Positions 1-64,000 of a stretch of DNA of 64,000 bases are shown here, piece after piece. A model generated the notes under the pieces. That model was given only the letters and a program-made list of their open reading frames with translations, made no database searches and had not been told where the DNA came from. This DNA is from a virus (Duplodnaviria > Caudoviricetes). The position numbers and the translations under genes are program-made. Numbering within the stretch: the first letter of the stretch is position 1; the number at the start of each line of letters is the position of its first letter. The stretch lies in the IMG/VR virus record IMGVR_UViG_3300027759_000044, one strand, 5' to 3'.

Positions 1-507
1 AACTCGGGTGGACAATTAAAAATAACATGTTCACATGCTAATAGCACATCGGGTATTAATTTGTTATTTAATGGTTTAGCAAGTAATGTTGGCACAGTAG
101 TCATGTCCGCACCCACATCAGGAACAGCAACCATTTCAGGAACAGCGTATACTGGTATTTATAAAATTGGTTCTGGTGGAAATGCTCCTACTATTCTTCC
201 CAACAATGGATATTATGCTTTAACAACCAGCAACGCTAATGTGTTCACTCAAACAGCATCAACTGGGCCGGGCGCTTATTTAGCTACCTTTATTCGTGTT
301 ATTGCTAAATCAAATGGTACAGTTGGTTCAAACGGTGACGTGGGTAACGTTGTTACTTTATATACTGTTTGGGATGAAGTTCCGGACGGCGGTCTTGTAG
401 TAGGTACAGGCTCCACTGTTACCGTTACTGCTCAGGCGCCAGAAACAACTAATTTGGCTAACACTTGGGGTACTATTAGTGTTGCGGGATCTGCAACAGG
501 CTCATAA
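1..507 (+). CDS. C-terminal part of a putative virion structural (tail/fibre-associated) protein; frame is open from the left edge of the window
   Basis: Frame 1 has no stop from base 1 (NSGGQLKITCSH...) to TAA at 505-507; Thr/Gly/Ser-rich, beta-strand-like composition. Confidence 0.55.
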   Translation, partial: NSGGQLKITCSHANSTSGINLLFNGLASNVGTVVMSAPTSGTATISGTAYTGIYKIGSGGNAPTILPNNGYYALTTSNANVFTQTASTGPGAYLATFIRVIAKSNGTVGSNGDVGNVVTLYTVWDEVPDGGLVVGTGSTVTVTAQAPETTNLANTWGTISVAGSATGS

Positions 508-554
508 TTTTTAACAACGGAGTTGTATTCATCTAAATACTCGTAGGAGTCTAC

Positions 555-860
555 ATGGATACAAAGTCATTAATAACCGAAGCCAAAGCCCGCTTTAATC
601 ACAATAGCGCAAAAGCATATTTAAAAGACAAATACGATAGTAAATTTATTGTAGCCGATCAAAACGGTTTATGGCGCTCTAATTTAGAAATTATCAACTT
701 CTTAAATTCAACATCAGATTCAGAAGTTATTATTATTGATACCTTCAACAACCCTGTCAAAGTTATTAGACAAGATTTGTTAGATAAACTCAGCACAGTT
801 TATAAAACAACTATGGAAGAATGGTATAACGAATGGGTTGAATTAGAGAAAAACCGATGA
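555..860 (+). CDS. hypothetical phage protein
   Basis: 101-aa ORF with GGAG SD, CTAAATA late-type element at 533-539, ATGA overlap with the next gene. Confidence 0.75.
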   Translation: MDTKSLITEAKARFNHNSAKAYLKDKYDSKFIVADQNGLWRSNLEIINFLNSTSDSEVIIIDTFNNPVKVIRQDLLDKLSTVYKTTMEEWYNEWVELEKNR

Positions 861-1660
861 GCAAGGGTGCATTATTATTTGCGTTTAACTCACCTAAGTA
901 CAACTACTATGATATGGCAGTTGCTACAGCTAAACGCATTAATCATTTTTTAAATTTACCTGTTACAATAGTAACAGATGAAAGTTCTATTCCTGATAAT
1001 AGAAATTATACCTTTGACAAAACTATAACAATAACCCCTGATAAAACTAATAAACGTGATTGGGGTATATGGATTAATAAGGGTAGATATAAAGCATTTG
1101 AATTAAGCCCGTATACCGAAACATTATTGTTAGATACAGATTATATGGTAAACTCATCTAAACTACTAAAAACATTTGATTTACCCACTGATTTCTGCTG
1201 TCACGATACTACTAGTTTTTTAATGCAACCGAGTGTTTCTCAAGAACTGTTAAGTGTTTATAGCTTTAATACATTATGGGCAACTGTAATTAACTTTAAA
1301 AGAACTAAACGGTCAGAACAAATATTTCAATGTTTAGGAATGGTACAAAATAATTTTGAACATTATGCTAATATACATGGATTCATCTCAGCCACGTTTA
1401 GAAATGATTATGGATTAACATTAGCTACACGTATTACTAACGGACATATTATGCCAATTGAAGATATAATTCCTTGGAACTTGTTGCATGTAGGAAAAAA
1501 TACTAGTGTTTATAGAAACAATGACCATGAATTTAATACAGAATATACAGTAATGTTTGATAACTGGCAACGTGGCAAAATTCGTAAAGAATATAATACT
1601 ATCAAAGATACTGACTTTCATGTTATGTCTAAAGAAAACTTTATGGAGCTAATAGCATGA
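857..1660 (+). CDS. putative GT-A-fold glycosyltransferase-like protein
   Basis: LLLDTDY DxD-type motif after a hydrophobic strand, LWATV motif; paralogous in layout to the next gene. Confidence 0.5.
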   Translation: MSKGALLFAFNSPKYNYYDMAVATAKRINHFLNLPVTIVTDESSIPDNRNYTFDKTITITPDKTNKRDWGIWINKGRYKAFELSPYTETLLLDTDYMVNSSKLLKTFDLPTDFCCHDTTSFLMQPSVSQELLSVYSFNTLWATVINFKRTKRSEQIFQCLGMVQNNFEHYANIHGFISATFRNDYGLTLATRITNGHIMPIEDIIPWNLLHVGKNTSVYRNNDHEFNTEYTVMFDNWQRGKIRKEYNTIKDTDFHVMSKENFMELIA

Positions 1661-2406
1661 CTAAAGGATTTGTAATAATGGCACAGGATACTGCTACAGT
1701 AAGTTATACTAACTGTGCTAAAGCATTGGAAAAAAGCATAAAACGTGTCATGCCTAATGCTAACGTTACTATAATTACTACTGATATGTTACCACACGGA
1801 AATTTGGGTGGTTACACAAATGATTGGCAAGTGTATGAAGCAAGCCCGTATGATGAAACTATTAAATTAGAAGCAGATATGTATATTCCACGCAACATTG
1901 ACTATTGGTGGGACGTTCTATCTACACAAGATGTTGTAGTATCAAGTTCTATTAGAAATTATAAGCAAGAACTATCTGATATTAGACTATATCGTAGATT
2001 TATTGATGATAACAATTTACCTGATGCATATAATGCGATAACATATTTTAAAAAATCAGATACGGCTAACCAATTTTTTGATATAGCAAGAAATGTCTTT
2101 GAGAATTGGGATGAGTATAAAAAAATACTAAAGTGTAATCCCGAAGAATTGGCTTCTACAGATTGGGTATATGCCATAGCATGTCATATTGTAGGGGTAG
2201 AAAAAACAATGATGCCGACATTTACTGAAATGTCGATGATTCATATGAAACAATATATTAATGGTACACCAACCGAAAACTGGACAGATACTTTTATATA
2301 TGAATGCTTATCTAATCAAATTAGAATTCAAACTATTCCACAACAATACCCATTTCACTATCATATAAAGAATTTCAGTGCTAAAATATTAGAAGGTATG
2401 AAATGA
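1657..2406 (+). CDS. putative GT-A-fold glycosyltransferase-like protein (paralogue of 857..1660)
   Basis: SPYDETIKLEADMY matches SPYTETLLLDTDY of the upstream gene; translationally coupled. Confidence 0.5.
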   Translation: MTKGFVIMAQDTATVSYTNCAKALEKSIKRVMPNANVTIITTDMLPHGNLGGYTNDWQVYEASPYDETIKLEADMYIPRNIDYWWDVLSTQDVVVSSSIRNYKQELSDIRLYRRFIDDNNLPDAYNAITYFKKSDTANQFFDIARNVFENWDEYKKILKCNPEELASTDWVYAIACHIVGVEKTMMPTFTEMSMIHMKQYINGTPTENWTDTFIYECLSNQIRIQTIPQQYPFHYHIKNFSAKILEGMK

Positions 2407-2759
2407 CTACGTCCAATGATGAAAAAGATTACATTATACTATGGGAACAACCTAAGTTAGAACCACCGGAATTTAGATTGTATTACGATGATAACGGTAA
2501 TGTAATATATTATAATGGAGATAAATCTGGTATCGGTAATTACATTGTTATTGATGCTCTTACCTTTGCGGCCGCAAGACATGATATAAAAGTTATTGAC
2601 AATAAAATATCTACTGTTGCGGCCAATGCGGTAATACATAAATTAATGCCAAATGATATTGAAGGTATAGAGTGTCATCTTGAAGATATAAGTGTAGTAG
2701 TTGATAATACATATACTGATAAAAACAAAAAATGGAAATTAACAACATATGAACTTTGA
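2403..2759 (+). CDS. hypothetical protein
   Basis: 118-aa ORF coupled by ATGA overlap in the operon. Confidence 0.65.
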   Translation: MTTSNDEKDYIILWEQPKLEPPEFRLYYDDNGNVIYYNGDKSGIGNYIVIDALTFAAARHDIKVIDNKISTVAANAVIHKLMPNDIEGIECHLEDISVVVDNTYTDKNKKWKLTTYEL

Positions 2760-3702
2760 AGATATTATTGATGTAGCAGATTTAGACTGTATCTATCTTA
2801 GTTATGATGAACCACAGAAAGAAGAATTTTGGCTGAAAATTAAGAACATGGTACCTTGGGCAAAACGGGTTGATAGTATTAAAGGCAGTGATGCCGCACA
2901 TAAAGCGGCAGGGGAAGCAAGCGATACTGAACGTTTCATTTTAATTGACGGCGATAATATGCCTAACGAAAGTTTCTTTAATCTACAATTAGACTTCACT
3001 GGCAAAGACCCTAACTATAAGATAGCACAATATCGTTGGAAAGCAATTAACAATATCAATGGACTACGCTATGGTAATGGCGGAATGAGTTCTTGGACAA
3101 AAACTTATGTGCGTGAGATGAAAACACATGAGCATCAAACTGAGGGTGATGTTTCACGAATCGCTGACTTTTGTTTAGACAGCAAAGATAACTTATACTG
3201 GACAATGTATGATTGCTACTCTACTACTTATCCTAATTATACTCCGTTTCAAGCGTGGCGAGCTGGATTCAGAGAAGGAGTAAAAATGGTTCTTGACCAT
3301 GGTGCCAAACCCACAGTTGATGCACTAAAAGAAACGGTTGCCAGTCGCAATCTCAACAACTTAACAATCTGGCACAACATCGGTCGTGATGTAGAGAACG
3401 GTGAGTGGGCTATTTACGGAGCACGTCTTGGTACATATATGACCATGCTTACTGAGTGGGATCCTGCTAATGTACAATGGTTTGATAACTATACAGTACT
3501 ATGGGAAGAACATTTACATAGAGATCCTGACCGTGAATCGGCATTACTTGGAGCCGCACTACATGACAAGTTGGGACTACCAATGAATCATTTTGATGGA
3601 GGACAAAGCAAGTTCTTCAAGCGTCATTATAGTGCTGATAAATATAATCTCGGGCCGTTAGTCAAAGAGATGGATGTTATTAGAAAAATAGAAGGTTGGT
3701 GA
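2749..3702 (+). CDS. GT2-like (GT-A) glycosyltransferase
   Basis: N-terminal strand DCIYLSYDE, FILIDGDN DxD motif, NGLRYGNGG motif. Confidence 0.55.
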   Translation: MNFEDIIDVADLDCIYLSYDEPQKEEFWLKIKNMVPWAKRVDSIKGSDAAHKAAGEASDTERFILIDGDNMPNESFFNLQLDFTGKDPNYKIAQYRWKAINNINGLRYGNGGMSSWTKTYVREMKTHEHQTEGDVSRIADFCLDSKDNLYWTMYDCYSTTYPNYTPFQAWRAGFREGVKMVLDHGAKPTVDALKETVASRNLNNLTIWHNIGRDVENGEWAIYGARLGTYMTMLTEWDPANVQWFDNYTVLWEEHLHRDPDRESALLGAALHDKLGLPMNHFDGGQSKFFKRHYSADKYNLGPLVKEMDVIRKIEGW

Positions 3703-3703
3703 T

Positions 3704-5131
3704 ATGAGTGAAAATATTAAAGGTGATGAAATTGGCAAAGTTGATGGCAAATTTCAAAGCTTATATCAAAACTCATCTGAACACGTATTAAAAGAACTTA
3801 ACAACGTAAGCCCAAGCTTTTGTTTAGCTAAATGGTATAATGTAAGCATTCATATCCCTACTGGTAGAACACATAGTTGTTATCATCCTCCCACACATCC
3901 TATCCCAATTGAAGAAGTAAAAATTGATGTAAGCGCATTACATAATACCAAATATAAAAAAGAACAACGTAAGCTGATGTTGGAAGGTAAACGTCCTTCT
4001 GAATGTAATTTTTGCTGGGAGATAGAAGATAGTGGTAACCAGTTAAGCGATAGGGCATATAGAAGTAAAGATGTATTTGCTCCGGGTATAATTGGTGAAG
4101 CCATACAAATTGGTTATGAAGGTAATCCTAAGCCTAGATATGTAGAAGTTAACTTTAATCAAGCATGTAATTTTAAATGCACCTACTGTAGCCCACACTT
4201 ATCATCCGCATGGATGCAAGATATTGAAAAGAATGGGGCTTTTATTCTATCCGATCATTGGCATAATGATATGACTTGGATGAAAGAATCCAATATGATT
4301 CCAAACAACAGGTCAGATAATCAATATATTGAAGCATTTTGGGAATGGTTACCTGACATTTATCCCACACTACAAACATTTCGTATGACCGGCGGTGAGC
4401 CATTAATGGATAAGAATACATTTAAGATGTTTGAGTATGTAAAAGATCATCCAAAAAAAGATTTACAACTAAGTCTGACTAGTAACTGTTGTCCACCTGA
4501 AGGACAGTGGGATAGATTTATGAATGGTTTAAAAAATATTACTGATGCTGATGCTGTGGATCACTTTATGTTATTCTGTAGTTTAGACAGTTGGGGCAAG
4601 CAAGCTGAATATATCCGTACTGGAATGGATTTTGAACTATTAGAAAAGAATATTATTGACTTTTTAATCAATAGTAAAAAACATAGTTTGACTTTTATTG
4701 TAACGTTTAACGCATTAAGTTATACAGGCTGGTTAGAGTATGTTAAACAAATACATAACATGCGTAAGACATATTGTACTGATAGGCAACTGATTTGGTT
4801 TGATGTTCCGATGTTATCTAGCCCCGAATGGCTTAATCCTAGAATTTTTCCTGAACTTATTACGGAGCTTGAAAAATCTGTTAAGTATATGCTTGAACAC
4901 AAAGAAGCTGACCACAATAGATTTAAAGGCTTCAAAGATTTTGAAATCAACAAAGTTGAAAGACTTATTGATTGGGTAAAAACTGAAAACAATTTTGACA
5001 GAAGTTTAGCAATGAAAAACTTTTATATGTACTTTACCGAACATGATAAACGTAGAGAAACAAACTTTTTAGAAACTTTCCCCGAATTAACTGAACAATG
5101 GAATAAATGTAAGGACGAACATGGACGATAG
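3704..5131 (+). CDS. radical SAM protein with N-terminal twitch/SPASM-like Cys domain
   Basis: CNFKCTYC (CxxxCxxC), MTGGEP, SLDSWG; N-terminal FC...HSCYH...CNFCW. Confidence 0.85.
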   Translation: MSENIKGDEIGKVDGKFQSLYQNSSEHVLKELNNVSPSFCLAKWYNVSIHIPTGRTHSCYHPPTHPIPIEEVKIDVSALHNTKYKKEQRKLMLEGKRPSECNFCWEIEDSGNQLSDRAYRSKDVFAPGIIGEAIQIGYEGNPKPRYVEVNFNQACNFKCTYCSPHLSSAWMQDIEKNGAFILSDHWHNDMTWMKESNMIPNNRSDNQYIEAFWEWLPDIYPTLQTFRMTGGEPLMDKNTFKMFEYVKDHPKKDLQLSLTSNCCPPEGQWDRFMNGLKNITDADAVDHFMLFCSLDSWGKQAEYIRTGMDFELLEKNIIDFLINSKKHSLTFIVTFNALSYTGWLEYVKQIHNMRKTYCTDRQLIWFDVPMLSSPEWLNPRIFPELITELEKSVKYMLEHKEADHNRFKGFKDFEINKVERLIDWVKTENNFDRSLAMKNFYMYFTEHDKRRETNFLETFPELTEQWNKCKDEHGR

Positions 5132-6479
5132 AGTTGTATTTGTAAAAAGCGTAAGAGATAGATTAAACACAGTAAGCCCAAGCTTCTGTGCGATGAAATG
5201 GTTACACCAAACATTGTATCTACACACCGGTGATAATCATAGCTGTTATCATCCTAGACCACATCATATCCCGCTAGATGAGATTGCCGTTGACCCAAGT
5301 GCATTGCATAACACTAAGTGGAAAAAAAAACAACGTAAAAAGATGTTAGAAGGTGAGCGTCCGGATGAATGTTACTATTGCTGGAATATTGAAGACCTTG
5401 AAGGAGATCATATCAGTGATAGGATGATACATAGCGCAAGCGATTTTAGTGAACCATTCATTGAAAAACTAGCACAAATGCCATGGGATGCACCTGTTAA
5501 TCCACGTTATTTGGAAGTAAGTTTTGGTAATGCGTGTAATTATCGGTGTGGTTATTGTAGCCCGCAAGCTAGCACAATGTGGATGGAAGAAATTAAAAAA
5601 CATGGTAACTATGATTTAACATACAATCAATATGGTATTGATTTTTTAACATCAGGTACATATTATGGACCTAAAGAAGAAAACCCATATATTGAAGCAT
5701 TTTGGAAATGGTGGCCTAGCTTAAGAAATGATTTACATACATTACGTATTACAGGTGGAGAACCATTAATGAATCCTGGTGCTATGCAGTTCTTTGACTT
5801 GTTAGAGGATGAACCCGCGCCAAACTTAGAAATAACATTGAATAGTAACTTGGGAGTTACATTTGATAGAGTTGATAGATTGATTGAACGTGTAGGATCA
5901 TTAACATCACAAAATAAAATACGTAAGTTTAGTTTTTTTACAAGCATTGAAGGTTGGGGAGAGCAAGCTGAATATATGCGTACAGGTATGAAGTGCGACC
6001 ATTGGGAAAGAAATATGAGAGCTGTTATGAAAACCGGCGCAACTATTAACTTGATGTGTACATTCAATGTATTATGTGTAGCAACATTTGAAAAGTTGTT
6101 ACATAAGGTTATTGAATGGCGTAAAGAGTTTGGTAAACATAGTGTTGGTCTTGATACTCCGTATTTGAAAGAACCACCCCATTGGATGATTAACATATTG
6201 ACACCTGATTTTATTCCATATATGGATAAGACGTTGAAGTTCATTCAGGATAATCCAGAACACTTTCATGCAGTAGAATATGAAAAATTTAAACGTGTTA
6301 CAAATTATATGAAAGAGCATGTGATTAGTGAAGACAAGATCCGCGCTGGACGTAGAGATTTCTATAGTTTCTTTACTGAGAATGATAAACGTTTGGGTAC
6401 GGATTTAATTAAAACATTCCCTGAATATAAAGACTTCTATGATTTGTGTAAGGATGTTTATGACAACTATGATAAATGA
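5121..6479 (+). CDS. radical SAM protein with N-terminal twitch-like domain (close paralogue of 3704..5131)
   Basis: CNYRCGYC, ITGGEP; shared SPSFC..KW, HSCYHP, SALHNT, QAEY.RTG motifs. Confidence 0.85.
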   Translation: MDDRVVFVKSVRDRLNTVSPSFCAMKWLHQTLYLHTGDNHSCYHPRPHHIPLDEIAVDPSALHNTKWKKKQRKKMLEGERPDECYYCWNIEDLEGDHISDRMIHSASDFSEPFIEKLAQMPWDAPVNPRYLEVSFGNACNYRCGYCSPQASTMWMEEIKKHGNYDLTYNQYGIDFLTSGTYYGPKEENPYIEAFWKWWPSLRNDLHTLRITGGEPLMNPGAMQFFDLLEDEPAPNLEITLNSNLGVTFDRVDRLIERVGSLTSQNKIRKFSFFTSIEGWGEQAEYMRTGMKCDHWERNMRAVMKTGATINLMCTFNVLCVATFEKLLHKVIEWRKEFGKHSVGLDTPYLKEPPHWMINILTPDFIPYMDKTLKFIQDNPEHFHAVEYEKFKRVTNYMKEHVISEDKIRAGRRDFYSFFTENDKRLGTDLIKTFPEYKDFYDLCKDVYDNYDK

Positions 6480-7692
6480 AAATAATAAACATTCATGGTG
6501 TGTAAATGCATACCATGCTCTTAGTGCTAACAATGACGGTAGTACTAAAACATGTTGTATGATCGGGGAGGAATACAATAAATTATCTAAAACTTCTAAT
6601 GAATACTACATTGGAGTCAAAAGTATTAAAGAAAACTTTGACTGTGACGCCGCACAAAATCTTAGAGATAATCTTTCAAGGGGTATAAAAGATAATTCCT
6701 GTCGTCTATGTTGGCAAGAAGAAGAAGGCGGGAGAAAAAGTAAACGTCTACGTGATAATGAAAAATACCTACATGCTATTGAATTTGATGGTCAGGCTCC
6801 GTTTACAGGACTTGCTAAGGTAGAATTAAACTTAGGTAACAACTGTAACATTAAATGTAGAACATGTCATCCTACAATTAGTTCTACCTGGATGAAAGAG
6901 GCATTTGATTTGGATCACGCACCCCGCGGCACTACATATAAAACATTTAGTGTAGGTATGAAAAAGTATCACCAACATTATGATGATGATAGCAGTTTTT
7001 GGCCTGATCTTATTGAAAACTTAGAAACAATTAAACAATTTGATTTTTATGGTGGCGAACCTTTCTTAAGCAAAAAGATGTGGGAAATATTACGTATATG
7101 TGTTGAACGTGGATACGCCAAGGACATTGAGCTACATTATAATACAAATGGAACAGTATGGCCTAAAGATATTGAGTTATGGAAACACTTTCGCTCAGTG
7201 AATATTAGCTTTAGCATTGATGGTATTGGTGAACGTTTTGAATATATGCGTTATCCTGCAAATTGGCAAGAAGTTAGAGCAAATATGAAAAAAGCTGTAG
7301 ACTTTAATATTGAACATAATAACTTATCATTAAGTTGGTGTATGACTTTAAGTAGTCTAAACATATATTATTTGCCTGAACTATTAGATGAGTATTACAA
7401 AAACTGGACAAGTATGGGATTCTATTTGAATTTAGTTCATAATCCAAATCATTTCAATATAAGCAAAATGTCACCTGAAGCTAAACAAGCCGCATTAGAA
7501 CAACTAAACAGTATTCCAAAAGAATATGAAAATGCATGGTATCAACTTCCCGGTATTATTGGGTTTATGATGGCCGGGGAATATGATCCCACAACATGGA
7601 ATTATATGCTTAAAACAATAGATAAGCATGACAAATATAGAGAGCAAGATTATGCTAAAACATTTAGTGATTTTTCAAAGGCAATAAGATGA
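6460..7692 (+). CDS. radical SAM protein with N-terminal twitch-like domain
   Basis: CNIKCRTC, FYGGEP, YNTNG, SIDG; AAGGA SD before ATG 6460. Confidence 0.85.
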   Translation: MTTMINENNKHSWCVNAYHALSANNDGSTKTCCMIGEEYNKLSKTSNEYYIGVKSIKENFDCDAAQNLRDNLSRGIKDNSCRLCWQEEEGGRKSKRLRDNEKYLHAIEFDGQAPFTGLAKVELNLGNNCNIKCRTCHPTISSTWMKEAFDLDHAPRGTTYKTFSVGMKKYHQHYDDDSSFWPDLIENLETIKQFDFYGGEPFLSKKMWEILRICVERGYAKDIELHYNTNGTVWPKDIELWKHFRSVNISFSIDGIGERFEYMRYPANWQEVRANMKKAVDFNIEHNNLSLSWCMTLSSLNIYYLPELLDEYYKNWTSMGFYLNLVHNPNHFNISKMSPEAKQAALEQLNSIPKEYENAWYQLPGIIGFMMAGEYDPTTWNYMLKTIDKHDKYREQDYAKTFSDFSKAIR

Positions 7693-8981
7693 GTGAACAA
7701 TTCTGGAAATCTAATAACTTAATGCAGATGCACATTGAGTTAACTAATTTATGTAACGCAGCCTGTCCTATGTGTGTTAGATTTTATAACAATAGTCCAC
7801 ATACTAGACCTGATTTAGAATTTGGACAAATCACTATTGATAAGTTTAAAAAATATTTCCCACCAGAAATTATTCGTAAATGTAATCTTATTTTATTTTG
7901 CGGCGTGCACGGAGATCCATGTATTGCTAAAGATATGTATGAGATATGTGAATATATCTATGAATGTTCTGAAACTACTGCTGTGCGTGTTAATACCAAT
8001 GGGGGTATGCGTAAAAGTGATTGGTGGGCTAAACTAGGCGCATTGTTTGCTAAACGAAAAAAGAGTTTAGCCGACGATTTTTGGGAAATTATATTTAGTA
8101 TTGATGGGTTAGAAGATACCAATCATTTATATCGTAGAAACGTAGAATGGTCAGCATTGATGGAAAATGTTAAGGCATTCGTTAATGCAGGTGGAGGAGC
8201 ATCTTGGGATTATTTGATATTTAAGCATAATGAACATCAAATACAAGAGGCAAAACGTTTTAGTGAACAGATTGGCTTTAGAGAGTTTATCCCTAAAAAA
8301 GCTTTGGGTGTAAGCTATGATGTTGAGAATAAGTTGACCATCATGCCTGTATTGAATAAAGAAGGTGAATTAGATTATACAATTGAATCACCTGTTAATC
8401 CAGAAAATAGAAACTTACCTAATGCTGATGGCACCTTACCATTAATGTATTGGCCCTTTAAGGTTGATGAATATCGCAAACTTAAAGATGATAAAGAATC
8501 TATAAGAATGAATTATGATATCAACGCTGATTCAATTTATCAGACTGCAATTAATAATAAAAACTTTGATGAGCAAGATTCATGTAGTATTATTTGCAAA
8601 TCCAAGACACCATTAGGCGGCAAAGAAATATTTGTTGATAACTTTGGCAGAGTTATGCCTTGTTGTTATATCGGGACACACTTAAATGGTAAATATAATG
8701 ATATTGCATCCATGCAATTATACAATCATATGAATCAATATGGCTGGGAGCATTTTAGTTTAGATACACATACATTAGAAGAAATACTTGATGCCGGACA
8801 CTTAGATAGAGTATTTGCTGATTCATGGAAGAAAGACTCAGTTAAGAATGGTAAATTAGCATATTGTGCTAATACATGCGGTAAGAAATCAGCTATTGAT
8901 AAAATATTTTCACATGAATTGAATGATAAAGCTAGTCAAATGGAAAAGTTTAGAACACAAAATGAACATAGAGTTGATTGA
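7689..8981 (+). CDS. radical SAM protein with C-terminal SPASM/twitch domain
   Basis: CNAACPMC, GVHGDP, VNTNG, FSIDG; C-terminal GRVMPCCY...CANTC. Confidence 0.85.
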   Translation: MSEQFWKSNNLMQMHIELTNLCNAACPMCVRFYNNSPHTRPDLEFGQITIDKFKKYFPPEIIRKCNLILFCGVHGDPCIAKDMYEICEYIYECSETTAVRVNTNGGMRKSDWWAKLGALFAKRKKSLADDFWEIIFSIDGLEDTNHLYRRNVEWSALMENVKAFVNAGGGASWDYLIFKHNEHQIQEAKRFSEQIGFREFIPKKALGVSYDVENKLTIMPVLNKEGELDYTIESPVNPENRNLPNADGTLPLMYWPFKVDEYRKLKDDKESIRMNYDINADSIYQTAINNKNFDEQDSCSIICKSKTPLGGKEIFVDNFGRVMPCCYIGTHLNGKYNDIASMQLYNHMNQYGWEHFSLDTHTLEEILDAGHLDRVFADSWKKDSVKNGKLAYCANTCGKKSAIDKIFSHELNDKASQMEKFRTQNEHRVD

Positions 8982-11038
8982 TGGACAGCAAAAAACAGTC
9001 AGGATATAAAAAACTATTTACATTAAAAGTATCTAATCCTAAACCCAAAGTTGATACTGATTTTGATGATAAACATACTAAAGTTATGGCAGCAATATTG
9101 CCATATGCTAGAATTAAACCACAAAAAAACTTAATTGATGTTGCTACTGAGGATATAAGTCGTAAAACAAGTGTAATGTATATGTTATTGCCTCAATGGG
9201 CAAAGATGTTCGCACCCTATAATGTAGCCAGACTTGTTGCCCTAACCAAAGCCGCTGGGTATAGAACCACCGCAGTTGATTTAAATGCTAAAGCAGGACA
9301 AGAATATTCTAAATGGGATATTGACTTTGATCCATGGAGTAGTGCAAGAGAATGGAAATGGTTAGAAAACACATATCATACAGAGCTACATAAACACTTA
9401 GAACCTTTGTTAGAAAAATACTTAGACTATATCGGTGAAGTTAAACCCGATGTTATTGGCTTTAGTATATATTATTGTAACGAAGAACCAACTAAGTGGA
9501 TGGCAAAAGAAATAAAAAAACGTTATCCGAACATTGTTATAATGGTAGGAGGTCCGCAATGTCATCAGAGTTATTGGACACCCATACCTGAGTTTGATTA
9601 CATAGTATCAGGTGAGGGTGAAAAGATGGTGTTAGAGATACTAGAAGAAATAGAATCTGGTGTAAGACCAACGGAACAAAAATGGTTAAGACAAGAAGAG
9701 GGTCAACGATTAAACTTAGATGCATTACCTAGACCTGATTACAGTCATTTCAACTTTAGAGAATATGCAATGCCCAATGGTGCAAACGCAGAACTAAGTA
9801 GAGGGTGTGTAGCTAAATGTGTGTTTTGTAGTGAGACACACTTTTGGAAATTTAGAGGAAGGCAAGCAACATCTATTATAGATGAAGTAAGTGATTTATA
9901 TCACAACTATGGAATTGATGTTATTTGGTTTTTAGATAGTTTAGTTAACGGCAATCTTAATGAACTTAGAGCATTTGCTAAGGGTGTTGTAGCTAGAGGA
10001 TTAAAAATACATTGGACCGGATACGCAAGATGTGATGGTCGTATGGATTTAACTTACTTAAAAGACCTAGCGGATTCCGGATGTTTAAGTTTAAGCTATG
10101 GTATTGAATCAGGATCAAATAAAGTATTAAAAGCTATGGATAAGGGAGTTACTGTTGAAGAAATAGAACAGAACTTAAGAGATGGAACTATAGTAGGAAT
10201 AGAAGCATTCACTAATTGGATTGTAGGTTTTCCGGCAGAAGAACACCAAGACTTCTATGAAACACTGACCTTAATTTGGAGAAATAGAAACAACAATATT
10301 ACAGATATTGCCGGTGGACATGGGTTTACTATTCCTCCGGATACCATTGTAGGACAAGCATCAGAACAATATGGAATCATTAAAGCTTATTACTTAAACA
10401 ATTGGATTAAGGAAGACTTTACCAATAGTAAACTACATAGATTAGTTAGAGTAAAGACGTTCAACATACTATTACACTATCTTGTAACCAAGCTTGATAT
10501 GGGTTGTAGTGGTATGAGACCAACAATTGAATCATTTTATACTCTTAATGTTAAAAACAACACACCACTAGAGATGGAGTTTGAGTCATTTGATTTCAAT
10601 ATAATCAATACAGGTAATAATTTTGCTGATTCATTGATGAATGAAATATGGCCTTTGTTAAGACTGTTTTGGAAAGCACAGGGCGCATATGATATTGAGA
10701 TTATATTTGACCCAGCCCAGGATTTAAATGAGTTTAGTGATAGATTAGCAGGAAACTATTCAGCTAGTTATAAGTTCTCAATAGATGAGAATGGTAATTG
10801 GAATGCTAATTTTGATTGTGTTTATAAGCAAGATGATAATGCATGGAGATATTCGGATTATTCGAGAGCAGATTCAGTTGCAGCCTCACGTGCTAGACAA
10901 TTAGCAGAACCAGACTCTGGTGGCATAAGTACCTGGACAATGGAAAAATATAAAAAACATATGACATTGTTAGATGAGTTAATATTAGTAGATTTCTCAT
11001 TTGAACACAAATACATTAGTAATGGAATTTGGAACTAA
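8978..11038 (+). CDS. cobalamin (B12)-binding radical SAM protein (class B methylase-like)
   Basis: B12-binding domain (PDVIGFS...VMVGGP...DYIVSGEGE) followed by SRGCVAKCVFC and GIESGS. Confidence 0.85.
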   Translation: MMDSKKQSGYKKLFTLKVSNPKPKVDTDFDDKHTKVMAAILPYARIKPQKNLIDVATEDISRKTSVMYMLLPQWAKMFAPYNVARLVALTKAAGYRTTAVDLNAKAGQEYSKWDIDFDPWSSAREWKWLENTYHTELHKHLEPLLEKYLDYIGEVKPDVIGFSIYYCNEEPTKWMAKEIKKRYPNIVIMVGGPQCHQSYWTPIPEFDYIVSGEGEKMVLEILEEIESGVRPTEQKWLRQEEGQRLNLDALPRPDYSHFNFREYAMPNGANAELSRGCVAKCVFCSETHFWKFRGRQATSIIDEVSDLYHNYGIDVIWFLDSLVNGNLNELRAFAKGVVARGLKIHWTGYARCDGRMDLTYLKDLADSGCLSLSYGIESGSNKVLKAMDKGVTVEEIEQNLRDGTIVGIEAFTNWIVGFPAEEHQDFYETLTLIWRNRNNNITDIAGGHGFTIPPDTIVGQASEQYGIIKAYYLNNWIKEDFTNSKLHRLVRVKTFNILLHYLVTKLDMGCSGMRPTIESFYTLNVKNNTPLEMEFESFDFNIINTGNNFADSLMNEIWPLLRLFWKAQGAYDIEIIFDPAQDLNEFSDRLAGNYSASYKFSIDENGNWNANFDCVYKQDDNAWRYSDYSRADSVAASRARQLAEPDSGGISTWTMEKYKKHMTLLDELILVDFSFEHKYISNGIWN

Positions 11039-11808
11039 ATATCACTATGGATAAAATAGATATAGATTCATTTGATAGGATAGTAGCGTACGGTTGTAGT
11101 TATACTGCAGGTGATGAGTTGTTAGACCATGAAATATTAGGTATTAGTTTTGAAGCATGTAATAAATTAAAAAATTCTTATAAAAAATTATATCCTTATA
11201 ATTTTTATAAGAATTTACCAAAAGATGTTTTATATAAAATAGAAACAACCAACCCACAAGTGTCATGGGCCGGACAGTTAGCTAAACAGTTGAATAAACC
11301 TTTTCTAAATAGAGCAAAAGGTGGCTCTGGTATAGATGAAATTTTGTTCACTGTGGTATCTGATAGGACAAATAAAACCATATCGGATAGAGATTTGATT
11401 GTAGTTGGATTAACCTATCCAGAAAGAATACTTCATATAACTGATAACCATATATGTACTTTACATCTAGGTAATCAACATGGCTGGCCGTCGGCCGATA
11501 CACATAAAGCAAGTGTTGAATTATGGAATAATAGTAATACTTTGTTTAACTATTACAAATCATTATTCATCTTAACTAAATTGGGATTAAATATTAAATT
11601 ACAACCAATTTGCATGCCTTCATTTCAGGATATAAATAAAAAACTATGTGATCAGGTTATTATGCCTTTAAGGGATGAAATAGCAGACTACATGTTTTTT
11701 ACGACAGAAACGTTAAATGTAGATTTGCCATACAAGTGTGGTTTTGGACATGTAGCAATTGAGGCTCATATTGAGTTAGCAGACAAAATTCACAAACAAT
11801 ATTTTTAA
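11029..11808 (+). CDS. SGNH/GDSL-hydrolase-like protein
   Basis: Block I-like YGCSYT, block II-like NRAKGGSG, C-terminal His motif GHVAIEAH. Confidence 0.55.
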   Translation: MELNITMDKIDIDSFDRIVAYGCSYTAGDELLDHEILGISFEACNKLKNSYKKLYPYNFYKNLPKDVLYKIETTNPQVSWAGQLAKQLNKPFLNRAKGGSGIDEILFTVVSDRTNKTISDRDLIVVGLTYPERILHITDNHICTLHLGNQHGWPSADTHKASVELWNNSNTLFNYYKSLFILTKLGLNIKLQPICMPSFQDINKKLCDQVIMPLRDEIADYMFFTTETLNVDLPYKCGFGHVAIEAHIELADKIHKQYF

Positions 11809-11810
11809 AC

Positions 11811-12641
11811 ATGAGTAATACTTTTAAATTAAACGACATAAAACGAGTAGTAGCTTACGGATGTAGTTATACAGCCGGAGTTGAGTTAGCAGACGCTGAT
11901 TTTATTCCGCATCTTACTTTAGACGAAATTAATGCTGAGAAAAAAGCATTAGGGCAACATCTGTTTTATTCAAAGTATCCTGCGGTACTGTTTCAAGCTC
12001 CTCCGGAAAAGAAACAACTTGAGTATAATAGGGCCTGGCCAAAACATTTGATTAATTATTTAGAACTGCCGTTAGATTATTTAAATCGTTCAATTGCCGG
12101 GGCATCAATGGAAGCGATCGTATTTGCTATAGAACATGATTTACACAATGGCATAATTAATGATGATGATTTGATAGTAGTAGGTGTAACTAGCGCAGAT
12201 AGGATATTAACAATTAATGATGAAGGCTCGCCTAGTAGCCTAGTATTACATGATTTAGATTCTAGATGGACTAGCCAAGAGTTTAGAAAAATGTTTACTA
12301 TGGAAATTGCTAACGATCATTGGTTATTATACAATTGGTATCGTTCAGTAAAGTACATTGATATGTTATCAAAAACACTTAACAATAGGATATTACAAGT
12401 ATATTTACACACCAATGATCAGGCCTATAAAAATGTATTCAATGTACATAATAATGAATTTTTAAACATAATCAATTCATTGGAAAATATTGAATCAATT
12501 TTGGATAAAGATTTGTCTTTTGGTAAGGTAGAACCATATTGGAGTCATAAAACAGAACACGGCTTTTATCATCCTTACGAGATTCTACATAAAAATTTAG
12601 CTAAGATATTAGCAGAAAAAATTAAAGAAAAATATATATGA
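11811..12641 (+). CDS. SGNH/GDSL-hydrolase-like protein (paralogue of the upstream gene)
   Basis: VVAYGCSYTAG, NRSIAGAS, DLIVVGVT..DR, YHPYEILH. Confidence 0.55.
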   Translation: MSNTFKLNDIKRVVAYGCSYTAGVELADADFIPHLTLDEINAEKKALGQHLFYSKYPAVLFQAPPEKKQLEYNRAWPKHLINYLELPLDYLNRSIAGASMEAIVFAIEHDLHNGIINDDDLIVVGVTSADRILTINDEGSPSSLVLHDLDSRWTSQEFRKMFTMEIANDHWLLYNWYRSVKYIDMLSKTLNNRILQVYLHTNDQAYKNVFNVHNNEFLNIINSLENIESILDKDLSFGKVEPYWSHKTEHGFYHPYEILHKNLAKILAEKIKEKYI

Positions 12642-13861
12642 AAAAAGAAACCTTTTGTTCCTTACCGTTTAGTGCATTATTCTTAGGAAGTGATGGTGGT
12701 GTAAGACCCTGTTGTTCATTACGAGGAGAGCTAGGTAATATCAATGATAATTCAATTGAGGAAATTATTCACGGGAAAATTGCTACTTCTATTAGACAAT
12801 CCATTATTAATAATGAGATGCATTCTATGTGTAGCCAATGCCAAGAATTAGAGTCCAGAGGCGCTAGAACAGAACGTTCAGGTACTATTGAAATGTTTGA
12901 CAAGTTTAAAGATTATACCGAAAAAGACTTTTTATTAGAAAAACTTGACCTACGTTGGAGTAATACTTGTAACTTAACATGTAATTATTGTTATGAATAT
13001 TTTAGTTCTAAATGGGCAGAAATTAAGGGTATTAAAGTAAACGCAAATAAAGAAACAGCAGAAGAAAAGGTATTCTCATTCATTGAACAAAATTTACAAG
13101 ACAATCCAAACGTAAGATTTAATGTTAACTTACTAGGAGGCGAACCTTTATTACAAAAACCTAACTCTAGGCTTATTGAGTTAATTAAAAACAATTCAGA
13201 TATATACATTTTGACTAACTTAACAGTACCTCTAGAAACTAATAAAGTAGCAAATTTACTGTTAGAAGGTAATAATGTTGCATGGGGAATTAGTTTTGAG
13301 ACAATAGGTAATAGATTTGAATATGTAAGAAAAGGTGGAGATTGGAACCAGTTAGTTAAAAATCTACGATATTTAAATTTAAACAAGGTTAAGCACATTG
13401 ATTCTCATCCTTTATACTGTGTGTATAGTGCGTTTAATTTAGTAGAATACTTTGAGTTTTTAGGAGAAGAAGGATATTTTCATAAACAATATTGGCAAGT
13501 ATTACAGAATATTCCCGGTCTTGATGTATTTCAATTACCTTACCCAATGAAGGTTAAAGCTATTAAAGAGTTAGAGACATGTTTTAATCGTTATGAAAAT
13601 ACTTTTGATTTGTCATTACTAAGATCCGTTCATAGTGGATTAGTAAGTTCTATTGACAAACAATATTGGGATAGTACCGCATGTTTTACATGGCTTAATG
13701 ATTTAGATAAATCTATACCTGGTCAAAAACAATCATTTATTGATAATTGGGCAGAATTGTATGATGATATGTTATCTACTTATAATTGGCTTACTGATAG
13801 TAATGGAAATATGAATCCTAAAACAGAATATGAGAGACCAATCTATGTTAGAAAGATATAA
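12638..13861 (+). CDS. radical SAM protein with N-terminal twitch-like domain
   Basis: FCSLPF...VRPCC...CSQC, then CNLTCNYC and LLGGEP. Confidence 0.85.
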   Translation: MKKETFCSLPFSALFLGSDGGVRPCCSLRGELGNINDNSIEEIIHGKIATSIRQSIINNEMHSMCSQCQELESRGARTERSGTIEMFDKFKDYTEKDFLLEKLDLRWSNTCNLTCNYCYEYFSSKWAEIKGIKVNANKETAEEKVFSFIEQNLQDNPNVRFNVNLLGGEPLLQKPNSRLIELIKNNSDIYILTNLTVPLETNKVANLLLEGNNVAWGISFETIGNRFEYVRKGGDWNQLVKNLRYLNLNKVKHIDSHPLYCVYSAFNLVEYFEFLGEEGYFHKQYWQVLQNIPGLDVFQLPYPMKVKAIKELETCFNRYENTFDLSLLRSVHSGLVSSIDKQYWDSTACFTWLNDLDKSIPGQKQSFIDNWAELYDDMLSTYNWLTDSNGNMNPKTEYERPIYVRKI

Positions 13862-13864
13862 TAT

Positions 13865-15106
13865 ATGGCAGTTTTAAACTATGAGAATTACCCTCAAATA
13901 TTATCATGGGGCAAAAAGTGTAACGTAGATACTACTACTATAAAAATTCATAACGGAAACTATCCGTATCATAGATATTTAACCATACGTGATTATACTG
14001 ATACTGATTATTGGTATGCTGAAGTATTACACGGTGATGCTTTTTATTGTTTCCCCTTAACAGATTTAATGTCGGAAGAAATATTAAATAGAGTTCGAAA
14101 TAAAGAAGTAACTATACTAGTATGCCATCATCATGAGGCATACCATTGTATAATACATGATCTATATGAGTTTTTAATTGTAGCAAATAACATCCCTCCG
14201 GAACAGGTACTATTATTAACTAATAGTCCGGATATTATAACTGAAATAAACTTTGTTAGTTCAATGTTTAATTTAAATCCAATTAAGGTTGAATGGATGA
14301 CAGAATTTGAAATGTCAGCCTCGGTAAAAGCACAAGAGCTTAATTTTCCTGAAATGAAACATACCGTAGCTAAAACTTTAGTTGATAAAGAATATCCTAA
14401 AAAGTTTTTAAGTTTTAATGGCTTACATAGACCACATCGGTCATTATTGGTGTCTTTATTAGCCGCTATGGATGTATTACAGTATGGCCATGTAAGCTAT
14501 AACTCATACACATTTCCAAACTATAAAAACCCTTCATCAAAAGAAATATATGATTTAATGTTAACATGGACTGAAAGCTCTACAGAGTTTACTGAAATTT
14601 TAACAAATAATAAAGAAAAACTTAGCCAGTTAGATACAATGTATTTGGATGACGCTCCAAAAATAGATAAAGGTATAATGGTGGAATCTTTTACCAAAGA
14701 ATGCGTACCATTTTATGAAGAAACGTATTTTAGTGTAGTAACTGAAACACTGTGTATGAGGATACACAGCCATGACGGTCATACTGGAATAGGAAGATTA
14801 TTAAGTGAAAAAACGTTTAAAGCTATCCTCAATAAACATCCTTTTATATTAGTAGGAGTTCCAAAAACACTTCAATTATTAAAAGAGTTGGGATATAAAA
14901 CGTTTAGTCCATGGATTAACGAATCGTATGATGATGAGTATGATGATTGTAAAAGACTATTAATGATTGCCCAAGAGATTAAAAAACTAGCTGAGTTAAC
15001 ACCTGTTGAATTAACTGAATTTTTAAAATTTGCTACTGGTATAGTAGAACATAACTTTAAAGTAATACATTCTAAAAAGGGGCCCTGGGCTACCCCCTTA
15101 AATTAA
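13865..15106 (+). CDS. putative glycosyltransferase-like protein (GT-B-like C-terminus)
   Basis: FSVVTET...SEKTFK...HPFILVG...LKELGYKTF motif block, recalled from phage glycan-cluster proteins; family assignment is inference. Confidence 0.45.
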   Translation: MAVLNYENYPQILSWGKKCNVDTTTIKIHNGNYPYHRYLTIRDYTDTDYWYAEVLHGDAFYCFPLTDLMSEEILNRVRNKEVTILVCHHHEAYHCIIHDLYEFLIVANNIPPEQVLLLTNSPDIITEINFVSSMFNLNPIKVEWMTEFEMSASVKAQELNFPEMKHTVAKTLVDKEYPKKFLSFNGLHRPHRSLLVSLLAAMDVLQYGHVSYNSYTFPNYKNPSSKEIYDLMLTWTESSTEFTEILTNNKEKLSQLDTMYLDDAPKIDKGIMVESFTKECVPFYEETYFSVVTETLCMRIHSHDGHTGIGRLLSEKTFKAILNKHPFILVGVPKTLQLLKELGYKTFSPWINESYDDEYDDCKRLLMIAQEIKKLAELTPVELTEFLKFATGIVEHNFKVIHSKKGPWATPLN

Positions 15107-15453
15107 CCGTATTTCTTAACTTCTTTAACCGGATCATTAAGTAGTTCGGCCATTCTATTTTTTAATACATAACGTTCACTTAATATATTACGAACATGTA
15201 TGGCTCTACGACCTACTTCTTCTAAACTATATTTGTGTTCTACTGTATACTTTTTGAAATCGTCCTCAAGTTCCCAAACTCTAGCATGTACCTCATATAG
15301 TTTATCTAAATCTTCTTTGATTAAATTAAAATTTAACTCTTTAAGTTGGTCAGTGTAGAAGTCTAGTTCTTCTTTATTATCACCTAGCTTTGCAAACTTA
15401 AGTTTGGCAATACAATAACGGTCTACTAGTTCAATTACTGGAAATTTATACAT
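15103..15453 (-). CDS. hypothetical helical protein
   Basis: 116-aa ORF coupled to the methyltransferase; its stop overlaps the stop of the convergent gene. Confidence 0.65.
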   Translation of the reverse strand: MYKFPVIELVDRYCIAKLKFAKLGDNKEELDFYTDQLKELNFNLIKEDLDKLYEVHARVWELEDDFKKYTVEHKYSLEEVGRRAIHVRNILSERYVLKNRMAELLNDPVKEVKKYG

Positions 15454-16642
15454 TTGTTATTTCTACCTTAGGAAAATATTTTAAGAAAACATCTTGTTTC
15501 ATGTTACGTATAGTTTTTATTCTATTACTTATCTCAGTAAAGAAGTTCCAAGCTAATGGCATAAACACTATTTTATCATCTATATTAAACTCTGCTATAG
15601 CATCCGGCCCTTTAATTAATATCTTAGTGCCCGGAGTATATAAGTTTTGTTTTAACGGATTATCATCAATGATTAAATCTAACTGAATGTCTATATAGTT
15701 TAATAATGTATTGCCCTTTGCGGCCGCGCCATATCCTACTATCTTATATCCTTGTTGTTTGTATGTTAACAGCGTTTGTTTAAGGGTAACTATATTATTA
15801 TTCACGTTTTGTACCCATTTGGTATAAGTATCAACCTTATGTAAAGCTGACTCGGTCGTTAATGCATTTTGTATGTTAAACGGTTTACCCTCAATCTTGC
15901 TGAACACAAATACATAACTGGTACCATGAATGGGAGTGCGTATAGCTTCAACCAAATATAATCCTGCTCTCTTTGCTAATTTATTCATGCTATTGATATT
16001 AAAATAATTAACATGCTCATGGTAAATAGTATCAAACTCATCATTGAGTACCATATTAGCCTGACTAGTTTGTACAAACAATTTAGTATGATTGCTCATA
16101 AGTTCACGGCAGTTGATTAAAAATTCTAAAGGATTTGGATTATGTGCCATTACATTTTGAGCTGTTATAGCATCAAATCTACTATTCAACTTGGATAATA
16201 CTTTATCATTAAAAAAATCACAAATTATTGTATGATTCTTTGAACTAGTAGGATAGATATTTTCTGCTGGATCAACTCCCCACGTATCATATCCTAATGT
16301 TTTAAAACAATCTAATTGCGTACCGTCATTGCATCCTATATCTAACACCCGATTGTTAAGCTTAGTGCAATATTCATTAACATAGTTAGCAAACCAGTTA
16401 GAATAGTCTTTTAATGTATTGCTAGTACCACTAACATATAGATAGTTTTTATATATTAATTCAGGGTCAACTATAGTAGTTAATTGGAGGTGAAGGCAAT
16501 CTAAGCATAGATTGACACCTAACGGGAATGTTAGTTCATCTTCATCTTTAGTGGATAGATAGCTATTAGCTAAAGGTTGTTTCCCTAAATCTAAAGATGG
16601 GGTTAAGTTATGTGACCCGCAAGCCAAACATGTATTATTCAT
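15446..16642 (-). CDS. NDP-sugar C-methyltransferase-like SAM-dependent methyltransferase
   Basis: N-terminal Zn-finger CLAC...CLDC, VLDIGCNDG, FDTIYHEH, IHGTS, GYGAAAKGNTLLN. Confidence 0.85.
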   Translation of the reverse strand: MNNTCLACGSHNLTPSLDLGKQPLANSYLSTKDEDELTFPLGVNLCLDCLHLQLTTIVDPELIYKNYLYVSGTSNTLKDYSNWFANYVNEYCTKLNNRVLDIGCNDGTQLDCFKTLGYDTWGVDPAENIYPTSSKNHTIICDFFNDKVLSKLNSRFDAITAQNVMAHNPNPLEFLINCRELMSNHTKLFVQTSQANMVLNDEFDTIYHEHVNYFNINSMNKLAKRAGLYLVEAIRTPIHGTSYVFVFSKIEGKPFNIQNALTTESALHKVDTYTKWVQNVNNNIVTLKQTLLTYKQQGYKIVGYGAAAKGNTLLNYIDIQLDLIIDDNPLKQNLYTPGTKILIKGPDAIAEFNIDDKIVFMPLAWNFFTEISNRIKTIRNMKQDVFLKYFPKVEITNV

Positions 16643-17540
16643 ATTTTAAAAATTGATTTCTGTTACTAAAGGTAGCATTGTCAAACTTTGTAGATAATTC
16701 ATCTACAATAGTATTAACTGTTTCTTTAAATTCAAAGTCAAAAGTTTTTTGAAACTTTGTCGTATCCATAATAAAGTCATATGAACCTGTAACATCAGGT
16801 TGAACATTGACATTACTTGATAATAATGAACTTATTTTATTACTAAGTCCTTCAACGGAATCATAAAAACTAGCTAGATTGTATATCCCTGCTATTGGTT
16901 TTTTAATGATAGTATCTATTGCCCTAGATATATCAGCAATACCTAAAATAGGACGAATAATATTTTTATTGTTAATAAGAATGTTTCCGTTCTCAATAGA
17001 ATGTTTGGTCATTGAGTTTATCATTAACTCTTCCCTAACGTTAGGACTCCACCCGTTAACGGTACCAAATCGTAACCCTACAATATTATACCCCTTAAGG
17101 ATCATTGATTGTGCAATATTATCAAGTGTGTATTTGGTCAAGTCATAGTTATTAATAGGTTTAAAAATAAGGTCAGTATCTTCATTTGTTTCTGAATGAG
17201 TATCACCATATACGCTTCCACTACTTGCATAGATAAGAGTTTGTCCCTTATCAAGTTTATGTGCTAAGTTGATGAAGTTATTGACATTATTATTCCAACT
17301 AGAGTTAGCTTCTCCCTGACACATTTTAACTGAACTATGACCGGCTAATAATACTACAACCTCAAACTTTGCTATATAATCTTTGGTAAGTGAGTTGTAA
17401 TCAATTACATTACTAAATCCTAAATTTTTACCAAACCAACATGTATCTATGCTTTGTATATCATAAGTATATTGTAGGTCGTGTGTTAGGCGGGAACCTA
17501 TATATCCGTTCCCACCTATTAATAGTATCTTTTTAGCCAT
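16635..17540 (-). CDS. NAD-dependent epimerase/dehydratase (extended SDR)
   Basis: GGNGYIG Rossmann motif, ASSGSVYG, YDLTK (YxxxK), LRFGTVNG. Confidence 0.85.
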   Translation of the reverse strand: MAKKILLIGGNGYIGSRLTHDLQYTYDIQSIDTCWFGKNLGFSNVIDYNSLTKDYIAKFEVVVLLAGHSSVKMCQGEANSSWNNNVNNFINLAHKLDKGQTLIYASSGSVYGDTHSETNEDTDLIFKPINNYDLTKYTLDNIAQSMILKGYNIVGLRFGTVNGWSPNVREELMINSMTKHSIENGNILINNKNIIRPILGIADISRAIDTIIKKPIAGIYNLASFYDSVEGLSNKISSLLSSNVNVQPDVTGSYDFIMDTTKFQKTFDFEFKETVNTIVDELSTKFDNATFSNRNQFLKYE

Positions 17541-17545
17541 CATTA

Positions 17546-17576
17546 TATTTATTGACTATTTTAGGGTCGATAAATA
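17546..17576. promoter_or_regulatory. back-to-back divergent late-type promoters (ATAAATA on both strands)
   Basis: TATTTAT at 17546-17552 (ATAAATA on minus) and ATAAATA at 17570-17576, in the only divergent intergenic region. Confidence 0.6.
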
Positions 17577-17640
17577 ATCGTATTAAGGTAATAACAGATT
17601 ATAATACTGATAAAAACGGAACATTAATAGAAAGATAACT

Positions 17641-17736
17641 ATGTTTATAATACGCTGGATTAAAAATATTATTAGAGAATACAAATATCGTAAACGAATT
17701 AAAGAATTACGTAAACGTGACCCATTTATTTATTAA
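17641..17736 (+). CDS. small basic protein (31 aa) missing from the ORF track
   Basis: MFIIRWIKNIIREYKYRKRIKELRKRDPFIY; fills the gap between the promoter and the SGNH/carbamoyltransferase genes. Confidence 0.6.
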   Translation: MFIIRWIKNIIREYKYRKRIKELRKRDPFIY

Positions 17737-17748
17737 TAGGTATACTTA

Positions 17749-18579
17749 ATGAGCCTTGCCAAATTAAATACCTTAATGTCTGATAACATAGATGATTTTA
17801 AAAAGTTTAGCATAGTTGCTACACGCAAAGATTTGTCTATTCAAACCGATATGAATGTACACTATTTTAGTCCATTAGACTATACACATAGAGAAACATG
17901 GAACTATGAAGATTTTAGTTACGATATATCTAAGTTAGGGTTTAGAGACAATTCAAATATTCCATCTGATATAGATATAGCTGCATTTGGTTGTAGTTTT
18001 ACTTTTGGTCAAGGTCTACCTAAAAATGTGTTATGGCATCATTTATTGGGAGATAGTTTACAACTATCTACGTATAACTTTGGGCAGCCTGCCGCAAGTG
18101 TAAAAACAGTATTAGATATATTTTCGTTAACGTGTAATCATACTAAAATAAAACATGCTATTTTTTTACTCCCACCATTTTTTAGATTACAGATAGCAAG
18201 CAAGCATAAGCATTCAGACAATGTTGAATTGATTCCTATAATACCTAATTATTCTAGTAATTTGGAAAATTCATATATGTTAGATGCGTCGGCAATTTAT
18301 AAATCATTGCCCAACGAAGAATTATGTAAAAATTTCAAAGATAATGTATATCTTATGGAATATATTGCTAAAAAAAATAATATTAAAATTTATTATTCTT
18401 CATGGGATAATTCAACGTATGAGATATTGCTTCAAATGAAATTTAAAAGTGCAATATTGTTACCAAGATGGATTGATTATACTACACCTGAGTTAAAAAG
18501 TTTGGCAAGAGATATGTTACATCCCGGACCGTCAAATCATTTGAAATGGGCTGAAGAAATTAAACCTTATATAATATAA
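17749..18579 (+). CDS. SGNH/GDSL-hydrolase-like protein
   Basis: AFGCSFTFG, NFGQPAAS, intact DxxH (RDMLHPG). Confidence 0.6.
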   Translation: MSLAKLNTLMSDNIDDFKKFSIVATRKDLSIQTDMNVHYFSPLDYTHRETWNYEDFSYDISKLGFRDNSNIPSDIDIAAFGCSFTFGQGLPKNVLWHHLLGDSLQLSTYNFGQPAASVKTVLDIFSLTCNHTKIKHAIFLLPPFFRLQIASKHKHSDNVELIPIIPNYSSNLENSYMLDASAIYKSLPNEELCKNFKDNVYLMEYIAKKNNIKIYYSSWDNSTYEILLQMKFKSAILLPRWIDYTTPELKSLARDMLHPGPSNHLKWAEEIKPYII

Positions 18580-20054
18580 TGAACTACATAGGTATTTCAT
18601 CTGGATTCCATGATGCAGCTGTTAGTGTTATAGATGATACTGGCAACATACTCTTTGCTGGGCACAGTGAACGATATAGTAAAAACAAACATGATAAAGA
18701 TATATGTGACGGATTATTAACCGACGCACTATCACATACCAATTATGTGAATTTACAATATCATTACTATGAACGCCCGTGGTTAAAGTCATTGCGTCAA
18801 TTACGTAGTGGAGAAGGTTTTGTTTGGCCAACATGGAATAATTTATTAGGTACTGTATACAATGACATGAGTAAACCTAACATACACACTCATAATCATC
18901 ACTTAAGTCACGCAGCCGCAGGGTTTCAAACAAGTATTTTTCAAGATGCCACTATTGTAGTAATTGATGCTATTGGTGAGTTTGATACTATCAGTATTTG
19001 GGATGCTAGATATATTAATGGAATAGCAAAGTATAAAAAACTATGGGGACAACGATATCCAGATAGTATTGGGTTGTTTTACTCAGCAATGACTAAACGA
19101 GCAGGTCTTAAACCATTAGATGAAGAATATATACTGATGGGTATGGCAGCATATGGTAACACTAGACCTTTGCGAGAAATGTCTAATACTTTAATAGAAT
19201 CTTTTAGCAACCTCACATTCAAACAAAACCTACATGTAGGTGTATCTGATGATTTTGCCAAAGGTGCGGACAATATGGACATTGCACATAGCGCACAATT
19301 GATAGTTGAACAAATGATAATGGCAGTTATTAGTAAAGCACGAATGCTAGGTGGTAGTAGGAACTTAGTGTATGGCGGAGGAGTAGCATTAAATTGTTTA
19401 GCAAATAGATTGTTAGGAGAATATTATGACAACATTTGGATTATTCCTAATCCTGGCGATGCTGGTTCTAGTCTTGGAGCCGCTGCTTTGGGCTACGGTA
19501 AACAGCTTAATTGGATTGATGCTTATCTTGGTCATAATATCCCTGGTGACTACCCTGTTAATAAGTTATTGGATCATCTTGTTACCACTGGCATTGTTGG
19601 TGTGGCTAGTGGTCGTGCTGAATTTGGACCTAGAGCCCTTGGACATAGAAGCTTACTTGCAGATCCAAGAGGATCAGCAATAAAAGATAAGGTAAATGAG
19701 ATTAAACGTAGACAAAAGTTTAGACCATTTGCTCCTATTATATTAGAAGAATATGCTGATACTTACTTTGATATGCCTAAAGGTTTTACTAACAGTCGAT
19801 ATATGCAAGTTATCAGTAGATGTAGAGTACCTGAATTATTCCCTGCTATTGTTCACCATGACAATACCAGCCGTGTTCAAACAGTACCAAAAGACGGGTC
19901 GGGTATTAGAGAACTATTAGAAAAGTGGTATGTGTTAACTGGATGTCCAATGTTGTTGAATACATCATTAAACATACGTGGTGAGCCGATGGTTAATGAT
20001 AGAGCAGATGCTGATAGATTTGAAAAACTTTATAATGTCCCTGTAATTTCATAA
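18579..20054 (+). CDS. carbamoyltransferase (NodU/CmcH family)
   Basis: GISSGFHDAA, HHLSHAA, VIDAIGE, EYILMGMAAYG, GGVALNC, EFGPRALG.RS, KRRQKFRPFAP, LLNTSLN. Confidence 0.92.
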   Translation: MNYIGISSGFHDAAVSVIDDTGNILFAGHSERYSKNKHDKDICDGLLTDALSHTNYVNLQYHYYERPWLKSLRQLRSGEGFVWPTWNNLLGTVYNDMSKPNIHTHNHHLSHAAAGFQTSIFQDATIVVIDAIGEFDTISIWDARYINGIAKYKKLWGQRYPDSIGLFYSAMTKRAGLKPLDEEYILMGMAAYGNTRPLREMSNTLIESFSNLTFKQNLHVGVSDDFAKGADNMDIAHSAQLIVEQMIMAVISKARMLGGSRNLVYGGGVALNCLANRLLGEYYDNIWIIPNPGDAGSSLGAAALGYGKQLNWIDAYLGHNIPGDYPVNKLLDHLVTTGIVGVASGRAEFGPRALGHRSLLADPRGSAIKDKVNEIKRRQKFRPFAPIILEEYADTYFDMPKGFTNSRYMQVISRCRVPELFPAIVHHDNTSRVQTVPKDGSGIRELLEKWYVLTGCPMLLNTSLNIRGEPMVNDRADADRFEKLYNVPVIS

Positions 20055-20062
20055 GTATACTA

Positions 20063-23000
20063 ATGCTTAGAGATGTATTTTATTACGGGAATAAACCCAA
20101 TGTTCACCCAAGAGAAAAACATGCAATTGATTTAGTTGATGCTAGACAACAAGCTACTACTGAACATTTTTGGATAATCAATGAATATTGCGATTATACC
20201 AATTTTGATTGGGATTGGGACTTTGATTTTTTACCTGATGAAGAAGTTTGGACAGGTGAACATAATAATGTATGGCCAAACAAACAAAATAAAGACAGTG
20301 GCACATGGCTATGTTCAACCCAATATAGCGACATTATTATATATCGGGCAGATGTTGAACCTGTTAATAGAAAAAATACAAAACATAATAATTGGGTAAT
20401 TTTAGATAAGATTGATGAAACCAAATTTGATTTTAGTTGGGAGCCCAATCCATATGATCCTCCTTATATATACAAATGGGGTTGTAAATTCTATCCCGCT
20501 GAAATTAAACATTATGTAGAGTATCATGTTGAGGGTGCTACTAATATAAAATATATGCCTGATGTAGTAGAATTATCTCCTGAATGGGATAAATGGAAAA
20601 TAAATTATTCTATTGACAAATCAAGTTTTGATTTTAGTTGGAGACCTGATCCTCGTGAACCAGCATTTATTTATATGTTTGGTAACACACAATATCTAGC
20701 TGAAACGATGCCAACAGTTGAATATCATGTATCGGGAGCAACAGAACAAAAATTTATTGATGACCTATCAATGAGAGCCAAAATATTACCCAATAGTACA
20801 CGATTTGAACATTTAGAAAATTGTGATGGAATAGATTATTCATGGGTACCTGATCCATGGAGTCCCCCGTATATCTATGCTTGGGGCAATCAATGGAATA
20901 AACCAGAAGATAAAATCTCTATTCAATATGTTGTTGAAGGTGCAACAGAATACAAATACATGGAAGACCGTGCTACACGTAAACCATGCATGGACAACTG
21001 GGAAATACCACCTTATGTTATAAAGAATAGTTTTGATTTTAGTTGGGAACCTAATCCACATGACCCACCTTACATATATCAATTTGGTACAGTACATCAA
21101 AAGACAGGCGGTCCTCGCTATACAGTGCCCGGTGCAACAGAATTAAAATATATTGATACTGTTAAAGCAGAAGTAGTAGCATGGAGATTTACAAATTGGT
21201 TGATTCCAAGAAATGTAGACCAGGCATCATTTGATTGGAGTTGGCATCCCGATGATACTGACCCGCCCTACATCTATCAATTTCCTAGTACATGGAGTAA
21301 AACAGGTGGACCTAAATTTACTGTAGAAGGTGCCACTGAAACAAAATATATAGATTCGTTAATAGCAAAAGTTAAACAAGATATGACACATTGGTCTATA
21401 CCTGAAGGATTAGATACTAGTGAGTTTGATTTTAGTTGGCATCCTGATGTTGAAGACAAACCCTATATATATCAATTTGGTACACAATGGCAAAAAACAA
21501 ATGGTCCTGTTTTTACTGCTCCATTATGCGATGAAACTACACCTATCAAGTATATAGATATTATCAAAGCAAAATATTTGCCTAATAAAACAAATTGGAT
21601 TATACCTGCAGGGTTTGATGAAACTAAATTTGATTTTAGTTGGCATCCTGATGCAACTAGCCCGGCATATATCTATCAGTTTGGCACACTATTAGATGAC
21701 GTTCATTTAGAAGACGGTCCTAAATATGTTACACCCGATAATGACGGGACCATTGTATTAATGGAAAACATATTGTTATCAGATACAGTAGTACAGTACC
21801 CTCAATATTATATTGAAACTACATTAGAAGCATTGATAGAACAACACATAGATGAAATCTTTTGGGCATTACGTAAGAACATTAACTATACTAAGTTTGA
21901 TTTTGCATGGCAACCAACTAAAGAACAAGCATTTAATATTAACACATTTGGTAGTCCTGACAGTGAGTTAACACAAACCTACTTAGTTAACGGTAAGATG
22001 TGGCAAAAAGGTTATAGAGATATTAGCTTTATTGAAAATACAAAACTAGATGAAGAATATCTATCTAAGTTATTCAAACAAGTTGACGCTTTCTTTGTGG
22101 ATAAAGGTAATAAAGAATCTGCTACTAGATTTGAACAACTAAAAATACACTTCCCTACACTACAAAAGACACGTTATCTAAACAGTTGGGTTGATACAAT
22201 CAATCGCTGTATCAACAAATCTACTACAGAACTATGCTGGATATTGAATAGTGAATTAGATTATACTAACTTTGATTTTAACTATTATCCTAACCCATGG
22301 CAAATGACAATGGTTCATGTATTTGGCACTCAATGGAGTCATTGGGGTAGTACGTTTATGGTCAATAAAGAAACCTTTGCGGAAGATACAAAGTATGTGA
22401 AAATTATTGAACACCTAACTAACTTAAACTTTGTAAAAACAAAACGTGCTATAGCTAGTAATTGCTTGTATGATGTTTACTTAATTGATTATGGTAATGA
22501 CGGAGTTAATGATATTGTTTCATTAATAGAAAGCAAGATTAAACGTGAAAACGTTTATACAATCAAGTATGAAACTGATTACTTAACTACATTGAAGAAT
22601 ATGCTATATGAGTTGGGTATAAAAAAGGATCACTACATTTGGGTATGCAGTTCAATATGTGATTACACTAACTTTGACTTTACTTATATATGTGATCCAT
22701 TCTCATTGGAGCAGTTACATGTATTCCCTAGTGATAAACAAAAGTTTGGAGATACATTCTTTATTAATGTAAACAAATTACGTATTCTTGTAGAAGATTT
22801 GGATAAGCTAGAAAATATAGAGAAGATTAACTTTAATCAGCATCAAAAAGTAAAACGTTTGCCTGCCCCTAGTTTTGTTACTGATGCTGATACACATTTG
22901 AATTTCAAAAAACATAGTTATAACTTCCCTTATGCTGTGTTTACTACAAGTGATAATTTAATCGCACCAGACATTAATGATGAACCAATCAGTATGTGGT

Positions 23001-23812
23001 CTATTGAATCTAAGAATATATTGATTACGAATATGGGAGGCACACGTATTGTTGTACCCAAAGAAGCTAATAATTATGTTGAAAAGGAGTTGTATGATTA
23101 TCCATACATTTCCAAAGCAACAAAGATAGGACAGTCAACGCCACTGGATATAGTCTTCCTAAGTAACGGTGAAACCGGAGCTGACGAGAACTACGAACAC
23201 TTACTGAACGTGACTAAAGGACTGAAAAATCGTGTTGTTAGAGTCGACGGGGTCAATGGTCGTGTTGCTGCCTATCATGCAGCCGCAATTGCTAGTCAAA
23301 CATCTTGGATGTTTACGGTGTTTGCTAAATTAAAAGTTAATAGCAAGTTTGACTGGACATGGCAACCTGATAGATTACAAGTACCTAAACATTATATCTT
23401 CTATGCAAGTAACCCTGTTAATGGATTAGTATATGGTCACCAAGCTATGATTGCGTACAACAAACAGATTACATTAAGTAATATGGGCAAAGGATTAGAC
23501 TTTACATTAGATAGTGAGCATGAAGTTGTTGAGATTAATTCGGGTGTAGCACGTTACAATACAGATGAGTTTAGTACATGGCGCACTAGTTTCCGTGAAG
23601 CTATTAAGTTACGATTAGATGATAGTGCTATTAGTAGACACAGATTGAAAGTATGGACAACCGTTGGTGAAGGAGACTATGCCCAATATAGTACACAAGG
23701 TGCTCAACATGCTGTAGAATACTTTGAACAAGTCAATGGGGATTTAGACAAATTACGACTAAGTTATGATTGGCCTTGGTTGCAAGAGTATTTTAATACT
23801 AAATACAATTGA
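20063..23812 (+). CDS. 1249-aa protein of tandem FDFSWxPD...YIYQFG repeats with a C-terminal degenerate GT-A-like domain
   Basis: Seven well-conserved repeats plus about five diverged ones; C-terminal DIVFLSNGE...VDGVNG...NPVNGLVYG resembles 2749..3702. Confidence 0.7.
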   Translation: MLRDVFYYGNKPNVHPREKHAIDLVDARQQATTEHFWIINEYCDYTNFDWDWDFDFLPDEEVWTGEHNNVWPNKQNKDSGTWLCSTQYSDIIIYRADVEPVNRKNTKHNNWVILDKIDETKFDFSWEPNPYDPPYIYKWGCKFYPAEIKHYVEYHVEGATNIKYMPDVVELSPEWDKWKINYSIDKSSFDFSWRPDPREPAFIYMFGNTQYLAETMPTVEYHVSGATEQKFIDDLSMRAKILPNSTRFEHLENCDGIDYSWVPDPWSPPYIYAWGNQWNKPEDKISIQYVVEGATEYKYMEDRATRKPCMDNWEIPPYVIKNSFDFSWEPNPHDPPYIYQFGTVHQKTGGPRYTVPGATELKYIDTVKAEVVAWRFTNWLIPRNVDQASFDWSWHPDDTDPPYIYQFPSTWSKTGGPKFTVEGATETKYIDSLIAKVKQDMTHWSIPEGLDTSEFDFSWHPDVEDKPYIYQFGTQWQKTNGPVFTAPLCDETTPIKYIDIIKAKYLPNKTNWIIPAGFDETKFDFSWHPDATSPAYIYQFGTLLDDVHLEDGPKYVTPDNDGTIVLMENILLSDTVVQYPQYYIETTLEALIEQHIDEIFWALRKNINYTKFDFAWQPTKEQAFNINTFGSPDSELTQTYLVNGKMWQKGYRDISFIENTKLDEEYLSKLFKQVDAFFVDKGNKESATRFEQLKIHFPTLQKTRYLNSWVDTINRCINKSTTELCWILNSELDYTNFDFNYYPNPWQMTMVHVFGTQWSHWGSTFMVNKETFAEDTKYVKIIEHLTNLNFVKTKRAIASNCLYDVYLIDYGNDGVNDIVSLIESKIKRENVYTIKYETDYLTTLKNMLYELGIKKDHYIWVCSSICDYTNFDFTYICDPFSLEQLHVFPSDKQKFGDTFFINVNKLRILVEDLDKLENIEKINFNQHQKVKRLPAPSFVTDADTHLNFKKHSYNFPYAVFTTSDNLIAPDINDEPISMWSIESKNILITNMGGTRIVVPKEANNYVEKELYDYPYISKATKIGQSTPLDIVFLSNGETGADENYEHLLNVTKGLKNRVVRVDGVNGRVAAYHAAAIASQTSWMFTVFAKLKVNSKFDWTWQPDRLQVPKHYIFYASNPVNGLVYGHQAMIAYNKQITLSNMGKGLDFTLDSEHEVVEINSGVARYNTDEFSTWRTSFREAIKLRLDDSAISRHRLKVWTTVGEGDYAQYSTQGAQHAVEYFEQVNGDLDKLRLSYDWPWLQEYFNTKYN

Positions 23813-24087
23813 AGTTATTGCTGTATGAAGCGATGTAAAATAAGTTCAAGACGCCGGGGCAGTGCCGGCCATCTCCACCTAAGTGTATGAGGTATATTTA
23901 GGTGGGGATGACACAGGATCGATTGGGCAAAGAGTAACAAAGTGGACAGCTCGGCAAAGCAGAAGCCGTTAGGGTTGGGGGAACTCGGCCGTAGAAGCAA
24001 AAAAAGTAACCGCAAACGACTCACAGTTCGCATTGGCAGCTTGATAAAGGCTACCTAGGGTAAGACATACCTCGTAACAGAAACTCA
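23811..24087 (+). ncRNA. ssrA: circularly permuted (two-piece) tmRNA
   Basis: T-arm GCCGG-GGCAGTG-CCGGC (23853-23869) and acceptor 3' strand CATCTCC-A (23870-23877) lie upstream of the 5' strand GGGGATG (23904-23910); G3:U70 pair; tag ORF ANDSQFALAA then TGA TAA at 24012-24047. Outer ends are approximate. Confidence 0.9.
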
Positions 24088-24110
24088 GAAAAGGCTCTTC
24101 GGAGCCTTTC
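24088..24110 (+). terminator. intrinsic terminator after tmRNA
   Basis: AAAGGCTC-TTCG-GAGCCTTT hairpin. Confidence 0.75.
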
Positions 24111-24171
24111 CTATTTAATAAATATCATGATATTTCTCAACTAAAAAGCAAATAAATACTATCTCTAGAGG

Positions 24172-25317
24172 ATGATAATAAAAATGAAAAGAATTCTCGC
24201 TATAGTTGCCATGCTGGGTATGGCATTCACTACGCAAGCACAAACTACTACTACATCAGGAACAACCGGCGGTACAACCACTGGCACAAGTACACTGATT
24301 AATCAAAACTCAGCAATATCAGGTGGATACTCTTCTACCAGTTTAGTAGATACTAATAGTACAAGTAACAGTACCAGTACGGTTACTTCTAATAGTAATA
24401 CTACTAGTAATAGCAACAGCACCAGTACCGCTGCCGTTAATAGTACTAGTGCAAATACTAACAATAATACTAGTACTAGCGTAAACACTAACAATAACAT
24501 CAATAGTGGTACAAGTACTGTTAACAATAACAATGTTAGCTCCGGAACAATGACATACAATAACAATAACGTTAATACCGGAACAATGACTTATAACAAT
24601 AACAATGTTAGTACAAGCACAAGTAATAACACAAACATTAACAAAAATGAAAATACTGGTACAATGACATACAATAATAACAATGTCAGTACAGCCACTA
24701 ATAACAATAACAATGTTAGTACAAGCACAAGTAATAACAATAACGTTAATACTGGTGATATGACTAATAGGAATATCAATACTTCAACAAGTGCTAGTAC
24801 TTCAGTTAACAACAATGTTAATCAAAATAATTCAGTTAATACAAATATTCAACAAGGTGAGTTAACCAACAAGAATATTAATCAAACTGAGATTACACAA
24901 CGTGTTATTCAGCCGCCACCAACTGCTGTAGCTCCTGCTATGTTGTCAGGTGGTAATGCTGACCTATGTTCTACTGGTAGTAGTGGTAGTGTACAGACGC
25001 AAGTATTTGGTGTAAGTTCAGGTGGAACTATACGTGACATGAATTGTGAACGATTAAAATTATCTAAAACTCTATACGATATGGGTATGAAAGTGGCCGC
25101 AGTGGCTACTATGTGTCAAGACCGTCGTGTGTTTGATGCTATGTTAGCCGCAGGAACACCTTGCCCATACGAAGGCAAGATAGGTGAACAAGCTAAAGCA
25201 CAATGGGAAGCTAATCCAGATAAGATACCTAAAGTAGATGAGGAAAAACTAGATGACACTTATAAGAAAGTTGGCATTGGGGCTGTTCTTGGTCTTATTG
25301 TCAACAAAATATTCTAA
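24172..25317 (+). CDS. secreted/membrane protein with Asn/Thr/Ser-rich repeats and a Cys-containing C-terminal domain
   Basis: Signal peptide MKRILAIVAMLGMAFTTQA (start may be 24184); NNNNV(S/N)T repeats; C-terminal PPPTAVAP...CERLKL...MCQD...GTPCP and a hydrophobic tail. Confidence 0.7.
   Translation: MIIKMKRILAIVAMLGMAFTTQAQTTTTSGTTGGTTTGTSTLINQNSAISGGYSSTSLVDTNSTSNSTSTVTSNSNTTSNSNSTSTAAVNSTSANTNNNTSTSVNTNNNINSGTSTVNNNNVSSGTMTYNNNNVNTGTMTYNNNNVSTSTSNNTNINKNENTGTMTYNNNNVSTATNNNNNVSTSTSNNNNVNTGDMTNRNINTSTSASTSVNNNVNQNNSVNTNIQQGELTNKNINQTEITQRVIQPPPTAVAPAMLSGGNADLCSTGSSGSVQTQVFGVSSGGTIRDMNCERLKLSKTLYDMGMKVAAVATMCQDRRVFDAMLAAGTPCPYEGKIGEQAKAQWEANPDKIPKVDEEKLDDTYKKVGIGAVLGLIVNKIF
24593..24739 (+). 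repeat. 39-bp identical direct repeat inside the Asn-rich coding repeat
   Basis: ATAACAATAACAATGTTAGTACAAGCACAAGTAATAACA at 24593-24631 and 24701-24739. Confidence 0.8.
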
Positions 25318-26956
25318 TAGTCAACAAGTTGATACAACAGGTAACCTGACTAACTTTACTAATCAGGCTACTGGTACTACCTCTACTTGGCAAAATGCTG
25401 GTACGATCGGTCAACAGTTAACTTGCTGGGAAGCCGGAGGTCCTGGCTATTGTGGTCCACTACCTAGAGTTGCAGCCTGGGGTTCAGGTAGTAATGTCAT
25501 CAACTTCTCTTATGGATTAACAGACTTAAATCAAGTAGTCAATATTAAAAACGCATTGCCTAATTCAGGAACAGGATTACAAGTTAACGGATTTAACTTT
25601 AGTTTCCAAGCTAAAAACGGTAACGGTTGGGATAATGGTATGCAAGATTATCTAACAGCGTATGTCAACATCTACAATAACACAAACTCAAAAGTAGTAG
25701 AGGCATACAACTATGACCTCAATCGTAAATACAACTGGACACAGTTTAGCTATTCAGAAACATTTAAGTCAGCATATGGTGCTCCTGATTTAGGCAATGC
25801 TCAGTACGGGTTCATTGGTAAAGATAATAACTTTTGGGTAGGGCCATATGGTCCAGAAATAACTGCGGTAAGTTTTAGTTTAAAATATAGTGTTGATCCT
25901 TGTGCTACCAACCCATTATATTCACCTAGTTGCAGAGGTTACAATGATGCTATGGCTAAACTAAATCCAATAGTAGTTGCGCCTGAAGATACTCCTCCAC
26001 CGCCATCACCGGATGGTATGCCTCCACCGCCACCGGGTTCAGAACCACCATCGGGAAGTCCACCTCCTCCAGGACAAGGCCCTGGCCCAAACAATAACCC
26101 CAACGGTCCTCCGCCAAACAATCAACCTCCTCCTCAAGGTGGTGGTCAACCACCTAAGCCAGGTGAAACAAAAACTGCAAGTGATAACAAAGCTGGTCCT
26201 AGTCTAGGATCAGTATTGAGTATGATTAATACTAATCAAGCTAGAATAGGTAATGAAACAAAAGCAGTTGTTCAAGCGGCAGAAAGTGCGGCAGCAAAAG
26301 ATGCACAGCAAGCACAACAGCAAGCTGAAACAGTGGCAGGAACATTAACTACTCAAAGTATTACTGGCAGTCTAACAACTACAGGTACAACGGCAACAAA
26401 AACAACCAGCTCATCACAAATGTCAGTTGTTTCTATTTTAAACACAGCACAGGATAGTATCATTAATATTGGAGGTCTACGTGCGCCAACTCAGAGTATA
26501 TTTGTTGAACCTAATACTACAATGAATAACAATACGTCATTTGGATCAACAGAAATGTATAGTTTACAATCACCTCAAGGACGTAATGCTACTACTATTG
26601 AAGTAGAAGTACCACAGAATGAGGGTATTAAAATGGGTTCACGCTCAGTGTTAAATGATGCAATAGAAGAACGTCCAGTTGCACAGAATACAAATACGCA
26701 AGAACAAAAGACAGAATTAGTGAATAGAAATGTTCAACCAAATGAATTAGCTGGGGGTGTCGATATAGCTAGAATGGCAATTCAACCTGCCGGTTATCAA
26801 GCATATTCATTTGCGTTAGCAGATGCACCGTTCTATTCACCAAAAGAGATTTATAAAAATCAAGTAAATGTAGACAACGCAAGAGTATTGCGTCAATTGT
26901 CTAGTGATAGATTACACCAAGACTTGGTAAACTTACAATATAAATTAGGACAATGA
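25253..26956 (+). CDS. secreted protein with beta-rich N-domain, Pro-rich linker and low-complexity C-terminus
   Basis: Signal-peptide-like N-terminus; DPCATNPLYSPSC motif followed by a poly-Pro tract. Confidence 0.7.
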   Translation: MTLIRKLALGLFLVLLSTKYSNSQQVDTTGNLTNFTNQATGTTSTWQNAGTIGQQLTCWEAGGPGYCGPLPRVAAWGSGSNVINFSYGLTDLNQVVNIKNALPNSGTGLQVNGFNFSFQAKNGNGWDNGMQDYLTAYVNIYNNTNSKVVEAYNYDLNRKYNWTQFSYSETFKSAYGAPDLGNAQYGFIGKDNNFWVGPYGPEITAVSFSLKYSVDPCATNPLYSPSCRGYNDAMAKLNPIVVAPEDTPPPPSPDGMPPPPPGSEPPSGSPPPPGQGPGPNNNPNGPPPNNQPPPQGGGQPPKPGETKTASDNKAGPSLGSVLSMINTNQARIGNETKAVVQAAESAAAKDAQQAQQQAETVAGTLTTQSITGSLTTTGTTATKTTSSSQMSVVSILNTAQDSIINIGGLRAPTQSIFVEPNTTMNNNTSFGSTEMYSLQSPQGRNATTIEVEVPQNEGIKMGSRSVLNDAIEERPVAQNTNTQEQKTELVNRNVQPNELAGGVDIARMAIQPAGYQAYSFALADAPFYSPKEIYKNQVNVDNARVLRQLSSDRLHQDLVNLQYKLGQ

Positions 26957-26957
26957 T

Positions 26958-27047
26958 ATGAACGGTGAACTAATTTATGATATAGTATGTGGAATTGTAG
27001 TAGTTACTGCAATCATTGTTGTAGTGTGTTATCTAATTTTAAAATAA
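26958..27047 (+). CDS. small single-TM peptide (29 aa) missing from the ORF track
   Basis: MNGELIYDIVCGIVVVTAIIVVVCYLILK; fills the intergenic gap. Confidence 0.45.
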   Translation: MNGELIYDIVCGIVVVTAIIVVVCYLILK

Positions 27048-27061
27048 ACTAGGAGAAAAAA

Positions 27062-27682
27062 ATGAGTGAAGAAATAAAAGACGTAAATGCAAAGGTTGAT
27101 GAACTAGAAGCAGCCGCAAAAAAATACGCAAGCAAGGATACGGTAATCAGTATTGGTGGATATGAGTTTACACCCGCCAAACTAATGGTAGCATTTACTA
27201 TCGTATCATCTATACTGGGTGGACTTTATGGTTCATTTGAAGTGTACAAAGACTATGTGGGTATGAAGAAAAAGATAGCTGAATACTCTGCACCAGACTT
27301 ATCTGGATTTGATAAGCGTTTAGCAGTTATTGAAGAAAATAGTCAAAAGGGTGCTGATTACACACGTGATATCAAAACCGATTTAAAGAACGATATTCGC
27401 CGTAACGAAACTGTAACTGAACAAGTAGAACGTAGTGTTAAGAATGCCCAACGTGAAACTGAGTCAGAAATGCGTGATATGCGTAAAGCTGTGCGTGAAG
27501 ACTTGGAAAGAGCTAGAAACGAAGCTAACGCAATTCGCAAGGATATGGAATCAACCCGTAAAGAAATTAACAGTGAATTTACTGCGGCACGTAGAGAAAT
27601 CAACCGTGAAGTAGAGACACTAAAGAGAGAAGTTGATAGCAAAATACAAAAAGCTATGGACAATCCTTTAGCTAACAAATAA
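27062..27682 (+). CDS. single-TM coiled-coil protein
   Basis: GGAG SD; TM segment LMVAFTIVSSILGGLYGSF followed by a long charged heptad region. Confidence 0.7.
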   Translation: MSEEIKDVNAKVDELEAAAKKYASKDTVISIGGYEFTPAKLMVAFTIVSSILGGLYGSFEVYKDYVGMKKKIAEYSAPDLSGFDKRLAVIEENSQKGADYTRDIKTDLKNDIRRNETVTEQVERSVKNAQRETESEMRDMRKAVREDLERARNEANAIRKDMESTRKEINSEFTAARREINREVETLKREVDSKIQKAMDNPLANK

Positions 27683-27684
27683 GA

Positions 27685-27719
27685 TTGTCACTAATTTGTC
27701 ACATATCTCTCAATAAATA
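27685..27719 (+). promoter_or_regulatory. Pho-box-like direct repeat plus TAAATA late element
   Basis: TTGTCAC-TAAT-TTGTCAC (27685-27702), 11-nt gap, TAAATA (27714-27719). Confidence 0.75.
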
Positions 27720-27723
27720 CTAT

Positions 27724-28566
27724 ATGAAAACATATCGTTCTATTTTTGTGAGTGATGTACATTTAGGTACCAAAGATAGTCAGGCTGATAAGTTAAATAA
27801 CTTTTTAAAACACAATACATGTGATACACTTTATCTAGTAGGTGATATTATTGATGCATGGCGTATACAGCAAAACAAGTGGCGCTGGAAACAAAGCCAT
27901 ACCAATGTAGTACGTAGAGTGTTAGGCCATGCTAAACGTGGTACTAGAGTTGTTTATATCGCTGGCAATCACGATGAGTTTTTAAGACCTATGATTCCAT
28001 ATGATTTTAGTTTTGGTCTTATAGAAATTCATAATCAAATAGAACATATAGGTATAGATGGAAAGCATTATCTAGTCACACACGGTGATTTATTTGATGG
28101 AATTACACGGCTAGCACCTTGGCTAGCATTTTTAGGAGACAAAGCATATGATTTCATTTTATCGCTCAATAGTAAGTTCAATTGGATACGTCATCGTTTT
28201 GGTTTTGGGTACTTTAGTCTTAGCAAATACCTTAAACACAAAGTAAAAAAAGCCATAGATTTTATGTTTCAGTTTGAAAAGAATCTAGCTGGGTATTGTA
28301 AGAAGCGAGGATTTGATGGTGTAATATGTGGTCATATACACCATGCTGAAATAAAAACTATAGATGGTGTCATTTACATGAATGATGGTGACTGGGTTGA
28401 ATCTTGTACAGCACTAGTAGAACATCATGATGGACGTTGGGAAATAGTTACTTGGACTAGGGAGAAGGACAATGTGGGTATTAATAATTCTAGCAGTTCA
28501 CATGAACGACCCAAAGGACATACCGGGACGAGTGGAGTTGACATTTCAGGACAAACTCTCATGTGA
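27724..28566 (+). CDS. PlcP/LpxH2-type metallophosphoesterase (putative phospholipase C)
   Basis: SDVHLG, LVGDIID, GNHD, THGD, DGVICGHIH, NDGDWVESCTAL motifs; likely start is ATG 27724, not TTG 27685. Confidence 0.8.
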   Translation: MKTYRSIFVSDVHLGTKDSQADKLNNFLKHNTCDTLYLVGDIIDAWRIQQNKWRWKQSHTNVVRRVLGHAKRGTRVVYIAGNHDEFLRPMIPYDFSFGLIEIHNQIEHIGIDGKHYLVTHGDLFDGITRLAPWLAFLGDKAYDFILSLNSKFNWIRHRFGFGYFSLSKYLKHKVKKAIDFMFQFEKNLAGYCKKRGFDGVICGHIHHAEIKTIDGVIYMNDGDWVESCTALVEHHDGRWEIVTWTREKDNVGINNSSSSHERPKGHTGTSGVDISGQTLM

Positions 28567-28642
28567 ACAAAGTTTACAAAGTATGACATATTGGCTAAAG
28601 TTTAGTCAATTTAAAATTGAAGGAAAGTGTATAAAAAAATGA
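28472..28642 (+). CDS. overlapping 56-aa protein (hydrophobic N-terminus, two Cys) missing from the ORF track
   Basis: GGAG/AAGGA SD, MWVLIILAVHMNDPKDIPGRVELTFQDKLSCEQ...GKCIKK; its TGA overlaps the ATG of GT2. Confidence 0.55.
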   Translation: MWVLIILAVHMNDPKDIPGRVELTFQDKLSCEQSLQSMTYWLKFSQFKIEGKCIKK

Positions 28643-29349
28643 AACTCAGTGATAAAATTACTATTGTTGTACCTTGTAAGAATGAAGAAAATTATATTCA
28701 TTATTTGTTAGATTCGTTGCGTAGTCAAGATATTGGTGATACTAGAGTTATCATTGCTGACTGTTCTACTGATAATACTAGACAAGTCATTAACGATAAC
28801 AGTGATTCATTGAATATTGAAATCATTGAGGGTGGTCCTGTTTCTATTGCTAAGAATAACGGAGCACGATTAGTTACTACTCCTTATATACTATTCATTG
28901 ATGCTGATGTTCGTTTCTTTAAAAATAATGTCATTTATGATGCTGTTAATAAAATTGACTCTATGAATTTGGATCTTGTTGGATTGAATATCAAATGTTA
29001 TGACAAAGACCCAAGAGCAATGCTCGGTTTCACTCTTTTTAATACAATAAACAACACATTGAAATATTTTTCACCCTTTGCAGTTGGAGCATTTATGCTA
29101 ACTCGTAAAGATAAGTTTATAGAATACGGTGGATTCCCCGAACAGTTCTCAACTTCCGAAGATTATTTTTTGTCAAGGAAATATAGCCCTAAAAAGTTCA
29201 GAATTGTTAAACATCACTTTGGTCAAGATAGTCGTAGATTTAAAAAGATGGGATATCTTGGTATGGGTAAATATTTAATAAAAAATTTTGTTAATCGCAA
29301 TAATAAAAAATACTGGGATAGTTTAGACTCATCTAAATATTGGTCGTGA
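28639..29349 (+). CDS. GT2 family glycosyltransferase
   Basis: ITIVVPCKNEE, IIADCST, NNGA, LFIDADV (DxD), GGFPE, EDY. Confidence 0.85.
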   Translation: MKLSDKITIVVPCKNEENYIHYLLDSLRSQDIGDTRVIIADCSTDNTRQVINDNSDSLNIEIIEGGPVSIAKNNGARLVTTPYILFIDADVRFFKNNVIYDAVNKIDSMNLDLVGLNIKCYDKDPRAMLGFTLFNTINNTLKYFSPFAVGAFMLTRKDKFIEYGGFPEQFSTSEDYFLSRKYSPKKFRIVKHHFGQDSRRFKKMGYLGMGKYLIKNFVNRNNKKYWDSLDSSKYWS

Positions 29350-29350
29350 T

Positions 29351-29385
29351 TTGTAACATCACTGTCACACAATATCTATTAAATA
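29351..29385 (+). promoter_or_regulatory. Pho-box-like direct repeat plus TAAATA late element
   Basis: TTGTAAC-ATCA-CTGTCAC (29351-29368), 11-nt gap, TAAATA (29380-29385). Confidence 0.72.
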
Positions 29386-29432
29386 ATTATGTGCCATGGT
29401 GGCACACAAACTAACCCCACAAGGAGAAACCC

Positions 29433-30080
29433 ATGAGATTAGAAGATTTAGCCGCAAGATTAGTAGCTGTAGAAGCCAAATTAGCAAACCTAACTGGTAC
29501 AACAGTTAATACAGACAGTGCCACAAGCATTGAAGAACTAGACGCAAGACTTTCTGTAGTTGAAGTTCAGGTTGACCAATTAATCATTGAGAAAACAGAA
29601 GCTCACATTGGCGCTATTGTTGCCGCAGTAGCAAATGACGCACCAGTTGACGTAGCAGAAGTAGTTGCATTGTCATCAAGCGTATTCCATGAAGAAGCCG
29701 CTAGCATCGTTACTGATGTTGTTACAGCACAAACTGAAGCTGATCCAATTGTTCATACTGAAGTTGCTGATATTGTTTCAGCCGCTGTCATGGCAGTTGT
29801 TACAGCAGATCCAGAAGTTGTTATTGATCCAGTCGCAATCACAGAAGCTATCATGCAAGCAGTTGCTGATATGCCAGCCCCGACTCCAGAAGTAGCTCAA
29901 CAAGTTGCTGATGCAGTTGCGGAAGTTATCGCTACAGCTACAGGTGTTGAAGCAGTTGCCCCAGAAGTAACACAACAAATTGTGGAAGCAATCGCTACTC
30001 CTGCAGATCCTGCATTAGATGCAATTGAAGCACGTTTGAATATTGCTGAAGCAAAAGTTGATTTCTTGTTGGGAAAGTAA
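29433..30080 (+). CDS. acidic Ala/Val-rich coiled-coil protein of unknown function
   Basis: AAGGAG SD; three (L/I)xARLxxxExx(L/V) motifs; no Cys, Trp or Tyr. Confidence 0.75.
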   Translation: MRLEDLAARLVAVEAKLANLTGTTVNTDSATSIEELDARLSVVEVQVDQLIIEKTEAHIGAIVAAVANDAPVDVAEVVALSSSVFHEEAASIVTDVVTAQTEADPIVHTEVADIVSAAVMAVVTADPEVVIDPVAITEAIMQAVADMPAPTPEVAQQVADAVAEVIATATGVEAVAPEVTQQIVEAIATPADPALDAIEARLNIAEAKVDFLLGK

Positions 30081-30162
30081 TAATTAGTATTAAACGTTGG
30101 TTTTTTACTCTTTTTAAATCGGACACAAAATAGCGTGTCGCTGGATTTGCGTAACCAGTACT

Positions 30163-30186
30163 AAGGGCCCTATAGGGCTCTTTTTT
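30163..30186 (+). terminator. intrinsic terminator
   Basis: AAGGGCCC-TATA-GGGCTCTT followed by a T run. Confidence 0.75.
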
Positions 30187-30195
30187 ATTGGATAA

Positions 30196-30230
30196 TAGTA
30201 AAACAATTGTCATATTGCCTAGCATAAATA
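30196..30230 (+). promoter_or_regulatory. degenerate Pho-box-like repeat plus TAAATA late element
   Basis: TAGTAAA-ACAA-TTGTCAT (30196-30213), 11-nt gap, TAAATA (30225-30230). Confidence 0.6.
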
Positions 30231-30237
30231 CAGTACT

Positions 30238-31056
30238 ATGAAAAAACTACTACTATTATTATTCGTACTGATTAGTTCAGTTGTCCACGCACAATTACCA
30301 ACTAGTACTGTACCACTACCCGCTGATATTGCCGCAATTAAGAAAGCAAATGTTCTTATTGTGGCAATGACCAAAAAAGATAACCCTCCCTTCTTCAGTG
30401 GTGGCGAGGATGATATCAAAGGTCTTGACGTTGAAATTGCACGAAGAATAGGCGTAATGCTTGGAGTTCCTGTAAAATTTAGACGAGATGCCGAAAGTTT
30501 TGCTGAGGTTGTTGAACAAGTACGAGACGGGCGAGCAGATGTTGCAGTAAGTAAATTATCTGTCACAGCCCCTAGACTACAGGTTGTTAGATTCAGTGAT
30601 CCATATATTAAACTAAGACAAAGTTTAGTTATCAATCGTTTATGGTTAAGTCAAAACAGTCAAGGTAAAGAAACATATCAAGTCATTAGAGATTTTAACG
30701 GTAAGATAAGTTTTATTCGTAACTCAAGCTATGATACATTTGCCCGTATTAATTTCCCTAATGCTGTATTTCTTCCAGAAGATAAGTGGGACGTAATTAT
30801 CGATAAAGTTACACGTGGTGATATCGCAGCCGCTTATCGTGATGAATTTGAGATTAAGAAAATTGCTTTTGAAAAGCCAGATGCGGCAATCACAACAAAA
30901 AGTATTACAATCTCTGATAGCGTGGATAATATTGCTGTAGCAGTCAATCCTAAATCACTACAATTGTTAAGCATTATTAATTACGTTATTAAAAATGAAT
31001 ACAACAACATTGACACTAAAAAGTTAATGGATCGCTACAAAGCTGAAAAGAAATAA
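30238..31056 (+). CDS. periplasmic amino-acid-binding protein (SBP family 3)
   Basis: Signal peptide, PPFF...GLDVEIA, GRADVAVS..S.T..R motifs. Confidence 0.85.
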   Translation: MKKLLLLLFVLISSVVHAQLPTSTVPLPADIAAIKKANVLIVAMTKKDNPPFFSGGEDDIKGLDVEIARRIGVMLGVPVKFRRDAESFAEVVEQVRDGRADVAVSKLSVTAPRLQVVRFSDPYIKLRQSLVINRLWLSQNSQGKETYQVIRDFNGKISFIRNSSYDTFARINFPNAVFLPEDKWDVIIDKVTRGDIAAAYRDEFEIKKIAFEKPDAAITTKSITISDSVDNIAVAVNPKSLQLLSIINYVIKNEYNNIDTKKLMDRYKAEKK

Positions 31057-31065
31057 GGACCTAGT

Positions 31066-32343
31066 ATGACAACCGCACATTTAAAATCGTTTTTAACAAG
31101 CCCGTGGACCATACTTGGTTCTATTATAGTGGGCGTACTGAGCGGCGTTTACGCACCTGAGTTCAGCATAAACTTTGACAGTATTGGTAGTATCTATATC
31201 AGCTTACTTAAAGTTGTTGTTCTTCCATTCTTATTAGCAACTATATTAGTTGGTATAATTGGCTTACTACAAAAAGAAGGTAGTCAACAACTAATTCGTA
31301 AAATCATTATTGGTTTTGTGTCTAGTATGTTCTTAGCCGCAATCATTGGTGTTGGTACAGTTCTTGTTACAGGAACTGAAATGACTCCTGAAAAGAAAAC
31401 ACAACTTGGTGTACTAGTTAATACTAAGGATAGTGGAACTGATTTGAACATCACTCTTAAAGAACCAATGCCTATAGCACCAGAAGTTAGTGCTGGTAAA
31501 ATGGCAGAGAAGTTTATTCCAGAGAATATTTTTAATACACTAAACAATGGTGAAAGTTTGAAGATTGTTATATTCTGTTTAATCTTTGGTGTTGCCCTTG
31601 GTCATCTACAAACTGAAGGTCAAAAGATGTTGGTTGAAGTACTTAAAAGCATTCAACAAGCAAGTATCAGCATCTTTAAGTTCTTAAACTACTTCTTACC
31701 AATAGCATTGTTAGCAATGATTGCCGCTCAAGTTGGTAAAGTAGGTGTAGGTATATTCTTAACTATGTTTGACTTTGTGTTCCAGCAATTCATTGGTGGA
31801 CTATTAGTAGTTGCCGCAGGTACTGCTATGATTTGGTGGAGGTCTGGATTAAGTCTCTCCACTGTTATCAAAGAAACTAAAGAAACATTGATTGTTGCTG
31901 TTAGTTCACGTAGCTCTTTAGCTTGCATCCCATACGCACAAGAAGCATTACATAAACTACACTTTGACAAAGGTGGAGTTGAATTAACAGTTCCGTTAAG
32001 CTTTACAGTTAATCGTATTGGTAGTATTGTTTATTATGCTATTGCTACAGTATTCATTGCTAACATTTATGATGCACCACTAGGCTTAACAGGACTAGCA
32101 GTTGTATTGTTTGGTAGTATCTTAGCAGGACTAGCAAGTGCAGGTACAACAGGTATCCTTACAGTCGCTACAGTGGCAGTTGTGTGTGATTTGTTGAAAT
32201 TACCAAGCGAAGCTGTATTAGTATTACTAATCGCAGTTGATCCATTAATGGATATGATTCGCACAGCAAGTCATGTACACGGCAATGTAGCAGTAACAGC
32301 ATTTGTCTGCGACAAAGAGGTAGTTACTGGTGGACAAACTTAA
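31066..32343 (+). CDS. dicarboxylate/amino acid:cation symporter (DAACS, GltP-like)
   Basis: Multi-TM protein; LLKVVVLP, FIPENIF, SSRSS serine motif, PLSFTVN, IAVDPLMDMIRT. Confidence 0.88.
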   Translation: MTTAHLKSFLTSPWTILGSIIVGVLSGVYAPEFSINFDSIGSIYISLLKVVVLPFLLATILVGIIGLLQKEGSQQLIRKIIIGFVSSMFLAAIIGVGTVLVTGTEMTPEKKTQLGVLVNTKDSGTDLNITLKEPMPIAPEVSAGKMAEKFIPENIFNTLNNGESLKIVIFCLIFGVALGHLQTEGQKMLVEVLKSIQQASISIFKFLNYFLPIALLAMIAAQVGKVGVGIFLTMFDFVFQQFIGGLLVVAAGTAMIWWRSGLSLSTVIKETKETLIVAVSSRSSLACIPYAQEALHKLHFDKGGVELTVPLSFTVNRIGSIVYYAIATVFIANIYDAPLGLTGLAVVLFGSILAGLASAGTTGILTVATVAVVCDLLKLPSEAVLVLLIAVDPLMDMIRTASHVHGNVAVTAFVCDKEVVTGGQT

Positions 32344-32932
32344 AGATTTTCTCTTTAGTTTATTAACCTATATAGGCGAAAGTCCATTTCGCCTATTTAC
32401 CGTTGTCTTTCTCTGTATACTAGGATTTGCTGGTTGGATTGTTTATACAGAAAAAGACAACTTCTTGGCAACATATCGTGCCCAACAAGCATTGCCTAAG
32501 ATGAATGGAAGATATGAAGAAGCATATAATTTCTTATTAAAAAATACAGAAATAGAGCTTGTATCTATTATGGAAGTTAACACTTTAATAAACACAAGAA
32601 AAATTGTATTTGTGTCCACACGCAATGGTGGAAGAATTAAACAATACGATGGATTAGATGTTGGATTGTTTAGTAAAAACTATGATAACAATAATGATGT
32701 TATTGGTTTAATGTCTGGTAAGATACCATGTAGTCCATATCTTAAGCCACAAAGTCTTATTGGATTTGCGTATAGAGAAAATGGTGTTAACTATATGTGT
32801 AGAATTAGTGTACCAGCAGAGCCTGGCGTATTCATTGGACAAATTAGTGTAGGTTGGAAAGAACAACCCACTGATGTTGAAGCCGCACAAACCGCATTAG
32901 TTATTGCTTCTGCCTTGTTATTTAAAAAATGA
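32330..32932 (+). CDS. T4 gpT-like holin candidate (N-terminal TM plus GAF-like periplasmic domain)
   Basis: TM then WIVYTEKDNFLATY and VNYMCRISVPAEPGVFIGQISVGW, resembling recalled T4 T segments IVWYRGDSFFEYY and INYMYSCPYFNLDNIYAGTITMYW. Confidence 0.45.
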   Translation: MDKLKDFLFSLLTYIGESPFRLFTVVFLCILGFAGWIVYTEKDNFLATYRAQQALPKMNGRYEEAYNFLLKNTEIELVSIMEVNTLINTRKIVFVSTRNGGRIKQYDGLDVGLFSKNYDNNNDVIGLMSGKIPCSPYLKPQSLIGFAYRENGVNYMCRISVPAEPGVFIGQISVGWKEQPTDVEAAQTALVIASALLFKK

Positions 32933-32997
32933 GACTTCCTGCTGTCATCGCTATTGGTATTGGTATTTTTATAATCATAATATTGGTTATGGTATGA
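32929..32997 (+). CDS. 22-aa hydrophobic peptide coupled to both neighbours
   Basis: MRLPAVIAIGIGIFIIIILVMV; ATGA overlaps at both ends. Confidence 0.5.
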   Translation: MRLPAVIAIGIGIFIIIILVMV

Positions 32998-33686
32998 TTA
33001 AACGATTAGGAGTATTAGGTGGCATGGGCCCTGCCGCAAGTGCTGAATTTATAAGCAGACTAATACAACAAACTCCTGCAACGTGTGACCAAGAACATAT
33101 TCCATTTGTATTATGGAATGAGCCACGAACACCTGATCGTAGTACAAGTATGCGAGCCGGCAATGATGATCCTTTACCGTACTTGAAAGAAGGCATTCTA
33201 TCATTAAAAGCTGTAGGATGTGATTATATTGTCATACCTTGCAACTCAGCACATTACTGGTATACTGAATTAAATGAATTAGGTGTACCAATAATTCATA
33301 TTGTTAGTAGTGTAATTACAGAGTTAGACAGTTTAGCTATTCCAAATCAAACTATTGGTGTAATAGGAACACAAGGTACAATAGAGTACGGAATATATCA
33401 ACAACATTTAATAAAGCAAGGTTGGAAATGTATTGTACCAGACACAGCAGAGATGGATTACTTTGTTCAGCCTGCAATTGATTTTATTAAAGCTGGTAAT
33501 ATGGTGGAAGCAAATTCTTTGTTAGTCAAGGTTATTGACAGTTTAATTTCTCGTGGGGCAAAAGCTGTAGTATTAGGTTGTACAGAATTGCCATTAGCTG
33601 TTAGAGAATTAGAGCTAAACGGCATTCCTTTAGTTAATAGCATAGATAGTTTGGTTAAAAGAGCTATATTTCATGCCAACATGTGA
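32994..33686 (+). CDS. aspartate/glutamate racemase (PLP-independent)
   Basis: LGVLGGMGP, catalytic PCNSAH and LGCTELP; likely start is ATG 32994. Confidence 0.88.
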   Translation: MIKRLGVLGGMGPAASAEFISRLIQQTPATCDQEHIPFVLWNEPRTPDRSTSMRAGNDDPLPYLKEGILSLKAVGCDYIVIPCNSAHYWYTELNELGVPIIHIVSSVITELDSLAIPNQTIGVIGTQGTIEYGIYQQHLIKQGWKCIVPDTAEMDYFVQPAIDFIKAGNMVEANSLLVKVIDSLISRGAKAVVLGCTELPLAVRELELNGIPLVNSIDSLVKRAIFHANM

Positions 33687-33716
33687 TCCTAATCACACCT
33701 ACGTAAAATATTAGTA

Positions 33717-33746
33717 TTGACAGTACTAGTAGAAATGCTATATACT
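33717..33746 (+). promoter_or_regulatory. sigma70-type promoter
   Basis: TTGACA-18 nt-TATACT. Confidence 0.65.
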
Positions 33747-33778
33747 TATTGAGTTATTTTTATATAAAAAGGAAATTT

Positions 33779-34675
33779 ATGACAACTACAATTACAATCA
33801 AAGACAAACCGGTAAACACTACCTATCAAAACATCACTGGATTAACAGGTGGCGCAGGTGTTGAAGCCGCATTTGATGTTACAAAAACTAACGGAGTATA
33901 TTCCGTTGTATTAGATTCACTAGCCGCTAGCGCAGGTCGCGGTTACTTAGCTGGTGACACAATCACTCTTGCTGGTACGGCACTAGGCGGAACAGTTGCT
34001 AACAACTTAATCGTTACAGTTGCTACTGTTGGTACATTAGGTAAGATTGCTACATTTGGTGTAGTAGGTACAGGTCGTGTTGGCGATGGTACAGTTGATG
34101 TGGTAGTAGATGTTACTGGTACAAGCGGTATTGACACCTATACAACAGGTGGTGCAAGCACAGAGTATACAATTACAAAGACTGCCGCTAAAGTAACACT
34201 AGCAAGCACATTAGTTAGTAACATGGAATTCAATCTTGCCGACCACGAACGTGTTGTCTTTACTGACAAGGCTATTGCTTATGATGCTGCCGGTCGTGCA
34301 GGTGATGTATACGCATTACTAGCAGCCGCACTTGGTGTTGCTGATGTTACTAAAGCATATGAAGGCATTGGTATCTATCTTGCTGATGCTGGTTGGACAA
34401 ACAAAGAATTAGCCACAGCATTACTAGCTACGGACACTTATAAGGCAGACGCCGGTGGTGTTAGTGATGAAACATTCATTAAGCATGTTTACAAAAATGT
34501 AATGGGTACAACTGCTACTTTAGCAGATGTAACTTCATTGACAAATTGGATGACTGCTAACAAGTACAGCCAAGCTGATGTATTAGTTATTGCTAGTGAA
34601 TTGGCAACATTTGAAACAAGTATCGGTTTAGTTGGTTTAGCAACAACTGGTATTGAATATACACCAGTCGTATAA
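33779..34675 (+). CDS. S-layer-like surface protein (C-terminal DUF4214-like domain)
   Basis: AAGGA SD before ATG 33779; N-terminal AAFDV...GRGYLAGDTITL.G..LGG repeat-type module; C-terminal FIKHVYKNVMG...W...SQADVL...SE. Confidence 0.55.
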   Translation: MTTTITIKDKPVNTTYQNITGLTGGAGVEAAFDVTKTNGVYSVVLDSLAASAGRGYLAGDTITLAGTALGGTVANNLIVTVATVGTLGKIATFGVVGTGRVGDGTVDVVVDVTGTSGIDTYTTGGASTEYTITKTAAKVTLASTLVSNMEFNLADHERVVFTDKAIAYDAAGRAGDVYALLAAALGVADVTKAYEGIGIYLADAGWTNKELATALLATDTYKADAGGVSDETFIKHVYKNVMGTTATLADVTSLTNWMTANKYSQADVLVIASELATFETSIGLVGLATTGIEYTPVV

Positions 34676-34692
34676 TTAATATATACTACTAT

Positions 34693-34715
34693 AAAAGGCT
34701 CTTTGAGCCTTTTTT
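34693..34715. terminator. bidirectional intrinsic terminator
   Basis: AAAAGGCTC-TTT-GAGCCTTTTTT. Confidence 0.75.
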
Positions 34716-34823
34716 CATGTTAAAGCAGACGTTATTACGCAAACAACTATTTTATATGGGTAAGAAAAATCGCTCTAAATATTAGTCTAATCTGTTAACA
34801 GATTTTATTTAAAGGAAAATTAT

Positions 34824-35708
34824 ATGAAGAAAATCGCAATAGCGACATTATTGGCCGCAACAACACTAGTTGCAACTGCTCAAGTATCAGTCTCTGGTAA
34901 AATCAGCGAATTTGCTGACAATACTAAAACAGGTGCAACAAGCAAAACAACTCTTGTTACAGATCCAACAAGCAACTTCACATTTTCAGCAAATGAAAAT
35001 ATTGGTGGTGGTTTGAAGGCTCGTGTAGTATTAGATACAAGTTTGGCAGCTAATGATCCAACAGGTGGCTCTGCAACTAAGTTAGGTGATCGTCAATCAA
35101 CAGTCGGTTTAGCTAACAGACTAGGCAGTGTTGACCTAGGTCGCAACTTACATAGTCACTTCTTAGCAGTTACTAACAATGATGCCTTTGGTACATTGTA
35201 TGGTAGTATTGCCGGTGATGTACATAACTTGCGTGGTCTAAGAATGAGCAATGGTACATTCTTTGCATTGACACCAATCAAAGGTGTAACTGCAACCTAT
35301 GACCGCACAAATAATGGTGTAGGTACTGAAGCAACTAGCTATAGTGCATCAGCAACTGTTATGGGTGTTAATGCTGTAGTTGCCCAATATAGTCAAGGTA
35401 CTGAAAAAAGTACTGTATATGGTGGTAGCGCAAAATTAGGCGGTACTCAAGTATTTTACACACATAGTGATGACAAAGGTGTAGGCGCACATAAGGGTGA
35501 TTTGATTGGCGCAAGTCAAGCATTTGGTCCAGTAACTGCTAAAGCAAGTTTTGGTAAAACAAATACCAATGTTAAAGCTTATTCAATGGGTGCTGATTAT
35601 AACTTCAGTAAGCGTACTGCTCTTGGTGTCAACTATCGTAGTGTTGATGCTACAGGTACAGCAAATGACGTAAAACAAGTTGGAGTTGGTGTAACACATC
35701 GCTTCTAA
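34824..35708 (+). CDS. Gram-negative general diffusion porin (betaproteobacterial type)
   Basis: Signal peptide, ENIGGGLKA, DRQSTVGL...LGSVDLGR, GADYNFSKRT, C-terminal GVTHRF. Confidence 0.85.
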   Translation: MKKIAIATLLAATTLVATAQVSVSGKISEFADNTKTGATSKTTLVTDPTSNFTFSANENIGGGLKARVVLDTSLAANDPTGGSATKLGDRQSTVGLANRLGSVDLGRNLHSHFLAVTNNDAFGTLYGSIAGDVHNLRGLRMSNGTFFALTPIKGVTATYDRTNNGVGTEATSYSASATVMGVNAVVAQYSQGTEKSTVYGGSAKLGGTQVFYTHSDDKGVGAHKGDLIGASQAFGPVTAKASFGKTNTNVKAYSMGADYNFSKRTALGVNYRSVDATGTANDVKQVGVGVTHRF

Positions 35709-35724
35709 TCTCAACGAGATTACA

Positions 35725-35748
35725 TAAAAAGGCTCTCAGGAGCCTTTT
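35725..35748. terminator. bidirectional terminator, copy 1 of a 24-bp identical repeat
   Basis: TAAAAAGGCTCTCAGGAGCCTTTT, identical to 42087-42110. Confidence 0.8.
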
Positions 35749-35785
35749 ATATTGGGTATAAATATATAGTTATAAAGGAATTATA

Positions 35786-36001
35786 ATGATAGACTTAGAA
35801 AACATGCCAGCACCAACACAAGAAGAAATTGCTGAAGCAAGAGAAAACGCATTTAATGCTGAACGTCCAGCATCATGGATATGGGATGAAGCTGCTGTAT
35901 CATATGTTGCACCAACCTCACCCCCGTCAGATGGATATCCTTATTTATGGGATGAAGATACAACTAGTTGGACTCCTTTCCCGGGATATCCTAGAGGATA
36001 A
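35786..36001 (+). CDS. small Trp-motif protein related to the C-terminus of 40229..40594 (fibre-associated)
   Basis: TATAAATA at 35757-35764, AAGGA SD; SWIWDE...P.DG.PYLWDE..TSW. Confidence 0.6.
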   Translation: MIDLENMPAPTQEEIAEARENAFNAERPASWIWDEAAVSYVAPTSPPSDGYPYLWDEDTTSWTPFPGYPRG

Positions 36002-36034
36002 TTGATAAATATAATATAACGTAGGAATAATAAA

Positions 36035-37531
36035 ATGGCATTACCAGGCATACAAATAGGTCCAGGCATTGATATAGGAGCTGGTATTTTAATACAACAA
36101 GCTCCTAGTGGTAGTTCTCCGGTTAATACCGTAGCACCGGTTGTAAGTGGTACACCAAATTTTGGTCAAACACTATCAACTACTAATGGCACTTGGACTG
36201 GCACAGCTACAATAACTTTCACATATCAATGGCAACGAAATGGTACTAATATAGGAAGTGCAACGTCTAGTAGCTATACTTTAGTAGCCGCAGATGTAGG
36301 TAATCCAATCAGATGCGTAGTAACTGGTACTAACGGCATTGGTAATTCATCTGCTAATTCTAATGCCACAGCTAATGTATCAGCTATAGCCCCAGATGCG
36401 CCAACTATAGGTACAGCTACAGCTACAGGGTCAACCACAGCAACAGTAGCATATACAGCTCCGGCAAGTAATGGTGGTGCCACTATTACAACATATACAG
36501 CAACAAGTAGTCCAGGTAGCATCACTGGTACATTAAGCCAAGCAGGTAGTGGAACCATCACTGTTTCTGGATTAACAGCAAGCACAAGTTATACATTTAC
36601 AGTTACTGCTACAAATAGTATTGGTACAAGTAGCCCAAGTGCTGCAAGTAATAGTATTACAACATCAGCACCGGCAGCCCCATCAACAGTTGATTACCTT
36701 GTAGTTGCAGGCGGCGGTGGAGGTAACACTAATGATGGTGGTGGTGGTGGCGCCGGTGGATTTAGATATGGTACTTCTTTCTCTATTGGATCTTCATTTA
36801 CTGTAACAGTTGGCGGTGGTGGCGCGGCTCAAACAGGACAAGCAAGTTATGGTAATGCTGGGTCAAATTCAGTATTTTCAAGTATTACGTCAGCCGGCGG
36901 CGGTGCTGGCGGTTCTGGTCAAGGCGGTGGAAATTGGAAAAACGGTGGTGATGGCGGCTCTGGTGGCGGAGGCGGAAACGGTGGCGGAGATAGTTCCGTA
37001 GGAGGCGCCGGCAATACACCAAGCACAAGCCCATCTCAAGGTTTTGGCGGCGGTGCTGGAAGTGGTACTGGTCCAGCTTATCCTGGTGGCGGAGGTGGAG
37101 GAGCTAGTGCGGTTGGGGGTAATGGTCAAGCTCCAAATGGCCCCGGAGGTTCTGGTGGTGCAGGTTCTGTTAACCCAATTACAGGATCAACAACAGGTCA
37201 ATTAAGTGGCGGTAATTACTATTTAGCCGGCGGTGGCGGTGGCGGTGTTGATAATGGCGCGACTCCAGCGGCCGGCGGACTTGGAGGAGGCGGTACAGGA
37301 GGAAATAATGGTACTGCTGCCACAAATGGAACTGCCAATACTGGCGGTGGCGCCGGATCATCAGGTAGATCCACTACAGGTAGTGGTGGCTCTGGTGTTG
37401 TTATTATTGCCTATCCATCTTCATATGCTGACCTTACAACAATTGGTGGTGGTCTAACTTATGCTAAAACAACATCAGGTGGAAACACTATATATACATT
37501 TACAGCTGGAACAGGAACAGTTACGGTGTAA
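36035..37531 (+). CDS. Gly-rich fibre/adhesin: Ig-like + FN3 + polyglycine domain
   Basis: PVNTVAPVVSG Ig module, PDAPTIG...YTFTVTATN FN3, DYLVVAGGGG and GGGG motifs. Confidence 0.75.
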   Translation: MALPGIQIGPGIDIGAGILIQQAPSGSSPVNTVAPVVSGTPNFGQTLSTTNGTWTGTATITFTYQWQRNGTNIGSATSSSYTLVAADVGNPIRCVVTGTNGIGNSSANSNATANVSAIAPDAPTIGTATATGSTTATVAYTAPASNGGATITTYTATSSPGSITGTLSQAGSGTITVSGLTASTSYTFTVTATNSIGTSSPSAASNSITTSAPAAPSTVDYLVVAGGGGGNTNDGGGGGAGGFRYGTSFSIGSSFTVTVGGGGAAQTGQASYGNAGSNSVFSSITSAGGGAGGSGQGGGNWKNGGDGGSGGGGGNGGGDSSVGGAGNTPSTSPSQGFGGGAGSGTGPAYPGGGGGGASAVGGNGQAPNGPGGSGGAGSVNPITGSTTGQLSGGNYYLAGGGGGGVDNGATPAAGGLGGGGTGGNNGTAATNGTANTGGGAGSSGRSTTGSGGSGVVIIAYPSSYADLTTIGGGLTYAKTTSGGNTIYTFTAGTGTVTV

Positions 37532-37687
37532 TTAAAGTCGGCATAAATAATATTAATATATATTGGAAATAATAATATGGCAGTGACAATAGGCGGAAAC
37601 ATAACAATAGGTGGTGGTATTACTCTAATACCAGAATCAAGCACAAGTCCCCCAGTTAATACCGTAGCACCGGTTGTAAGTGGTACA
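36122..37687 (+). repeat. 33-bp identical direct repeat at the start of Ig modules of fibre paralogues
   Basis: GTTAATACCGTAGCACCGGTTGTAAGTGGTACA at 36122-36154 and 37655-37687. Confidence 0.8.
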
Positions 37688-38965
37688 GCTAATTTTGGTC
37701 AAACACTATCAACTACTGATGGTACTTGGACTGGCACAGCTACAATAACATTTACATATCAATGGCAACGCAATGGAGTTAATATAGGAAGTGCTACTGC
37801 TAGCACATATACATTAGTAGCTGCAGATGTGGGTAATCCAATTAGATGTGTAGTAACTGGTACAAATGGTATTGGTAACTCATCTGCTAATTCTAATGCT
37901 ACATCTAATGTATCAGCAATTTCACCAGGAGCTCCTACAATAGGTACAGCCACAGCTACAGGTGCTACTACTGCAACTGTATCATATACCGCTCCAGCAA
38001 GTAATGGCGGTGCTACTATTACAACATACACAGCAACAAGCAGTCCTGGTGGCATCACCGGTACATTAAGCCAAGCAGGTAGTGGTACTATTAATGTTAC
38101 TGGATTAACAGCTGGTACAAGTTACACATTTACTGTTACTGCTACTAACAGTGTTGGTACTGGTTCAGCTAGTGCATCAAGTAATAGCATTACGACAGAT
38201 GCCGCATTTAGTTATCTTGTTGTTGCGGGCGGCGGTGGAGGATCCGGTGGCGGTGGTGGTGCAGGTGGTATGCTAACTGGTACAGCTACATTCTCTGGTT
38301 CCTATACAGTCACCGTGGGCGCAGGCGGTAGTGCTGGCACGCAAACTAGCGGAAATGCTTCTCCTGGAACTAATTCAATTATAACTGGGTATACCGCAGT
38401 TGGCGGTGGATATGGTGCTGGAGCTTATGCAGTAGTTAACGGTGGTTCTGGTGGCTCTGGTGGCGGTGGTTCAATTGGTTCTTTTATTATAGGAGTAGGA
38501 GCAGGAGGTACTGCAACAGCAGGACAAGGTTATGCAGGCGGATCAGGCACTGCAACAACTACCGCATATGGCTGGCTTTCTGGTGGCGGTGGTGGTGCTG
38601 GCGGGGTAGGTGCTAGTACCCAAGATATTGATACTGGTGCTGTAGGAGGTGGTGCGGGTGGTGCCGGCTTAGCATCATCTATTACAGGATCTTCTGTTAC
38701 CTATGCTGCTGGAGGTAAAGGCTATTGGTCTACCGGTGTCACCGGAGATGCCACAGCAAATTCAGGAAACGGCGGAGGTGGTTCAAGAACTTTTCAGGCG
38801 GCAAGTGCTGGATGGAACGGAGGCTCTGGTGTAGTAATTATTGCTTACCCAGATAGTTATCCAGCTATCTCCTCAATTGGAGGTGGTTTAACATACACCC
38901 AACCATCTAGAGCTGGTTACCGAGTGTATAGATTTACTGCTGGTACAGGAACTATTACTTTCTAA
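37577..38965 (+). CDS. Gly-rich fibre/adhesin paralogue (Ig + FN3 + polyglycine)
   Basis: Same architecture; ATAAATA at 37543-37549. Confidence 0.75.
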   Translation: MAVTIGGNITIGGGITLIPESSTSPPVNTVAPVVSGTANFGQTLSTTDGTWTGTATITFTYQWQRNGVNIGSATASTYTLVAADVGNPIRCVVTGTNGIGNSSANSNATSNVSAISPGAPTIGTATATGATTATVSYTAPASNGGATITTYTATSSPGGITGTLSQAGSGTINVTGLTAGTSYTFTVTATNSVGTGSASASSNSITTDAAFSYLVVAGGGGGSGGGGGAGGMLTGTATFSGSYTVTVGAGGSAGTQTSGNASPGTNSIITGYTAVGGGYGAGAYAVVNGGSGGSGGGGSIGSFIIGVGAGGTATAGQGYAGGSGTATTTAYGWLSGGGGGAGGVGASTQDIDTGAVGGGAGGAGLASSITGSSVTYAAGGKGYWSTGVTGDATANSGNGGGGSRTFQAASAGWNGGSGVVIIAYPDSYPAISSIGGGLTYTQPSRAGYRVYRFTAGTGTITF

Positions 38966-39003
38966 AGTTAACATAAATATAAATATATAATAGGAATAAT
39001 AGC

Positions 39004-40212
39004 ATGGCATTACAAATAGGTGGAAATATTGTTATTGGTGGTAATATCACACTTCAAATAGAGTCTGGTGTTACGGTGCCAGGTGCTCCTACAATAGGTA
39101 CAGCTACAGCTACAGGTGCATCAACAGCCACAGTAGCATTTACTGCTCCAGCAAGTAATGGTAATGCCACGATTACAACGTATACAGCGACAAGTAGTCC
39201 TGGCGGTATCACTGGTACACTAAGTCAAGCAGGTAGTGGTACTATTAATGTTACTGGATTAAGTCCAAGTACAAGTTATACATTTACTGTAACTGCTACT
39301 AATAGTGTTGGTACAGGTAGTCCAAGTTCGGCAAGCAATAGCATAACTACTGCAGCATTAAGTGCTTCAATTCAATATTTAGTAGTTGCAGGAGGCGGTG
39401 GATCAGCCGGCAGTGGTAGTGTCAATCCAGGTGGCGGCGGAGCCGGCGGATTTAGATCATCTACTCTTTCGGCATCTTTAAGCACAAATTACACAGTAAC
39501 CGTAGGTGGCGGAGGAGCCGGAGTACCTAATAATAGTCAGAGTGATGGATCACCTGGTTCTAACTCAGTATTCAGCTCTATAACTTCTGCAGGTGGAGGT
39601 GGTGCTAATGGATTTAACACTGCTACCGGCGGTAGCGGTGGTTCTGGCTCCGGCGGTTTTGGCTCTGGAGGTGGCGGTTCAACTAAAGGTTTTGGTAATA
39701 CTCCAAGCACAAGTCCTTCACAAGGTAATGACGGTGGTAATGGGGGCGGTTCTCCATACTATGGAGGTGGAGGTGGAGGTGCAGGAGGTGCAGGCTCTAA
39801 TGGCGGATCAAGCGTAGGAAATGGTGGTATTGGAGCAGCCAATCCAATTGCAGGATCAACGACAGGTGAATTCTCTGGTGGACAATATTACCTAGCTGGT
39901 GGTGGCGGTTCTGGTAGTAATGGACCAACTGCATCAGCCGGTGGTCTTGGTGGTGGTGGGTACGGTAGTAATGGATCAGCAGTTGCGGCTGCAGGAGCAA
40001 CTAACACCGGAGGTGGCGGGGGCGGAGGTACTAATGTCGGAAGTCCTTATGATCAAGGTAAAGCCGGCGGATCAGGTGTTGTTGTACTTAAATATCCAGA
40101 TACTTATACAATTACAGTTGGCGGCGGGCTAACAAGCTCAACATCTTCACCATCAGGTGGATACAAAATAACAACATTTACTGCCGGAACAGGCAACGTA
40201 CAATGGAATTAA
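39004..40212 (+). CDS. Gly-rich fibre/adhesin paralogue (FN3 + polyglycine, no Ig module)
   Basis: FN3 module directly after the N-terminal IG repeat; TATAAATA at 38978-38985. Confidence 0.75.
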   Translation: MALQIGGNIVIGGNITLQIESGVTVPGAPTIGTATATGASTATVAFTAPASNGNATITTYTATSSPGGITGTLSQAGSGTINVTGLSPSTSYTFTVTATNSVGTGSPSSASNSITTAALSASIQYLVVAGGGGSAGSGSVNPGGGGAGGFRSSTLSASLSTNYTVTVGGGGAGVPNNSQSDGSPGSNSVFSSITSAGGGGANGFNTATGGSGGSGSGGFGSGGGGSTKGFGNTPSTSPSQGNDGGNGGGSPYYGGGGGGAGGAGSNGGSSVGNGGIGAANPIAGSTTGEFSGGQYYLAGGGGSGSNGPTASAGGLGGGGYGSNGSAVAAAGATNTGGGGGGGTNVGSPYDQGKAGGSGVVVLKYPDTYTITVGGGLTSSTSSPSGGYKITTFTAGTGNVQWN

Positions 40213-40228
40213 TTAAAAAGGAAAAAAT

Positions 40229-40594
40229 ATGGCACATTACGCATTCTTAGATGAAAACAAAATCGTTACTGAAGTTATAGTAGGTAAAGATGAAGGTGAA
40301 AACGGTATTGATTGGGAACAACACTACGGTGACTTCCGAGGTCAAACTTGTAAACGCACAAGCTACAACACTTATGGAGGTGTTCATTTAAACAGTGGCA
40401 CACCATTACGTAAGAATTATGCAGGTATAGGCTACACATATGATGAAACACTTGATGCTTTTATACCTCCCAAACCATTTGCATCTTGGACATTAAACGA
40501 AACTAGTTGTTTGTGGGAAGCACCCACACCAATGCCAACAGATGATAAAATGTATCGTTGGGATGAAGAAACAATGTCTTGGCTTGAAATATAA
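40229..40594 (+). CDS. putative fibre assembly/chaperone-like protein
   Basis: MAHYAFLDEN.IVTEVIV, RKNYAGIG, W.APTPMP..W motifs, recalled as accompanying Gly-rich phage fibres. Confidence 0.55.
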   Translation: MAHYAFLDENKIVTEVIVGKDEGENGIDWEQHYGDFRGQTCKRTSYNTYGGVHLNSGTPLRKNYAGIGYTYDETLDAFIPPKPFASWTLNETSCLWEAPTPMPTDDKMYRWDEETMSWLEI

Positions 40595-40610
40595 TAATTA
40601 AGGTAGTAGT

Positions 40611-42059
40611 ATGGCATTAGAAATAGGCACCGGAATCACGATAGGTACTGGTATTACATTACAAATTGAAACAGGCGGTTCAGCTCCAGTTAACACAGTG
40701 GCACCTGTTGTTAGTGGTACAGCTACTGTTGGTCAAACATTATCAACTACTAATGGTACTTGGACTGGTACAGCCACAATAACATTTACATATCAATGGC
40801 AACGAAATGGTACTAATATAGGAAGTGCAACGTCTAGTAACTACACATTAGTAAATGCTGATGCTGGTAATCCAATTAGATGTGTAGTAACTGGTACAAA
40901 TGGTATTGGTAATTCATCTGCTAACTCTAATGCTACAGCTAATGTATCTGCTATTGCTCCCGGAGCTCCAACTATAGGTGCAGCCACAGCTACAGGATCA
41001 ACAACAGCCACAGTAGCATATACAGCTCCAGCAAGTAATGGCGGTGCCACTATTACAACATATACCGCAACAAGCAGTCCTGGTGGCATCACCGGTACAC
41101 TAAGTCAAGCAGGTAGTGGTACTATTACAGTTTCAGGATTAAGTGGAAGTACAAGTTACACATTTACCGTAACAGCAACTAACAGTGCTGGTACAGGTAG
41201 TCCAAGTAGTGCAAGTAATAGCATTACAACATCAACACCGGTAGCAACATCATCTGTTGATTATCTTGTTGTTGCAGGTGGCGGAGGATGTGCTGGTCCA
41301 TATCACGGAGGTGGCGGCGGTGCGGGAGGTTTATATTATGCTTCTGGATTCTCTGTTAGTGGCGGAGTTAACGTAACTGTTGGTGCAGGCGGTGCTGGTT
41401 CTGTAAATGGAAGTAGCAGTACATTTTCATCAGTTACTGCTTCAGGAGGAGGAGGAGCATATGCTGATGCTAATGGCTTGAACGGTGGTAGCGGTGGTGG
41501 TGCCGGTGGCTATCAAGAGATTGGTGGTAGCGGTATTGCTGGACAAGGATATGCCGGTGGTAATTCTAATGTAACCAATGGTACTAATGCTCGTGGTGGC
41601 GGAGGAGGTGGAGGTGCAGGCGGAGTAGGTGGTAATTTAATTCCTAATGCATCAAATACACCTACACAATATGCGGGTAATGGCGGTGTAGGACTTGCTT
41701 TAAGCATTACTGGAACATCTGTTTACTATGCAGGAGGTGGTGGTGCCGGAGCCGACTACGTTACTTGGAATACAGTTAAAGGTACCGGTGGTTTAGGTGG
41801 AGGCGGTGATGGTGGCCAACAAGGCGGAGCAGGATCCTCAACACCCACAAACGGAACTGCAAATACAGGAGGAGGTGCCGGTGGTGTAAGCCCTGCTTTA
41901 ACATCAGTTAACGGTGGCTCTGGTGTTGTGATTATTGCTTATCCATCAAGCTACCGAGATTTGTCAGGTATTGATGCTGGACTAACTTATACCAAAACTA
42001 CTTCAGGTGGAAACACAATTTACAAATTTACTGCTGGTACCGGAAGTATTACTTTCTAA
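40611..42059 (+). CDS. Gly-rich fibre/adhesin paralogue (Ig + FN3 + polyglycine)
   Basis: Same architecture as 36035..37531. Confidence 0.75.
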   Translation: MALEIGTGITIGTGITLQIETGGSAPVNTVAPVVSGTATVGQTLSTTNGTWTGTATITFTYQWQRNGTNIGSATSSNYTLVNADAGNPIRCVVTGTNGIGNSSANSNATANVSAIAPGAPTIGAATATGSTTATVAYTAPASNGGATITTYTATSSPGGITGTLSQAGSGTITVSGLSGSTSYTFTVTATNSAGTGSPSSASNSITTSTPVATSSVDYLVVAGGGGCAGPYHGGGGGAGGLYYASGFSVSGGVNVTVGAGGAGSVNGSSSTFSSVTASGGGGAYADANGLNGGSGGGAGGYQEIGGSGIAGQGYAGGNSNVTNGTNARGGGGGGGAGGVGGNLIPNASNTPTQYAGNGGVGLALSITGTSVYYAGGGGAGADYVTWNTVKGTGGLGGGGDGGQQGGAGSSTPTNGTANTGGGAGGVSPALTSVNGGSGVVIIAYPSSYRDLSGIDAGLTYTKTTSGGNTIYKFTAGTGSITF

Positions 42060-42086
42060 AAATTAAACACCGGTAGTGTAATTTAA

Positions 42087-42110
42087 TAAAAAGGCTCTCA
42101 GGAGCCTTTT
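42087..42110. terminator. bidirectional terminator, copy 2 of the 24-bp identical repeat
   Basis: TAAAAAGGCTCTCAGGAGCCTTTT. Confidence 0.8.
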
Positions 42111-42113
42111 TTG

Positions 42114-42142
42114 TTGACATAAATTACATTCTCTGTTATACT
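42114..42142 (+). promoter_or_regulatory. sigma70-type early promoter
   Basis: TTGACA-17 nt-TATACT; ATG follows 6 nt after the -10. Confidence 0.75.
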
Positions 42143-42148
42143 CATCAT

Positions 42149-42403
42149 ATGAAAATAGAACGTGCTTTAGATTGGAATCAAGTTAGTAGTAACTTATCAA
42201 GTCAAATGAATGGGATTGGCTACAACCCCGACCTACATCGTATGTATAAAAACATTGACAAAATGGTCACAGAATTAAGCAAACTAGAAGTCAATCTACG
42301 TAGAACGGGTAAGTTTGAAATGTTAAACGATAGAGTTACCAAAATCAATAACGCTATCAATCACTTGGAAAAGTTAGTATTGATGGCTAATCTAATGAAG
42401 TAA
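42149..42403 (+). CDS. hypothetical early protein
   Basis: 84-aa helical ORF. Confidence 0.7.
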   Translation: MKIERALDWNQVSSNLSSQMNGIGYNPDLHRMYKNIDKMVTELSKLEVNLRRTGKFEMLNDRVTKINNAINHLEKLVLMANLMK

Positions 42404-42404
42404 T

Positions 42405-42433
42405 TTGACAATAATTGGATTTGGGTATATAAT
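42405..42433 (+). promoter_or_regulatory. sigma70-type early promoter
   Basis: TTGACA-17 nt-TATAAT (perfect consensus). Confidence 0.8.
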
Positions 42434-42460
42434 AGAGTCTTATTCAGTCAAAAGGTATCT

Positions 42461-42715
42461 ATGAAATTCAATGCAAATGCAGTTAGTACTTTGTACTTCA
42501 GAGTCTCAATGAAAAAACGGCCCTATAGTGATGAAGAAATTTGTTTATTAATCTCAGCAAGTGATTATACAAAAACAAATAATAAAGGTAAACTTTTATT
42601 AGGTAAAACTCTCTATTTTAGAGAATTACCATTAACTACTGAACAAACTATTATTGATTCTCATATTGAGCAAATTGCCAGAATCAATAATTTTTCTTCT
42701 ACACAAGTTTTGTAA
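42461..42715 (+). CDS. hypothetical early protein
   Basis: 84-aa ORF with AAAGG SD. Confidence 0.65.
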   Translation: MKFNANAVSTLYFRVSMKKRPYSDEEICLLISASDYTKTNNKGKLLLGKTLYFRELPLTTEQTIIDSHIEQIARINNFSSTQVL

Positions 42716-42722
42716 TCAAAAT

Positions 42723-42751
42723 TTGACAATAAATCCAATTAGTGATACAAT
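42723..42751 (+). promoter_or_regulatory. sigma70-type early promoter
   Basis: TTGACA-17 nt-TACAAT. Confidence 0.75.
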
Positions 42752-42825
42752 ACACAAATTGAACAATATAAAACTGACTAGTTAATCAAATGGGTAGTTG
42801 TTGTAAATAAACAACAACACAAAAT

Positions 42826-42854
42826 TTGACAATAAATCAGTTTTATACTATACT
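42826..42854 (+). promoter_or_regulatory. sigma70-type early promoter
   Basis: TTGACA-17 nt-TATACT; shares CAAAATTTGACAATAAATC with 42717-42735. Confidence 0.75.
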
Positions 42855-42888
42855 TCATACATATTAAATTTTTCAACAGGAGCATCTA

Positions 42889-43989
42889 ATGGCATCAGTA
42901 TCAGACAATCTCACTATCACTAGTGTACAAACTCGCAAGGCAATGCTTAAAGCATTCAAAGCGAAACGCCCGCTTTTCTTGTGGGGCCCGCCCGGTATCG
43001 GTAAATCAGAAGTTGTAGCAGAAGTTACTGAAGAACTAGGTGGCTTTATGATTGACTTGCGTATGGCACAAATGGAGCCTACAGATATTCGCGGTATCCC
43101 ATTCTTTAATAAAGATATTAATAAAATGGACTGGGCGGCACCTGTTGACTTGCCTGACGAGGACCTAGCAAGTCAGTACCCGATCGTTGTTCTATTCTTA
43201 GATGAAATGAATTCAGCAAGTCCCGCAGTACAAGCGGCCGGCTATCAGTTGATTTTGAATCGTAGAGTTGGTAAGTATAAGTTACCTGACAATGTTGTTA
43301 TCGTTGCGGCAGGCAATCGTGACTCTGACAAAGGTGTTACATATCGTATGCCAATGCCCCTCGCTAATCGTTTCTTACACTTAGAAATGAGAGCAGATTT
43401 TACATCATGGCAGAATTGGGCTGTTAACAAAGGTATTCACAAAGACGTTGTGGGTTACTTGTCATTTGCTAAACAAGATTTGTACGATTTTGATGCTAAA
43501 TCGTCAAGTAGAGCATTCGCTACACCTCGCACATGGTGTTTCGTTAGTGATTTGTTGAATGATGAAAACGATACAGATAGCGATACATTGTTCAATTTGA
43601 TTTCAGGTGCTGTTGGTGAAGGTCTTGCTGTTAAGTTTGCGGCACATCGTAAAGTAGCAGGTCGTATGCCCGAACCCTCAGATATTTTGTCAGGTAAAGT
43701 TAAGGACCTCGCAGTTAAAGAAATTTCTGCTATGTACTCACTTACAATTTCAATGTGTTATGAATTGCGTGATGCACTAGAGACAAAGAAAGTTTCTAGT
43801 AAAGAGTTCCACACAATGGCTGATAATTTCTTCAGTTACATTATGGCAAACTTTGAGACTGAACTAGTTGTTATGGGTGCCAAGATTGCGCTTAAGACAT
43901 ACAAGTTACCAATTGAACCTAGTCAGTTGAAGAACTTTGATGACTTTCATAAGAAATACGGCAAGTACATTGTAGACGCAGGTAATTAA
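42889..43989 (+). CDS. MoxR-like AAA+ ATPase
   Basis: Walker A GPPGIGKS, Walker B LFLDE, AAGNR, PLANRF. Confidence 0.88.
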   Translation: MASVSDNLTITSVQTRKAMLKAFKAKRPLFLWGPPGIGKSEVVAEVTEELGGFMIDLRMAQMEPTDIRGIPFFNKDINKMDWAAPVDLPDEDLASQYPIVVLFLDEMNSASPAVQAAGYQLILNRRVGKYKLPDNVVIVAAGNRDSDKGVTYRMPMPLANRFLHLEMRADFTSWQNWAVNKGIHKDVVGYLSFAKQDLYDFDAKSSSRAFATPRTWCFVSDLLNDENDTDSDTLFNLISGAVGEGLAVKFAAHRKVAGRMPEPSDILSGKVKDLAVKEISAMYSLTISMCYELRDALETKKVSSKEFHTMADNFFSYIMANFETELVVMGAKIALKTYKLPIEPSQLKNFDDFHKKYGKYIVDAGN

Positions 43990-43990
43990 T

Positions 43991-44155
43991 ATGGCAACAA
44001 AGATTTTAACTGGCAAGAAGTATTTCTACGCAATGGGTCAAAGTGCCCGTGATCGTGGATTGAACAAAAGTGAAGCGGAGGAACTGTACACTAAAGGTGC
44101 GGATCCTTACGCAAGGATTTACTTTGATAAAGGTTATCGCAAACTATCAATGTAA
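43991..44155 (+). CDS. 54-aa hypothetical protein missing from the ORF track
   Basis: MATKILTGKKYFYAMGQSARDRG...DKGYRKLSM, directly after the AAA+ gene. Confidence 0.55.
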   Translation: MATKILTGKKYFYAMGQSARDRGLNKSEAEELYTKGADPYARIYFDKGYRKLSM

Positions 44156-44157
44156 TT

Positions 44158-44186
44158 TTGACAGTAAATCACTAGTGTGTTACAAT
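44158..44186 (+). promoter_or_regulatory. sigma70-type early promoter
   Basis: TTGACA-17 nt-TACAAT. Confidence 0.75.
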
Positions 44187-44212
44187 ACATACTTAACTAA
44201 CAAAGGACCAAT

Positions 44213-45499
44213 ATGAGTGAAGTAATTAATCCCAGTAAGAAACGTAGTCGCAGTAAGAAATTTGAGAATCTTGTAGGACCTACAGATAGTAAGATTGACC
44301 ATCAAGCACGTGAAAAATTAGTTACCGCACGTATTGGTCTATTGTTGCGTCATAGTTTTTTTGGCAATCTTGCTACACGTATGCAATTGATTAATGCTGA
44401 TCTATGGTGTAGTACAGCGGCAACTGATGGATTGAAATTCTATTACAATAGTCGTTTCATTATGATGTTGAAGCCTAAAGAAGTTGAATTCTTAGTTGGC
44501 CATGAAGTGTTACACGTTGTTTACGATCACATGGGTCGTAGAGGTAATCGTGATCCCGAAATCTGGAACATTGCTGATGACTATGCTGTCAATGCTGATT
44601 TGAAACGTCACAAAGTGGGTGAGTTTATTAAGACAGTACCTTGCTTGTATGAGCAGAAGTATGATGGTAAAGCCGCAGAAGAAATCTATGATGATTTGAT
44701 GAAGAATGTTCAGAAAATCTCTATTGATGATTTACTAGACCAGATGATTGACGATCACATGGATGATGAAGGTGATGGAGATGGTGATCAAGAAGGTGAA
44801 GGTAACAAAAAAGGCAAGCGTCCTTCAATGAGTCCTGAAGAACGTGAACGTGTGCGTCAGGAAGTTAAGCAAGCAATTATCAATGCCGCAAGTAGTGCTG
44901 AAGCAGGTTCATTGCCCTTAGGTGTTGAGCGACTGATTAAACAACATACTAACCCAGTTATGCCTTGGCGTGAACTGATTCAAACTAATTTGACAAGTGC
45001 TATTCGCACAGATTATTCTTGGATGCGTCCCTCACGTAGAGGTTGGCATATGGATGCTATCATGCCCGGCATGAATCCCGGTGAAGAAATTGATGTTGTT
45101 ATTGCTATTGATATGTCAGGTAGTATTAGCAATAGTCAAGCACAAGCATTCTTGGGTGAGATCGGTGGCATGATGAATAGCTTTGATGGTTACAAGGTCC
45201 ACGTATTTTGTTTTGATACTGAGACATATAACCCGAAAGATTTCAGTAGTGAGAACATGGACCTCATTGATGAGTATGAGCCAATGGGCGGTGGTGGTAC
45301 TGACTTTGATTGTATCTTTACGTACTTGAAAGATATCGGTAATGTACCTAAACGATTGATTGTATTCACCGATGGTTATCCTTTTGGTAGTTGGGGTGAT
45401 GCTGATTACTGTGATACAACATGGATCATTCATGGTGACAAAAATCCCAATCCCCCTTTCGGTACTTATGCAATTTATGATGAGCCGGTAACAGCATGA
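44213..45499 (+). CDS. metallopeptidase-like + VWA-domain protein (DUF2201-like), MoxR partner
   Basis: HEVLH (HExxH), MIDAS-like IDMSGS, GGGGTDF, VFTDG. Confidence 0.82.
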   Translation: MSEVINPSKKRSRSKKFENLVGPTDSKIDHQAREKLVTARIGLLLRHSFFGNLATRMQLINADLWCSTAATDGLKFYYNSRFIMMLKPKEVEFLVGHEVLHVVYDHMGRRGNRDPEIWNIADDYAVNADLKRHKVGEFIKTVPCLYEQKYDGKAAEEIYDDLMKNVQKISIDDLLDQMIDDHMDDEGDGDGDQEGEGNKKGKRPSMSPEERERVRQEVKQAIINAASSAEAGSLPLGVERLIKQHTNPVMPWRELIQTNLTSAIRTDYSWMRPSRRGWHMDAIMPGMNPGEEIDVVIAIDMSGSISNSQAQAFLGEIGGMMNSFDGYKVHVFCFDTETYNPKDFSSENMDLIDEYEPMGGGGTDFDCIFTYLKDIGNVPKRLIVFTDGYPFGSWGDADYCDTTWIIHGDKNPNPPFGTYAIYDEPVTA

Positions 45500-45612
45500 T
45501 ATTAGATATACTTGGCTATGGGTTTATAGTATTAGTACTAGGAATAGTCTTGTATATTTTTATTAGACTACTCACCGGAGCATTAGAAACATTATCAAAA
45601 CATGATGACTAA
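45496..45612 (+). CDS. 38-aa single-TM peptide missing from the ORF track
   Basis: MILDILGYGFIVLVLGIVLYIFIRLLTGALETLSKHDD; ATGA overlap. Confidence 0.45.
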   Translation: MILDILGYGFIVLVLGIVLYIFIRLLTGALETLSKHDD

Positions 45613-45964
45613 GAACAAGCATTATCTAGCAGTGTGGGACTGTAACGGTCTTGAAAGTCTACATGATGTTGACTATCATATGGAAAAGTATAATGAATGG
45701 GAGAAGCAAAAAGTTCTTTCTATTCTTAAAGAAGAACGCATTCCTGAGCAGCCAAAAGGTATTCCGTTACAAATGTTGATCCTTCGTGCTAAATTTAATA
45801 GTCAACGTGCTTATGAAATTTATGAATTCAATAGTACAATGGGATACAAAGAACTTACGAAAGTATTTAATGATGACCCCCAACCAGTTGTAAAATGGAT
45901 TAGAGAGAACGGCAAGAAAGTCTATAGTGACTATGTTAAGCAGGATAGGAAGATGATTGTATGA
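45602..45964 (+). CDS. hypothetical protein
   Basis: 120-aa ORF in the early operon. Confidence 0.65.
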   Translation: MMTKNKHYLAVWDCNGLESLHDVDYHMEKYNEWEKQKVLSILKEERIPEQPKGIPLQMLILRAKFNSQRAYEIYEFNSTMGYKELTKVFNDDPQPVVKWIRENGKKVYSDYVKQDRKMIV

Positions 45965-46392
45965 TGTATATTGGTACAAGTCTAGGTGGTTGCTTACTTA
46001 GTCTTATGAATAACGAAGTGTCCGAGGATCAGGTTATGTTCATTGTAACACGTACATTTTGTCCTGATTATGATGCCTTCATTCAAGTAGTACAACAATA
46101 TCACGCAGAGGGTAATCCTAATGCCCGTAATCCTGCACAATATGGTTTAGGTGATTATGATTTGAACGAAGTAAAAAATCTAGCTACTAGATTATATTTC
46201 TCAGGTAGAATACACCAACCTAGGGTATTTGATAATGCAGGAAGAACAGCTGGACATTATTATCCTTATAATCATCCAGCAAAGTTAGGTCACGGATTAT
46301 GGATGCAAGTTGTTCCCACTAATGATAACTCTACTCCAGTAGTGATTGAAGCTTGGGAAAAATACAAGATGTTGGACAATTTAACAAAATGA
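45961..46392 (+). CDS. hypothetical protein
   Basis: 143-aa ORF with ATGA coupling. Confidence 0.65.
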   Translation: MMYIGTSLGGCLLSLMNNEVSEDQVMFIVTRTFCPDYDAFIQVVQQYHAEGNPNARNPAQYGLGDYDLNEVKNLATRLYFSGRIHQPRVFDNAGRTAGHYYPYNHPAKLGHGLWMQVVPTNDNSTPVVIEAWEKYKMLDNLTK

Positions 46393-46640
46393 TTGAATAT
46401 CAGTTAGATCCTATTACATGGTTTAGTGAAAGAGAGTTGACACATACTCCTAAACATTTTGTAGTAACCTCACATCCATGTACAGAAGAATCTAAACAAT
46501 GGGTTTTAGATAAATTAACTGGTAGATTTAGTATTACATATCCTACAATCAGTAGCAATATATATGAATTAATAAACCCTAGTTGTATTGCCTTTGAAGA
46601 TCCTCAAGAAGCAGTCTTTTATGAACTTAAATGGTCATAA
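46389..46640 (+). CDS. hypothetical protein
   Basis: ATG 46389 overlaps the previous stop; FEDPQEAVFYELKW ending. Confidence 0.6.
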   Translation: MIEYQLDPITWFSERELTHTPKHFVVTSHPCTEESKQWVLDKLTGRFSITYPTISSNIYELINPSCIAFEDPQEAVFYELKWS

Positions 46641-46714
46641 ATGGGCATATGGAAATTTTGTAGAGAACAAATTTCTTATTAAATAAGTTTAGCATATTAC
46701 AAGGAGAACATAAT

Positions 46715-47422
46715 ATGAGTTTTACAAGACATGTAGGAAAACACGGTGATAGAAAAGTAGCTGTAGTATTCCGAGAAGTACCGGGCGAGCCTCATATGTG
46801 CTTAGTAACATATACGGAAACAATTAATAAGAATATACATGATTCACTTATTAGCTGTATTGAAAGTGATATTGGTCAAAATAGCGAGAATTTAGCTGAT
46901 GCGTTGAATCGGAGCTATACTCAAGATGGTAGACCGATACTACAAGTTTTACATTCGGAAAGTCAACTAAAGAAAGTCAATACAGAAGTAATTGTAATGA
47001 CACCTGCACCAAACACTAGAATTAAATTAAATGACCTTAATAAAATTTTAGATGAAATGAAATTGGGTGAAGATGCAGTTAAGCGTATGGCTGAATTAGA
47101 CCAGAGTCGCGGATTACAAGATCCAGCTGATGTAGCACGTAGAATGCGTGGACAACAAGGTAAACAACCACCAGTAGTTGCACCATCAGGTGATGCATTA
47201 GGTGACGCCTCATTAGCTAAACAACGTATTGAACAAGCACAGAAAATGGAACGTGAAGCAAAAGGCTTATTAGCTGAAGCACAACGTTTAACTACAGAAG
47301 CACAAACACTAGATCCTTCACTAGCTCCTAAACCAGCTAGGGCTAAAAAGGCAGCAGTTGTGGCTGAAGTAGCGACACCAGCAAAGAAAAAAACTACAAA
47401 AAAAATAACTAATGTCGCCTGA
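46715..47422 (+). CDS. hypothetical protein with Lys/Ala-rich tail
   Basis: TTAAATA at 46679-46685, AAGGAG SD. Confidence 0.7.
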   Translation: MSFTRHVGKHGDRKVAVVFREVPGEPHMCLVTYTETINKNIHDSLISCIESDIGQNSENLADALNRSYTQDGRPILQVLHSESQLKKVNTEVIVMTPAPNTRIKLNDLNKILDEMKLGEDAVKRMAELDQSRGLQDPADVARRMRGQQGKQPPVVAPSGDALGDASLAKQRIEQAQKMEREAKGLLAEAQRLTTEAQTLDPSLAPKPARAKKAAVVAEVATPAKKKTTKKITNVA

Positions 47423-47708
47423 TTTTATCGATAAATGGGAACACATCCTTGAAGATGTTGAGAAGAACAAAATACCAGTAGAGTTTATTAAAAAATTAAT
47501 TATTAAACTAACTGGAAAGAAGCAACAAACGATTAACATTCAAAAGTTACTTCAACAGGGTTTGGATCCAGATCAAGTAGAGGATGCTGTTAGTCGTAAA
47601 TTAAATGAGTTGGAAGATTCTATTGTTAGTGTAGAATTTGTTCTTAATGTACAAAGTATCGCAGATACAGTACAACCAGAAACTGATAGACTATTAGGTA
47701 AACTTTAA
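47412..47708 (+). CDS. hypothetical protein
   Basis: 98-aa ORF overlapping the previous gene. Confidence 0.65.
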   Translation: MSPDFIDKWEHILEDVEKNKIPVEFIKKLIIKLTGKKQQTINIQKLLQQGLDPDQVEDAVSRKLNELEDSIVSVEFVLNVQSIADTVQPETDRLLGKL

Positions 47709-47717
47709 CTCAATCAA

Positions 47718-47741
47718 AAAGCCCTGATTAGTCGGGGTTTT
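47718..47741. terminator. intrinsic terminator
   Basis: AAAGCCCTGA/TCGGGGTTTT stem. Confidence 0.55.
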
Positions 47742-47760
47742 CCTTATTATATAATAAATT

Positions 47761-48660
47761 ATGAAACAATACTTAGAACTATTACAAGATATACTAGATA
47801 ACGGAGAAATTAAAGATGACAGAACTGGTGTGGGTACCTATAGTGTTTTTGGACGTCATATTCGCTTTGATTTGCGTAGGGGCTTTCCCGCAGTCACAAC
47901 TAAAAAACTTGCTTGGAAATCTTGCGTTGGTGAACTACTATGGTTTATTGAAGGCAGTAGTGATGAGCGTAGATTGGCAGAGATTACCCATGGTGACAGT
48001 GAAGGAAAAATTACTATCTGGACGCCAAATGCGCTTGCTCCGTATTGGAAACACAAAGCGAAGTTTGAAGGTGATCTCGGACGTGTATATGGGGTACAAT
48101 GGCGCCATTGGAACAAATATCGCACCGAAAAAGACATGGGTAAGGCACACAAAGGTGGTACACGCCTCGCAGTTGACAAGATTGAAGTCGACCAATTGGC
48201 AAATCTCATTAAAGGATTAACTGAAGATCCTAATGGGCGCAGGCACATACTCAGTGCTTGGAACGTGAGCGAGTTAGACGAAATGGCATTGCCCCCTTGT
48301 CACGTTATGAGTCAATTTTATGTCAACAAAAATAAAGAACTTTCTTGCCATATGTATCAGAGATCCGTGGATGTTTTTTTAGGCCTCCCCTTTAATATTG
48401 CTAGTTATGCACTACTTACACATCTACTGGCACATCACTGTGGTTTAAAAGTAGGTGAACTTGTTATCAGTACAGGTGATACACATATCTACAAAGACCA
48501 TATTGAGCAAGTTAAAGAACAATTAACACGTGAACCGTATCCATTGCCTACATTGATGTTAAATGCTTCAAAGACAAACATTTTTGAGATGACAATGGAA
48601 GATATACATTTGGAGAACTATCAAAGTCATGGCCCTATCAAAGCAACAATGGCAGTCTGA
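47761..48660 (+). CDS. thyA: thymidylate synthase
   Basis: DRTGVGT, ELLWFI, GRVYGVQWR, ALPPCH, YQRSVD.FLGLPFNIASY (Asn, dUMP-specific). Confidence 0.95.
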   Translation: MKQYLELLQDILDNGEIKDDRTGVGTYSVFGRHIRFDLRRGFPAVTTKKLAWKSCVGELLWFIEGSSDERRLAEITHGDSEGKITIWTPNALAPYWKHKAKFEGDLGRVYGVQWRHWNKYRTEKDMGKAHKGGTRLAVDKIEVDQLANLIKGLTEDPNGRRHILSAWNVSELDEMALPPCHVMSQFYVNKNKELSCHMYQRSVDVFLGLPFNIASYALLTHLLAHHCGLKVGELVISTGDTHIYKDHIEQVKEQLTREPYPLPTLMLNASKTNIFEMTMEDIHLENYQSHGPIKATMAV

Positions 48661-48958
48661 TACTGAACTTAGACCTAAGTATCAGGTACAAGTATCTGAT
48701 ACAGGGAAAGAGATAGTGTCTATCACTCATGTAGTTCACTATATTAAAATGGGTGACGTTGAGGATCCTGATTTGTTTGTGGCACAACCTATATATGAGT
48801 GGCAACAAACGGAAGCTGGTAAATGGATAATGGAAAACTCTAATCCTACACCCAGTTGGCATCGCAACAATGACCTATACAATTATGGTTATGTATATCA
48901 GATTAGAGCATATCTAACACATAAACAATTAACATTTTGGAAATTAAAATATGAGTAA
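48629..48958 (+). CDS. hypothetical protein
   Basis: 109-aa ORF, GDVEDPDLFVAQP...WQ.TE.GKWIME motif; start uncertain. Confidence 0.6.
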   Translation: MALSKQQWQSDTELRPKYQVQVSDTGKEIVSITHVVHYIKMGDVEDPDLFVAQPIYEWQQTEAGKWIMENSNPTPSWHRNNDLYNYGYVYQIRAYLTHKQLTFWKLKYE

Positions 48959-49922
48959 TATACTAGTTACAGGCGGATTAGGACTTATCGGACACAATGT
49001 TGTTCAACGATTACAACGTATGGGGCACCATGTTGCTATAACCGATATACGAACTAACTACGGCATTATCCCACAAGATGAGATAGACTATCTAATGACA
49101 GAAAGGTTAAAGAAAATTCAACCCGGTAGTATCCATGCTATTGATATTTCTAGTGAAAGTATTGATTGGTTATTTGGTCGATACAAGTTTGATACTGTGA
49201 TTCACATGGCTAGCTTTCCAAGACAAAAAGTTGTTAATGCTAACCCAACTATGGGAGCAAAAACAATGATGGAAGGTCTATTGAATTTATGTGAAGTTAG
49301 TAAGAAGCATGGAATAAAGAAATTTGTTTATATCAGTAGTTCAATGGTATATGGTGACTTTACTGATGATGTAACAGAAGATTATAACTGTAAACCACAA
49401 GGACAGTATGGTATTATGAAACTAGCAGGAGAACGATTAGTAGAAGATTATAGCCGACGTGGTTGCTTTAGTCACACAATTATTCGTCCAAGTGCTGTAT
49501 ACGGTGAATTAGATGTTGAGGATCGTGTTATTGCTAAGTTTATGCTTACTGCAATGCGTGGTGGAACACTAAATGTGAATGGTGCAAACGAAACATTAGA
49601 CTTCACCTATGTTGAAGATGCCGCAGATGGAATTGTTGCGGCAGCATTGAGTGATAACACAGAGAACAAGACATATAATATTACTAAGAGCCACAGTCGT
49701 ACATTGTTAGAAGCCGCACAACTAGCATTGAAATTAGCAGGTGGCGGAACATTAGTAGTTAAAGATAAAGATGTTGATTTTCCGAGTCGTGGTGCATTGA
49801 ACATTGATGCCGCTCGTAGAGACTTTGGTTATGATCCTAAAGTAGATGTAGAAGAAGGATTTGAAAAATATTATGAGTGGCTTAGTAATTCCACATTTTG
49901 GTCTAAAAAGACAGTACAGTAA
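48951..49922 (+). CDS. NAD-dependent sugar epimerase/dehydratase
   Basis: TGGLGLIG, ISSSMVYG, YGIMK, DFTYVED. Confidence 0.88.
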   Translation: MSNILVTGGLGLIGHNVVQRLQRMGHHVAITDIRTNYGIIPQDEIDYLMTERLKKIQPGSIHAIDISSESIDWLFGRYKFDTVIHMASFPRQKVVNANPTMGAKTMMEGLLNLCEVSKKHGIKKFVYISSSMVYGDFTDDVTEDYNCKPQGQYGIMKLAGERLVEDYSRRGCFSHTIIRPSAVYGELDVEDRVIAKFMLTAMRGGTLNVNGANETLDFTYVEDAADGIVAAALSDNTENKTYNITKSHSRTLLEAAQLALKLAGGGTLVVKDKDVDFPSRGALNIDAARRDFGYDPKVDVEEGFEKYYEWLSNSTFWSKKTVQ

Positions 49923-50940
49923 TCTAAGAGATGAATTACTAGATGCCACAGACCGTGCCCTCAAAGATGGTAAGTTAGTTGGTGGACATTATACACGGTC
50001 ATTTGAAGAATGGCTTAAACACCGCACTAAAACAAAATATGCTATAACTGTACATTCAGGTACACAAGCATTAGAGATTATTGCTCGTTGGAAAAAGATT
50101 AAACATAGTGAGACTATGGAGGGCAATCCAAAGATTCGTATACCCAATTTAACTTACCCTGCTACATTAAATGCCTTTCTAATAGCTGGATGGGATATTG
50201 AATTAGCTGATACTGACAAGAACGGTGTTATTAACATTGAGTTTGGTAGAGGTGGTATATACGATTGTGTGATGGGATTTGCAGGTCGTAAGCCATGGCC
50301 AGATGCTGGCTATTCAAATGCGTATGGAGTAATAGTTGACGGAGCACAACACTGGTTAGCATGTGAGGGTGATGTGGGTAGCGGTATGTCTATTAGTTTT
50401 GATCCTACAAAGAACCTACCTAGTTCAGGCAACGGTGGTGCTATTGTAACCAATGATGAAAAGTTATATCTATATGCCTCAAGTTACAGAGATAACAACA
50501 AACCCTATTTTCATGATGCTGGATCTAATAGTAAAATGAGTGAACAGGATTGTGCTCAAATTCTTGTTAGAGTAAATTATATAGATGAATGGCAAAAACG
50601 TAGAAGTGATATCGCAAAATATTGGTGTGATAAATTTAAAGATTTACCTATAAATTGTTTGTCAGATACCAAAGATCCTCATGCTCATCAAAAGTTTGTG
50701 ATGTACTTAGCCGATCGGAATAGTTTACATACACGTTTACTTAGTGATGGAATTGATACTAAAATTCATTATGAATATGTTTTGGGTGATTTACCAATTG
50801 GTAAGGATTTATCTAAACCCGACTTATTAAGTAATAGTGTATTGTTGTCTAGGGGTGTATTAAGTTTGCCTATGTATCCTGAGTTGACTGATACAGAAGT
50901 ACAATATATTACTGATAAGGTTATTAATTTTCATAAATAG
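49873..50940 (+). CDS. DegT/DnrJ/EryC1/StrS sugar aminotransferase
   Basis: VHSGTQAL, VDGAQH, SFDPTKNLP (PLP Lys), GNGGAIVT, SLPMYP; likely start ATG 49873. Confidence 0.85.
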   Translation: MSGLVIPHFGLKRQYSNLRDELLDATDRALKDGKLVGGHYTRSFEEWLKHRTKTKYAITVHSGTQALEIIARWKKIKHSETMEGNPKIRIPNLTYPATLNAFLIAGWDIELADTDKNGVINIEFGRGGIYDCVMGFAGRKPWPDAGYSNAYGVIVDGAQHWLACEGDVGSGMSISFDPTKNLPSSGNGGAIVTNDEKLYLYASSYRDNNKPYFHDAGSNSKMSEQDCAQILVRVNYIDEWQKRRSDIAKYWCDKFKDLPINCLSDTKDPHAHQKFVMYLADRNSLHTRLLSDGIDTKIHYEYVLGDLPIGKDLSKPDLLSNSVLLSRGVLSLPMYPELTDTEVQYITDKVINFHK

Positions 50941-50943
50941 CAT

Positions 50944-51933
50944 ATGAAAATATTTCCAATTAAAGTTGAGCGATCCAAACCACTAGCGTATAAATTAATA
51001 GAATGGAAATTACATAATGTGTGTAATCATAACTGTAGTTTTTGCGGCTCCGTACATAAAGATGGCAGTGTTAGGTGGCTTACTTTAGAAAAATACAAAT
51101 TATACGTAGATAAACTTGCCAAGATGTGTGAGGGTCATCCTTTTTGGATTCAATTAACAGGCGGTGAACCTACTCTTTATCCAGACCTACTAGAGTTAAT
51201 AACCTATATTAAGTCTAAGGGAGCAATGATAAGTATGATTTCAAATGGTACAAGAACATTGCGTTGGTGGAAAGAATTACAAGAATCTAATACTATGGAT
51301 TATTTGTTTTTAACGTACCATTCGGAACAAACTAATGATTGGCAACATATAAGTGATGTTGCTAATCTATTCCATGAAAAACCCACAGAAGTAATTATAT
51401 TAATAACTCATACAATTGATTCTTTTGATCAGGCAGTTTTGGGAATGAACAATCTATTAGATAATACCGGAGCTATTATTAATTTAAAAGCAATGTTCAT
51501 AGATGCTTATGATATTTATGACAAATATACCAAAGAACAGCTTAATTCATTAAAAAGTGTTAATTGGGAATTGGGAGCAAAAAGAGATACTAAAACAAAA
51601 TTCCCATATGAAGATAAATTTAAATTAAATCATAAATTAAAAGTAACCTATAATCGACCTAATACGGTGATTGAAGTTGAATCACAAACTCTTATGAAAA
51701 ATAAAAAAAATAATTTTAGAGGATGGGATTGCTTTATAGGAAAAGACACCATTAGGATTGATAGTGAAACCGTATATCGTGGTGTGTGTGGGGAGGGGGA
51801 AGTTAGAAGCCTATCAGACCCAAATTTGTCATTCACATCCGATTCAATAGTATGCGGGATTAAAGAATGTTATTGCGGATCAGACATGATAGCAACTAAA
51901 ATACTTCCTGAGAGTAAGTATCCCCTGGCATAA
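50944..51933 (+). CDS. radical SAM protein with C-terminal Cys cluster
   Basis: CNHNCSFC, LTGGEP, ISNG; C-terminal WDCFIG...CG...CGIKECYC. Confidence 0.85.
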   Translation: MKIFPIKVERSKPLAYKLIEWKLHNVCNHNCSFCGSVHKDGSVRWLTLEKYKLYVDKLAKMCEGHPFWIQLTGGEPTLYPDLLELITYIKSKGAMISMISNGTRTLRWWKELQESNTMDYLFLTYHSEQTNDWQHISDVANLFHEKPTEVIILITHTIDSFDQAVLGMNNLLDNTGAIINLKAMFIDAYDIYDKYTKEQLNSLKSVNWELGAKRDTKTKFPYEDKFKLNHKLKVTYNRPNTVIEVESQTLMKNKKNNFRGWDCFIGKDTIRIDSETVYRGVCGEGEVRSLSDPNLSFTSDSIVCGIKECYCGSDMIATKILPESKYPLA

Positions 51934-51944
51934 ATAAGGATACT

Positions 51945-52403
51945 ATGTGGATACTATCATTACTACCCGACGCCGCAATACATATAATCTTTGGATTAGG
52001 TATTTTGGGCACTATCGCAGGATTCGTCCTAGGATTCATTCCTTTTGTCAAAACATATCAATTTGCTATACAAATATGTAGCATTATTGTACTTGTATTT
52101 GGCGTCTATCTTGAGGGAGGCTTAGCCGACTACAAAGAGTGGGAACTCAAAGTCAAAGAAATGGAAGCTAAAGTAGCACAAGCTGAGGCACAATCCGCTA
52201 ATACAAATATTGAGATTCAGGAAAAAATCGTAGAAAAGACTAAAGTTATCCGTGAAAAAGGTAAGGACATTATAAAGTACATTGATAAAGAAGTTATCAA
52301 AAAAGAGGAAGTTATCAAGTATATTGAAAATTGCCCCGTTCCCAAAGAAATCATAGATTTACATAATCAAGCTACTGAATTAAATAAGGCGGCTACAAAA
52401 TGA
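51945..52403 (+). CDS. i-spanin (Rz)-like inner-membrane protein
   Basis: N-terminal TM segments, coiled coil, C-terminal CPVP; overlaps a lipoprotein gene. Confidence 0.55.
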   Translation: MWILSLLPDAAIHIIFGLGILGTIAGFVLGFIPFVKTYQFAIQICSIIVLVFGVYLEGGLADYKEWELKVKEMEAKVAQAEAQSANTNIEIQEKIVEKTKVIREKGKDIIKYIDKEVIKKEEVIKYIENCPVPKEIIDLHNQATELNKAATK

Positions 52404-52660
52404 AATATCTATTAATACTTCTATTATTAGCCGGATGTTCAACAGTAGTTCCTGTTAAACAAAAGTTTCCCAATGCCACTCCCGAATTAATGAAAAAATG
52501 CGAAAGTCTTAAAAAGATTGAGGGTGATAAGGTAGCAATTACAGAAATGCTTAAAGTCATTATATATAACTATTCACTTTACCACGAATGTTCTACTAAG
52601 GTAGAAGGCTGGCAAGATTGGTATAACGAACAGAAAAAGATATTTGACAACGTAAAATAA
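52400..52660 (+). CDS. o-spanin (Rz1)-like lipoprotein
   Basis: Lipobox LLAGC, Pro-containing N-terminus, additional Cys residues. Confidence 0.55.
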   Translation: MKYLLILLLLAGCSTVVPVKQKFPNATPELMKKCESLKKIEGDKVAITEMLKVIIYNYSLYHECSTKVEGWQDWYNEQKKIFDNVK

Positions 52661-52669
52661 TAGCATATT

Positions 52670-52927
52670 ATGAAGTATTTGATATTATGTATGTTACTAA
52701 CCGGCTGTGCCACCAATAAAGACTTTGAGTTATACCTAGAAGCACAGAAATCCATAAGTAGAGATGCCACTATGAGTGAAGCGGCCCGTATAAGCGTATT
52801 GATTGATATGACCAAGAGTTCTGACAATCAAGTGAAAATGGAAGCAATACGTGCTTTACAAGAGATACAACGTAGTAAAACCCCTATAGTTATTGAAGCC
52901 CCAAAGAAGAATTGGTTCGGCTTTTGA
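52670..52927 (+). CDS. small lipoprotein
   Basis: Lipobox LLTGC. Confidence 0.6.
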   Translation: MKYLILCMLLTGCATNKDFELYLEAQKSISRDATMSEAARISVLIDMTKSSDNQVKMEAIRALQEIQRSKTPIVIEAPKKNWFGF

Positions 52928-52955
52928 TAAATACACTAGAGGTCTAGGATTTTAC

Positions 52956-53840
52956 ATGTCACAAGAATTTATTAATACAAGCGGCTCATCAAACAATGCT
53001 AATGTAGATCCATTAAGTACGGCTTTTGTTAACGTAGCTAATAATGTATTTTCTTTACCAACAAGTGACTCAAACGTCCCTTCAATAGTTGAAGTAATCA
53101 ATCCTACAAGCCAAGCTACTAATACTAGTAATACTAATAATCTAAACATTGGTAATGTGTATATTACTAATAGATTTGATAGTAGAGCAAATAATCCTGT
53201 ACTCATTAGACAAAAGCAAAGAGTTACACCACCGGTAACACTTACTGCAATAGAAACAATTGATTCTACTCCGGCACTTTCTATTAATTCAGTTATATAT
53301 GGTAACCAAGAATACATTAACATTGGCGAAACACCAAATGATGGTAATGGAGACCCGTTAAGAACTGCATTTGGTAAAATTAATAACAATTTTTCAAACT
53401 TATTTTTTACTACTACAACTACCAGTACAGCATATACGTCCGGAAATGAACAGAATCAAGTTATACTTGAAATTCCTATAACACGTTTTTATCAAGGTGA
53501 ATTTCAAATTCGTTCAAGTGATTCAGGAACACCTGACATGCAAGATATTACATTGTCTGCTAGTATTACTAATAATCTAGCTGGTGTAAGATTTAGTGGA
53601 CATTCAACACTATTTGAAGGTAATGCTATTTGTAGATATGATATGGATGTATCAGCCGGGAATGTTAGGATTTTAATAAATCCGTTATTAGATATAGGAA
53701 TTGAACATTTTATATCAGCATTTGTAACTTATCCTGATCAGGTAGTGGTATCAGGAATTGAGATTGCATTAGACGGTTATGCTAACGGTTATCTAATGGG
53801 AACCGAAGATGGATTAATATTAACAACGGAATCAGCATGA
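52956..53840 (+). CDS. baseplate wedge/tail-fibre connector-like structural protein
   Basis: INIGETPNDGNGDPLRTAFGKINNNF motif (T4 gp9/gp10 N-terminal type); ATAAATA at 52927-52933, AGGA SD before ATG 52956. Confidence 0.6.
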   Translation: MSQEFINTSGSSNNANVDPLSTAFVNVANNVFSLPTSDSNVPSIVEVINPTSQATNTSNTNNLNIGNVYITNRFDSRANNPVLIRQKQRVTPPVTLTAIETIDSTPALSINSVIYGNQEYINIGETPNDGNGDPLRTAFGKINNNFSNLFFTTTTTSTAYTSGNEQNQVILEIPITRFYQGEFQIRSSDSGTPDMQDITLSASITNNLAGVRFSGHSTLFEGNAICRYDMDVSAGNVRILINPLLDIGIEHFISAFVTYPDQVVVSGIEIALDGYANGYLMGTEDGLILTTESA

Positions 53841-54214
53841 GAGCAAAAGAATTTATAACTGAACAAAACAATCTACCTGATAGAATTACTAAGCCACTTC
53901 CTGCAACATGGATAATACCGGAATTACAAAATCAAAATGCATATTTACAATATAGATTTTCTGTAGCACTAGCTGGCGCCAAAGCTGCCCGTAATGGTGA
54001 CATACCTAAAATGGATAAAGACTCTGTTTGGGGAGAAAATCAACTAGTGTCCGGATATATGAATCCAGATGTAGCAGACGATATTGATTTTGCTTTAGGT
54101 GAAATGGGCCTTAAGGGTAGTAAAGTTTTAGTTACATCTGATCATAGTGAAGAAACACCAGATACCGGGATAGGTAGTCCACTAAAGGCTTTCAAAGGAT
54201 ATAAAAGAAAATGA
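53837..54214 (+). CDS. candidate internal head protein
   Basis: N-terminal MRAKEFITE; C-terminal KAFKGYKRK shared with the next gene. Confidence 0.55.
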   Translation: MRAKEFITEQNNLPDRITKPLPATWIIPELQNQNAYLQYRFSVALAGAKAARNGDIPKMDKDSVWGENQLVSGYMNPDVADDIDFALGEMGLKGSKVLVTSDHSEETPDTGIGSPLKAFKGYKRK

Positions 54215-54585
54215 GAGCAAATGAATTTGTATCCGAATCTAAAATCGGTAAAATAGGAAATAGAAAACAAATGTCAACTATAGGTTTACACAAGTTTCGT
54301 GATGAAAACTGTGCCGACCGTACATATGAATTGAATAGAATCATGATGGCAGCAGCCGCTACTGATGGTACTTTTGTACCAGACATTGACGGCGAGAGCT
54401 GGGCCGGAAGATACAATATTGCTGTACCTTACACACAAGAAGAAAGTGATATGTTAATGATGGCCTACAAGGCAGCAGGTTCTGAATTTCACGACTTAAA
54501 TAAAGGTGACTTAAAAAGTAAAGAGTTAGATAGTACCAATATTCAAAGCATAGTTAAACCTTTTAAAGGATACAAAAGAAAATAA
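54211..54585 (+). CDS. candidate internal head protein (paralogue)
   Basis: N-terminal MRANEFVSE; C-terminal KPFKGYKRK. Confidence 0.55.
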   Translation: MRANEFVSESKIGKIGNRKQMSTIGLHKFRDENCADRTYELNRIMMAAAATDGTFVPDIDGESWAGRYNIAVPYTQEESDMLMMAYKAAGSEFHDLNKGDLKSKELDSTNIQSIVKPFKGYKRK

Positions 54586-54637
54586 TTTGAGCTACATCAA
54601 TCAGAATAAGTAATTATATCAAATTACAGGATTATAA

Positions 54638-55354
54638 ATGATTGATATTAATAACACACTTGACCTAGTCAAACTTAAATTTTACAACGAATGGCTATAT
54701 ACTGCTCATATATATGAAGAGGGTGAGAGTCAGATGCATGAAGTACTGACTGAAACAGTTGTTGAAAAATATATTGACCCCCTTAACATACAAAAAGACG
54801 CAAAAATACTTGATTTAGGATGTGGTCCGGGCTATTTCATGGATTCAATGAAAAAACGTGGATATACTGATCTTACGGGAGTTACACTAAGTCTCGGTGA
54901 TGTTAAACTATGTGAAGATAAAGGTCATGTTATTAAAAAATACGATTTTAGTTTTCTACCACAAAAAGACGGCTATTATGATGAATCAATTGATTTTATC
55001 TTTTTACGCCAAACACTAGAACATAGTCCATACCCAATATTTACATTAATGGAATACAATCGTGTTCTTAAACAAGGTGGTAAAATTTATATTGAGGTTC
55101 CTGCCCCAAATAATCCAAGACTACATGAAAATAATTTAAATCATTATAGTATTTTGGGAGAACATCAATTAGCTGCATTAGTAGAGCGTACAGGATTTAA
55201 AATCAATCTGTTTGAAAATTTTGAATTTGATCTTAATGTACCGGTACAAGATAATGTAAAGATTAATAATGATGATCCTAGCACATTTACAACAATGAAA
55301 GAAAAATTCTATTGTCTTATTGCTACCAAAGCTAGACCATTAGATATCAAGTAA
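54638..55354 (+). CDS. class I SAM-dependent methyltransferase
   Basis: ILDLGCGPG, LEHSPYP, EYNRVLKQGG. Confidence 0.85.
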   Translation: MIDINNTLDLVKLKFYNEWLYTAHIYEEGESQMHEVLTETVVEKYIDPLNIQKDAKILDLGCGPGYFMDSMKKRGYTDLTGVTLSLGDVKLCEDKGHVIKKYDFSFLPQKDGYYDESIDFIFLRQTLEHSPYPIFTLMEYNRVLKQGGKIYIEVPAPNNPRLHENNLNHYSILGEHQLAALVERTGFKINLFENFEFDLNVPVQDNVKINNDDPSTFTTMKEKFYCLIATKARPLDIK

Positions 55355-55357
55355 ATT

Positions 55358-55381
55358 AAAGCACTCTTAGGAGTGCTTTTT
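55358..55381. terminator. intrinsic terminator
   Basis: AAAGCACTC-TTAG-GAGTGCTTTTT. Confidence 0.75.
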
Positions 55382-55403
55382 AATAGCATCTCTAAATTGC
55401 TTA

Positions 55404-55411
55404 TATAAATA
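55404..55411 (+). promoter_or_regulatory. T4-type late promoter
   Basis: TATAAATA 6 nt before the terminase ATG. Confidence 0.7.
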
Positions 55412-55417
55412 CTTGTT

Positions 55418-56965
55418 ATGAGTAATACACCTTCACTAGTAAAGAATCCTTATACTAAAACAGTTTTTAAAACTGATAAAGAACTACAGGATTTCATTAA
55501 ATGTTGTGACCCAGATACAGGTTATCTATACTTCATGGATAACTTTTTTATGATACAACATCCTACGAAAGGTAGTATGGTCTATCATCCCTGGCCCTAT
55601 CAAAAACGATTGATTGAAACATACCACAACTATCGTTATTCAATAAGTTTGATGCCACGACAATCAGGTAAATCAACTTCAGCTGCCGGATATTTACTTT
55701 GGTATGCTATGTTTGTACCAGATAGTACTATCTTAGTTGCGGCACACAAATATACAGGTGCACAGGAGATTATGCAACGTATTCGTTATGCATATGAAAA
55801 TTGCCCCGACTACATAAAAGCGGGCGTAACAACATACAACAAAGGTTCACTAGACTTTGAGAACGGATCTCGTATCGTTTCAGCAACAACTACTGAAAAT
55901 ACAGGTCGTGGTATGTCTATTACCCTACTATACTTAGATGAGTTTGCATTCGTTAGACCAAGTATTGCTAAAGAATTCTGGACAGCTATCACACCAACAC
56001 TATCAACTGGTGGTAAAGCTATTATCACAAGTACTCCAAACAGTGATGAGGATCAATTTGCCTACATTTGGAAAGGTGCTAACAAAACTGAAGATGATTT
56101 TGGTAACACAACAGAAATTGGTGTAAACGGGTTTAGAGCATATAGGGCGCATTGGAGTGAACAACCGGGTCGAGATCAAAAGTGGGCTGATGAAATTAAA
56201 GCACAGTTAGGTGATGATCGGTTTAACCGAGAGATTGGTTGTGAATTTATTATTGCTGACGAAACATTAATCAATCCAAATACATTGATAGCAATGGAAG
56301 GGATAGAACCCGTGAATCGTATAGGACAAGTTCGATGGTATGATAAACCCAAGAAGGGTAATATCTATTGTGTAGGATTAGATCCAAGCTTAGGCACAGG
56401 CGGTGACCCGTCTGCTATACAAATCTTTGAAGCTAATACTACTACTCAAGTAGGTGAATGGAAACACAATAAAACAGACATTCCAAGTCAAATCAAACTA
56501 TTAGCACAGATAAACAAATACATAGCAGAATGTACTAATGAACCTAACAACATATATTACAGTATTGAATGTAACGGGATTGGAGAAGCCGCTATCATAT
56601 CATTAAACGAATACGGTGAAAGCAATATCCCAGGTATTTTTATTAGTGAAGCCGGTAAAGGGCGTAGAGGATTCAACACTACTAATAAAAGCAAATTAGC
56701 AAGTTGCGCTAAGTTCAAAACACTAGTTGAAAGCAAAAAAATGACTGTAAATAGTCGTAGTCTTATTAGTGAAATGAAAGCATTTGTAGCACATGGTGGT
56801 AGTTATGCCGCTAAAATTGGTGACACCGACGATTTGATTATGGCTAGCTTGTTAGTAACTAGAATGTTACAACATTTAAGTGATTATCACGTTAATTTAG
56901 AGACACAGATACGTGACCATGATGAATACATAGCTCCTTTACCCTTCTTTGCGGTCATAAGCTAA
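55418..56965 (+). CDS. terL: terminase large subunit (T4 gp17-like)
   Basis: MPRQSGKS Walker A, LLYLDEFAF Walker B, ITSTPN coupling motif, RNase H-like GLDPS and DDLIMA. Confidence 0.92.
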   Translation: MSNTPSLVKNPYTKTVFKTDKELQDFIKCCDPDTGYLYFMDNFFMIQHPTKGSMVYHPWPYQKRLIETYHNYRYSISLMPRQSGKSTSAAGYLLWYAMFVPDSTILVAAHKYTGAQEIMQRIRYAYENCPDYIKAGVTTYNKGSLDFENGSRIVSATTTENTGRGMSITLLYLDEFAFVRPSIAKEFWTAITPTLSTGGKAIITSTPNSDEDQFAYIWKGANKTEDDFGNTTEIGVNGFRAYRAHWSEQPGRDQKWADEIKAQLGDDRFNREIGCEFIIADETLINPNTLIAMEGIEPVNRIGQVRWYDKPKKGNIYCVGLDPSLGTGGDPSAIQIFEANTTTQVGEWKHNKTDIPSQIKLLAQINKYIAECTNEPNNIYYSIECNGIGEAAIISLNEYGESNIPGIFISEAGKGRRGFNTTNKSKLASCAKFKTLVESKKMTVNSRSLISEMKAFVAHGGSYAAKIGDTDDLIMASLLVTRMLQHLSDYHVNLETQIRDHDEYIAPLPFFAVIS

Positions 56966-56986
56966 GAGGTAAAAGATAAATACAAT

Positions 56987-59317
56987 ATGGCTAAAAATCA
57001 AGAATCAATCAACCGCTCATTATTTGAACTATTACGTAGTAGAGGGTATGCACCGACACTATTAGATACTTCTGGTAAAGAAATCCCAGTCCCAGAAGAA
57101 GCAGAAGTATTTCAGTTTAAATTCACAAAAGACGGGGAAGAATACGGGACAGTAACAGCATCCATTGACGGATTACATAAATTAATAATTTACTTTGGTG
57201 ATGATGTTGCTAATAGTGCTAAGGGTGAAGGTACAGACGATGATTGGTCTGATTTTATCAAAAAAGTTAAGAAATTCAAAAAATCTAAACTAAAAGAAAG
57301 TAGTGGTGACGATTCTTGGTACAAACTATTGAATCACCTAAAGCGTTTTTCACAGCAACATCAATTGAGTTTTGAAGTTAAAAATAGAGACCATTTAAAA
57401 TATGATATGGCAAAAAGGGAACATATGAAAAAGCAAGAAAAAATTTCAGAAGGCTATTATCCAATGGGTAAAAAGGCTAGTTATAATGACAATATTCCAA
57501 CTGTTAAGATTGTTATTGAACATAGTCGTACAATTGAAGAAGGTGAACAGCGTTATCGTAATGTAAACCGTATCTTTTTAGAGAATACACAAGGTGAAAG
57601 AATTCTTGCCCCTACAACTAAGCCTGGTGTTGCTCAGATATATGCCCGTCATTTAGCTGAAGGTGGTATGCCACACGATGATCGTTGGAATCATATTATT
57701 GGTCTATGTGAAGAATATAATAAGATGGGTGCATTTGTTCGTGCTACCCGTAACAACCAATTCAATGAATCAGCACAGCAATTAGTTAATGAAGGTATTA
57801 ACCACTATCAAAGTTTAAGAGAATCATTAAGCAAGATGCGTGGTGCACGTGGTTACAATGCGTATTTTGAATCATACACTCCTCCATTAATGGAAGATGA
57901 AAGTGAAGAAAACAATTTGAATGAGTTGTTTGTACAAGAAACATTAGACCCACGTATTGAAAGCGTAATGCCAATATTGAATAAGCTACATAAGAAAGTA
58001 GCAGAGATGAAAGAAGTTAATGAATTAAGTGAGTGGGCCGATAGTTTAACTGAAATTGCTTTAGAAGAAGGTGAGCTTGGTCAAGCAGTAGGCACTGCAG
58101 CCGGAACTGTTCTTGGTGCAAGATTGGGCCCAGCTGGTTCAGCAATAGGCGGTGCGGTAGGTGGAGAGATTGGTGATTTTGCAGGTGATATGGCTGGCGA
58201 TGCTTTGGGCATAGATGAAGAAGTAGACAAGGGTATTTTAGATACTGTTAAGAAAATTGGTAGTAAAGTAAAAGATGTTGCAAGTACCGCATTTGACAAA
58301 TTAGGCGGCGGCACTGAAGAAGACCTAATTAGAAAATTACAACAAGATGCAGGTGTAGAGCAGACTGGTAAAAAACCAGAACCAAAAGATAAACCGGTTG
58401 GTGAAGGTAAAGGTATATTAGACCGTAGTCGTGAGCAACAAGCCGCCAACAAAATTGAAAAACCTGCAGTATGGCGTAAAGAGCAAGATAGTTTTTCCAT
58501 ACATAAAAGTAATAATGATGACGACGGAGCTGTTAAAGTACAGGGTTCTAACTGGAAAGTTACTCCGGACGATTTAAAGATGGCTGATGAAAAAAATATG
58601 ACTAGTTCATCTAGTATGGCAGCATTGAGGAAAAACTTAAGTAATATTGAAGAAGTTGACATGGGTCAAGCTGACAGTTCATTAAGAAATGATCCAAAAC
58701 AAAGCAATGATAAAATGGATCATTTTACTGCGTTAGATAAAGCATCAAAGAAAATGGGACACAATCATTTTATGGATGTACCTGATGACAAACTTGAAGC
58801 ACTTAGATCAATGGTTAAAAGATTTAGAGCCGGCGAAGAAGTTGATGAAAGCGCACTACAAGCATCTTTTGGGTACGATAAGTACGGTGAAGATGGTATG
58901 GAAGCACTACAGGACGCTGGTCGTAAAGGTGCTAGTGAGAAAAAAATGCAAAATATTCGTGCTGAATTTAGTGATAAAGAAAAACCTGTAACAGAAGATG
59001 GTGAGTTTGCCGGTGACTATGCTACAGGTGAAGCAGGACAATGGCGTAACAAAGGTCCTAAAGCTAACAAGCCAGCAACGATTGGTGATCTAGTTGGTGA
59101 AGGCGAAGAAAAAAATCCTCTTGATCCGTGGAAGAATGTTAATCCTAGAGTTGATAATCCAAAAATTAAAGGTACTGATAACCGTGCCAAATCAGGATAC
59201 TATCCTACTCCAAAACCCCCTGTTAAGAAATTAGATACGCCGTTAACTAATGAAACAGTAATAGAAGGTTTAGATGATTTAGCAAGAATATTAAATATTG
59301 CTGGAATTAGAAAATAA
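56987..59317 (+). CDS. large head-associated protein candidate: conserved N-domain plus modular low-complexity C-terminus
   Basis: ATAAATA at 56976-56982; Gly-zipper segment and short modules separated by xxE motifs. Confidence 0.6.
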   Translation: MAKNQESINRSLFELLRSRGYAPTLLDTSGKEIPVPEEAEVFQFKFTKDGEEYGTVTASIDGLHKLIIYFGDDVANSAKGEGTDDDWSDFIKKVKKFKKSKLKESSGDDSWYKLLNHLKRFSQQHQLSFEVKNRDHLKYDMAKREHMKKQEKISEGYYPMGKKASYNDNIPTVKIVIEHSRTIEEGEQRYRNVNRIFLENTQGERILAPTTKPGVAQIYARHLAEGGMPHDDRWNHIIGLCEEYNKMGAFVRATRNNQFNESAQQLVNEGINHYQSLRESLSKMRGARGYNAYFESYTPPLMEDESEENNLNELFVQETLDPRIESVMPILNKLHKKVAEMKEVNELSEWADSLTEIALEEGELGQAVGTAAGTVLGARLGPAGSAIGGAVGGEIGDFAGDMAGDALGIDEEVDKGILDTVKKIGSKVKDVASTAFDKLGGGTEEDLIRKLQQDAGVEQTGKKPEPKDKPVGEGKGILDRSREQQAANKIEKPAVWRKEQDSFSIHKSNNDDDGAVKVQGSNWKVTPDDLKMADEKNMTSSSSMAALRKNLSNIEEVDMGQADSSLRNDPKQSNDKMDHFTALDKASKKMGHNHFMDVPDDKLEALRSMVKRFRAGEEVDESALQASFGYDKYGEDGMEALQDAGRKGASEKKMQNIRAEFSDKEKPVTEDGEFAGDYATGEAGQWRNKGPKANKPATIGDLVGEGEEKNPLDPWKNVNPRVDNPKIKGTDNRAKSGYYPTPKPPVKKLDTPLTNETVIEGLDDLARILNIAGIRK

Positions 59318-59333
59318 GATTTGGATTGAACAC

Positions 59334-61028
59334 ATGAAGATTATTTCATTATTGGGTGAAGCTGGAGTAGGAAATAAAGCTAACCTATCTGTAGACCAGG
59401 ATTTGCTATATAAAGCCAAGCAAAAATATCCACAATATAGTGGAGAACAAGCCTTAACTTTATATATAGCTGATGAAATGAAAGAGAAAGACAAAACTGA
59501 TTCAAATCAAAATAGATTAATAGATACACAAAAACGTGAAAATGAACGGTTAAGAAGTGTAGTAGATAATTTGGGTCAAACAGTAGAACAAGAAATACAA
59601 CAAGTAGCACAACAGGCTGAAATAAATGATAATGAAATTTCACGTATTAAACAACTTACCGGAACACTATCTCAGGGTGGTACTGATACTCAACGTAAGG
59701 CAAAACTAAGTTCTGATGATCTAGAAAAACTTCAAAAAGAATTAGAACAATTAAAAACTAAACCTGGTATGGATTCAGAGAAGTTTAATCAGTTAAAAAA
59801 GCAAATTGAAACTATGGTTTCTAATCCATCAATAGATGATAAAGAATTATCAAAAATAAATTCTTTAGTCAATACACTTACCCAACAAAGACAAGTTGGA
59901 GATACCTTATATAAAAAAATAGAAGACCAATTACGTAAGACGCAATCTGATTTAGATAAAAAAGAAGGTAGATTTTCAAAATATATTGAAAAGAAAAAGG
60001 GCGAAATAGGTACAATTCAACAACAAAATGCCGGCGAAATAAAAAAATATTCTGATATTGTTAAAAGTTATCAACAAGATATTGAAAAATTTAATTCACA
60101 AGTAGAAAAACTAAACAAAGATAGAGAATTTATCAATAATGAAAAACAAATTATAGTAAATTTGAGAGGTGAGGTTCAACAAAATGCCGAAATAATTCAG
60201 CAGAATGCTGATAATATTAACAACGATTCAAAAGAAGCCGCAGAATTGTTAAAGGTAATTAAACAACTATATACTAAAAATATCAAGGATATAGATGATA
60301 CACCTTCTACATCTGATGTAGATGATACACCTTCTACATCTGATGCGGATAATATTATACCTAGTAGGGATGATATTCGTAAAGTTTATAAAGATAATAT
60401 ATCTCAGTCTGATAATCAGGCGACTACTGATACTGATACTGAACCTTCAAAACAAAAAGATAATGTTGTACCATTTCCAACTCAAGCAGAATTAGCAGGT
60501 TTATACCCTAAAGGTGGTACTGTTGATGCTACCACTGATGATAAGAGTGCCAATAATGATGATGGAATAGTTGGATATGATCGTCGGGCTAAACTTGTAA
60601 AAACAGGTACGGATGAAAGTCTATTAGAATATGAAAATCAACCATTTAAAATATACAAAAATTGGGGAGATCCTCGTTTCAATAAATGGATGAAAGATAA
60701 TTTATCTATGTTAATTACATTGTTTAAAAATAAATTCAGAGAAGAATTATCAAATAAAAATCCTAAGTACGGTGATGGTCAAATATCATATAGTATACAA
60801 GAAGAAGCTTGGTATCTCAAAGAAATATTTGAAAATAAAGAAGATTCTATATTAACTAGAGAAAAAATGGATAGTTATTTAACTTTAGTTAAAAGAACAT
60901 TGTTTAGTCAACCGTCGAACTCAACATTGTATATGCAACCAAATGATTTGTTTAATGAAAGCCTAGCTAAAACATATGCCCGTATGTTGGATAACATCAT
61001 TGGTTTAGATTACATCAAAAAGGGTTAA
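59334..61028 (+). CDS. long coiled-coil protein
   Basis: Gln/Glu/Lys heptads; likely start ATG 59334. Confidence 0.65.
   Translation: MKIISLLGEAGVGNKANLSVDQDLLYKAKQKYPQYSGEQALTLYIADEMKEKDKTDSNQNRLIDTQKRENERLRSVVDNLGQTVEQEIQQVAQQAEINDNEISRIKQLTGTLSQGGTDTQRKAKLSSDDLEKLQKELEQLKTKPGMDSEKFNQLKKQIETMVSNPSIDDKELSKINSLVNTLTQQRQVGDTLYKKIEDQLRKTQSDLDKKEGRFSKYIEKKKGEIGTIQQQNAGEIKKYSDIVKSYQQDIEKFNSQVEKLNKDREFINNEKQIIVNLRGEVQQNAEIIQQNADNINNDSKEAAELLKVIKQLYTKNIKDIDDTPSTSDVDDTPSTSDADNIIPSRDDIRKVYKDNISQSDNQATTDTDTEPSKQKDNVVPFPTQAELAGLYPKGGTVDATTDDKSANNDDGIVGYDRRAKLVKTGTDESLLEYENQPFKIYKNWGDPRFNKWMKDNLSMLITLFKNKFREELSNKNPKYGDGQISYSIQEEAWYLKEIFENKEDSILTREKMDSYLTLVKRTLFSQPSNSTLYMQPNDLFNESLAKTYARMLDNIIGLDYIKKG
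60292..60345 (+). repeat. perfect 27-bp tandem duplication, in frame
   Basis: TAGATGATACACCTTCTACATCTGATG twice (DDTPSTSD repeated). Confidence 0.85.
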
Positions 61029-61064
61029 AAACCTGTACAAAAAAATGTGTTTACCCACAAACGG

Positions 61065-61104
61065 GATAAATACTATTGACATTGAGAGTTAGCTATGCTA
61101 TACT
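61065..61104 (+). promoter_or_regulatory. dual late (ATAAATA) and sigma70 (TTGACA-17-TATACT, extended TG) promoter of the SSB gene
   Basis: GATAAATA 61065-61072; TTGACA 61076-61081; TATACT 61099-61104. Confidence 0.72.
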
Positions 61105-61182
61105 AACTCTTATGTTAGTCGCTTCATAGGGAAGCGGCGAATATTAAAAACGAGACCATCTCAATTTATAAGGAAATTTATC

Positions 61183-62187
61183 ATGGCATCATTAGCAGAG
61201 ATTCGTGCCCGTATTGCGGCACAAGAAAACAAATCAAATTCTGGTTCAACACAGAAACAATCAGATAACTCTATCTACCCTCATTGGAATATGGACGAAG
61301 GCACAACAGCCACAATGCGTCTATTGCCTGACGCAGATAGCAATAACCCATACTTCTGGGTAGAACGACAAATTATTAAACTTCCATTCAATGGGGTTAA
61401 AGGTGATTCTAATATTAAACGTATTGAGGTTCAAGTACCTTGCGTTGAAATGTATGATCCCAAAGCACAATGCCCAATCTTAACTGAGGTTCGTCCTTGG
61501 TATAAAGATGAAACATTAAAAGAGTTAGCAAACAAATACTGGAAGAAACGCAGTTACTTGTTTCAAGGTTTTGTTCGTCAAAACCCAATTGGTGATGACA
61601 AGACACCAGCTAACCCAATTCGTAGGTTCATTATTAGTCCACAAATCTTTACAATCATTAAAGCAAGTTTGATGGATCCTGAGATGGAAGAATTGCCAAC
61701 AGACTTTATGCGTGGTCTTGATTTGAATATTAAGAAAACAAGTAAGGGTGGATATGCTGATTACTCAACAAGTAATTGGGCACGTAAAGAGTCAGCATTG
61801 ACTGAAGCAGAGCAAGCCGCTATTGAAGCACATGGTTTATACAATTTGGCAGAGTTCTTGCCAAAGCGTCCTGGTGAAGCAGAGTTGCGTATCATCAAAG
61901 AAATGTTTGACGCAAGTGTAGACGGTCAACCATATGACTTAGAGCGTTGGGGTAGTTACTATCGTCCTTGGGGACTAGAAGCACCTGCAGGAGCAACCGC
62001 GGAAAAACAAACAGCTACTACTGAAACTAGAGCACCCGCAACCGCCCCCGTAGCAGAAACTTCAGCACCATGGGAAGATGACGCTGTAGCAGCCGCAGAA
62101 TCAATTAAGATTCCAACAGCACAACCTTCAAGCGACAAAGCACAAGACATTCTAGCAATGATTCGTGCTAGACAAAACAAGTCTTAA
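61183..62187 (+). CDS. single-stranded DNA-binding protein (T4 gp32-like)
   Basis: Basic N-terminal helix, RLLPD...FWVER, QCPI, KTSKGGYADYSTS; acidic/Ala-rich linker. Confidence 0.82.
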   Translation: MASLAEIRARIAAQENKSNSGSTQKQSDNSIYPHWNMDEGTTATMRLLPDADSNNPYFWVERQIIKLPFNGVKGDSNIKRIEVQVPCVEMYDPKAQCPILTEVRPWYKDETLKELANKYWKKRSYLFQGFVRQNPIGDDKTPANPIRRFIISPQIFTIIKASLMDPEMEELPTDFMRGLDLNIKKTSKGGYADYSTSNWARKESALTEAEQAAIEAHGLYNLAEFLPKRPGEAELRIIKEMFDASVDGQPYDLERWGSYYRPWGLEAPAGATAEKQTATTETRAPATAPVAETSAPWEDDAVAAAESIKIPTAQPSSDKAQDILAMIRARQNKS

Positions 62188-62193
62188 AAGGTA

Positions 62194-62214
62194 GTAGGGA
62201 GCATTGCTCCCTAC
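62194..62214 (+). other. stable hairpin without U-tract (processing/stability element)
   Basis: GTAGGGAGC-ATT-GCTCCCTAC just before the AAGGAG SD of the next gene. Confidence 0.55.
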
Positions 62215-62228
62215 CTAAGGAGAACTCC

Positions 62229-62462
62229 ATGACATTACCAGACGAAAGATACCGCGCCATTAAGCAAGGTAAAAAACTATTGGAAGAATTATGCGATCCA
62301 GGTAAGACACCTCGTGTACCTAGTATCATTAGAGATAGGGCTAGAGGTGCATTACGTCATTATCCAAATGATTGGGAATTAGAATCTATCGCAGAAAAAT
62401 GTCCAGATATACTAGACAAGCAAACATTTAGTGTATATACTAACGGTGTACACGTAAAATAA
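62229..62462 (+). CDS. conserved small hypothetical protein
   Basis: MTLPDERYRAI...TPRVP..IR.RA...LRHYP; AAGGAG SD. Confidence 0.7.
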   Translation: MTLPDERYRAIKQGKKLLEELCDPGKTPRVPSIIRDRARGALRHYPNDWELESIAEKCPDILDKQTFSVYTNGVHVK

Positions 62463-62474
62463 AAGGAATATAAA

Positions 62475-62666
62475 ATGAAATACCTAGAAAAATTAAACAA
62501 AGTAAATGAATCATTTACCATCAATCGTTATACTAATGGTTATATGATTGAAGTAGGTGGTAGAGATTCAGAGAATGATTGGAAGAATTACAAATTTCTT
62601 TGCACTACTGATGAAGAACTCTTTGCTGTAATCAAGGAAGCATTAGCACTAGAATTGGATAATTAA
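62475..62666 (+). CDS. hypothetical protein
   Basis: 63-aa ORF with AAGGA SD. Confidence 0.65.
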   Translation: MKYLEKLNKVNESFTINRYTNGYMIEVGGRDSENDWKNYKFLCTTDEELFAVIKEALALELDN

Positions 62667-62667
62667 T

Positions 62668-63735
62668 ATGGCAAAACCATTTGATATTAGTAAGTTCCGT
62701 AAGGACATTACAAAAAGTATTGAAGGTCTATCAATAGGATTTAACGATCCTACTGATTGGATCTCGACAGGAAATTATGCTCTCAATTATCTCATTAGCG
62801 GCGACTTTAATAAAGGCGTTCCTCTTGGTAAAGTTACTGTCTTTGCCGGAGAGTCAGGCGCAGGAAAAAGTTTCATCTGTTCAGGAAACCTCGTCAGACA
62901 CGCACAAGAACAAGGAATCTTTGTAGTCTTAGTTGACTCTGAGAATGCCCTTGACGAAGCATGGCTACACGCACTTGGTGTATCCACTGCAGAAAATAAA
63001 CTATTAAAACTAAACATGGCAATGATTGACGAAGTAGGAAAAACTATTTCTATGTTCGTTAAAGATTACAAAGCACTACCTGAAACAGATCGTCCTAAGG
63101 TATTGTTTGTAGTTGATTCATTAGGTATGTTATTAACACCCACGGACGTTAATCAGTTTGAAGCAGGTGATATGAAAGGTGACATGGGTCGTAAGCCTAA
63201 AGCACTAACAGCACTTGTTCGTAATTGTGTTAATATGTTTGGTTCACTGGGCATTGGCTTAGTAGCAACTAATCACACCTATGCTTCACAAGATATGTTT
63301 GATCCAGATGATAAAATCTCAGGCGGTCAAGGTTTCGTTTACGCATCAAGTATTGTAGTTGCTATGAAGAAACTAAAACTTAAAGAAGATGAAGATGGTA
63401 ATAAGATTAGTGATGTACGAGGTATTCGTGCCGCATGTAAGATTATGAAAACTCGCTATGCGAAACCATTTGAATCTGTTCAAGTTAAGATTCCTTATGA
63501 AACAGGCATGAGTCCCTATTCAGGTCTACTAGATATGATTGAGAAGGCCGAACTTGTTAAGAAAGAAGGTAACAGTCTTGTCTACACAACACTTGATGGT
63601 GAAATTATTAAGAAGTTTCGTAAAGGATGGGAAGCTAATACTGACGGTTGCTTAGATATAGTAATGAGCGAGTATAGTCAAAAATCATCTACAAAGATAA
63701 GTACTGTAACACCTGAGGAGGAGGGTACAGAATGA
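62668..63735 (+). CDS. uvsX: RecA/UvsX recombinase
   Basis: GESGAGKS Walker A, VDSENA, VVDSLG, GDMG, SGGQG..YASS. Confidence 0.92.
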   Translation: MAKPFDISKFRKDITKSIEGLSIGFNDPTDWISTGNYALNYLISGDFNKGVPLGKVTVFAGESGAGKSFICSGNLVRHAQEQGIFVVLVDSENALDEAWLHALGVSTAENKLLKLNMAMIDEVGKTISMFVKDYKALPETDRPKVLFVVDSLGMLLTPTDVNQFEAGDMKGDMGRKPKALTALVRNCVNMFGSLGIGLVATNHTYASQDMFDPDDKISGGQGFVYASSIVVAMKKLKLKEDEDGNKISDVRGIRAACKIMKTRYAKPFESVQVKIPYETGMSPYSGLLDMIEKAELVKKEGNSLVYTTLDGEIIKKFRKGWEANTDGCLDIVMSEYSQKSSTKISTVTPEEEGTE

Positions 63736-63980
63736 GTTTAGATTTTGTTGCTGAAGTTTGGGATGCACTACGCACACACATTGATTTCAATGACCGTAGT
63801 GATGCCGCAGATACACTTATCAATCTATTGATTGACAACAACTACGAAACCGACGATATCAAAGATGCGTTCAAAGGCGACAAGGAAGTGCTTAAGGCAT
63901 TGAAAGGTTATGCGGAACAACACGATGATGTTGAAGATGACTACGAAGAAGAAGACGAAGACCAAGACGATTGGAATTAA
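63732..63980 (+). CDS. hypothetical protein with acidic C-terminus
   Basis: 82-aa ORF, ATGA overlap with uvsX. Confidence 0.7.
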   Translation: MSLDFVAEVWDALRTHIDFNDRSDAADTLINLLIDNNYETDDIKDAFKGDKEVLKALKGYAEQHDDVEDDYEEEDEDQDDWN

Positions 63981-64000
63981 ATGTCAAATTGGTATACAAG
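63981..64000 (+). CDS. start of the next gene (truncated by the window edge)
   Basis: ATG immediately after TAA; reads MSNWYT. Confidence 0.35.

Follow-up and report, generated by a model that had tools for sequence, protein, structure and literature searches.

What does a giant phage make with an array of radical SAM enzymes set among glycosyltransferases, close to a fibre-like gene? The question is raised by a gene-dense block at positions 555–23812 of the window (the whole stretch of 64,000 nt that was analysed), which carries genes on both strands and comes from the genome of an uncultured freshwater giant phage. On the best reading, this is a T4-like jumbo phage in which the island is tied to the tail-fibre region. 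We found no paper characterising an island of this type. Features of the block lie on the plus strand unless the minus strand is named.

A bracketed flexible island

The plus-strand genes are separated by gaps of −26 to +8 bases, in agreement with a preliminary description of the locus in which most genes were held to be translationally coupled; a cassette of three genes runs on the minus strand (15103–17543). The same description set the start of the island at 857, which is too late. The first gene of the operon (555–860) encodes a 101-aa conserved protein, present in 79 of the 80 loci compared (50–81% identity) and without a family match in Pfam or PHROG, and a late-promoter-like element, CTAAATAC (TAAATA), lies ~15 nt upstream of it. 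The island may be expressed late; across the window, the late-promoter motif of T4 in its strict form, TATAAATA, shows no enrichment (6 occurrences versus 13 expected). PADLOC returned no defence-system match, only partial, core-level matches to pVip (22–37 bits) and one candidate-family match for the B12 radical SAM enzyme.

The comparison of 80 loci, out of 413 IMG/VR matches, revealed the bracketed flexible architecture of the block, which is new here. A conserved 5′ core (555–3702), whose genes are found in 79–80 of the 80 loci, and a conserved giant protein at the 3′ end (20063–23812, called BIG), found in all five complete relatives searched, enclose a variable middle part. In the relatives examined, this part spans 7.4–24 kb, holds 5–16 radical SAM genes and is replaced from phage to phage: the radical SAM set of the window has orthologues (at least 60% identity) in only 2 of the 80 loci, whereas the gene for the DXD protein of the core, the best conserved in the island, is 77–96% identical in all of them. 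The layout of conserved flanks and variable core had been overlooked, as had the fact that a downstream GT2 gene (28627–29349) is part of a different cassette.

Conserved glycosyltransferases of the flanks

Four GT-A glycosyltransferases bracket the island and are conserved across hundreds of related phages. About five ORFs had been called glycosyltransferase-like; four are upheld by fold or homology, whereas the fifth (13865–15106) has only a weak lead to GT10. GTa (857–1660; 80 of 80 loci) is predicted to be a GT-A enzyme of the GT8/glycogenin-like, retaining type: the top Foldseek matches of its AlphaFold model (pLDDT 91.9) are glycogenin-1 and -2 (E 1e-7, ~228 columns, probability 1.00, TM 0.43–0.47), together with GT6 enzymes. 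GTb (1657–2406; 80 of 80 loci) is its paralogue (hhalign probability 98.3%) and corresponds to phrog_1903, a PHROG without a function label. In GTa, both aspartates of the DxD motif (D93, D95) are invariant, and the second does not vary in either paralogue. Neither protein has a match in Pfam, NCBIfam or PDB sequences, and GTa is, by its model, GT8-like at the fold level only.

The following gene (2403–2759) encodes a 118-aa conserved protein (80 of 80 loci, 43–78% identity) without a family match and precedes that of the DXD protein (2749–3702), for which the model (pLDDT 90) indicates an N-terminal GT-A domain (residues ~3–165) and a helical C-terminal domain. Against the Protein Data Bank, Foldseek ranks A64R, the capsid glycosyltransferase of PBCV-1, first (E 7e-5), and residues 3–165 reach VIA Z 8–10 against many GT-A enzymes. 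Two aspartates, D67 and D69, hardly vary (at least 90% conservation across 47 homologues), and the family comprises 1093 clusters at 50% identity. At the other end of the island, BIG (1249 aa; 1353–2298 aa in relatives) has, as read from the sequence, ~7 repeats of ~66 aa with the motif FDFSWxPDPxDPPYIYxFG (residues ~107–545), followed by a C-terminal region (residues 1028–1212) that is 27% identical to the DXD protein. BIG has no match in Pfam, PHROG, NCBIfam or PDB sequences; across the five relatives the whole-protein identity is 51–74%, and the best-matching segment reaches 93%. The DXD protein, by its model, and the C-terminus of BIG, by its alignment with the DXD protein, are placed among GT-A, GT2-like domains.

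Among 50,697 deposited phage records, the core module matched only Ralstonia phage RsoM2USA (MG752970). Its ORF346-354 follow the order GTa, GTb, small ORF, DXD, a radical SAM gene of family NF033640 (described below) and a second DXD-like gene, at 29–40% identity, and all the module genes are annotated as hypothetical. Unlike the island, this module has one radical SAM gene and lacks BIG and the genes for the B12 enzyme, the carbamoyltransferase and the C-methyltransferase. It lies downstream of the tail sheath and of structural proteins confirmed by mass spectrometry (PMC8504454).

Replaceable tailoring genes

Pfam and NCBIfam confirm all six radical SAM proteins of the preliminary description (five radical SAM/twitch and one B12-binding), which divide into four members of NF033640, one protein of ordinary domain order and one B12 protein. 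The identity of the NF033640 family had been overlooked. The curated cut-off of this family (N_Twi_rSAM, twitch domain-containing radical SAM protein) is 170 bits, and the four N-terminal-twitch members are Tw1 (3704–5131, 312 bits), Tw2 (5121–6479, 313 bits), Tw3 (6439–7692, 298 bits; the start is probably at 6454; 412 aa in the JGI gene call) and Tw5 (12638–13861, 212 bits). Their domain order is inverted, with a four-Cys twitch/SPASM-like domain first and the CxxxCxxC core and GGEP motif after it. Aligned, the four copies share without exception C23, C42, C84 and C87, followed by C139, C143 and C146 (CxxxCxxC) and the GGEP motif, and Pfam places SPASM at residues 7–69 and Radical_SAM at 108–255 of Tw5. 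The paralogues are 21–36% identical; Tw2 is 36% identical to Tw1 and to ORF349 of RsoM2USA.

The radical SAM tree has three clades: A (Tw1, Tw2), B (Tw3, Tw5) and C. The protein in clade C, rS4 (7689–8981), has the ordinary domain order, with an N-terminal core (CxxxCxxC at residues 22–29) and a Cys-rich C-terminus; it matches Radical_SAM (19.5 bits in Pfam) and the radical SAM family phrog_21308. Membership of rS4 in NF033640 was rejected (45 bits). The class B (B12-binding) radical SAM protein (8978–11038) matches PF02310 (41.1 bits, cut-off 32.1) and PF04055 (58.6 bits, cut-off 29.5). In NCBIfam it comes nearest to RiPP, P- and C-methyltransferases, each time far below the equivalog cut-off, and from its sequence it is likely of the methyltransferase type.

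In the literature we found no characterised member of NF033640 and no paper on its role, and no solved structure comes close: GDGT-MAS, which matches best (E 8e-6), does so over the core only. In Bdellovibrionota, some genomes carry arrays of at least 8 copies, and the copy number of a genome can reach 18 or more. In a Pseudobdellovibrionaceae genome, a DXD homologue, a GT7C/GT2 gene, a GT2 gene, an NF033640 gene and another GT2 gene lie among housekeeping genes, and a UDPGP gene adjoins a bacterial NF033640 array. In one Bdellovibrionales chromosome, housekeeping genes enclose eight copies, none of which has an adjacent glycosyltransferase.

Do these enzymes edit sugars or proteins? SPASM/twitch enzymes more often modify peptides, which counts against sugars. 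The most serious alternative, which we nevertheless regard as unlikely, is that they modify protein (cross-links, epimerised residues or C-methyl groups, in the fibre or in the small conserved proteins) in a RiPP- or polytheonamide-like manner, with the sugars as a separate decoration. The auxiliary-cluster domains of SPASM/twitch type are typical of peptide maturases, the secondary NCBIfam matches are nearly all RiPP maturases, the nearest families to the B12 protein are RiPP C-methyltransferases (ApyD, TIGR03975), and bacterial arrays can stand without adjacent glycosyltransferases. However, Pfam detects no PqqD/RRE domain in any of the radical SAM proteins; the small ORFs at 555–860 and 2403–2759 are conserved, lack a Cys/Ser/Thr-rich core region and are not precursor-like; the gap of the bacterial array holds no precursor-like ORF; and the clade-A copy repeatedly adjoins glycosyltransferases. 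From this linkage, we infer that the radical SAM enzymes of the island act on sugars, where the chemistry could be epimerisation, oxidation, deoxygenation or C-methylation.

The NDP-sugar C-methyltransferase, epimerase and carbamoyltransferase reported earlier all score above Pfam cut-offs, the epimerase as an SDR/epimerase-family protein. The first two are in the minus-strand cassette. It comprises a 116-aa helical protein (15103–15453, minus strand), which accompanies the C-methyltransferase in L011, L037, L040, L072 and G006 as well (70–90% identity); the NDP-hexose C-methyltransferase itself (15446–16642, minus strand), with a TylC3-type architecture in which Methyltransf_13, _23 and _14 exceed their cut-offs (PF08421 64 bits, PF13489 68 bits, PF08484 95 bits); and an extended SDR of the NDP-sugar epimerase, reductase or dehydratase family (16635–17543, minus strand; PF01370 76 bits), which stays below every NCBIfam equivalog cut-off. 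The island encodes neither a nucleotidyltransferase nor a 4,6-dehydratase, so that host enzymes or the SDR would have to provide these steps for the branched-sugar route to be complete. The NodU/CmcH-type O-carbamoyltransferase (18579–20054; Carbam_trans_N 113 bits, Carbam_trans_C 157 bits) is directly upstream of BIG, as it is in G005, G006 and L032. That it is NodU itself was rejected (NodU equivalog 135 bits, cut-off 1000).

The three proteins described as GCS-type SGNH indeed have G-C-S-[YF]-T where SGNH enzymes have GDS. The first (11029–11808; block I, VAYGCSYTAGDEL) and the second (11811–12641) are 34% identical, and only block I is clear in them. The first has no HMM match; the ESM Atlas neighbours of the second (score 0.96) are viral clusters with DUF6071 in 20–40% of members and Lipase_GDSL in 11–17%. 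The third (17749–18579) has an intact Ser-Asp-His set, with G81-C82-S83, D255 and H258 invariant in 29 homologues and Cys in place of the usual Asp of GDS. Its top solved-structure matches are GDSL proteins at marginal E values (0.027–0.16), and it matches DUF6473 weakly (18 bits, under the cut-off of 27). Finally, the gene at 13865–15106 encodes a 413-aa protein of a recurrent island family, with one to four paralogues in relatives' islands. It may be GT10/fucosyltransferase-like, given an Atlas lead to Glyco_transf_10 at only 0.77; a Pfam domain was found in none of its 338 homologues, and its profile found no solved relative. The islands of relatives additionally encode a UDP-Glc/GDP-Man dehydrogenase, a DegT aminotransferase and a NodS-like methyltransferase.

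Product and acceptor

Ser/Thr-rich proteins flank the island. Its conserved upstream neighbour (79 of 80 loci) is a Ser/Thr/Gly-rich fibre-like protein (26–31% Ser+Thr), of which the window holds the C-terminal 168 aa of ~320 aa (1–507, plus strand). It aligns with ORF355 of RsoM2USA (24% identity over 177 aa), whose N-terminus matches a tail-fibre-like protein encoded just upstream in L011. The structural gene that had been placed directly upstream is thus fibre-like by this alignment and by its Ser/Thr richness, although it has no PHROG match.

We give a probability of about one half to the reading that the island is a soluble cytoplasmic glycosylation-and-tailoring system, linked to the fibre region and most likely acting on Ser/Thr-rich fibre-type virion proteins. 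The conserved GT-A set (GTa, GTb, DXD and BIG) would use nucleotide sugars to build a glycan on an acceptor in the cytoplasm, most likely the neighbouring fibre-type proteins. The interchangeable middle genes would then diversify this glycan with a toolkit of N-terminal-twitch radical SAM enzymes, a B12 radical SAM enzyme of methyltransferase type, SGNH-like acyl-handling proteins, a C-methyl branched-sugar cassette and an O-carbamoyltransferase. Because the middle part can be swapped, each phage lineage would display its own glycan variant. The decorated glycan of the preliminary description has gained support, from three conserved GT-A proteins and the GT-A domain of BIG, from nucleotide-sugar enzymes in this island and those of relatives, and from NF033640 genes wedged among GT2 genes in bacteria. 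Of its proposed targets, the host surface is weakened, nothing speaks positively for DNA, and only position, beside the fibre-like Ser/Thr-rich genes, favours the virion; such adjacency, weak as evidence, suggests the acceptor.

Could the glycan belong to the host instead? Remodelling of the envelope of the infected cell (LPS or capsule), with exclusion of superinfecting phages as one possible purpose, seems rather improbable to us. GT8 enzymes are common in LPS synthesis, and host-envelope remodelling has been proposed for the glycosyltransferase-rich hypervariable regions of pelagimyophages, which lie beside tail fibres, carry GT8 and radical SAM cassettes and were read as modifying the host O-chain (PMC7029224). 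That paper on T4-like pelagimyophages and cyanomyophages has no enzyme-family analysis; the island differs from these regions in having defined conserved flanks and no membrane components, and in residing in jumbo phages of ~300–525 kb of the PA5oct/Phosso/RsoM2USA terminase group. The host-surface target is weakened because none of the 102 island proteins from six genomes, all soluble, has a membrane-like segment (no 19-residue hydropathy window of at least 1.6, whereas membrane proteins encoded in the same 64,000 nt, the positive control, reach 1.7–2.9) and none was recognised as a flippase, a polymerase, a lipid-carrier-priming glycosyltransferase or a GtrA/B-type protein.

There is little to recommend a free, heavily tailored glycoside (aminoglycoside- or nucleoside-like), made during infection in place of a polymer decoration. 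The enzyme mix resembles aminoglycoside pathways, which include the twitch radical SAM enzyme BtrN, the B12 radical SAM C-methyltransferase GenK and the carbamoyltransferase TobZ, and the solubility of all island proteins would suit such a product, but the glycosyltransferases are GT-A and not GT-B, the island lacks a core synthase for a cyclitol or aminosugar as well as an exporter, and such a product would account for neither the giant repeat protein nor the linkage to the fibre. Least probable of all is the hypermodification of phage DNA or nucleotides with sugars, which would fit the cytoplasmic location of the island proteins, the glycosylation of DNA by T4-like phages and the presence of radical SAM enzymes in thymidine hypermodification pathways, but the island is in the structural and not the replication region and lacks a hydroxymethylase, a DNA kinase and a GT-B DNA glucosyltransferase.

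A virion-directed glycosylation system would have partial precedents. PBCV-1 A64R and its partners, the Mimivirus fibril cluster and the capsid and tail glycosyltransferases of mycobacteriophages likewise combine soluble, virus-encoded GT-A and sugar-nucleotide enzymes beside structural genes, but they are not known to have a conserved bracket around a replaceable tailoring array, and for the island a glycan and its acceptor are predicted from the genes. To our knowledge, none of these virion glycosylation systems includes radical SAM enzymes. Bacterial O-antigen and capsule loci follow the same logic of conserved flanks and replaceable middle; in contrast to them, the island has no Wzx/Wzy, ABC transporter or lipid-carrier steps, and radical SAM enzymes predominate in its tailoring, a feature uncommon among loci of that kind. 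The decorations also resemble those of Nod factors (NodU, NodS, NodZ): carbamoyl (NodU-type), methyl (NodS-like, in a relative), acyl and possibly fucosyl.

More tentatively, and with more doubt than belief, we suggest that NF033640 is a new carbohydrate-editing radical SAM class acting on a fibre-attached glycan, that swapped arrays produce lineage-specific fibre glycans and that the toolkit is exchanged with predatory Bdellovibrionota. Array swapping would, as part of this joint proposal, be the glycan counterpart of receptor-binding-protein diversification. Bdellovibrionota predators likewise attach to Gram-negative prey, and their expansion of NF033640 is an unexplained parallel to the phage arrays.

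Virus-encoded glycosylation is established in giant algal and amoebal viruses and in some mycobacteriophages. We know of no case established for T4-like jumbo phages, and of none with radical SAM chemistry. The present lineage, which numbers hundreds of metagenomic members, devotes 7–24 kb per genome to a replaceable array of NF033640-type enzymes, and the cultured phage RsoM2USA, with its minimal module, makes the question testable now. If the proposed role holds, these arrays would offer a wealth of radical carbohydrate chemistry that has yet to be tapped, and if the product is a virion glycan, they would diversify phage surfaces at a new level, with consequences for host range, recognition by defences and particle stability.

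Conserved flanks and a replaceable middle

The island (555-23812) is tightly packed, with intergenic gaps of -26 to +8 bases across the ORFs at 555-15106 and again across 17749-23812, and a three-gene cassette on the opposite strand (15103-17543). A TAAATA late-promoter-like element lies upstream of 555; the window shows no enrichment of the strict T4 late-promoter motif TATAAATA, and scans for sigma-70 promoters and terminators gave background levels. A look-up of RNA data sets with a 10-kb stretch listed none. One marine metatranscriptome covered a minor part of the DXD gene (2749-3702, named for its DxD motif), and nearly all fragments on the window were less than 90% alike; these come from relatives and are therefore uninformative on expression or timing here.

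The DXD gene has 413 relatives in IMG/VR, with 77-96% identity in the 80 loci that we fetched, and JGI metagenome contigs carry identical copies. The flanks are conserved in related phages: from the fibre-like ORF just upstream of the island (1-507) through DXD, each gene was found in 79-80 of the 80 loci, and BIG, the 1249-aa giant protein at 20063-23812, closes the island in all five near-complete relatives (303-525 kb). The middle is replaced. Gene content downstream of DXD changes between loci, orthologues of the window's radical SAM genes (at least 60% identity) occur in only two of the 80 (L011 and L044), and ORFs with a radical SAM motif number from 1 to 7 per locus, with a median of five, in the 55 loci whose downstream sequence extends for a full 10 kb. 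Across the five near-complete relatives the variable stretch ranges from 7.4 to about 24 kb and holds 5, 9, 16, 8 and 6 radical SAM genes (six in the window). The set of a small ORF, a C-methyltransferase and an SDR behaves like a mobile cassette, as does the pair just ahead of BIG formed by a GCS protein (17749-18579, with G-C-S where SGNH proteins have GDS) and a carbamoyltransferase. The relatives' islands also hold a UDP-Glc/GDP-Man dehydrogenase, a piece of a DegT-type aminotransferase, a NodS-like methyltransferase and another SDR. A middle part that is replaced while the flanks stay nearly identical looks like the outcome of diversifying selection on an exposed structure. The island gene order is also seen in short contigs from MAGs of Flavobacteriales/Bacteroidetes (L082, L100 and L107), one of which (L082) encodes a homologue of the radical SAM protein Tw2 (5121-6479; 78% identity) followed by a GCS protein and homologues of Tw3 (6439-7692) and rS4 (7689-8981); these are probably misbinned phage contigs.

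The large terminase (55418-56965) shares about 50% identity with its counterparts in the PA5oct group and in Sinorhizobium phage Phosso, and the window also encodes a UvsX-type recombinase and fibre paralogues. Directly after BIG, a GC-rich gap of 360 bp matches Rfam tmRNA models at 23778-24113 (+), with 98.6 bits for beta_tmRNA (gathering threshold 84) and 104 bits for the permuted tmRNA model, and ends in a hairpin with a T-rich stretch behind it; no tmRNA was reported there by ARAGORN. The gap may encode a tmRNA of the phage, and its match to the Betaproteobacteria model is a possible pointer to the host. The first gene beyond it (24172-25317, +) encodes a protein with 28% Ser+Thr and a hydrophobic N-terminus (phrog_20531) that may be a further structural or surface protein flanking the island. 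A GT2 gene (28627-29349) adjoining a metallophosphoesterase was excluded as a member of the island: it lies 4.8 kb past BIG, beyond the tmRNA-like gene and two others. Further downstream is a run of host-like genes (30238-35708, +) with a transport and racemase set unusual in a phage: an SBP_bac_3 solute-binding protein (30238-31056), a sodium:dicarboxylate symporter (31066-32343), an Asp/Glu racemase (32904-33686) and a Gram-negative porin (34824-35708). Four fibre-type paralogues (phrog_2295) follow at 36035-42059 (+), with N-terminal parts 54-83% identical, 27-28% Ser+Thr and a GC content of 44-48%, against about 34% elsewhere.

Enzymes of the island

Pfam and NCBIfam identify six radical SAM genes, in agreement with the five plus one B12 radical SAM protein initially counted. 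Four proteins (Tw1, 3704-5131; Tw2; Tw3; Tw5, 12638-13861) match NF033640, the radical SAM family with an N-terminal twitch, at 212-313 bits (curated cut-off 170), and in an alignment of the four the N-terminal cysteines (four), the CxxxCxxC triad and GGEP are all invariant. The protein at 7689-8981 has the ordinary domain order, with the radical SAM core first and then a Cys-rich tail, and that at 8978-11038 combines B12-binding and radical SAM domains. No close relative of NF033640 was found among solved structures, and a literature search turned up nothing on these enzymes. The C-methyltransferase, epimerase and carbamoyltransferase proposed from the sequence were recovered above Pfam cut-offs as an NDP-hexose C-methyltransferase, an extended SDR and a NodU/CmcH-type carbamoyltransferase. 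HMM searches gave no significant match for the three GCS proteins (11029-11808, 11811-12641 and 17749-18579). In the family of the third, Ser83 (of G-C-S), Asp255 and His258 are invariant and the best solved-structure matches are GDSL enzymes, with marginal E-values; some Atlas neighbours of the second bear DUF6071 or Lipase_GDSL.

The glycosyltransferase-like genes had no Pfam matches, and two of them were therefore folded. The model of 857-1660 (GTa; pLDDT 92) has its best fold matches in glycogenin and GT6 enzymes (E 1e-7), and the predicted fold is that of a GT-A protein; 1657-2406 (GTb) is its paralogue (hhalign 98.3%). In the model of DXD (pLDDT 90), residues 3-165 form a GT-A domain whose DxD is near-invariant, and a family-specific helical domain comes next. 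Foldseek ranks the PBCV-1 capsid glycosyltransferase first for this model, and comparison by VIA gave Z values of about 10 against many GT-A enzymes. The C-terminal domain of BIG is 27% identical to DXD and is preceded by about seven 66-residue repeats with the motif FDFSWxPDPxDPPYIYxFG; BIG has no match in Pfam, PHROG, NCBIfam or PDB sequences. When profiles of GTa, GTb and the 413-aa family at 13865-15106 were searched against solved-structure sequences, nothing useful came up. Of the roughly five glycosyltransferase-like ORFs in the preliminary description, GTa, GTb, DXD and the C-terminus of BIG are supported by fold or homology, whereas 13865-15106 has a weak lead to GT10 (Atlas score 0.77). 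BIG homologues in the five near-complete relatives are 51-74% identical over the whole protein, and up to 93% over the best-matching segment, with lengths of 1353-2298 aa; with the window copy the range becomes 1249-2298 aa, apparently owing to differing numbers of the approximately 66-aa FDFSW repeats. In one of them (G006), query residues 107-542 match many times over.

Homologues in a cultured phage and in Bdellovibrionota

A Megablast query with the island returned no close relative from 50,697 deposited phage records, and among these records the module occurs only in Ralstonia phage RsoM2USA, whose gene order is like that of the window: GTa, GTb, a small ORF, DXD, a single NF033640 gene and then another DXD-like gene. 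There, the module lies behind the genes for the tail sheath and for structural proteins that mass spectrometry has confirmed (PMC8504454). ORF355 of RsoM2USA fuses a fibre N-terminus to a region resembling ORF 1-507.

A single scan of genome contigs with a degenerate pattern gave 26 confirmed matches, 23 of them in MAGs named Bdellovibrionota, and the NF033640 family is present in 31 of 151 sampled genomes of this group versus none of 14 model genomes. A 1.9-Mb Bdellovibrionales chromosome carries 18 copies that score above the cut-off, and eight of these are consecutive between housekeeping genes. Large expansions were seen in the Bdellovibrionota genomes G001 (792-803 kb and 1068-1092 kb) and G002, with the 18 copies of the 1.9-Mb chromosome and about 24 in a 4.5-Mb MAG; the copies stand in tandem arrays, some without a nearby glycosyltransferase. 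A Pseudobdellovibrionaceae genome has a single copy amid a DXD homologue and three GT2-type genes, and another bacterial array is bordered by a UDPGP gene. A tree of 65 copies has three clades: A is DXD-linked and includes Tw1, Tw2, the RsoM2USA copy and the glycosyltransferase-cassette copy; B; and C, which has the ordinary domain order. Phage and bacterial rows are interleaved in this tree, forcing at least seven changes.

Proposed carbohydrate chemistry and its candidate acceptor

Carbohydrate chemistry is the best reading of the island: its glycosyltransferases are conserved, it holds nucleotide-sugar enzymes, and glycosyltransferase and radical SAM genes are repeatedly linked. This lends support to the glycan part of the initial proposal. 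Not one of 102 island proteins, drawn from six genomes, contains a membrane-like segment, which argues for a cytoplasmic pathway that would act on a soluble acceptor and weakens the idea of a host-surface modification, as proposed for comparable regions of pelagimyophages (PMC7029224). The virion is favoured as target by position only; Ser/Thr-rich fibre-like genes flank the island on both sides. The radical SAM enzymes may instead modify a peptide, but Pfam revealed no recognition domain and the 839-bp gap of a bacterial array contained no precursor, just short junk-like ORFs. A role in anti-phage defence was rejected after a search with PADLOC models.

We found no publications characterising this system. 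New in this analysis are the bracket formed by DXD and BIG, the finding that the island lacks membrane proteins, the assignment of folds, the division of the radical SAM family into clades and the glycosyltransferase cassette of Bdellovibrionota.

What the first reader, a model, noticed from the sequence alone, without database searches (positions are those of the whole stretch)
23780..24110. Circularly permuted two-piece tmRNA in a phage
Seen: the 3' acceptor half precedes the 5' half. The intervening segment extends the acceptor stem as a hairpin (ACCTAAGTGTA-TGAGG-TATATTTAGGT). G3:U70 is present, CCA is not fully encoded (ACCT), helix 2 pairings are present (TTGGGC/GTTCAA, AGTAAC/GTTATT), and the tag reads ANDSQFALAA. 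TAAATA (23800-23805) and TTGCAA-18-TACAAT lie upstream; a terminator lies downstream. Established: permuted tmRNAs occur in alphaproteobacteria, some cyanobacteria and some betaproteobacteria, and the GGCRGUA T-loop is the alphaproteobacterial type. The T-loop here (GGCAGTG) is alpha-like while the porin looks betaproteobacterial, so this may be a phage-specific lineage. Inference: it supplies ribosome rescue or retargets degradation during infection.
Basis: partly seen in the sequence, partly recalled or inferred. Interest (0 to 1): 0.7.

Follow-up and report, generated by a model that had tools for sequence, protein, structure and literature searches.

The report
Two-piece tmRNA gene in jumbo phage
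A giant freshwater phage carries a complete, back-to-front ("two-piece") gene for tmRNA, the RNA that frees stalled ribosomes; this kind of phage cargo is already published, and the less ordinary point is that this one belongs to a virus-only branch that mixes features of two bacterial types and that the usual detection program misses.

Summary
Window 23780-24113 (+) holds a circularly permuted tmRNA gene: Rfam tmRNA_permuted 104.3 bits (cut-off 47) and beta_tmRNA 98.6 bits (cut-off 84). G3:U70 is invariant, the tag is ANDSQFALAA, CCA is not fully encoded (ACC-T), a 24-nt spacer extends the acceptor stem, and the gene has its own promoter and terminator.

On 26 related viral sequences, 94% of cells pair and 19 of 37 pairs change on both sides.

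The window is a T4-like jumbo phage. TerL is about 50% identical to Sinorhizobium phage Phosso and the PA5oct group, and relatives imply a genome of about 350 kb.

Phage two-piece tmRNAs are already published (Melnitz; PMC9004378), and this scan has met this lineage on other DNA, so this is a new member of a known kind.

New here:
- About 50 IMG/VR contigs form an all-viral clade (98/95 support).
- The clade is a mosaic: the T-loop and D-loop analogue are alpha-type, while the spacer design, the missing CCA and the 10-residue tag are beta-type.
- ARAGORN of 23 clade loci.
- Promoter class swaps between relatives in front of a fixed RNA start.

No smpB was found in the window or in five partial relatives. 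Processing and tagging remain untested.

The parts
23780..23809 (+). Sigma-70-type promoter: -35 TTGCAA (23780-85), 18-nt spacer, -10 TACAAT (23804-09). It lies inside the 3' end of the upstream 1249-aa ORF (stop at 23810-12). A late-type TAAATA (23800-05) overlaps the -10 element.
   Evidence: Pattern scan, (9 of 12 matches; not significant alone). Relatives have TTGACA-17-TATAAT or TTGACA...TATACT with the same 4-nt distance to GTTATT, and others have TAAATA 3-4 nt before GTTAT. The segment aligns to the promoter part of the Rfam beta_tmRNA model.
23814..23879 (+). Acceptor piece (3' part of the mature tmRNA). It holds helix-2 strands GCUGU (23820-24) and GUUCAA (23844-49), T-arm 23853-69 with T-loop GGCAGUG (23858-64), acceptor 3' strand 23870-76, discriminator A at 23877 and CC at 23878-79. 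The terminal A is not encoded.
   Evidence: Rfam alignments. Covariation, (T-stem 100% paired with 2 covarying pairs; helix GCUGU/ACAGC 98.4%; GUUCAA/UUGGGC 96.8%).
23880..23903 (+). Intervening spacer, TAAGTGTAT-GAG-GTATATTTAGGT. It pairs with itself and extends the acceptor stem to an 18-bp hairpin. It is presumed to be removed during maturation.
   Evidence: Sequence; MFE fold. The same stem with 10 different loop triplets occurs in 16 unique relatives. The design is nearly the same in cellular beta-type L220 (TAAGCGCAT...GTGCGTTTAGAT) and in the Rfam beta consensus.
23904..24011 (+). 5' part of the coding piece. It holds acceptor 5' strand GGGGAUG (23904-10; G3 = 23906), D-loop analogue ACACAGGAUCGA (23911-22), helix-2 strands UUGGGC (23923-28) and ACAGC (23946-50), hairpin CGGC/GCCG (23952-68), a second variable hairpin (23969-94), and an A-rich run with UAA just before the resume codon.
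   Evidence: G3:U70 is UG in 26 of 26 sequences. The D-loop analogue is alpha-like.
24012..24047 (+). Tag reading frame: GCA AAC GAC TCA CAG TTC GCA TTG GCA GCT = ANDSQFALAA, then TGA TAA.
   Evidence: All 26 relatives keep an open tag of the form AN[D/A]...[L/M]AA. Cellular beta tags are ANDE..A.AA of 10 residues, and alpha tags start ANDN.
24048..24113 (+). 3' domain and terminator: stem UAGGGU/ACCUCG (24056-61 with 24069-74), AACAGAA (24076-82), and terminator hairpin AAAGGCUC-UUCG-GAGCCUUU (24090-24109) with tail CCTATTTAAT.
   Evidence: terminator-like sites: 3 found against 0.6 expected. Terminator stem 90% paired with 6 of 8 pairs covarying; 3' stem 80.5% paired with 3 covarying pairs.

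Best explanation
This is a functional ssrA gene of the circularly permuted type, carried by a T4-like jumbo phage of lakes.

Shown here:
- The gene order is acceptor piece, spacer, coding piece.
- The tRNA-like fold has the alanine identity pair G3:U70.
- Two helix-2 segments can hold the two pieces together.
- The tag frame is conserved.
- The gene has its own promoter and terminator.
- All helices covary across a virus-only clade.

Inferred:
- Host RNA polymerase with sigma-70 starts at about 23814-23816 and stops at the hairpin 24090-24109.
- RNase P cuts before G1 (23904).
- The 3' side is trimmed back to ACC (23879), and a CCA-adding enzyme supplies the missing A.
- The 24-nt spacer hairpin is discarded.
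- The two pieces stay paired through the acceptor stem and helix 2.
- Host AlaRS charges the RNA.
- Host SmpB and EF-Tu deliver it to ribosomes stalled on broken mRNAs. No phage smpB was found.
- Translation resumes at GCA (24012) and adds ANDSQFALAA, a canonical ...ALAA degradation tag.

The likely benefit to the phage is to keep ribosomes recycling while the infected cell is full of truncated mRNAs and host ssrA transcription is shut down. This would fit with the phage's large tRNA set.
For: - Rfam scores: RF04321 104.3 bits (cut-off 47) and RF01850 98.6 bits (cut-off 84).
- Covariation on 26 sequences: 94.1% of cells paired against 35-49% when the partners are slid. 19 of 37 pairs change on both sides, and 0 of 500 shuffles reach this.
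- G3:U70 is invariant.
- The tag stays open, with a conserved AND... start and ...LAA end, while its middle varies.
- The same RNA start is served by sigma-70 or late-type promoters in relatives, which marks a selected transcription unit.
- The terminator stem covaries.
- Contigs of four lake metatranscriptome runs from three studies lie on the gene body, some identical to the window (23917-23969 with 0 differences; 23928-24081 with 2). This is a weak sign of expression, because DNA can be present in RNA libraries.
- Phage context. Relatives are 27-57% complete at 95-202 kb.
- Published precedent for phage two-piece tmRNA: PMC9004378. Precedent for tmRNA in huge phages: PMC7162821.
Against: - No direct evidence of cleavage into two pieces, of CCA completion, of charging or of tagging.
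- In the precursor, the leader and trailer around the RNase P site are fully base-paired (18 bp). That is an unusual substrate, and the order of processing steps is unknown.
- smpB was not found in the 64-kb window (best E = 1.4) or in five partial relatives. The RNA therefore has to work with a host SmpB whose identity is unknown.
- The T-loop and D-loop analogue are alpha-type, while the tag and spacer are beta-type, so compatibility with any one host's machinery is assumed rather than shown.
- Pseudoknots typical of tmRNA could not be established for the window.
Confidence: 0.78

Rival explanations
1. Regulatory or retargeting tmRNA. The RNA is processed and charged as above, but its main role is not bulk ribosome rescue. 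It might mark particular host or phage proteins for timed degradation, or it might act as a gauge of stalled ribosomes that feeds into the timing of the infection.
For: - The promoter class differs between relatives (sigma-70 early-type against late-type TAAATA), so the timing of expression has been re-set repeatedly.
- The middle of the tag varies freely among relatives.
- The idea that phages use tmRNA to sense host state is mentioned in PMC7162821. Selective tagging is proposed in PMC9004378.
Against: - tmRNA has no known way of choosing its substrates other than an empty A site.
- The tag ends are canonical.
- Nothing in the locus suggests a dedicated adaptor.
Confidence: 0.1
2. Decoy. The RNA binds host SmpB, EF-Tu or AlaRS but does not complete trans-translation. 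It would damp host rescue, as proposed for the tRNA-like-domain-only molecule of mycobacteriophage DS6A.
For: - A precedent is described in PMC4131195 and PMC11915505.
- No phage smpB was found.
- The elbow of the tRNA-like domain (alpha-type) does not match the beta-type remainder.
Against: - A full mRNA-like domain with a conserved resume context (A-rich run, UAA, GCA) and a conserved open tag ending in LAA is kept in all 26 relatives. A decoy would not need this.
Confidence: 0.06
3. Passenger. The gene is a recently captured host ssrA gene or attachment-site remnant with no role for the phage.
For: - ssrA is a common integration site, and fragments of it occur in prophages (PMC9004378).
- The neighbourhood of the gene differs among most relatives.
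Against: - The gene is complete.
- The phage is T4-like, and no integrase was seen among the roughly 30 larger ORFs of the window that were scanned against PHROGs; most of the window's ORFs were not scanned.
- The clade contains only viral contigs and has diverged with compensatory changes within phages.
- No cellular sequence of this type appeared among those sampled.
Confidence: 0.03
4. Unprocessed single-chain RNA. The 18-bp closed acceptor-plus-spacer hairpin is never opened, so the molecule cannot be charged and does something other than trans-translation.
For: - The RNase P site lies in a fully paired helix.
- One RNA-library contig of a relative runs through its 97-nt spacer.
Against: - The cellular beta-type genes have the same spacer design and also lack an encoded CCA, and they belong to genomes that depend on tmRNA.
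- G3:U70 and the discriminator A are invariant, which only matters if the RNA is charged.
- The bridging contig may be precursor RNA or DNA.
Confidence: 0.03

Closest known systems
Phage-encoded two-piece tmRNAs of aquatic T4-like myophages (Methylophilales phage Melnitz and pelagimyophages; Buchholz et al. 2022, PMC9004378)
   Same: A complete, circularly permuted ssrA gene in a lytic T4-like phage of an aquatic habitat, with no phage smpB reported or found. It is proposed to sustain translation or to tag proteins.
   Different: Melnitz's gene is reported as alpha-type, is found by ARAGORN, and sits behind a glutamine riboswitch. The window's gene belongs to a different, ARAGORN-invisible clade (0 of 23 loci called). 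It has a plain sigma-70-type promoter, no riboswitch hit and no fully encoded CCA, and it sits in a jumbo phage of about 350 kb. No blastn similarity to any of 50,697 GenBank phage records.
Cellular beta-type two-piece tmRNA (Rfam RF01850 beta_tmRNA)
   Same: - Gene order.
- A promoter directly in front of the RNA start.
- A spacer that begins AAG and ends TTTAG·T and extends the acceptor stem.
- The terminal A of CCA is not encoded (L220, L221 and the Rfam consensus).
- A 10-residue tag ending FALAA.
- A terminal hairpin.
- The window scores above the family's cut-off (98.6 against 84).
   Different: - Cellular members score 160-296 bits.
- Their T-loop is the standard UUCRAYU and their D-loop analogue is UACUGGUUUCGA, against GGCAGUG and ACACAGGAUCGA here.
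- The fourth tag residue is E in 5 of 5 beta cells and S here.
Alphaproteobacterial two-piece tmRNA (Rfam RF01849 alpha_tmRNA)
   Same: - T-loop of the GGCRGU(A/G) type. GGCAGTG itself occurs in 3 of 32 sampled alpha genomes and in Rhodospirillales, Acetobacteraceae, Micavibrio and Rickettsiales.
- D-loop analogue A·ACAGGAUCGA.
- The closest relatives of the window pass the family cut-off (76.2 against 50).
   Different: - Alpha genes encode CCA (31 of 32).
- Their tags start ANDN (26 of 27) and are often longer.
- The window's closest relatives score higher on the beta model (99.3 against 76.2).
Permuted tmRNA of Sinorhizobium jumbo phage Phosso (PV764938.1 349596-350198, minus strand; not annotated in the record)
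   Same: It is in a cultured jumbo phage with the nearest TerL (50% identity). It is a permuted tmRNA scoring 113 bits on RF04321.
   Different: Phosso's gene is plainly alpha-type: T-loop GGCGGTA, CCA encoded, tag ANDNVSTKVALAA. Its spacer is about 410 nt.

Membership tests
Two-piece (circularly permuted) tmRNA, Rfam RF04321 tmRNA_permuted | Covariance-model score at or above the curated gathering score | tested here: met
   104.3 bits against a cut-off of 47, E = 3e-19, full-length match 1-213. Sampled cellular alpha members score 89-171 bits.
Two-piece (circularly permuted) tmRNA, Rfam RF04321 tmRNA_permuted | Permuted gene order: T-arm and 3' acceptor strand upstream of the 5' acceptor strand, which is followed by the tag frame | tested here: met
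   23853-23879 precedes 23904-23910, and the tag is at 24012-24041.
Two-piece (circularly permuted) tmRNA, Rfam RF04321 tmRNA_permuted | 7-bp acceptor stem with the G3:U70 alanine identity pair and discriminator A | tested here: met
   GGGGAUG/CAUCUCC; G3:U70 is UG in 26 of 26 relatives; the helix is 100% paired.
Two-piece (circularly permuted) tmRNA, Rfam RF04321 tmRNA_permuted | Helix 2 pairings that hold the acceptor piece and the coding piece together | tested here: met
   GUUCAA/UUGGGC is 96.8% paired with 4 covarying pairs. GCUGU/ACAGC is 98.4% paired with 3 covarying pairs.
Two-piece (circularly permuted) tmRNA, Rfam RF04321 tmRNA_permuted | Short tag frame that starts with an Ala codon and ends in a hydrophobic ...AA tail plus a stop | tested here: met
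   ANDSQFALAA followed by TGA TAA. The frame is kept in all 26 relatives.
Two-piece (circularly permuted) tmRNA, Rfam RF04321 tmRNA_permuted | Precursor cleaved into two RNAs, 3' CCA present on the acceptor piece, alanylation | not testable with these tools
   Only assembled contigs of RNA libraries were on offer, and these cannot show ends.
Two-piece (circularly permuted) tmRNA, Rfam RF04321 tmRNA_permuted | Works with SmpB | tested here: inconclusive
   No SmpB in the window or in five relatives that are 27-57% complete. The whole genome is not held, so a host SmpB is assumed.
Rfam RF01850 beta_tmRNA subtype | Score at or above the gathering score of 84 bits | tested here: met
   98.6 bits. 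This is far below cellular members (160-296 bits), and more distant clade members fall below the cut-off (74-79 bits).
Rfam RF01850 beta_tmRNA subtype | Standard T-loop (UUCRAYU) and D-loop analogue ..CUGGUUUCGA | tested here: not met
   GGCAGUG and ACACAGGAUCGA here. 5 of 5 cellular beta sequences have the standard forms.
Rfam RF01850 beta_tmRNA subtype | Spacer hairpin that extends the acceptor stem, with CCA not fully encoded | tested here: met
   Window TAAGTGTAT..GTATATTTAGGT after ACC. L220 has TAAGCGCAT..GTGCGTTTAGAT, and the consensus reads CCACCcAAG...UUuaGaU.
Rfam RF01849 alpha_tmRNA subtype | T-loop GGCRGUA in place of T-psi-C-R-A-N-Y | tested here: inconclusive
   The window has GGCAGUG, with the last base G instead of A. 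That exact variant is found in 3 of 32 sampled alpha genomes, and 28 of 32 have GGCRGTA.
Rfam RF01849 alpha_tmRNA subtype | Encoded CCA and a tag that begins ANDN | tested here: not met
   ACC-T and ANDS here. Alpha genomes: CCA encoded in 31 of 32, ANDN in 26 of 27.

The most novel reading that the evidence does not exclude
The window's clade is a tmRNA lineage that exists only in phages and is maintained there. It is a mosaic, with an alpha-type elbow (T-loop plus D-loop analogue, the surface that SmpB and the ribosome read) on a beta-type body (spacer with non-encoded CCA, 10-residue tag). Because ARAGORN does not see it, and the published surveys of phage tmRNAs relied on ARAGORN, phage-borne trans-translation RNAs in freshwater jumbo phages have been undercounted. 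The mosaic may reflect recombination between tmRNA types inside phages, or adaptation to hosts across classes.
Probability: 0.35. Interest if true: 0.45.

Novelty: new member of a known kind. Interest (0 to 1): 0.3.

Why it matters
The finding adds a well-documented example of large lake phages bringing their own ribosome-rescue RNA alongside big tRNA sets.

It has a practical consequence. ARAGORN missed every member tested of this clade (0 of 23 loci plus the window), while Rfam's models find it. ARAGORN was the tool used in the two main surveys of phage tmRNAs (PMC7162821, PMC9004378). Counts of phage tmRNAs, and host inferences drawn from tmRNA type, therefore need covariance-model searches.

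The mosaic of alpha-type and beta-type characters also warns against reading a phage's host class from a single tmRNA signature.

It does not open a new kind of biology. The class of element, its likely mechanism and its presence in phages are all known.

Tried and rejected
- ARAGORN on the window: nothing found. This is a tool blind spot, not evidence against the gene.
- blastn of the gene, and of its tRNA-like part, against 50,697 GenBank phage records: no real match, even at E = 10.
- RNA evidence: all 24 runs offered are kept as contigs. On the four that were laid, no contig covered the spacer (23887-23903) or the flanking coding DNA. Adapter junctions at 23913 and 23917 are not at G1 and say nothing about the mature 5' end.
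- Subtype by tree: the core of 121 columns cannot place the clade. W+beta is not rejected (AU p = 0.33), so I make no claim about a donor.
Low-GC, small-genome Burkholderiales with beta-type genes (L222, L255, L256) share several blocks with the clade but have a standard T-loop.
- Pseudoknots: I could not define PK1 or a 3' pseudoknot for the window by inspection. In one subgroup a loop GUUA pairs with a downstream UAAC or UAGC, but the window has no equivalent.
- smpB and a CCA-adding enzyme (PF01743) were not found. The phage records are fragments, so absence is not shown.
- The primary papers on the alpha and beta permuted lineages (PMC16621, PMC516066) are not held.
Full report
**What is there**

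Rfam's cmscan of the whole window gives two matches on the + strand. One is tmRNA_permuted (RF04321) at 23819-24044, with 104.3 bits against a cut-off of 47 (E = 3e-19). The other is beta_tmRNA (RF01850) at 23778-24113, with 98.6 bits against a cut-off of 84 (E = 1e-28). Both are full length. ARAGORN finds no tRNA or tmRNA anywhere in the 64 kb.

The parts, in gene order:
- A sigma-70-type promoter: TTGCAA (23780-85), 18 nt, TACAAT (23804-09).
- The acceptor piece, with T-arm 23853-69 and T-loop GGCAGUG, 3' acceptor strand CAUCUCC, discriminator A and CC. It is followed by T, so the CCA is incomplete.
- A 24-nt spacer (23880-23903) that pairs with itself and prolongs the acceptor stem to an 18-bp hairpin.
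- The coding piece, starting GGGGAUG at 23904, with G3 (23906) opposite U70 (23874).
- The tag frame at 24012-24041, ANDSQFALAA, then TGA TAA.
- A 3' domain containing AACAGAA.
- A terminator hairpin at 24090-24109.

**Context**

The window is phage DNA. It holds a large terminase, a gp32-type SSB, a UvsX-type recombinase and many auxiliary genes. TerL is 48-50% identical to Sinorhizobium phage Phosso, the Pseudomonas PA5oct group and Agrobacterium phage Atu_ph07, which are all jumbo phages. No whole genome is held. Related IMG/VR contigs of 95-202 kb are rated 27-57% complete, which implies a genome of about 350 kb. The window's G+C is about 35%, against 50% for the RNA gene. Earlier notes of this scan (unchecked) describe the same genome as an uncultured lake phage with a 26-tRNA cluster about 108 kb upstream.

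**Relatives and covariation**

A scan of IMG/VR for the T-loop plus acceptor motif found 89 contigs, where about two would be expected by chance. Nearly all show the permuted layout. A motif specific to the window's 5' half (GGGGATGACACAGGATCGA) finds 47 contigs, and 44 of them are in the first set. The window's own clade is therefore about 50 contigs, and GGCAGTG is almost fixed in it.

I aligned 26 unique members and counted an explicit structure on the alignment:
- 94.1% of cells pair, against 35-49% when partners are slid by 1-3 columns.
- 19 of 37 pairs change on both sides.
- None of 500 shuffles reaches the observed values.
- The T-stem, both helix-2 segments, the 3' stem and the terminator all covary.
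- The acceptor stem is nearly invariant, and G3:U70 is present in 26 of 26.

All 26 tags are open, begin AN[D/A] and end [L/M]AA, and vary in the middle. That pattern suggests selection on the peptide.

**Transcription unit**

Across the clade the RNA begins at a fixed (A)GTTAT, but the promoter in front of it differs. Some relatives have a textbook TTGACA-17-TATAAT (L001, L011) or TTGACA...TATACT (L017, L029). Others have a T4-late-type TAAATA 3-4 nt before GTTAT (L002, L013, L053, L054, L063, L081). The window's TTGCAA-18-TACAAT has the same 4-nt spacing to GTTATT as the sigma-70 group. Its TAAATA sits 8 nt away, which does not match the late-type group. I therefore read the window's gene as driven by host sigma-70. 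The swap of promoter class around a fixed start is independent support for the transcript's 5' boundary.

**Which subtype**

The signals are mixed.
- On the window's nearest relatives, the beta model scores 99.3 bits and the alpha model 76.2. On more distant members the order reverses (74.0 against 83.7). The cyano model stays at or below 41.
- True cellular beta-type genes are rare in Burkholderiales (3 of 151, then 3 of 41 in one family) and score 160-296 bits. Cellular alpha genes score 89-171 bits on RF04321.
- Alpha-like characters: the T-loop and the D-loop analogue (GGCAGUG and ACACAGGAUCGA; alpha has GGCRGUA in 28 of 32 and AAACAGGAUCGA; beta has UUCRAYU and UACUGGUUUCGA).
- Beta-like characters: the spacer design and the unencoded A. 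Window TAAGTGTAT..GTATATTTAGGT compares with L220 TAAGCGCAT..GTGCGTTTAGAT and the Rfam consensus CCACCcAAG...UUuaGaU. The base after ACC is T in 18 of 25 clade members but A in 31 of 32 alpha genes.
- The tag is also beta-like: 10 residues ending FALAA. Beta cells have ANDE..A.AA of 10 residues in 5 of 5, and alpha cells start ANDN in 26 of 27.
- AACAGAA, which I remembered as an alpha signature, also occurs in the beta-type L222, so it does not discriminate.

A maximum-likelihood tree was built on the core of the tRNA-like domain and helix 2 (121 columns). 22 clade members form an all-viral clade (98/95). Cellular alpha (95/76) and beta (100/97) are each separate. The AU test does not reject joining the clade with beta (p = 0.33).

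Conclusion on subtype: this is a distinct viral clade of mosaic character, and its sister group is unresolved.

**A detail on CCA**

In relative L017, all 23 tRNA genes of the adjacent array encode CCA, while its tmRNA gene does not. The missing A is therefore a property of this tmRNA design and not of the phage's RNA genes in general. It makes a CCA-adding enzyme obligatory. None was found in five partial relatives, so the host enzyme is assumed. From my own knowledge, some T4 tRNA genes likewise lack CCA and depend on host RNase BN and the CCA-adding enzyme.

**Partner protein**

An HMM built from five SmpB proteins finds nothing in the six-frame ORFs of the window (best E = 1.4, and all controls were found). 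Pfam SmpB finds nothing in five relatives. These are fragments, so a phage smpB elsewhere in the genome is not excluded.

**Expression**

Only assembled contigs of RNA libraries were available. Contigs of four lake metatranscriptome runs from three studies lie on the gene body, and some are identical to the window. This is a weak sign of expression. It says nothing about ends, processing or CCA.

**Detection bias**

ARAGORN called 11 of 11 alpha-like viral loci as permuted tmRNA. It called 0 of 23 loci of the window's clade, including those that do encode CCA. It called 5 of 5 cellular beta genes and 27 of 32 cellular alpha genes, and it missed Phosso. Both the huge-phage survey (PMC7162821) and the survey in the Melnitz paper (PMC9004378) used ARAGORN.

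**Comparison with what is known, and novelty**

Phage two-piece tmRNAs are published. Melnitz carries one, and 53 of the 133 unique tmRNA gene structures found in 402 tmRNA-carrying phage genomes were called permuted, 50 of them from aquatic phages. The 2025 tmRNA database lists 79 phage sequences. The cultured jumbo phage Phosso, the nearest by TerL, has an unannotated alpha-type permuted gene with a spacer of about 410 nt. This scan has already met look-alikes of the present RNA in 37 windows of 22 genomes and judged them ordinary new members.

The gene passes every testable defining feature of the permuted tmRNA family, so I file it as a new member of a known kind. The points that go beyond that are modest: the virus-only mosaic clade, its invisibility to ARAGORN, the conserved CCA-less spacer hairpin, and the promoter swapping.

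**Mechanism**

I commit to the ordinary one, a two-piece tmRNA that works with host SmpB to recycle ribosomes during infection (confidence about 0.78). The rivals are a regulatory or retargeting role, an SmpB decoy, a passenger gene, and an unprocessed RNA.

Noticed in passing
L052:292-710 (tRNA at 386-457); the same in L072: A tRNA-Met (CAT) gene lies inside the spacer of a permuted phage tmRNA gene, so tRNA processing enzymes would release three RNAs from one precursor.
   Followed up: no
PV764938.1 349596-350198 minus strand (L291, L292): Sinorhizobium jumbo phage Phosso has an alpha-type permuted tmRNA (113 bits on RF04321; T-loop GGCGGTA; tag ANDNVSTKVALAA) with a spacer of about 410 nt. 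It lies in a gap that carries no annotation in the record, and ARAGORN misses it as well.
   Followed up: partly
L102, L103, L105, L114, L118, L123 and about 25 more genome-contig loci: Ordinary one-piece tmRNAs of Saccharibacteria, Gracilibacteria and other candidate-phyla bacteria also carry the GGCAGTG T-loop. This 'alpha-type' loop is therefore not confined to permuted genes or to Alphaproteobacteria.
   Followed up: no
L004, L006, L012, L019, L052, L058: A second viral tmRNA group (tag ANDNGFAVALAA) nests inside cellular alpha sequences next to Micavibrio in the core tree. That suggests a separate and more recent capture than the window's clade.
   Followed up: no
L017:80-4356 and L017:6567-6923; L076:247-3080: In relatives the tmRNA gene sits beside or inside large tRNA arrays (24 tRNAs in L017; the tmRNA is between tRNAs in L076). 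In the window there is no tRNA within 64 kb. All 23 L017 tRNA genes checked encode CCA, but its tmRNA does not.
   Followed up: partly
L020, L035, L039, L046, L073 (spacers of 135-183 nt); L005, L077 (94-104 nt): Some members have long spacers that start with ATG-containing sequence. Earlier notes of this scan report small protein genes in such spacers. I did not test this here, and the window's spacer is the minimal 24-nt form.
   Followed up: no
window 36035-42059: Four consecutive paralogous proteins (498, 462, 402 and 482 aa), each with an fn3 domain plus a Gly_rich_2 domain, lie in an island of 44-48% G+C within a window of about 35% G+C. They match virion or tail protein PHROGs.
   Followed up: no
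window 3704-13861 and 50944-51933: An unusually dense set of radical-SAM-domain proteins (at least six) lies beside sugar-nucleotide epimerase, aminotransferase and carbamoyltransferase genes.
   Followed up: no
window 24172-25317: The 381-aa secreted-looking protein just downstream of the tmRNA has more than 2,900 metagenomic relatives, no Pfam domain and only an unknown-function PHROG. It is not a recognisable porin.
   Followed up: partly

Follow-up and report, generated by a model that had tools for sequence, protein, structure and literature searches.

The window, a stretch of 64,000 nucleotides of viral DNA, is part of the genome of a T4-superfamily jumbo phage from fresh water. Its central part carries a run of genes and RNA elements on the + strand, interspersed with three direct-repeat boxes that are each followed by the hexamer TAAATA (Table 1). 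The first gene encodes a PlcP-like metallophosphoesterase, which was distinct from LpxH, as its scores against the two LpxH equivalogs were 45.6 and 33.6 bits with cut-offs of 134 and 190. The protein was 51–53% identical to the products of Limnohabitans-type genes adjoining olsB; these bacterial homologues were found after olsB, with either a GT4 gene or a ppk preceded by a Pho box beside them. PlcP genes are typically linked to a Pho box and to genes for the synthesis of non-phosphorus lipids; in the phage, a Pho box was present upstream of plcP and the glycosyltransferase gene. The small ORF between the two genes was found in most of 80 relatives, and the trio plcP–small ORF–GT2 was conserved in relatives. 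By its presumptive enzymatic roles, the trio would degrade phospholipid and substitute glycolipid. A literature search found no paper treating plcP as a phage auxiliary gene.

Table 1. Features of the box and TAAATA region in the 64,000-nt window
Feature	Position	Strand	Remarks
Site 1 Pho box, TTGTCAC-TAAT-TTGTCAC	27685..27702	+	21.9 bits with host PWM; kept upstream of plcP in relatives
Site 1 TAAATA, late-type core	27714..27719	+	11 nt past box; 4 nt before plcP ATG, leaderless geometry
PlcP-like metallophosphoesterase, candidate phospholipase C for phospholipid breakdown	27724..28566	+	Pfam Metallophos 3.8e-11
Conserved 56-aa ORF	28472..28642	+	overlaps plcP end; stop overlaps GT2 start (ATGA)
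Family-2 glycosyltransferase (GT2), candidate glycolipid synthase partner of PlcP	28639..29349	+	Pfam Glycos_transf_2 4.6e-21
Site 2 Pho box, TTGTAAC-ATCA-CTGTCAC	29351..29368	+	16.0 bits with host PWM; kept before Ala-rich ORF homologues
Site 2 TAAATA core	29380..29385	+	11 nt past box
Stem-loop GTGCCA-TGG-TGGCAC	29391..29405	+	begins at predicted +1 of site 2 transcript
Ala/Val/Glu-rich 215-aa ORF, virus-only family	29433..30080	+	no assigned family
Two-hairpin RNA element, conserved	30122..30159	+	3' of Ala-rich ORF
Intrinsic-terminator-like hairpin and T-run	30163..30190	+	
Site 3 degenerate box, TAGTAAA-ACAA-TTGTCAT	30196..30213	+	one good half-site; 2.5 bits with host PWM
Site 3 TAAATA core	30225..30230	+	11 nt past box; 7 nt before ATG
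Family-3 solute-binding protein (SBP) with signal peptide	30238..31056	+	Pfam SBP_bac_3 3.5e-18
Sodium:dicarboxylate symporter family transporter	31066..32343	+	Pfam SDF 1.3e-66

The Ala-rich ORF gave no match among the Pfam, NCBIfam and PHROG families, and its Atlas neighbours were all viral hypothetical proteins. Metatranscriptome contigs, which are assembled and carry neither strand nor start sites, were found on the Ala-rich ORF (from several studies), the SBP gene and the two-hairpin element. The assembled RNA contigs of a relative began at 29404, and none covered 29251–29403. The stem at site 2 was kept in relatives, where, as read by eye, GTGCC/GGCAC is replaced by GTACC/GGTAC. When 15 copies of the two-hairpin element were aligned, 10 pairs were observed, 3 of them with compensatory changes; in relatives the element stands after the pstS stop or as the plcP leader. 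An Rfam scan of 27000–31000 returned sub-threshold noise only, and the element was without an Rfam match.

All three sites showed two 7-bp direct repeats with an 11-bp period and a 4-bp A/T-rich spacer, the architecture described for the Pho box (PMC4971064). The relaxed composite GTMA-N7-GTMA-N12-TAAATA was found three times in the window, in each case on the + strand, against a mean of 0.007 per window in 300 dinucleotide-preserving shuffles, none of which reached three copies. When offsets from 5 to 20 nt were tried, neither the window nor a complete relative of 349 kb gave a match at any spacing but 11 nt. A position weight matrix (PWM) was built from 65 Comamonadaceae pstS promoter boxes only, whose own scores range from 14.8 to 26.4 bits. 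Sites 1 and 2 were its two top matches in the 64-kb window, and in the complete relative their orthologues were the sole matches above 12.3 bits. The remaining TAAATA copies in the window had no box at the 11-nt offset, the next-best scores being below −8 bits. The original prediction, which named three repeats each ending 11 nt before TAAATA and no such repeat at five other TAAATA elements, and suggested a PWM scan with offset enrichment as a check, was reproduced down to coordinates and sequences. Its claim of three Pho-box promoters was convincing for sites 1 and 2 but not for site 3, a degenerate half-box below the host range. The site 3 box was kept in the closest relative only; its second half-site reads TTGACAT in the 349-kb relative (G001), and the box was missing from loci L012 and L073, where TAAATA alone remains. 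Sites 1 and 2 can be regarded as putative strong PhoB boxes, and site 3 as a putative weak half-box.

Conservation was surveyed in 80 related IMG/VR loci, which contained 55 distinct boxes. The main complete relative, G001, is 83–96% identical to the window. TAAATA was located exactly 11 nt after the box in 46 of the 55, and 53 lay on the gene strand; the spacer between box and TAAATA kept its length in these while its sequence varied. Loci L029 and L042 have a spacing of 21 nt. The repeats are therefore conserved in homologous loci. Composites were found before plcP–GT2 and the Ala-rich ORF, with relatives also having them ahead of pstS, and they were retained at these genes even where the genes lie 100–170 kb apart. 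For example, a site 2-type box precedes the Ala-rich ORF homologue of the relative G007, ∼100 kb from plcP. The pstS headed by a composite was assigned by the NCBIfam PstS equivalog (392 bits, cut-off 339), and this placement supports the proposal that the boxes mark a phosphate-starvation regulon. The Pho-regulon reading of the composites is well supported. In the window, such a regulon would comprise plcP–small ORF–GT2 and the Ala-rich ORF, with pstS added in relatives.

The phage PstS showed 75–80% identity to PstS of Limnohabitans and other Comamonadaceae, and by this resemblance the phage pstS was clearly acquired from a host. This one host-derived gene points to a probable host among the Comamonadaceae that is similar to Limnohabitans, and the lineage probably infects abundant lake Betaproteobacteria. 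The composite design recurs in at least 596 viral contigs. Neither the 'moraphage' jumbo-phage paper nor a metaHi-C preprint covers this lineage or its promoters.

TAAATA itself seems to be the general late-promoter core of the phage lineage. The 40-nt stretches upstream of ORFs in G001 cover 1.9% of positions and contained 97 of the 466 TAAATA copies, and among the 97 ORFs so preceded a TAAATA-to-ATG distance of 4–5 nt was the commonest class. The hexamer stands before terminase and virion genes. Ordinary TAAATA promoters in G001 showed no upstream conservation, whereas the composites keep the box at −40 to −23; the base before TAAATA was A in 51 of 82 ordinary promoters and in 18 of 55 composite sites. 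A gp55-type sigma is encoded in G001 (phrog_12791, 1.6e-70; T4 gp55, 2.2e-5), its gene lying in this relative and not in the window and adjoining a gp47 homologue, so that the earlier reading of TAAATA as a gp55-type late element is consistent with both the promoters and the sigma gene. Pfam and NCBIfam searches of the gp55 homologue gave no match. The T4 late box begins at −13 (PMC2988020), and TAAATA therefore corresponds to −11 to −6. With this position and one extra spacer nucleotide, the edge of the box stays at −23, as in host promoters. Transcription is predicted to start at about 27724, giving a leaderless plcP transcript, and at about 29391.

On these grounds we propose, with a probability of about 0.6, that host PhoB boxes joined to a phage gp55-type late core form a phage phosphate-starvation regulon, in which PhoB acts with the late-sigma RNA polymerase. 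Two promoters, and weakly a third, would carry the 18-bp host PhoB box exactly 11 nt upstream of the gp55-type core. In a phosphorus-starved host, a phosphorylated PhoB dimer would occupy about −40 to −23, and the bound PhoB would aid initiation by the RNA polymerase that contains the late sigma of the phage, a sigma presumed to read TAAATA at −11 to −6. Expression of the regulon would therefore track the Pi status of the host. The motifs, their statistics and conservation, their match to host Pho boxes, the gene content and the gp55 homologue of the lineage are observed here; PhoB binding, Pi-dependence, the sigma that reads the element and the enzymatic roles are what we infer.

A rather unlikely alternative is that the composites are used twice, without PhoB and gp55 ever acting together: early in infection, in a Pi-dependent manner, by PhoB and host sigma70, for which TAAATA or a hexamer overlapping it would serve as a weak −10, and separately by gp55-RNA polymerase late. 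Region 4 of sigma70 is the sole known route of PhoB activation, early timing would suit Pi-acquisition genes best, and weak −10 elements are frequent at activator-dependent promoters. Early promoters of the ordinary TTGACA-N17-TATACT kind are also present in the phage, and the resulting use of the sigma70 holoenzyme during infection likewise suits such a scheme. However, the host Pho promoters look different. In 74 distinct bacterial pstS promoters, the box is followed by 10 nt and TAnAGT, with A2 in 73 and T6 in all 74, and E. coli phoA has the box, 10 nt and then TATAGT. In the phage element, by contrast, position 6 is A when read in the 11-nt register and position 2 is T when read in the 10-nt one, so that the sigma70 −10 invariants A2 and T6 are not kept within any one register. 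Moreover, no conserved T directly follows TAAATA, and the hexamer is nearly invariant in the phages while TAnAGT is variable in the host. Were gp55 use independent of PhoB, a poor fit to sigma70 would alone have to hold the exact 11-nt spacing. A plain sigma70 −35/−10 reading (TTGTCA-N16-TAnnnT) suited sites 1 and 3 by eye and was rejected, because the final T was present in only 9 of the 55 sites of relatives. The lost −10 invariants and the spacing shift of one additional nucleotide favour the joint action of PhoB and gp55-RNA polymerase, which is plausible from the promoter sequences.

It is distinctly improbable that the boxes are the target of some other OmpR-family regulator of the host, or of an unrecognised DNA-binding protein of the phage, their likeness to Pho boxes being convergent. 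A direct-repeat period of 10–11 bp is common to the entire OmpR/PhoB family. The half-sites are TGTAAY in most relatives, a form absent from the host pstS boxes, which have TG(T/A)CAY in 74 of 74; binding of the TGTAAY variants by PhoB is therefore assumed in our reading. Furthermore, one half-site type tends to be common to all sites within a phage, as co-evolution with a cognate binder would give. Against this, the boxes of sites 1 and 2 score inside the host pstS range, the composite heads pstS in relatives, and mixed TGTAAC/TGTCAC sites (in the window, L012 and L057) suggest a single tolerant binder that accepts both forms. A PhoB-like regulator of the phage's own was rejected, because no Trans_reg_C or Response_reg domain, and hence no OmpR/PhoB-type regulator with a wHTH or receiver domain, was found in G001. 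A general class of phage middle or late promoters was likewise rejected: the strict box occurred four times in the 349-kb G001, as often as its reversed-pattern control, and complete genomes of 250–525 kb contain only 1–2 composites. The lack of a phage PhoB-type regulator and this scarcity of composites favour a host factor and disfavour a general phage promoter class. That the boxes are functionless relics, captured with host pstS and plcP and leaving ordinary late transcription to TAAATA alone, is hardly credible: the phage pstS is host-derived and the base right after the box (A, often AATT) is like that in host promoters, but boxes and exact spacing persist while spacer and flanks have diverged, the box was retained although the −10 region was rebuilt, and boxes also precede the Ala-rich ORF, a virus-only gene without a counterpart in the host.

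Within the favoured reading, in which host PhoB works with the late-sigma polymerase, the form of contact is a more tentative matter. It is possible, at somewhat less than even odds, that PhoB~P acts directly on the RNA polymerase carrying the gp55-type sigma and replaces the sliding-clamp/gp33 activator at these few promoters. PhoB is known to activate via sigma70 region 4 (PMC10570014), and gp55 is without region 4. In T4, the flap tip is taken by gp33 and the upstream DNA carries the gp45 clamp (PMC2988020); a PhoB dimer bound at −40 to −23 might therefore collide with them instead of helping. PmrA, of the OmpR/PhoB family, interacts with the beta flap and with beta' besides sigma region 4 (PMC10570014). 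No T4 gp45 homologue was found in a search of G001, the homologue being probably too diverged for such a search, and BLASTP gave no similarity to a gp33-like N-terminal domain in the gp55 homologue. If direct action is true, PhoB might contact the beta flap, beta' or the ∼190-residue N-terminal extension of the gp55 homologue, and the composites would represent a replication-independent, phosphate-gated class of 'late-type' promoters.

The design is common to hundreds of related phages, and it thus seems that the phage senses its host's phosphate status. A host stress operator would here be joined to a phage late-promoter core with single-nucleotide precision, providing a clean system for asking whether activation of a minimal phage sigma is open to a response regulator that normally depends on region 4 of sigma70. 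A prediction is that, in lakes, host Pi status switches both the phosphate uptake and the renovation of membrane lipids that phages drive. To our knowledge, marine cyanophages, with loosely defined boxes, are so far the only phages in which genes have been shown to be controlled by host PhoB, and the composites may represent a new form of such control.

The T4 middle promoters combine a MotA box at −30 with a sigma70 −10, the sigma being appropriated by AsiA; the MotA box is one element of 9 bp, to which a phage protein binds, and it serves many promoters. The composites are similar in that an activator box takes the place of the −35 at a fixed spacing to a −10-like element in a T4-type phage, but the box here consists of direct repeats, matches the Pho boxes of the host and occurs at only 1–2 sites per genome. 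PhoB-dependent sigma70 promoters (E. coli phoA and pstS; Comamonadaceae pstS) share with the composites the 7-bp repeats, the 4-bp spacer, the replaced −35 and an edge at about −23; they differ in having 10 nt and TAnAGT or TATAGT where the phage has 11 nt and an invariant TAAATA. As in the T4 late promoters (gp55/gp33/gp45; TATAAATA at −13 to −6), TAAATA would lie one helical turn upstream of the predicted start; the hexamer stands before terminase and virion genes, and a gp55 homologue is encoded in the lineage. In contrast, the sliding clamp activates the T4 late promoters, in which no upstream element is conserved (PMC2988020), whereas an activator-type operator lies at −40 to −23 here, and the two 5' bases of the TATAAATA octamer are not conserved in the composites. 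A pairing of PhoB with a non-primary sigma, as proposed here, has a parallel in Pseudomonas aeruginosa, where PhoB is required at promoters of the ECF sigma VreI; there, however, the pho box is upstream of the −35 and the ECF sigma keeps region 4, which gp55 lacks (PMC4971064). The gene order resembles that of bacterial PlcP–glycosyltransferase operons, in which a Pho box is followed by a PlcP-like metallophosphoesterase gene and a glycosyltransferase gene (PMC4796936); the phage version is virally encoded, has GT2 instead of Agt/GT4, and its activity is a candidate one.

Among cyanophages, host PhoB(R) controls pstS/phoA in P-SSM2 and S-SM1 and genes of S-PM2d, and Pho-box predictions there have been called unreliable (PMC10976474). 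The present phage would resemble them as a lytic T4-type phage with host-type Pho boxes before its own genes, including pstS in relatives, by which the host two-component system tunes expression to phosphorus stress. In contrast to the cyanobacterial PyTTAAPyPy(T/A), the box is of the proteobacterial type TGTCAY-N5-TGTCAY, since the host would be a betaproteobacterium. The boxes are also sharply defined and conserved, the cargo adds a plcP–GT2 lipid module and a virus-only ORF, and a single fixed spacing ties the box to a late-promoter core.

The original prediction had placed three Pho-type boxes on the plus strand of the window, each followed after 11 nt by TAAATA, and both the positions and the spacing were found to be exact. 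The loose composite pattern (box, 11 nt, TAAATA) gave three matches in the window, all on the plus strand and each directly 5' of a gene start, versus a mean of 0.007 in 300 dinucleotide-preserving shuffles. A test for enrichment at the 11-nt offset had also been proposed. When offsets of 5–20 nt were searched in the window and in its complete 349-kb IMG/VR relative G001 (348,701 bp, CheckV 100%, 83–96% identity across most of the window), matches occurred at 11 nt only, and no composite was found at the other offsets.

Features of the window discussed in the text
Feature	Coordinates	Strand	Description
Site 1 box	27685-27702	+	TTGTCAC-TAAT-TTGTCAC, then 11 nt, then TAAATA
Conserved 56-aa ORF	28472-28642		overlaps last 95 nt of plcP in other frame; ATGA overlap with GT2 start
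Site 2 box	29351-29368	+	TTGTAAC-ATCA-CTGTCAC, then 11 nt, then TAAATA
Stem-loop	29391-29405		begins at predicted +1 of site 2 transcript
Two-hairpin RNA element	30122-30159		consensus GGACAC..GTGTC + GCTGG..CCAG
Site 3 box	30196-30213	+	TAGTAAA-ACAA-TTGTCAT, then 11 nt, then TAAATA

By a matrix from 65 Comamonadaceae pstS boxes (14.8–26.4 bits), the top two matches on both strands of the window were site 1, with 21.9 bits (near the median host score, 22.3), and site 2, with 16.0 bits (inside the host range); over G001, their orthologues were the sole matches above 12.3 bits. Site 3 scored 2.5 bits; its second half-site differs in G001, and two remoter relatives have TAAATA alone. Because of these scores and the poor preservation of site 3, two of the three claimed Pho boxes were accepted as strong, but the third is doubtful.

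Relatives of the phosphoesterase behind site 1 (plcP) numbered at least 596 in IMG/VR, and the best 80 loci were surveyed for the box alone, TAAATA not being demanded. This yielded 55 distinct boxes, 53 of them on the gene strand, and TAAATA stood exactly 11 nt after 46 of the 55, with a variable spacer sequence; the arrangement is conserved in homologous loci, on which the original prediction had been staked. Most of the other boxes were extra upstream repeats or had a spacing of 21 nt, one more helical turn (L029:3597, L042:3937, L039:3952), which is consistent with face-of-helix dependence. The composites stood before plcP and before the Ala-rich ORF, and many relatives also had one before a genuine pstS (392 bits to the NCBIfam PstS equivalog, cut-off 339). 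In five further genomes of 250–525 kb (CheckV completeness 95–100% for four, 67% for one), the strict composite occurred 1–2 times per genome, and 0 times in the reversed-pattern control. Extra composites preceded the Ala-rich ORF ∼100 kb from plcP in G007 and pstS ∼170 kb from plcP in G010, so that the operator tracks three gene families wherever they are located. Such tracking is a regulon signature, and the phosphate-starvation regulon that had been proposed is well supported as a reading. Some relatives carry a second composite ∼105 nt 5' of the plcP composite (L037:3847-3952, L018:2920-3000), and behind it come a short stretch rich in hairpins and a hairpin resembling a terminator; this is a candidate for a small RNA or tiny ORF under Pho control.

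The large terminase of the window shares 48–50% identity with its counterparts in PA5oct, Phosso and Atu_ph07, all jumbo phages related to T4. A gp55-type late sigma gene (phrog_12791, 1.6e-70; T4 gp55, 2.2e-5) was seen in G001, not in the window, and adjoins a gp47 homologue as in T4. TAAATA was depleted in the window (72 copies versus ∼131 expected), which is typical for a sequence serving as a signal. In G001, 97 of 466 copies fell in the 40 nt 5' of ORFs, windows that cover 1.9% of positions, and the terminase and virion-protein genes of the window have TAAATA upstream. At ordinary TAAATA promoters of G001, no conservation 5' of TAAATA was observed. It is concluded that TAAATA is the general late-promoter core of this lineage. 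Its distance to the ATG was bimodal, either 4–5 nt (leaderless) or ∼18–22 nt; since the ATG lies 4–5 nt downstream for ∼27 of the 97 G001 ORFs (window cases are at 55406, 56977 and 50934), many predicted late mRNAs of the phage should be leaderless. The G001 sigma (L190:931-1839) has 303 aa, and its resemblance to T4 gp55 is limited to residues ∼190–291; the N-terminal ∼190 residues showed no Pfam/NCBIfam family and no gp33 similarity. Early promoters of the form TTGACA-N17-TATACT occur as well. Three plus-strand copies of ATTTGACAATAA (42406-42411, 42724-42729, 42827-42832), at least the last with a TATACT -10 after 17 nt, are predicted early promoters of the sigma70 type, in the gap that precedes an AAA-ATPase-like ORF (42889-43989) and two ORFs of 84 aa each.

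No OmpR/PhoB-type winged helix or receiver domain was found in one complete relative, so the candidate binder of the box is most simply host PhoB. The half-sites of most relatives read TGTAAY, which is absent from 74 host pstS boxes; mixed TGTAAC/TGTCAC boxes (site 2, L012, L057) indicate a probable single binder tolerant of A or C at the differing position. The phage PstS is 75–80% identical to that of Limnohabitans and other Comamonadaceae, and this one transferred gene points to a host of that type. Upstream of pstS in 74 distinct bacterial sequences, searched with the -10 hexamer left out of the pattern, we found yTG(T/A)CAC-N4-yyGTCAY, exactly 10 nt and TAnAGT (T1 73/74, A2 73/74, T6 74/74), part of this uniformity reflecting shared ancestry because the genomes are related. 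E. coli phoA has the same layout, with TATAGT after 10 nt. In place of the variable TAnAGT found 10 nt behind the bacterial boxes, the phages carry a near-invariant TAAATA at 11 nt: the host-type box has been kept and the host -10 replaced.

The two sigma70 invariants were never both kept: the 11-nt register has A for T at position 6, the 10-nt register has T for A at hexamer position 2, and no conserved T directly follows TAAATA. The sigma70 hexamer occupies -12 to -7. Because the T4 late box TATAAATA starts at -13 (PMC2988020), TAAATA would lie at -11 to -6, and the extra spacer nucleotide offsets this shift, so that the box edge falls at -23 in the phage layout as in the host one. This edge is close to the PhoB position quoted for E. 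coli pstS, -25 to -41 (PMC10570014). At site 1, the ATG follows TAAATA by 4 nt, as usual for the leaderless late genes of the phage. The lost sigma70 invariants, the box geometry and this distance favour the gp55 holoenzyme as the likely reader, and they suggest that selection has held PhoB in place with respect to the polymerase. PhoB is known to act via sigma70 region 4. This region is absent from gp55, and the T4 flap tip is taken by gp33, with the gp45 clamp on upstream DNA (PMC2988020); a dimer of PhoB spanning -40 to -23 would have to take the place of gp33 and the clamp, not join them. Two precedents soften this objection: promoters served by VreI, an ECF sigma, need PhoB (PMC4971064), and PmrA, a regulator of the OmpR/PhoB family, touches the beta flap and beta' besides sigma region 4 (PMC10570014). 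The main rival, classical PhoB-sigma70 activation early and separate use by gp55 late, would retain the region 4 contact and has to accommodate the lost invariants; we consider it less likely than the preferred reading. For the preferred reading, PhoB acting with gp55 at late promoters, the functional steps are predicted from sequence. A general phage promoter class is ruled out by the rarity of the composite.

Site 1 heads three genes, encoding a calcineurin-type metallophosphoesterase (against which LpxH models failed), the 56-aa ORF, whose overlap with the GT2 start suggests possible translational coupling, and a GT2 glycosyltransferase. Site 2 heads the virus-only Ala/Val/Glu-rich ORF, and site 3 a family-3 solute-binding protein (SBP) and an SDF-family symporter. 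In Pelagibacter phage Mosig, a SAR11 myophage (L001, MT647606.1 93031-94866), a 49% identical phosphoesterase is divergent from an adjoining pstS-like gene, with TAAATA 5 nt 5' of its ATG and two CTTAAC repeats upstream.

The conserved two-hairpin element showed compensatory changes in 3 of 10 pairs and had no Rfam match; in relatives it follows the stop of pstS or the Ala-rich ORF, or forms the 66-nt plcP leader. The stem-loop at site 2 is retained in relatives, where GTGCC/GGCAC becomes GTACC/GGTAC, and may be a 5'-end stabiliser; an analogous GTGT..ACAC hairpin lies at the same place in relatives' pstS leaders. Parts of the Ala-rich ORF region were present in eight lake/sediment metatranscriptome runs from eight studies, seven of which were mapped onto the window stretch as assembled contigs. 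The Ala-rich ORF and the SBP gene each had near-identical RNA-library contigs, as did the two-hairpin element (relatives' contigs there), which lends weak support to transcription of this region. No assembled contig of the seven runs covered 29251-29403, and one relative's contig begins at 29404.

Cyanophage pstS and other genes are already known to be controlled by host PhoBR (PMC10976474), so the general idea is not new. The new elements are the group of hosts, an operator that is both sharply defined and widely conserved, the fusion of this operator to a late-promoter core at single-nucleotide precision, and the plcP-GT2 cargo; in the literature searched, no paper joined 'auxiliary metabolic' with plcP. 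In Limnohabitans-type genomes, a 51–53% identical plcP homologue lies immediately 3' of olsB (ornithine-lipid synthesis), and its next neighbour is a GT4 glycosyltransferase (L185) or a Pho-box-preceded polyphosphate kinase gene, ppk (L186). A canonical Pho box was observed just 3' of bacterial plcP in all five loci (L185-L189), then TAGAAT in L187 and L189. PlcP lipid-renovation operons often bear Pho boxes, and the olsB/GT4 surroundings of the bacterial homologue match their known context (PMC4796936).
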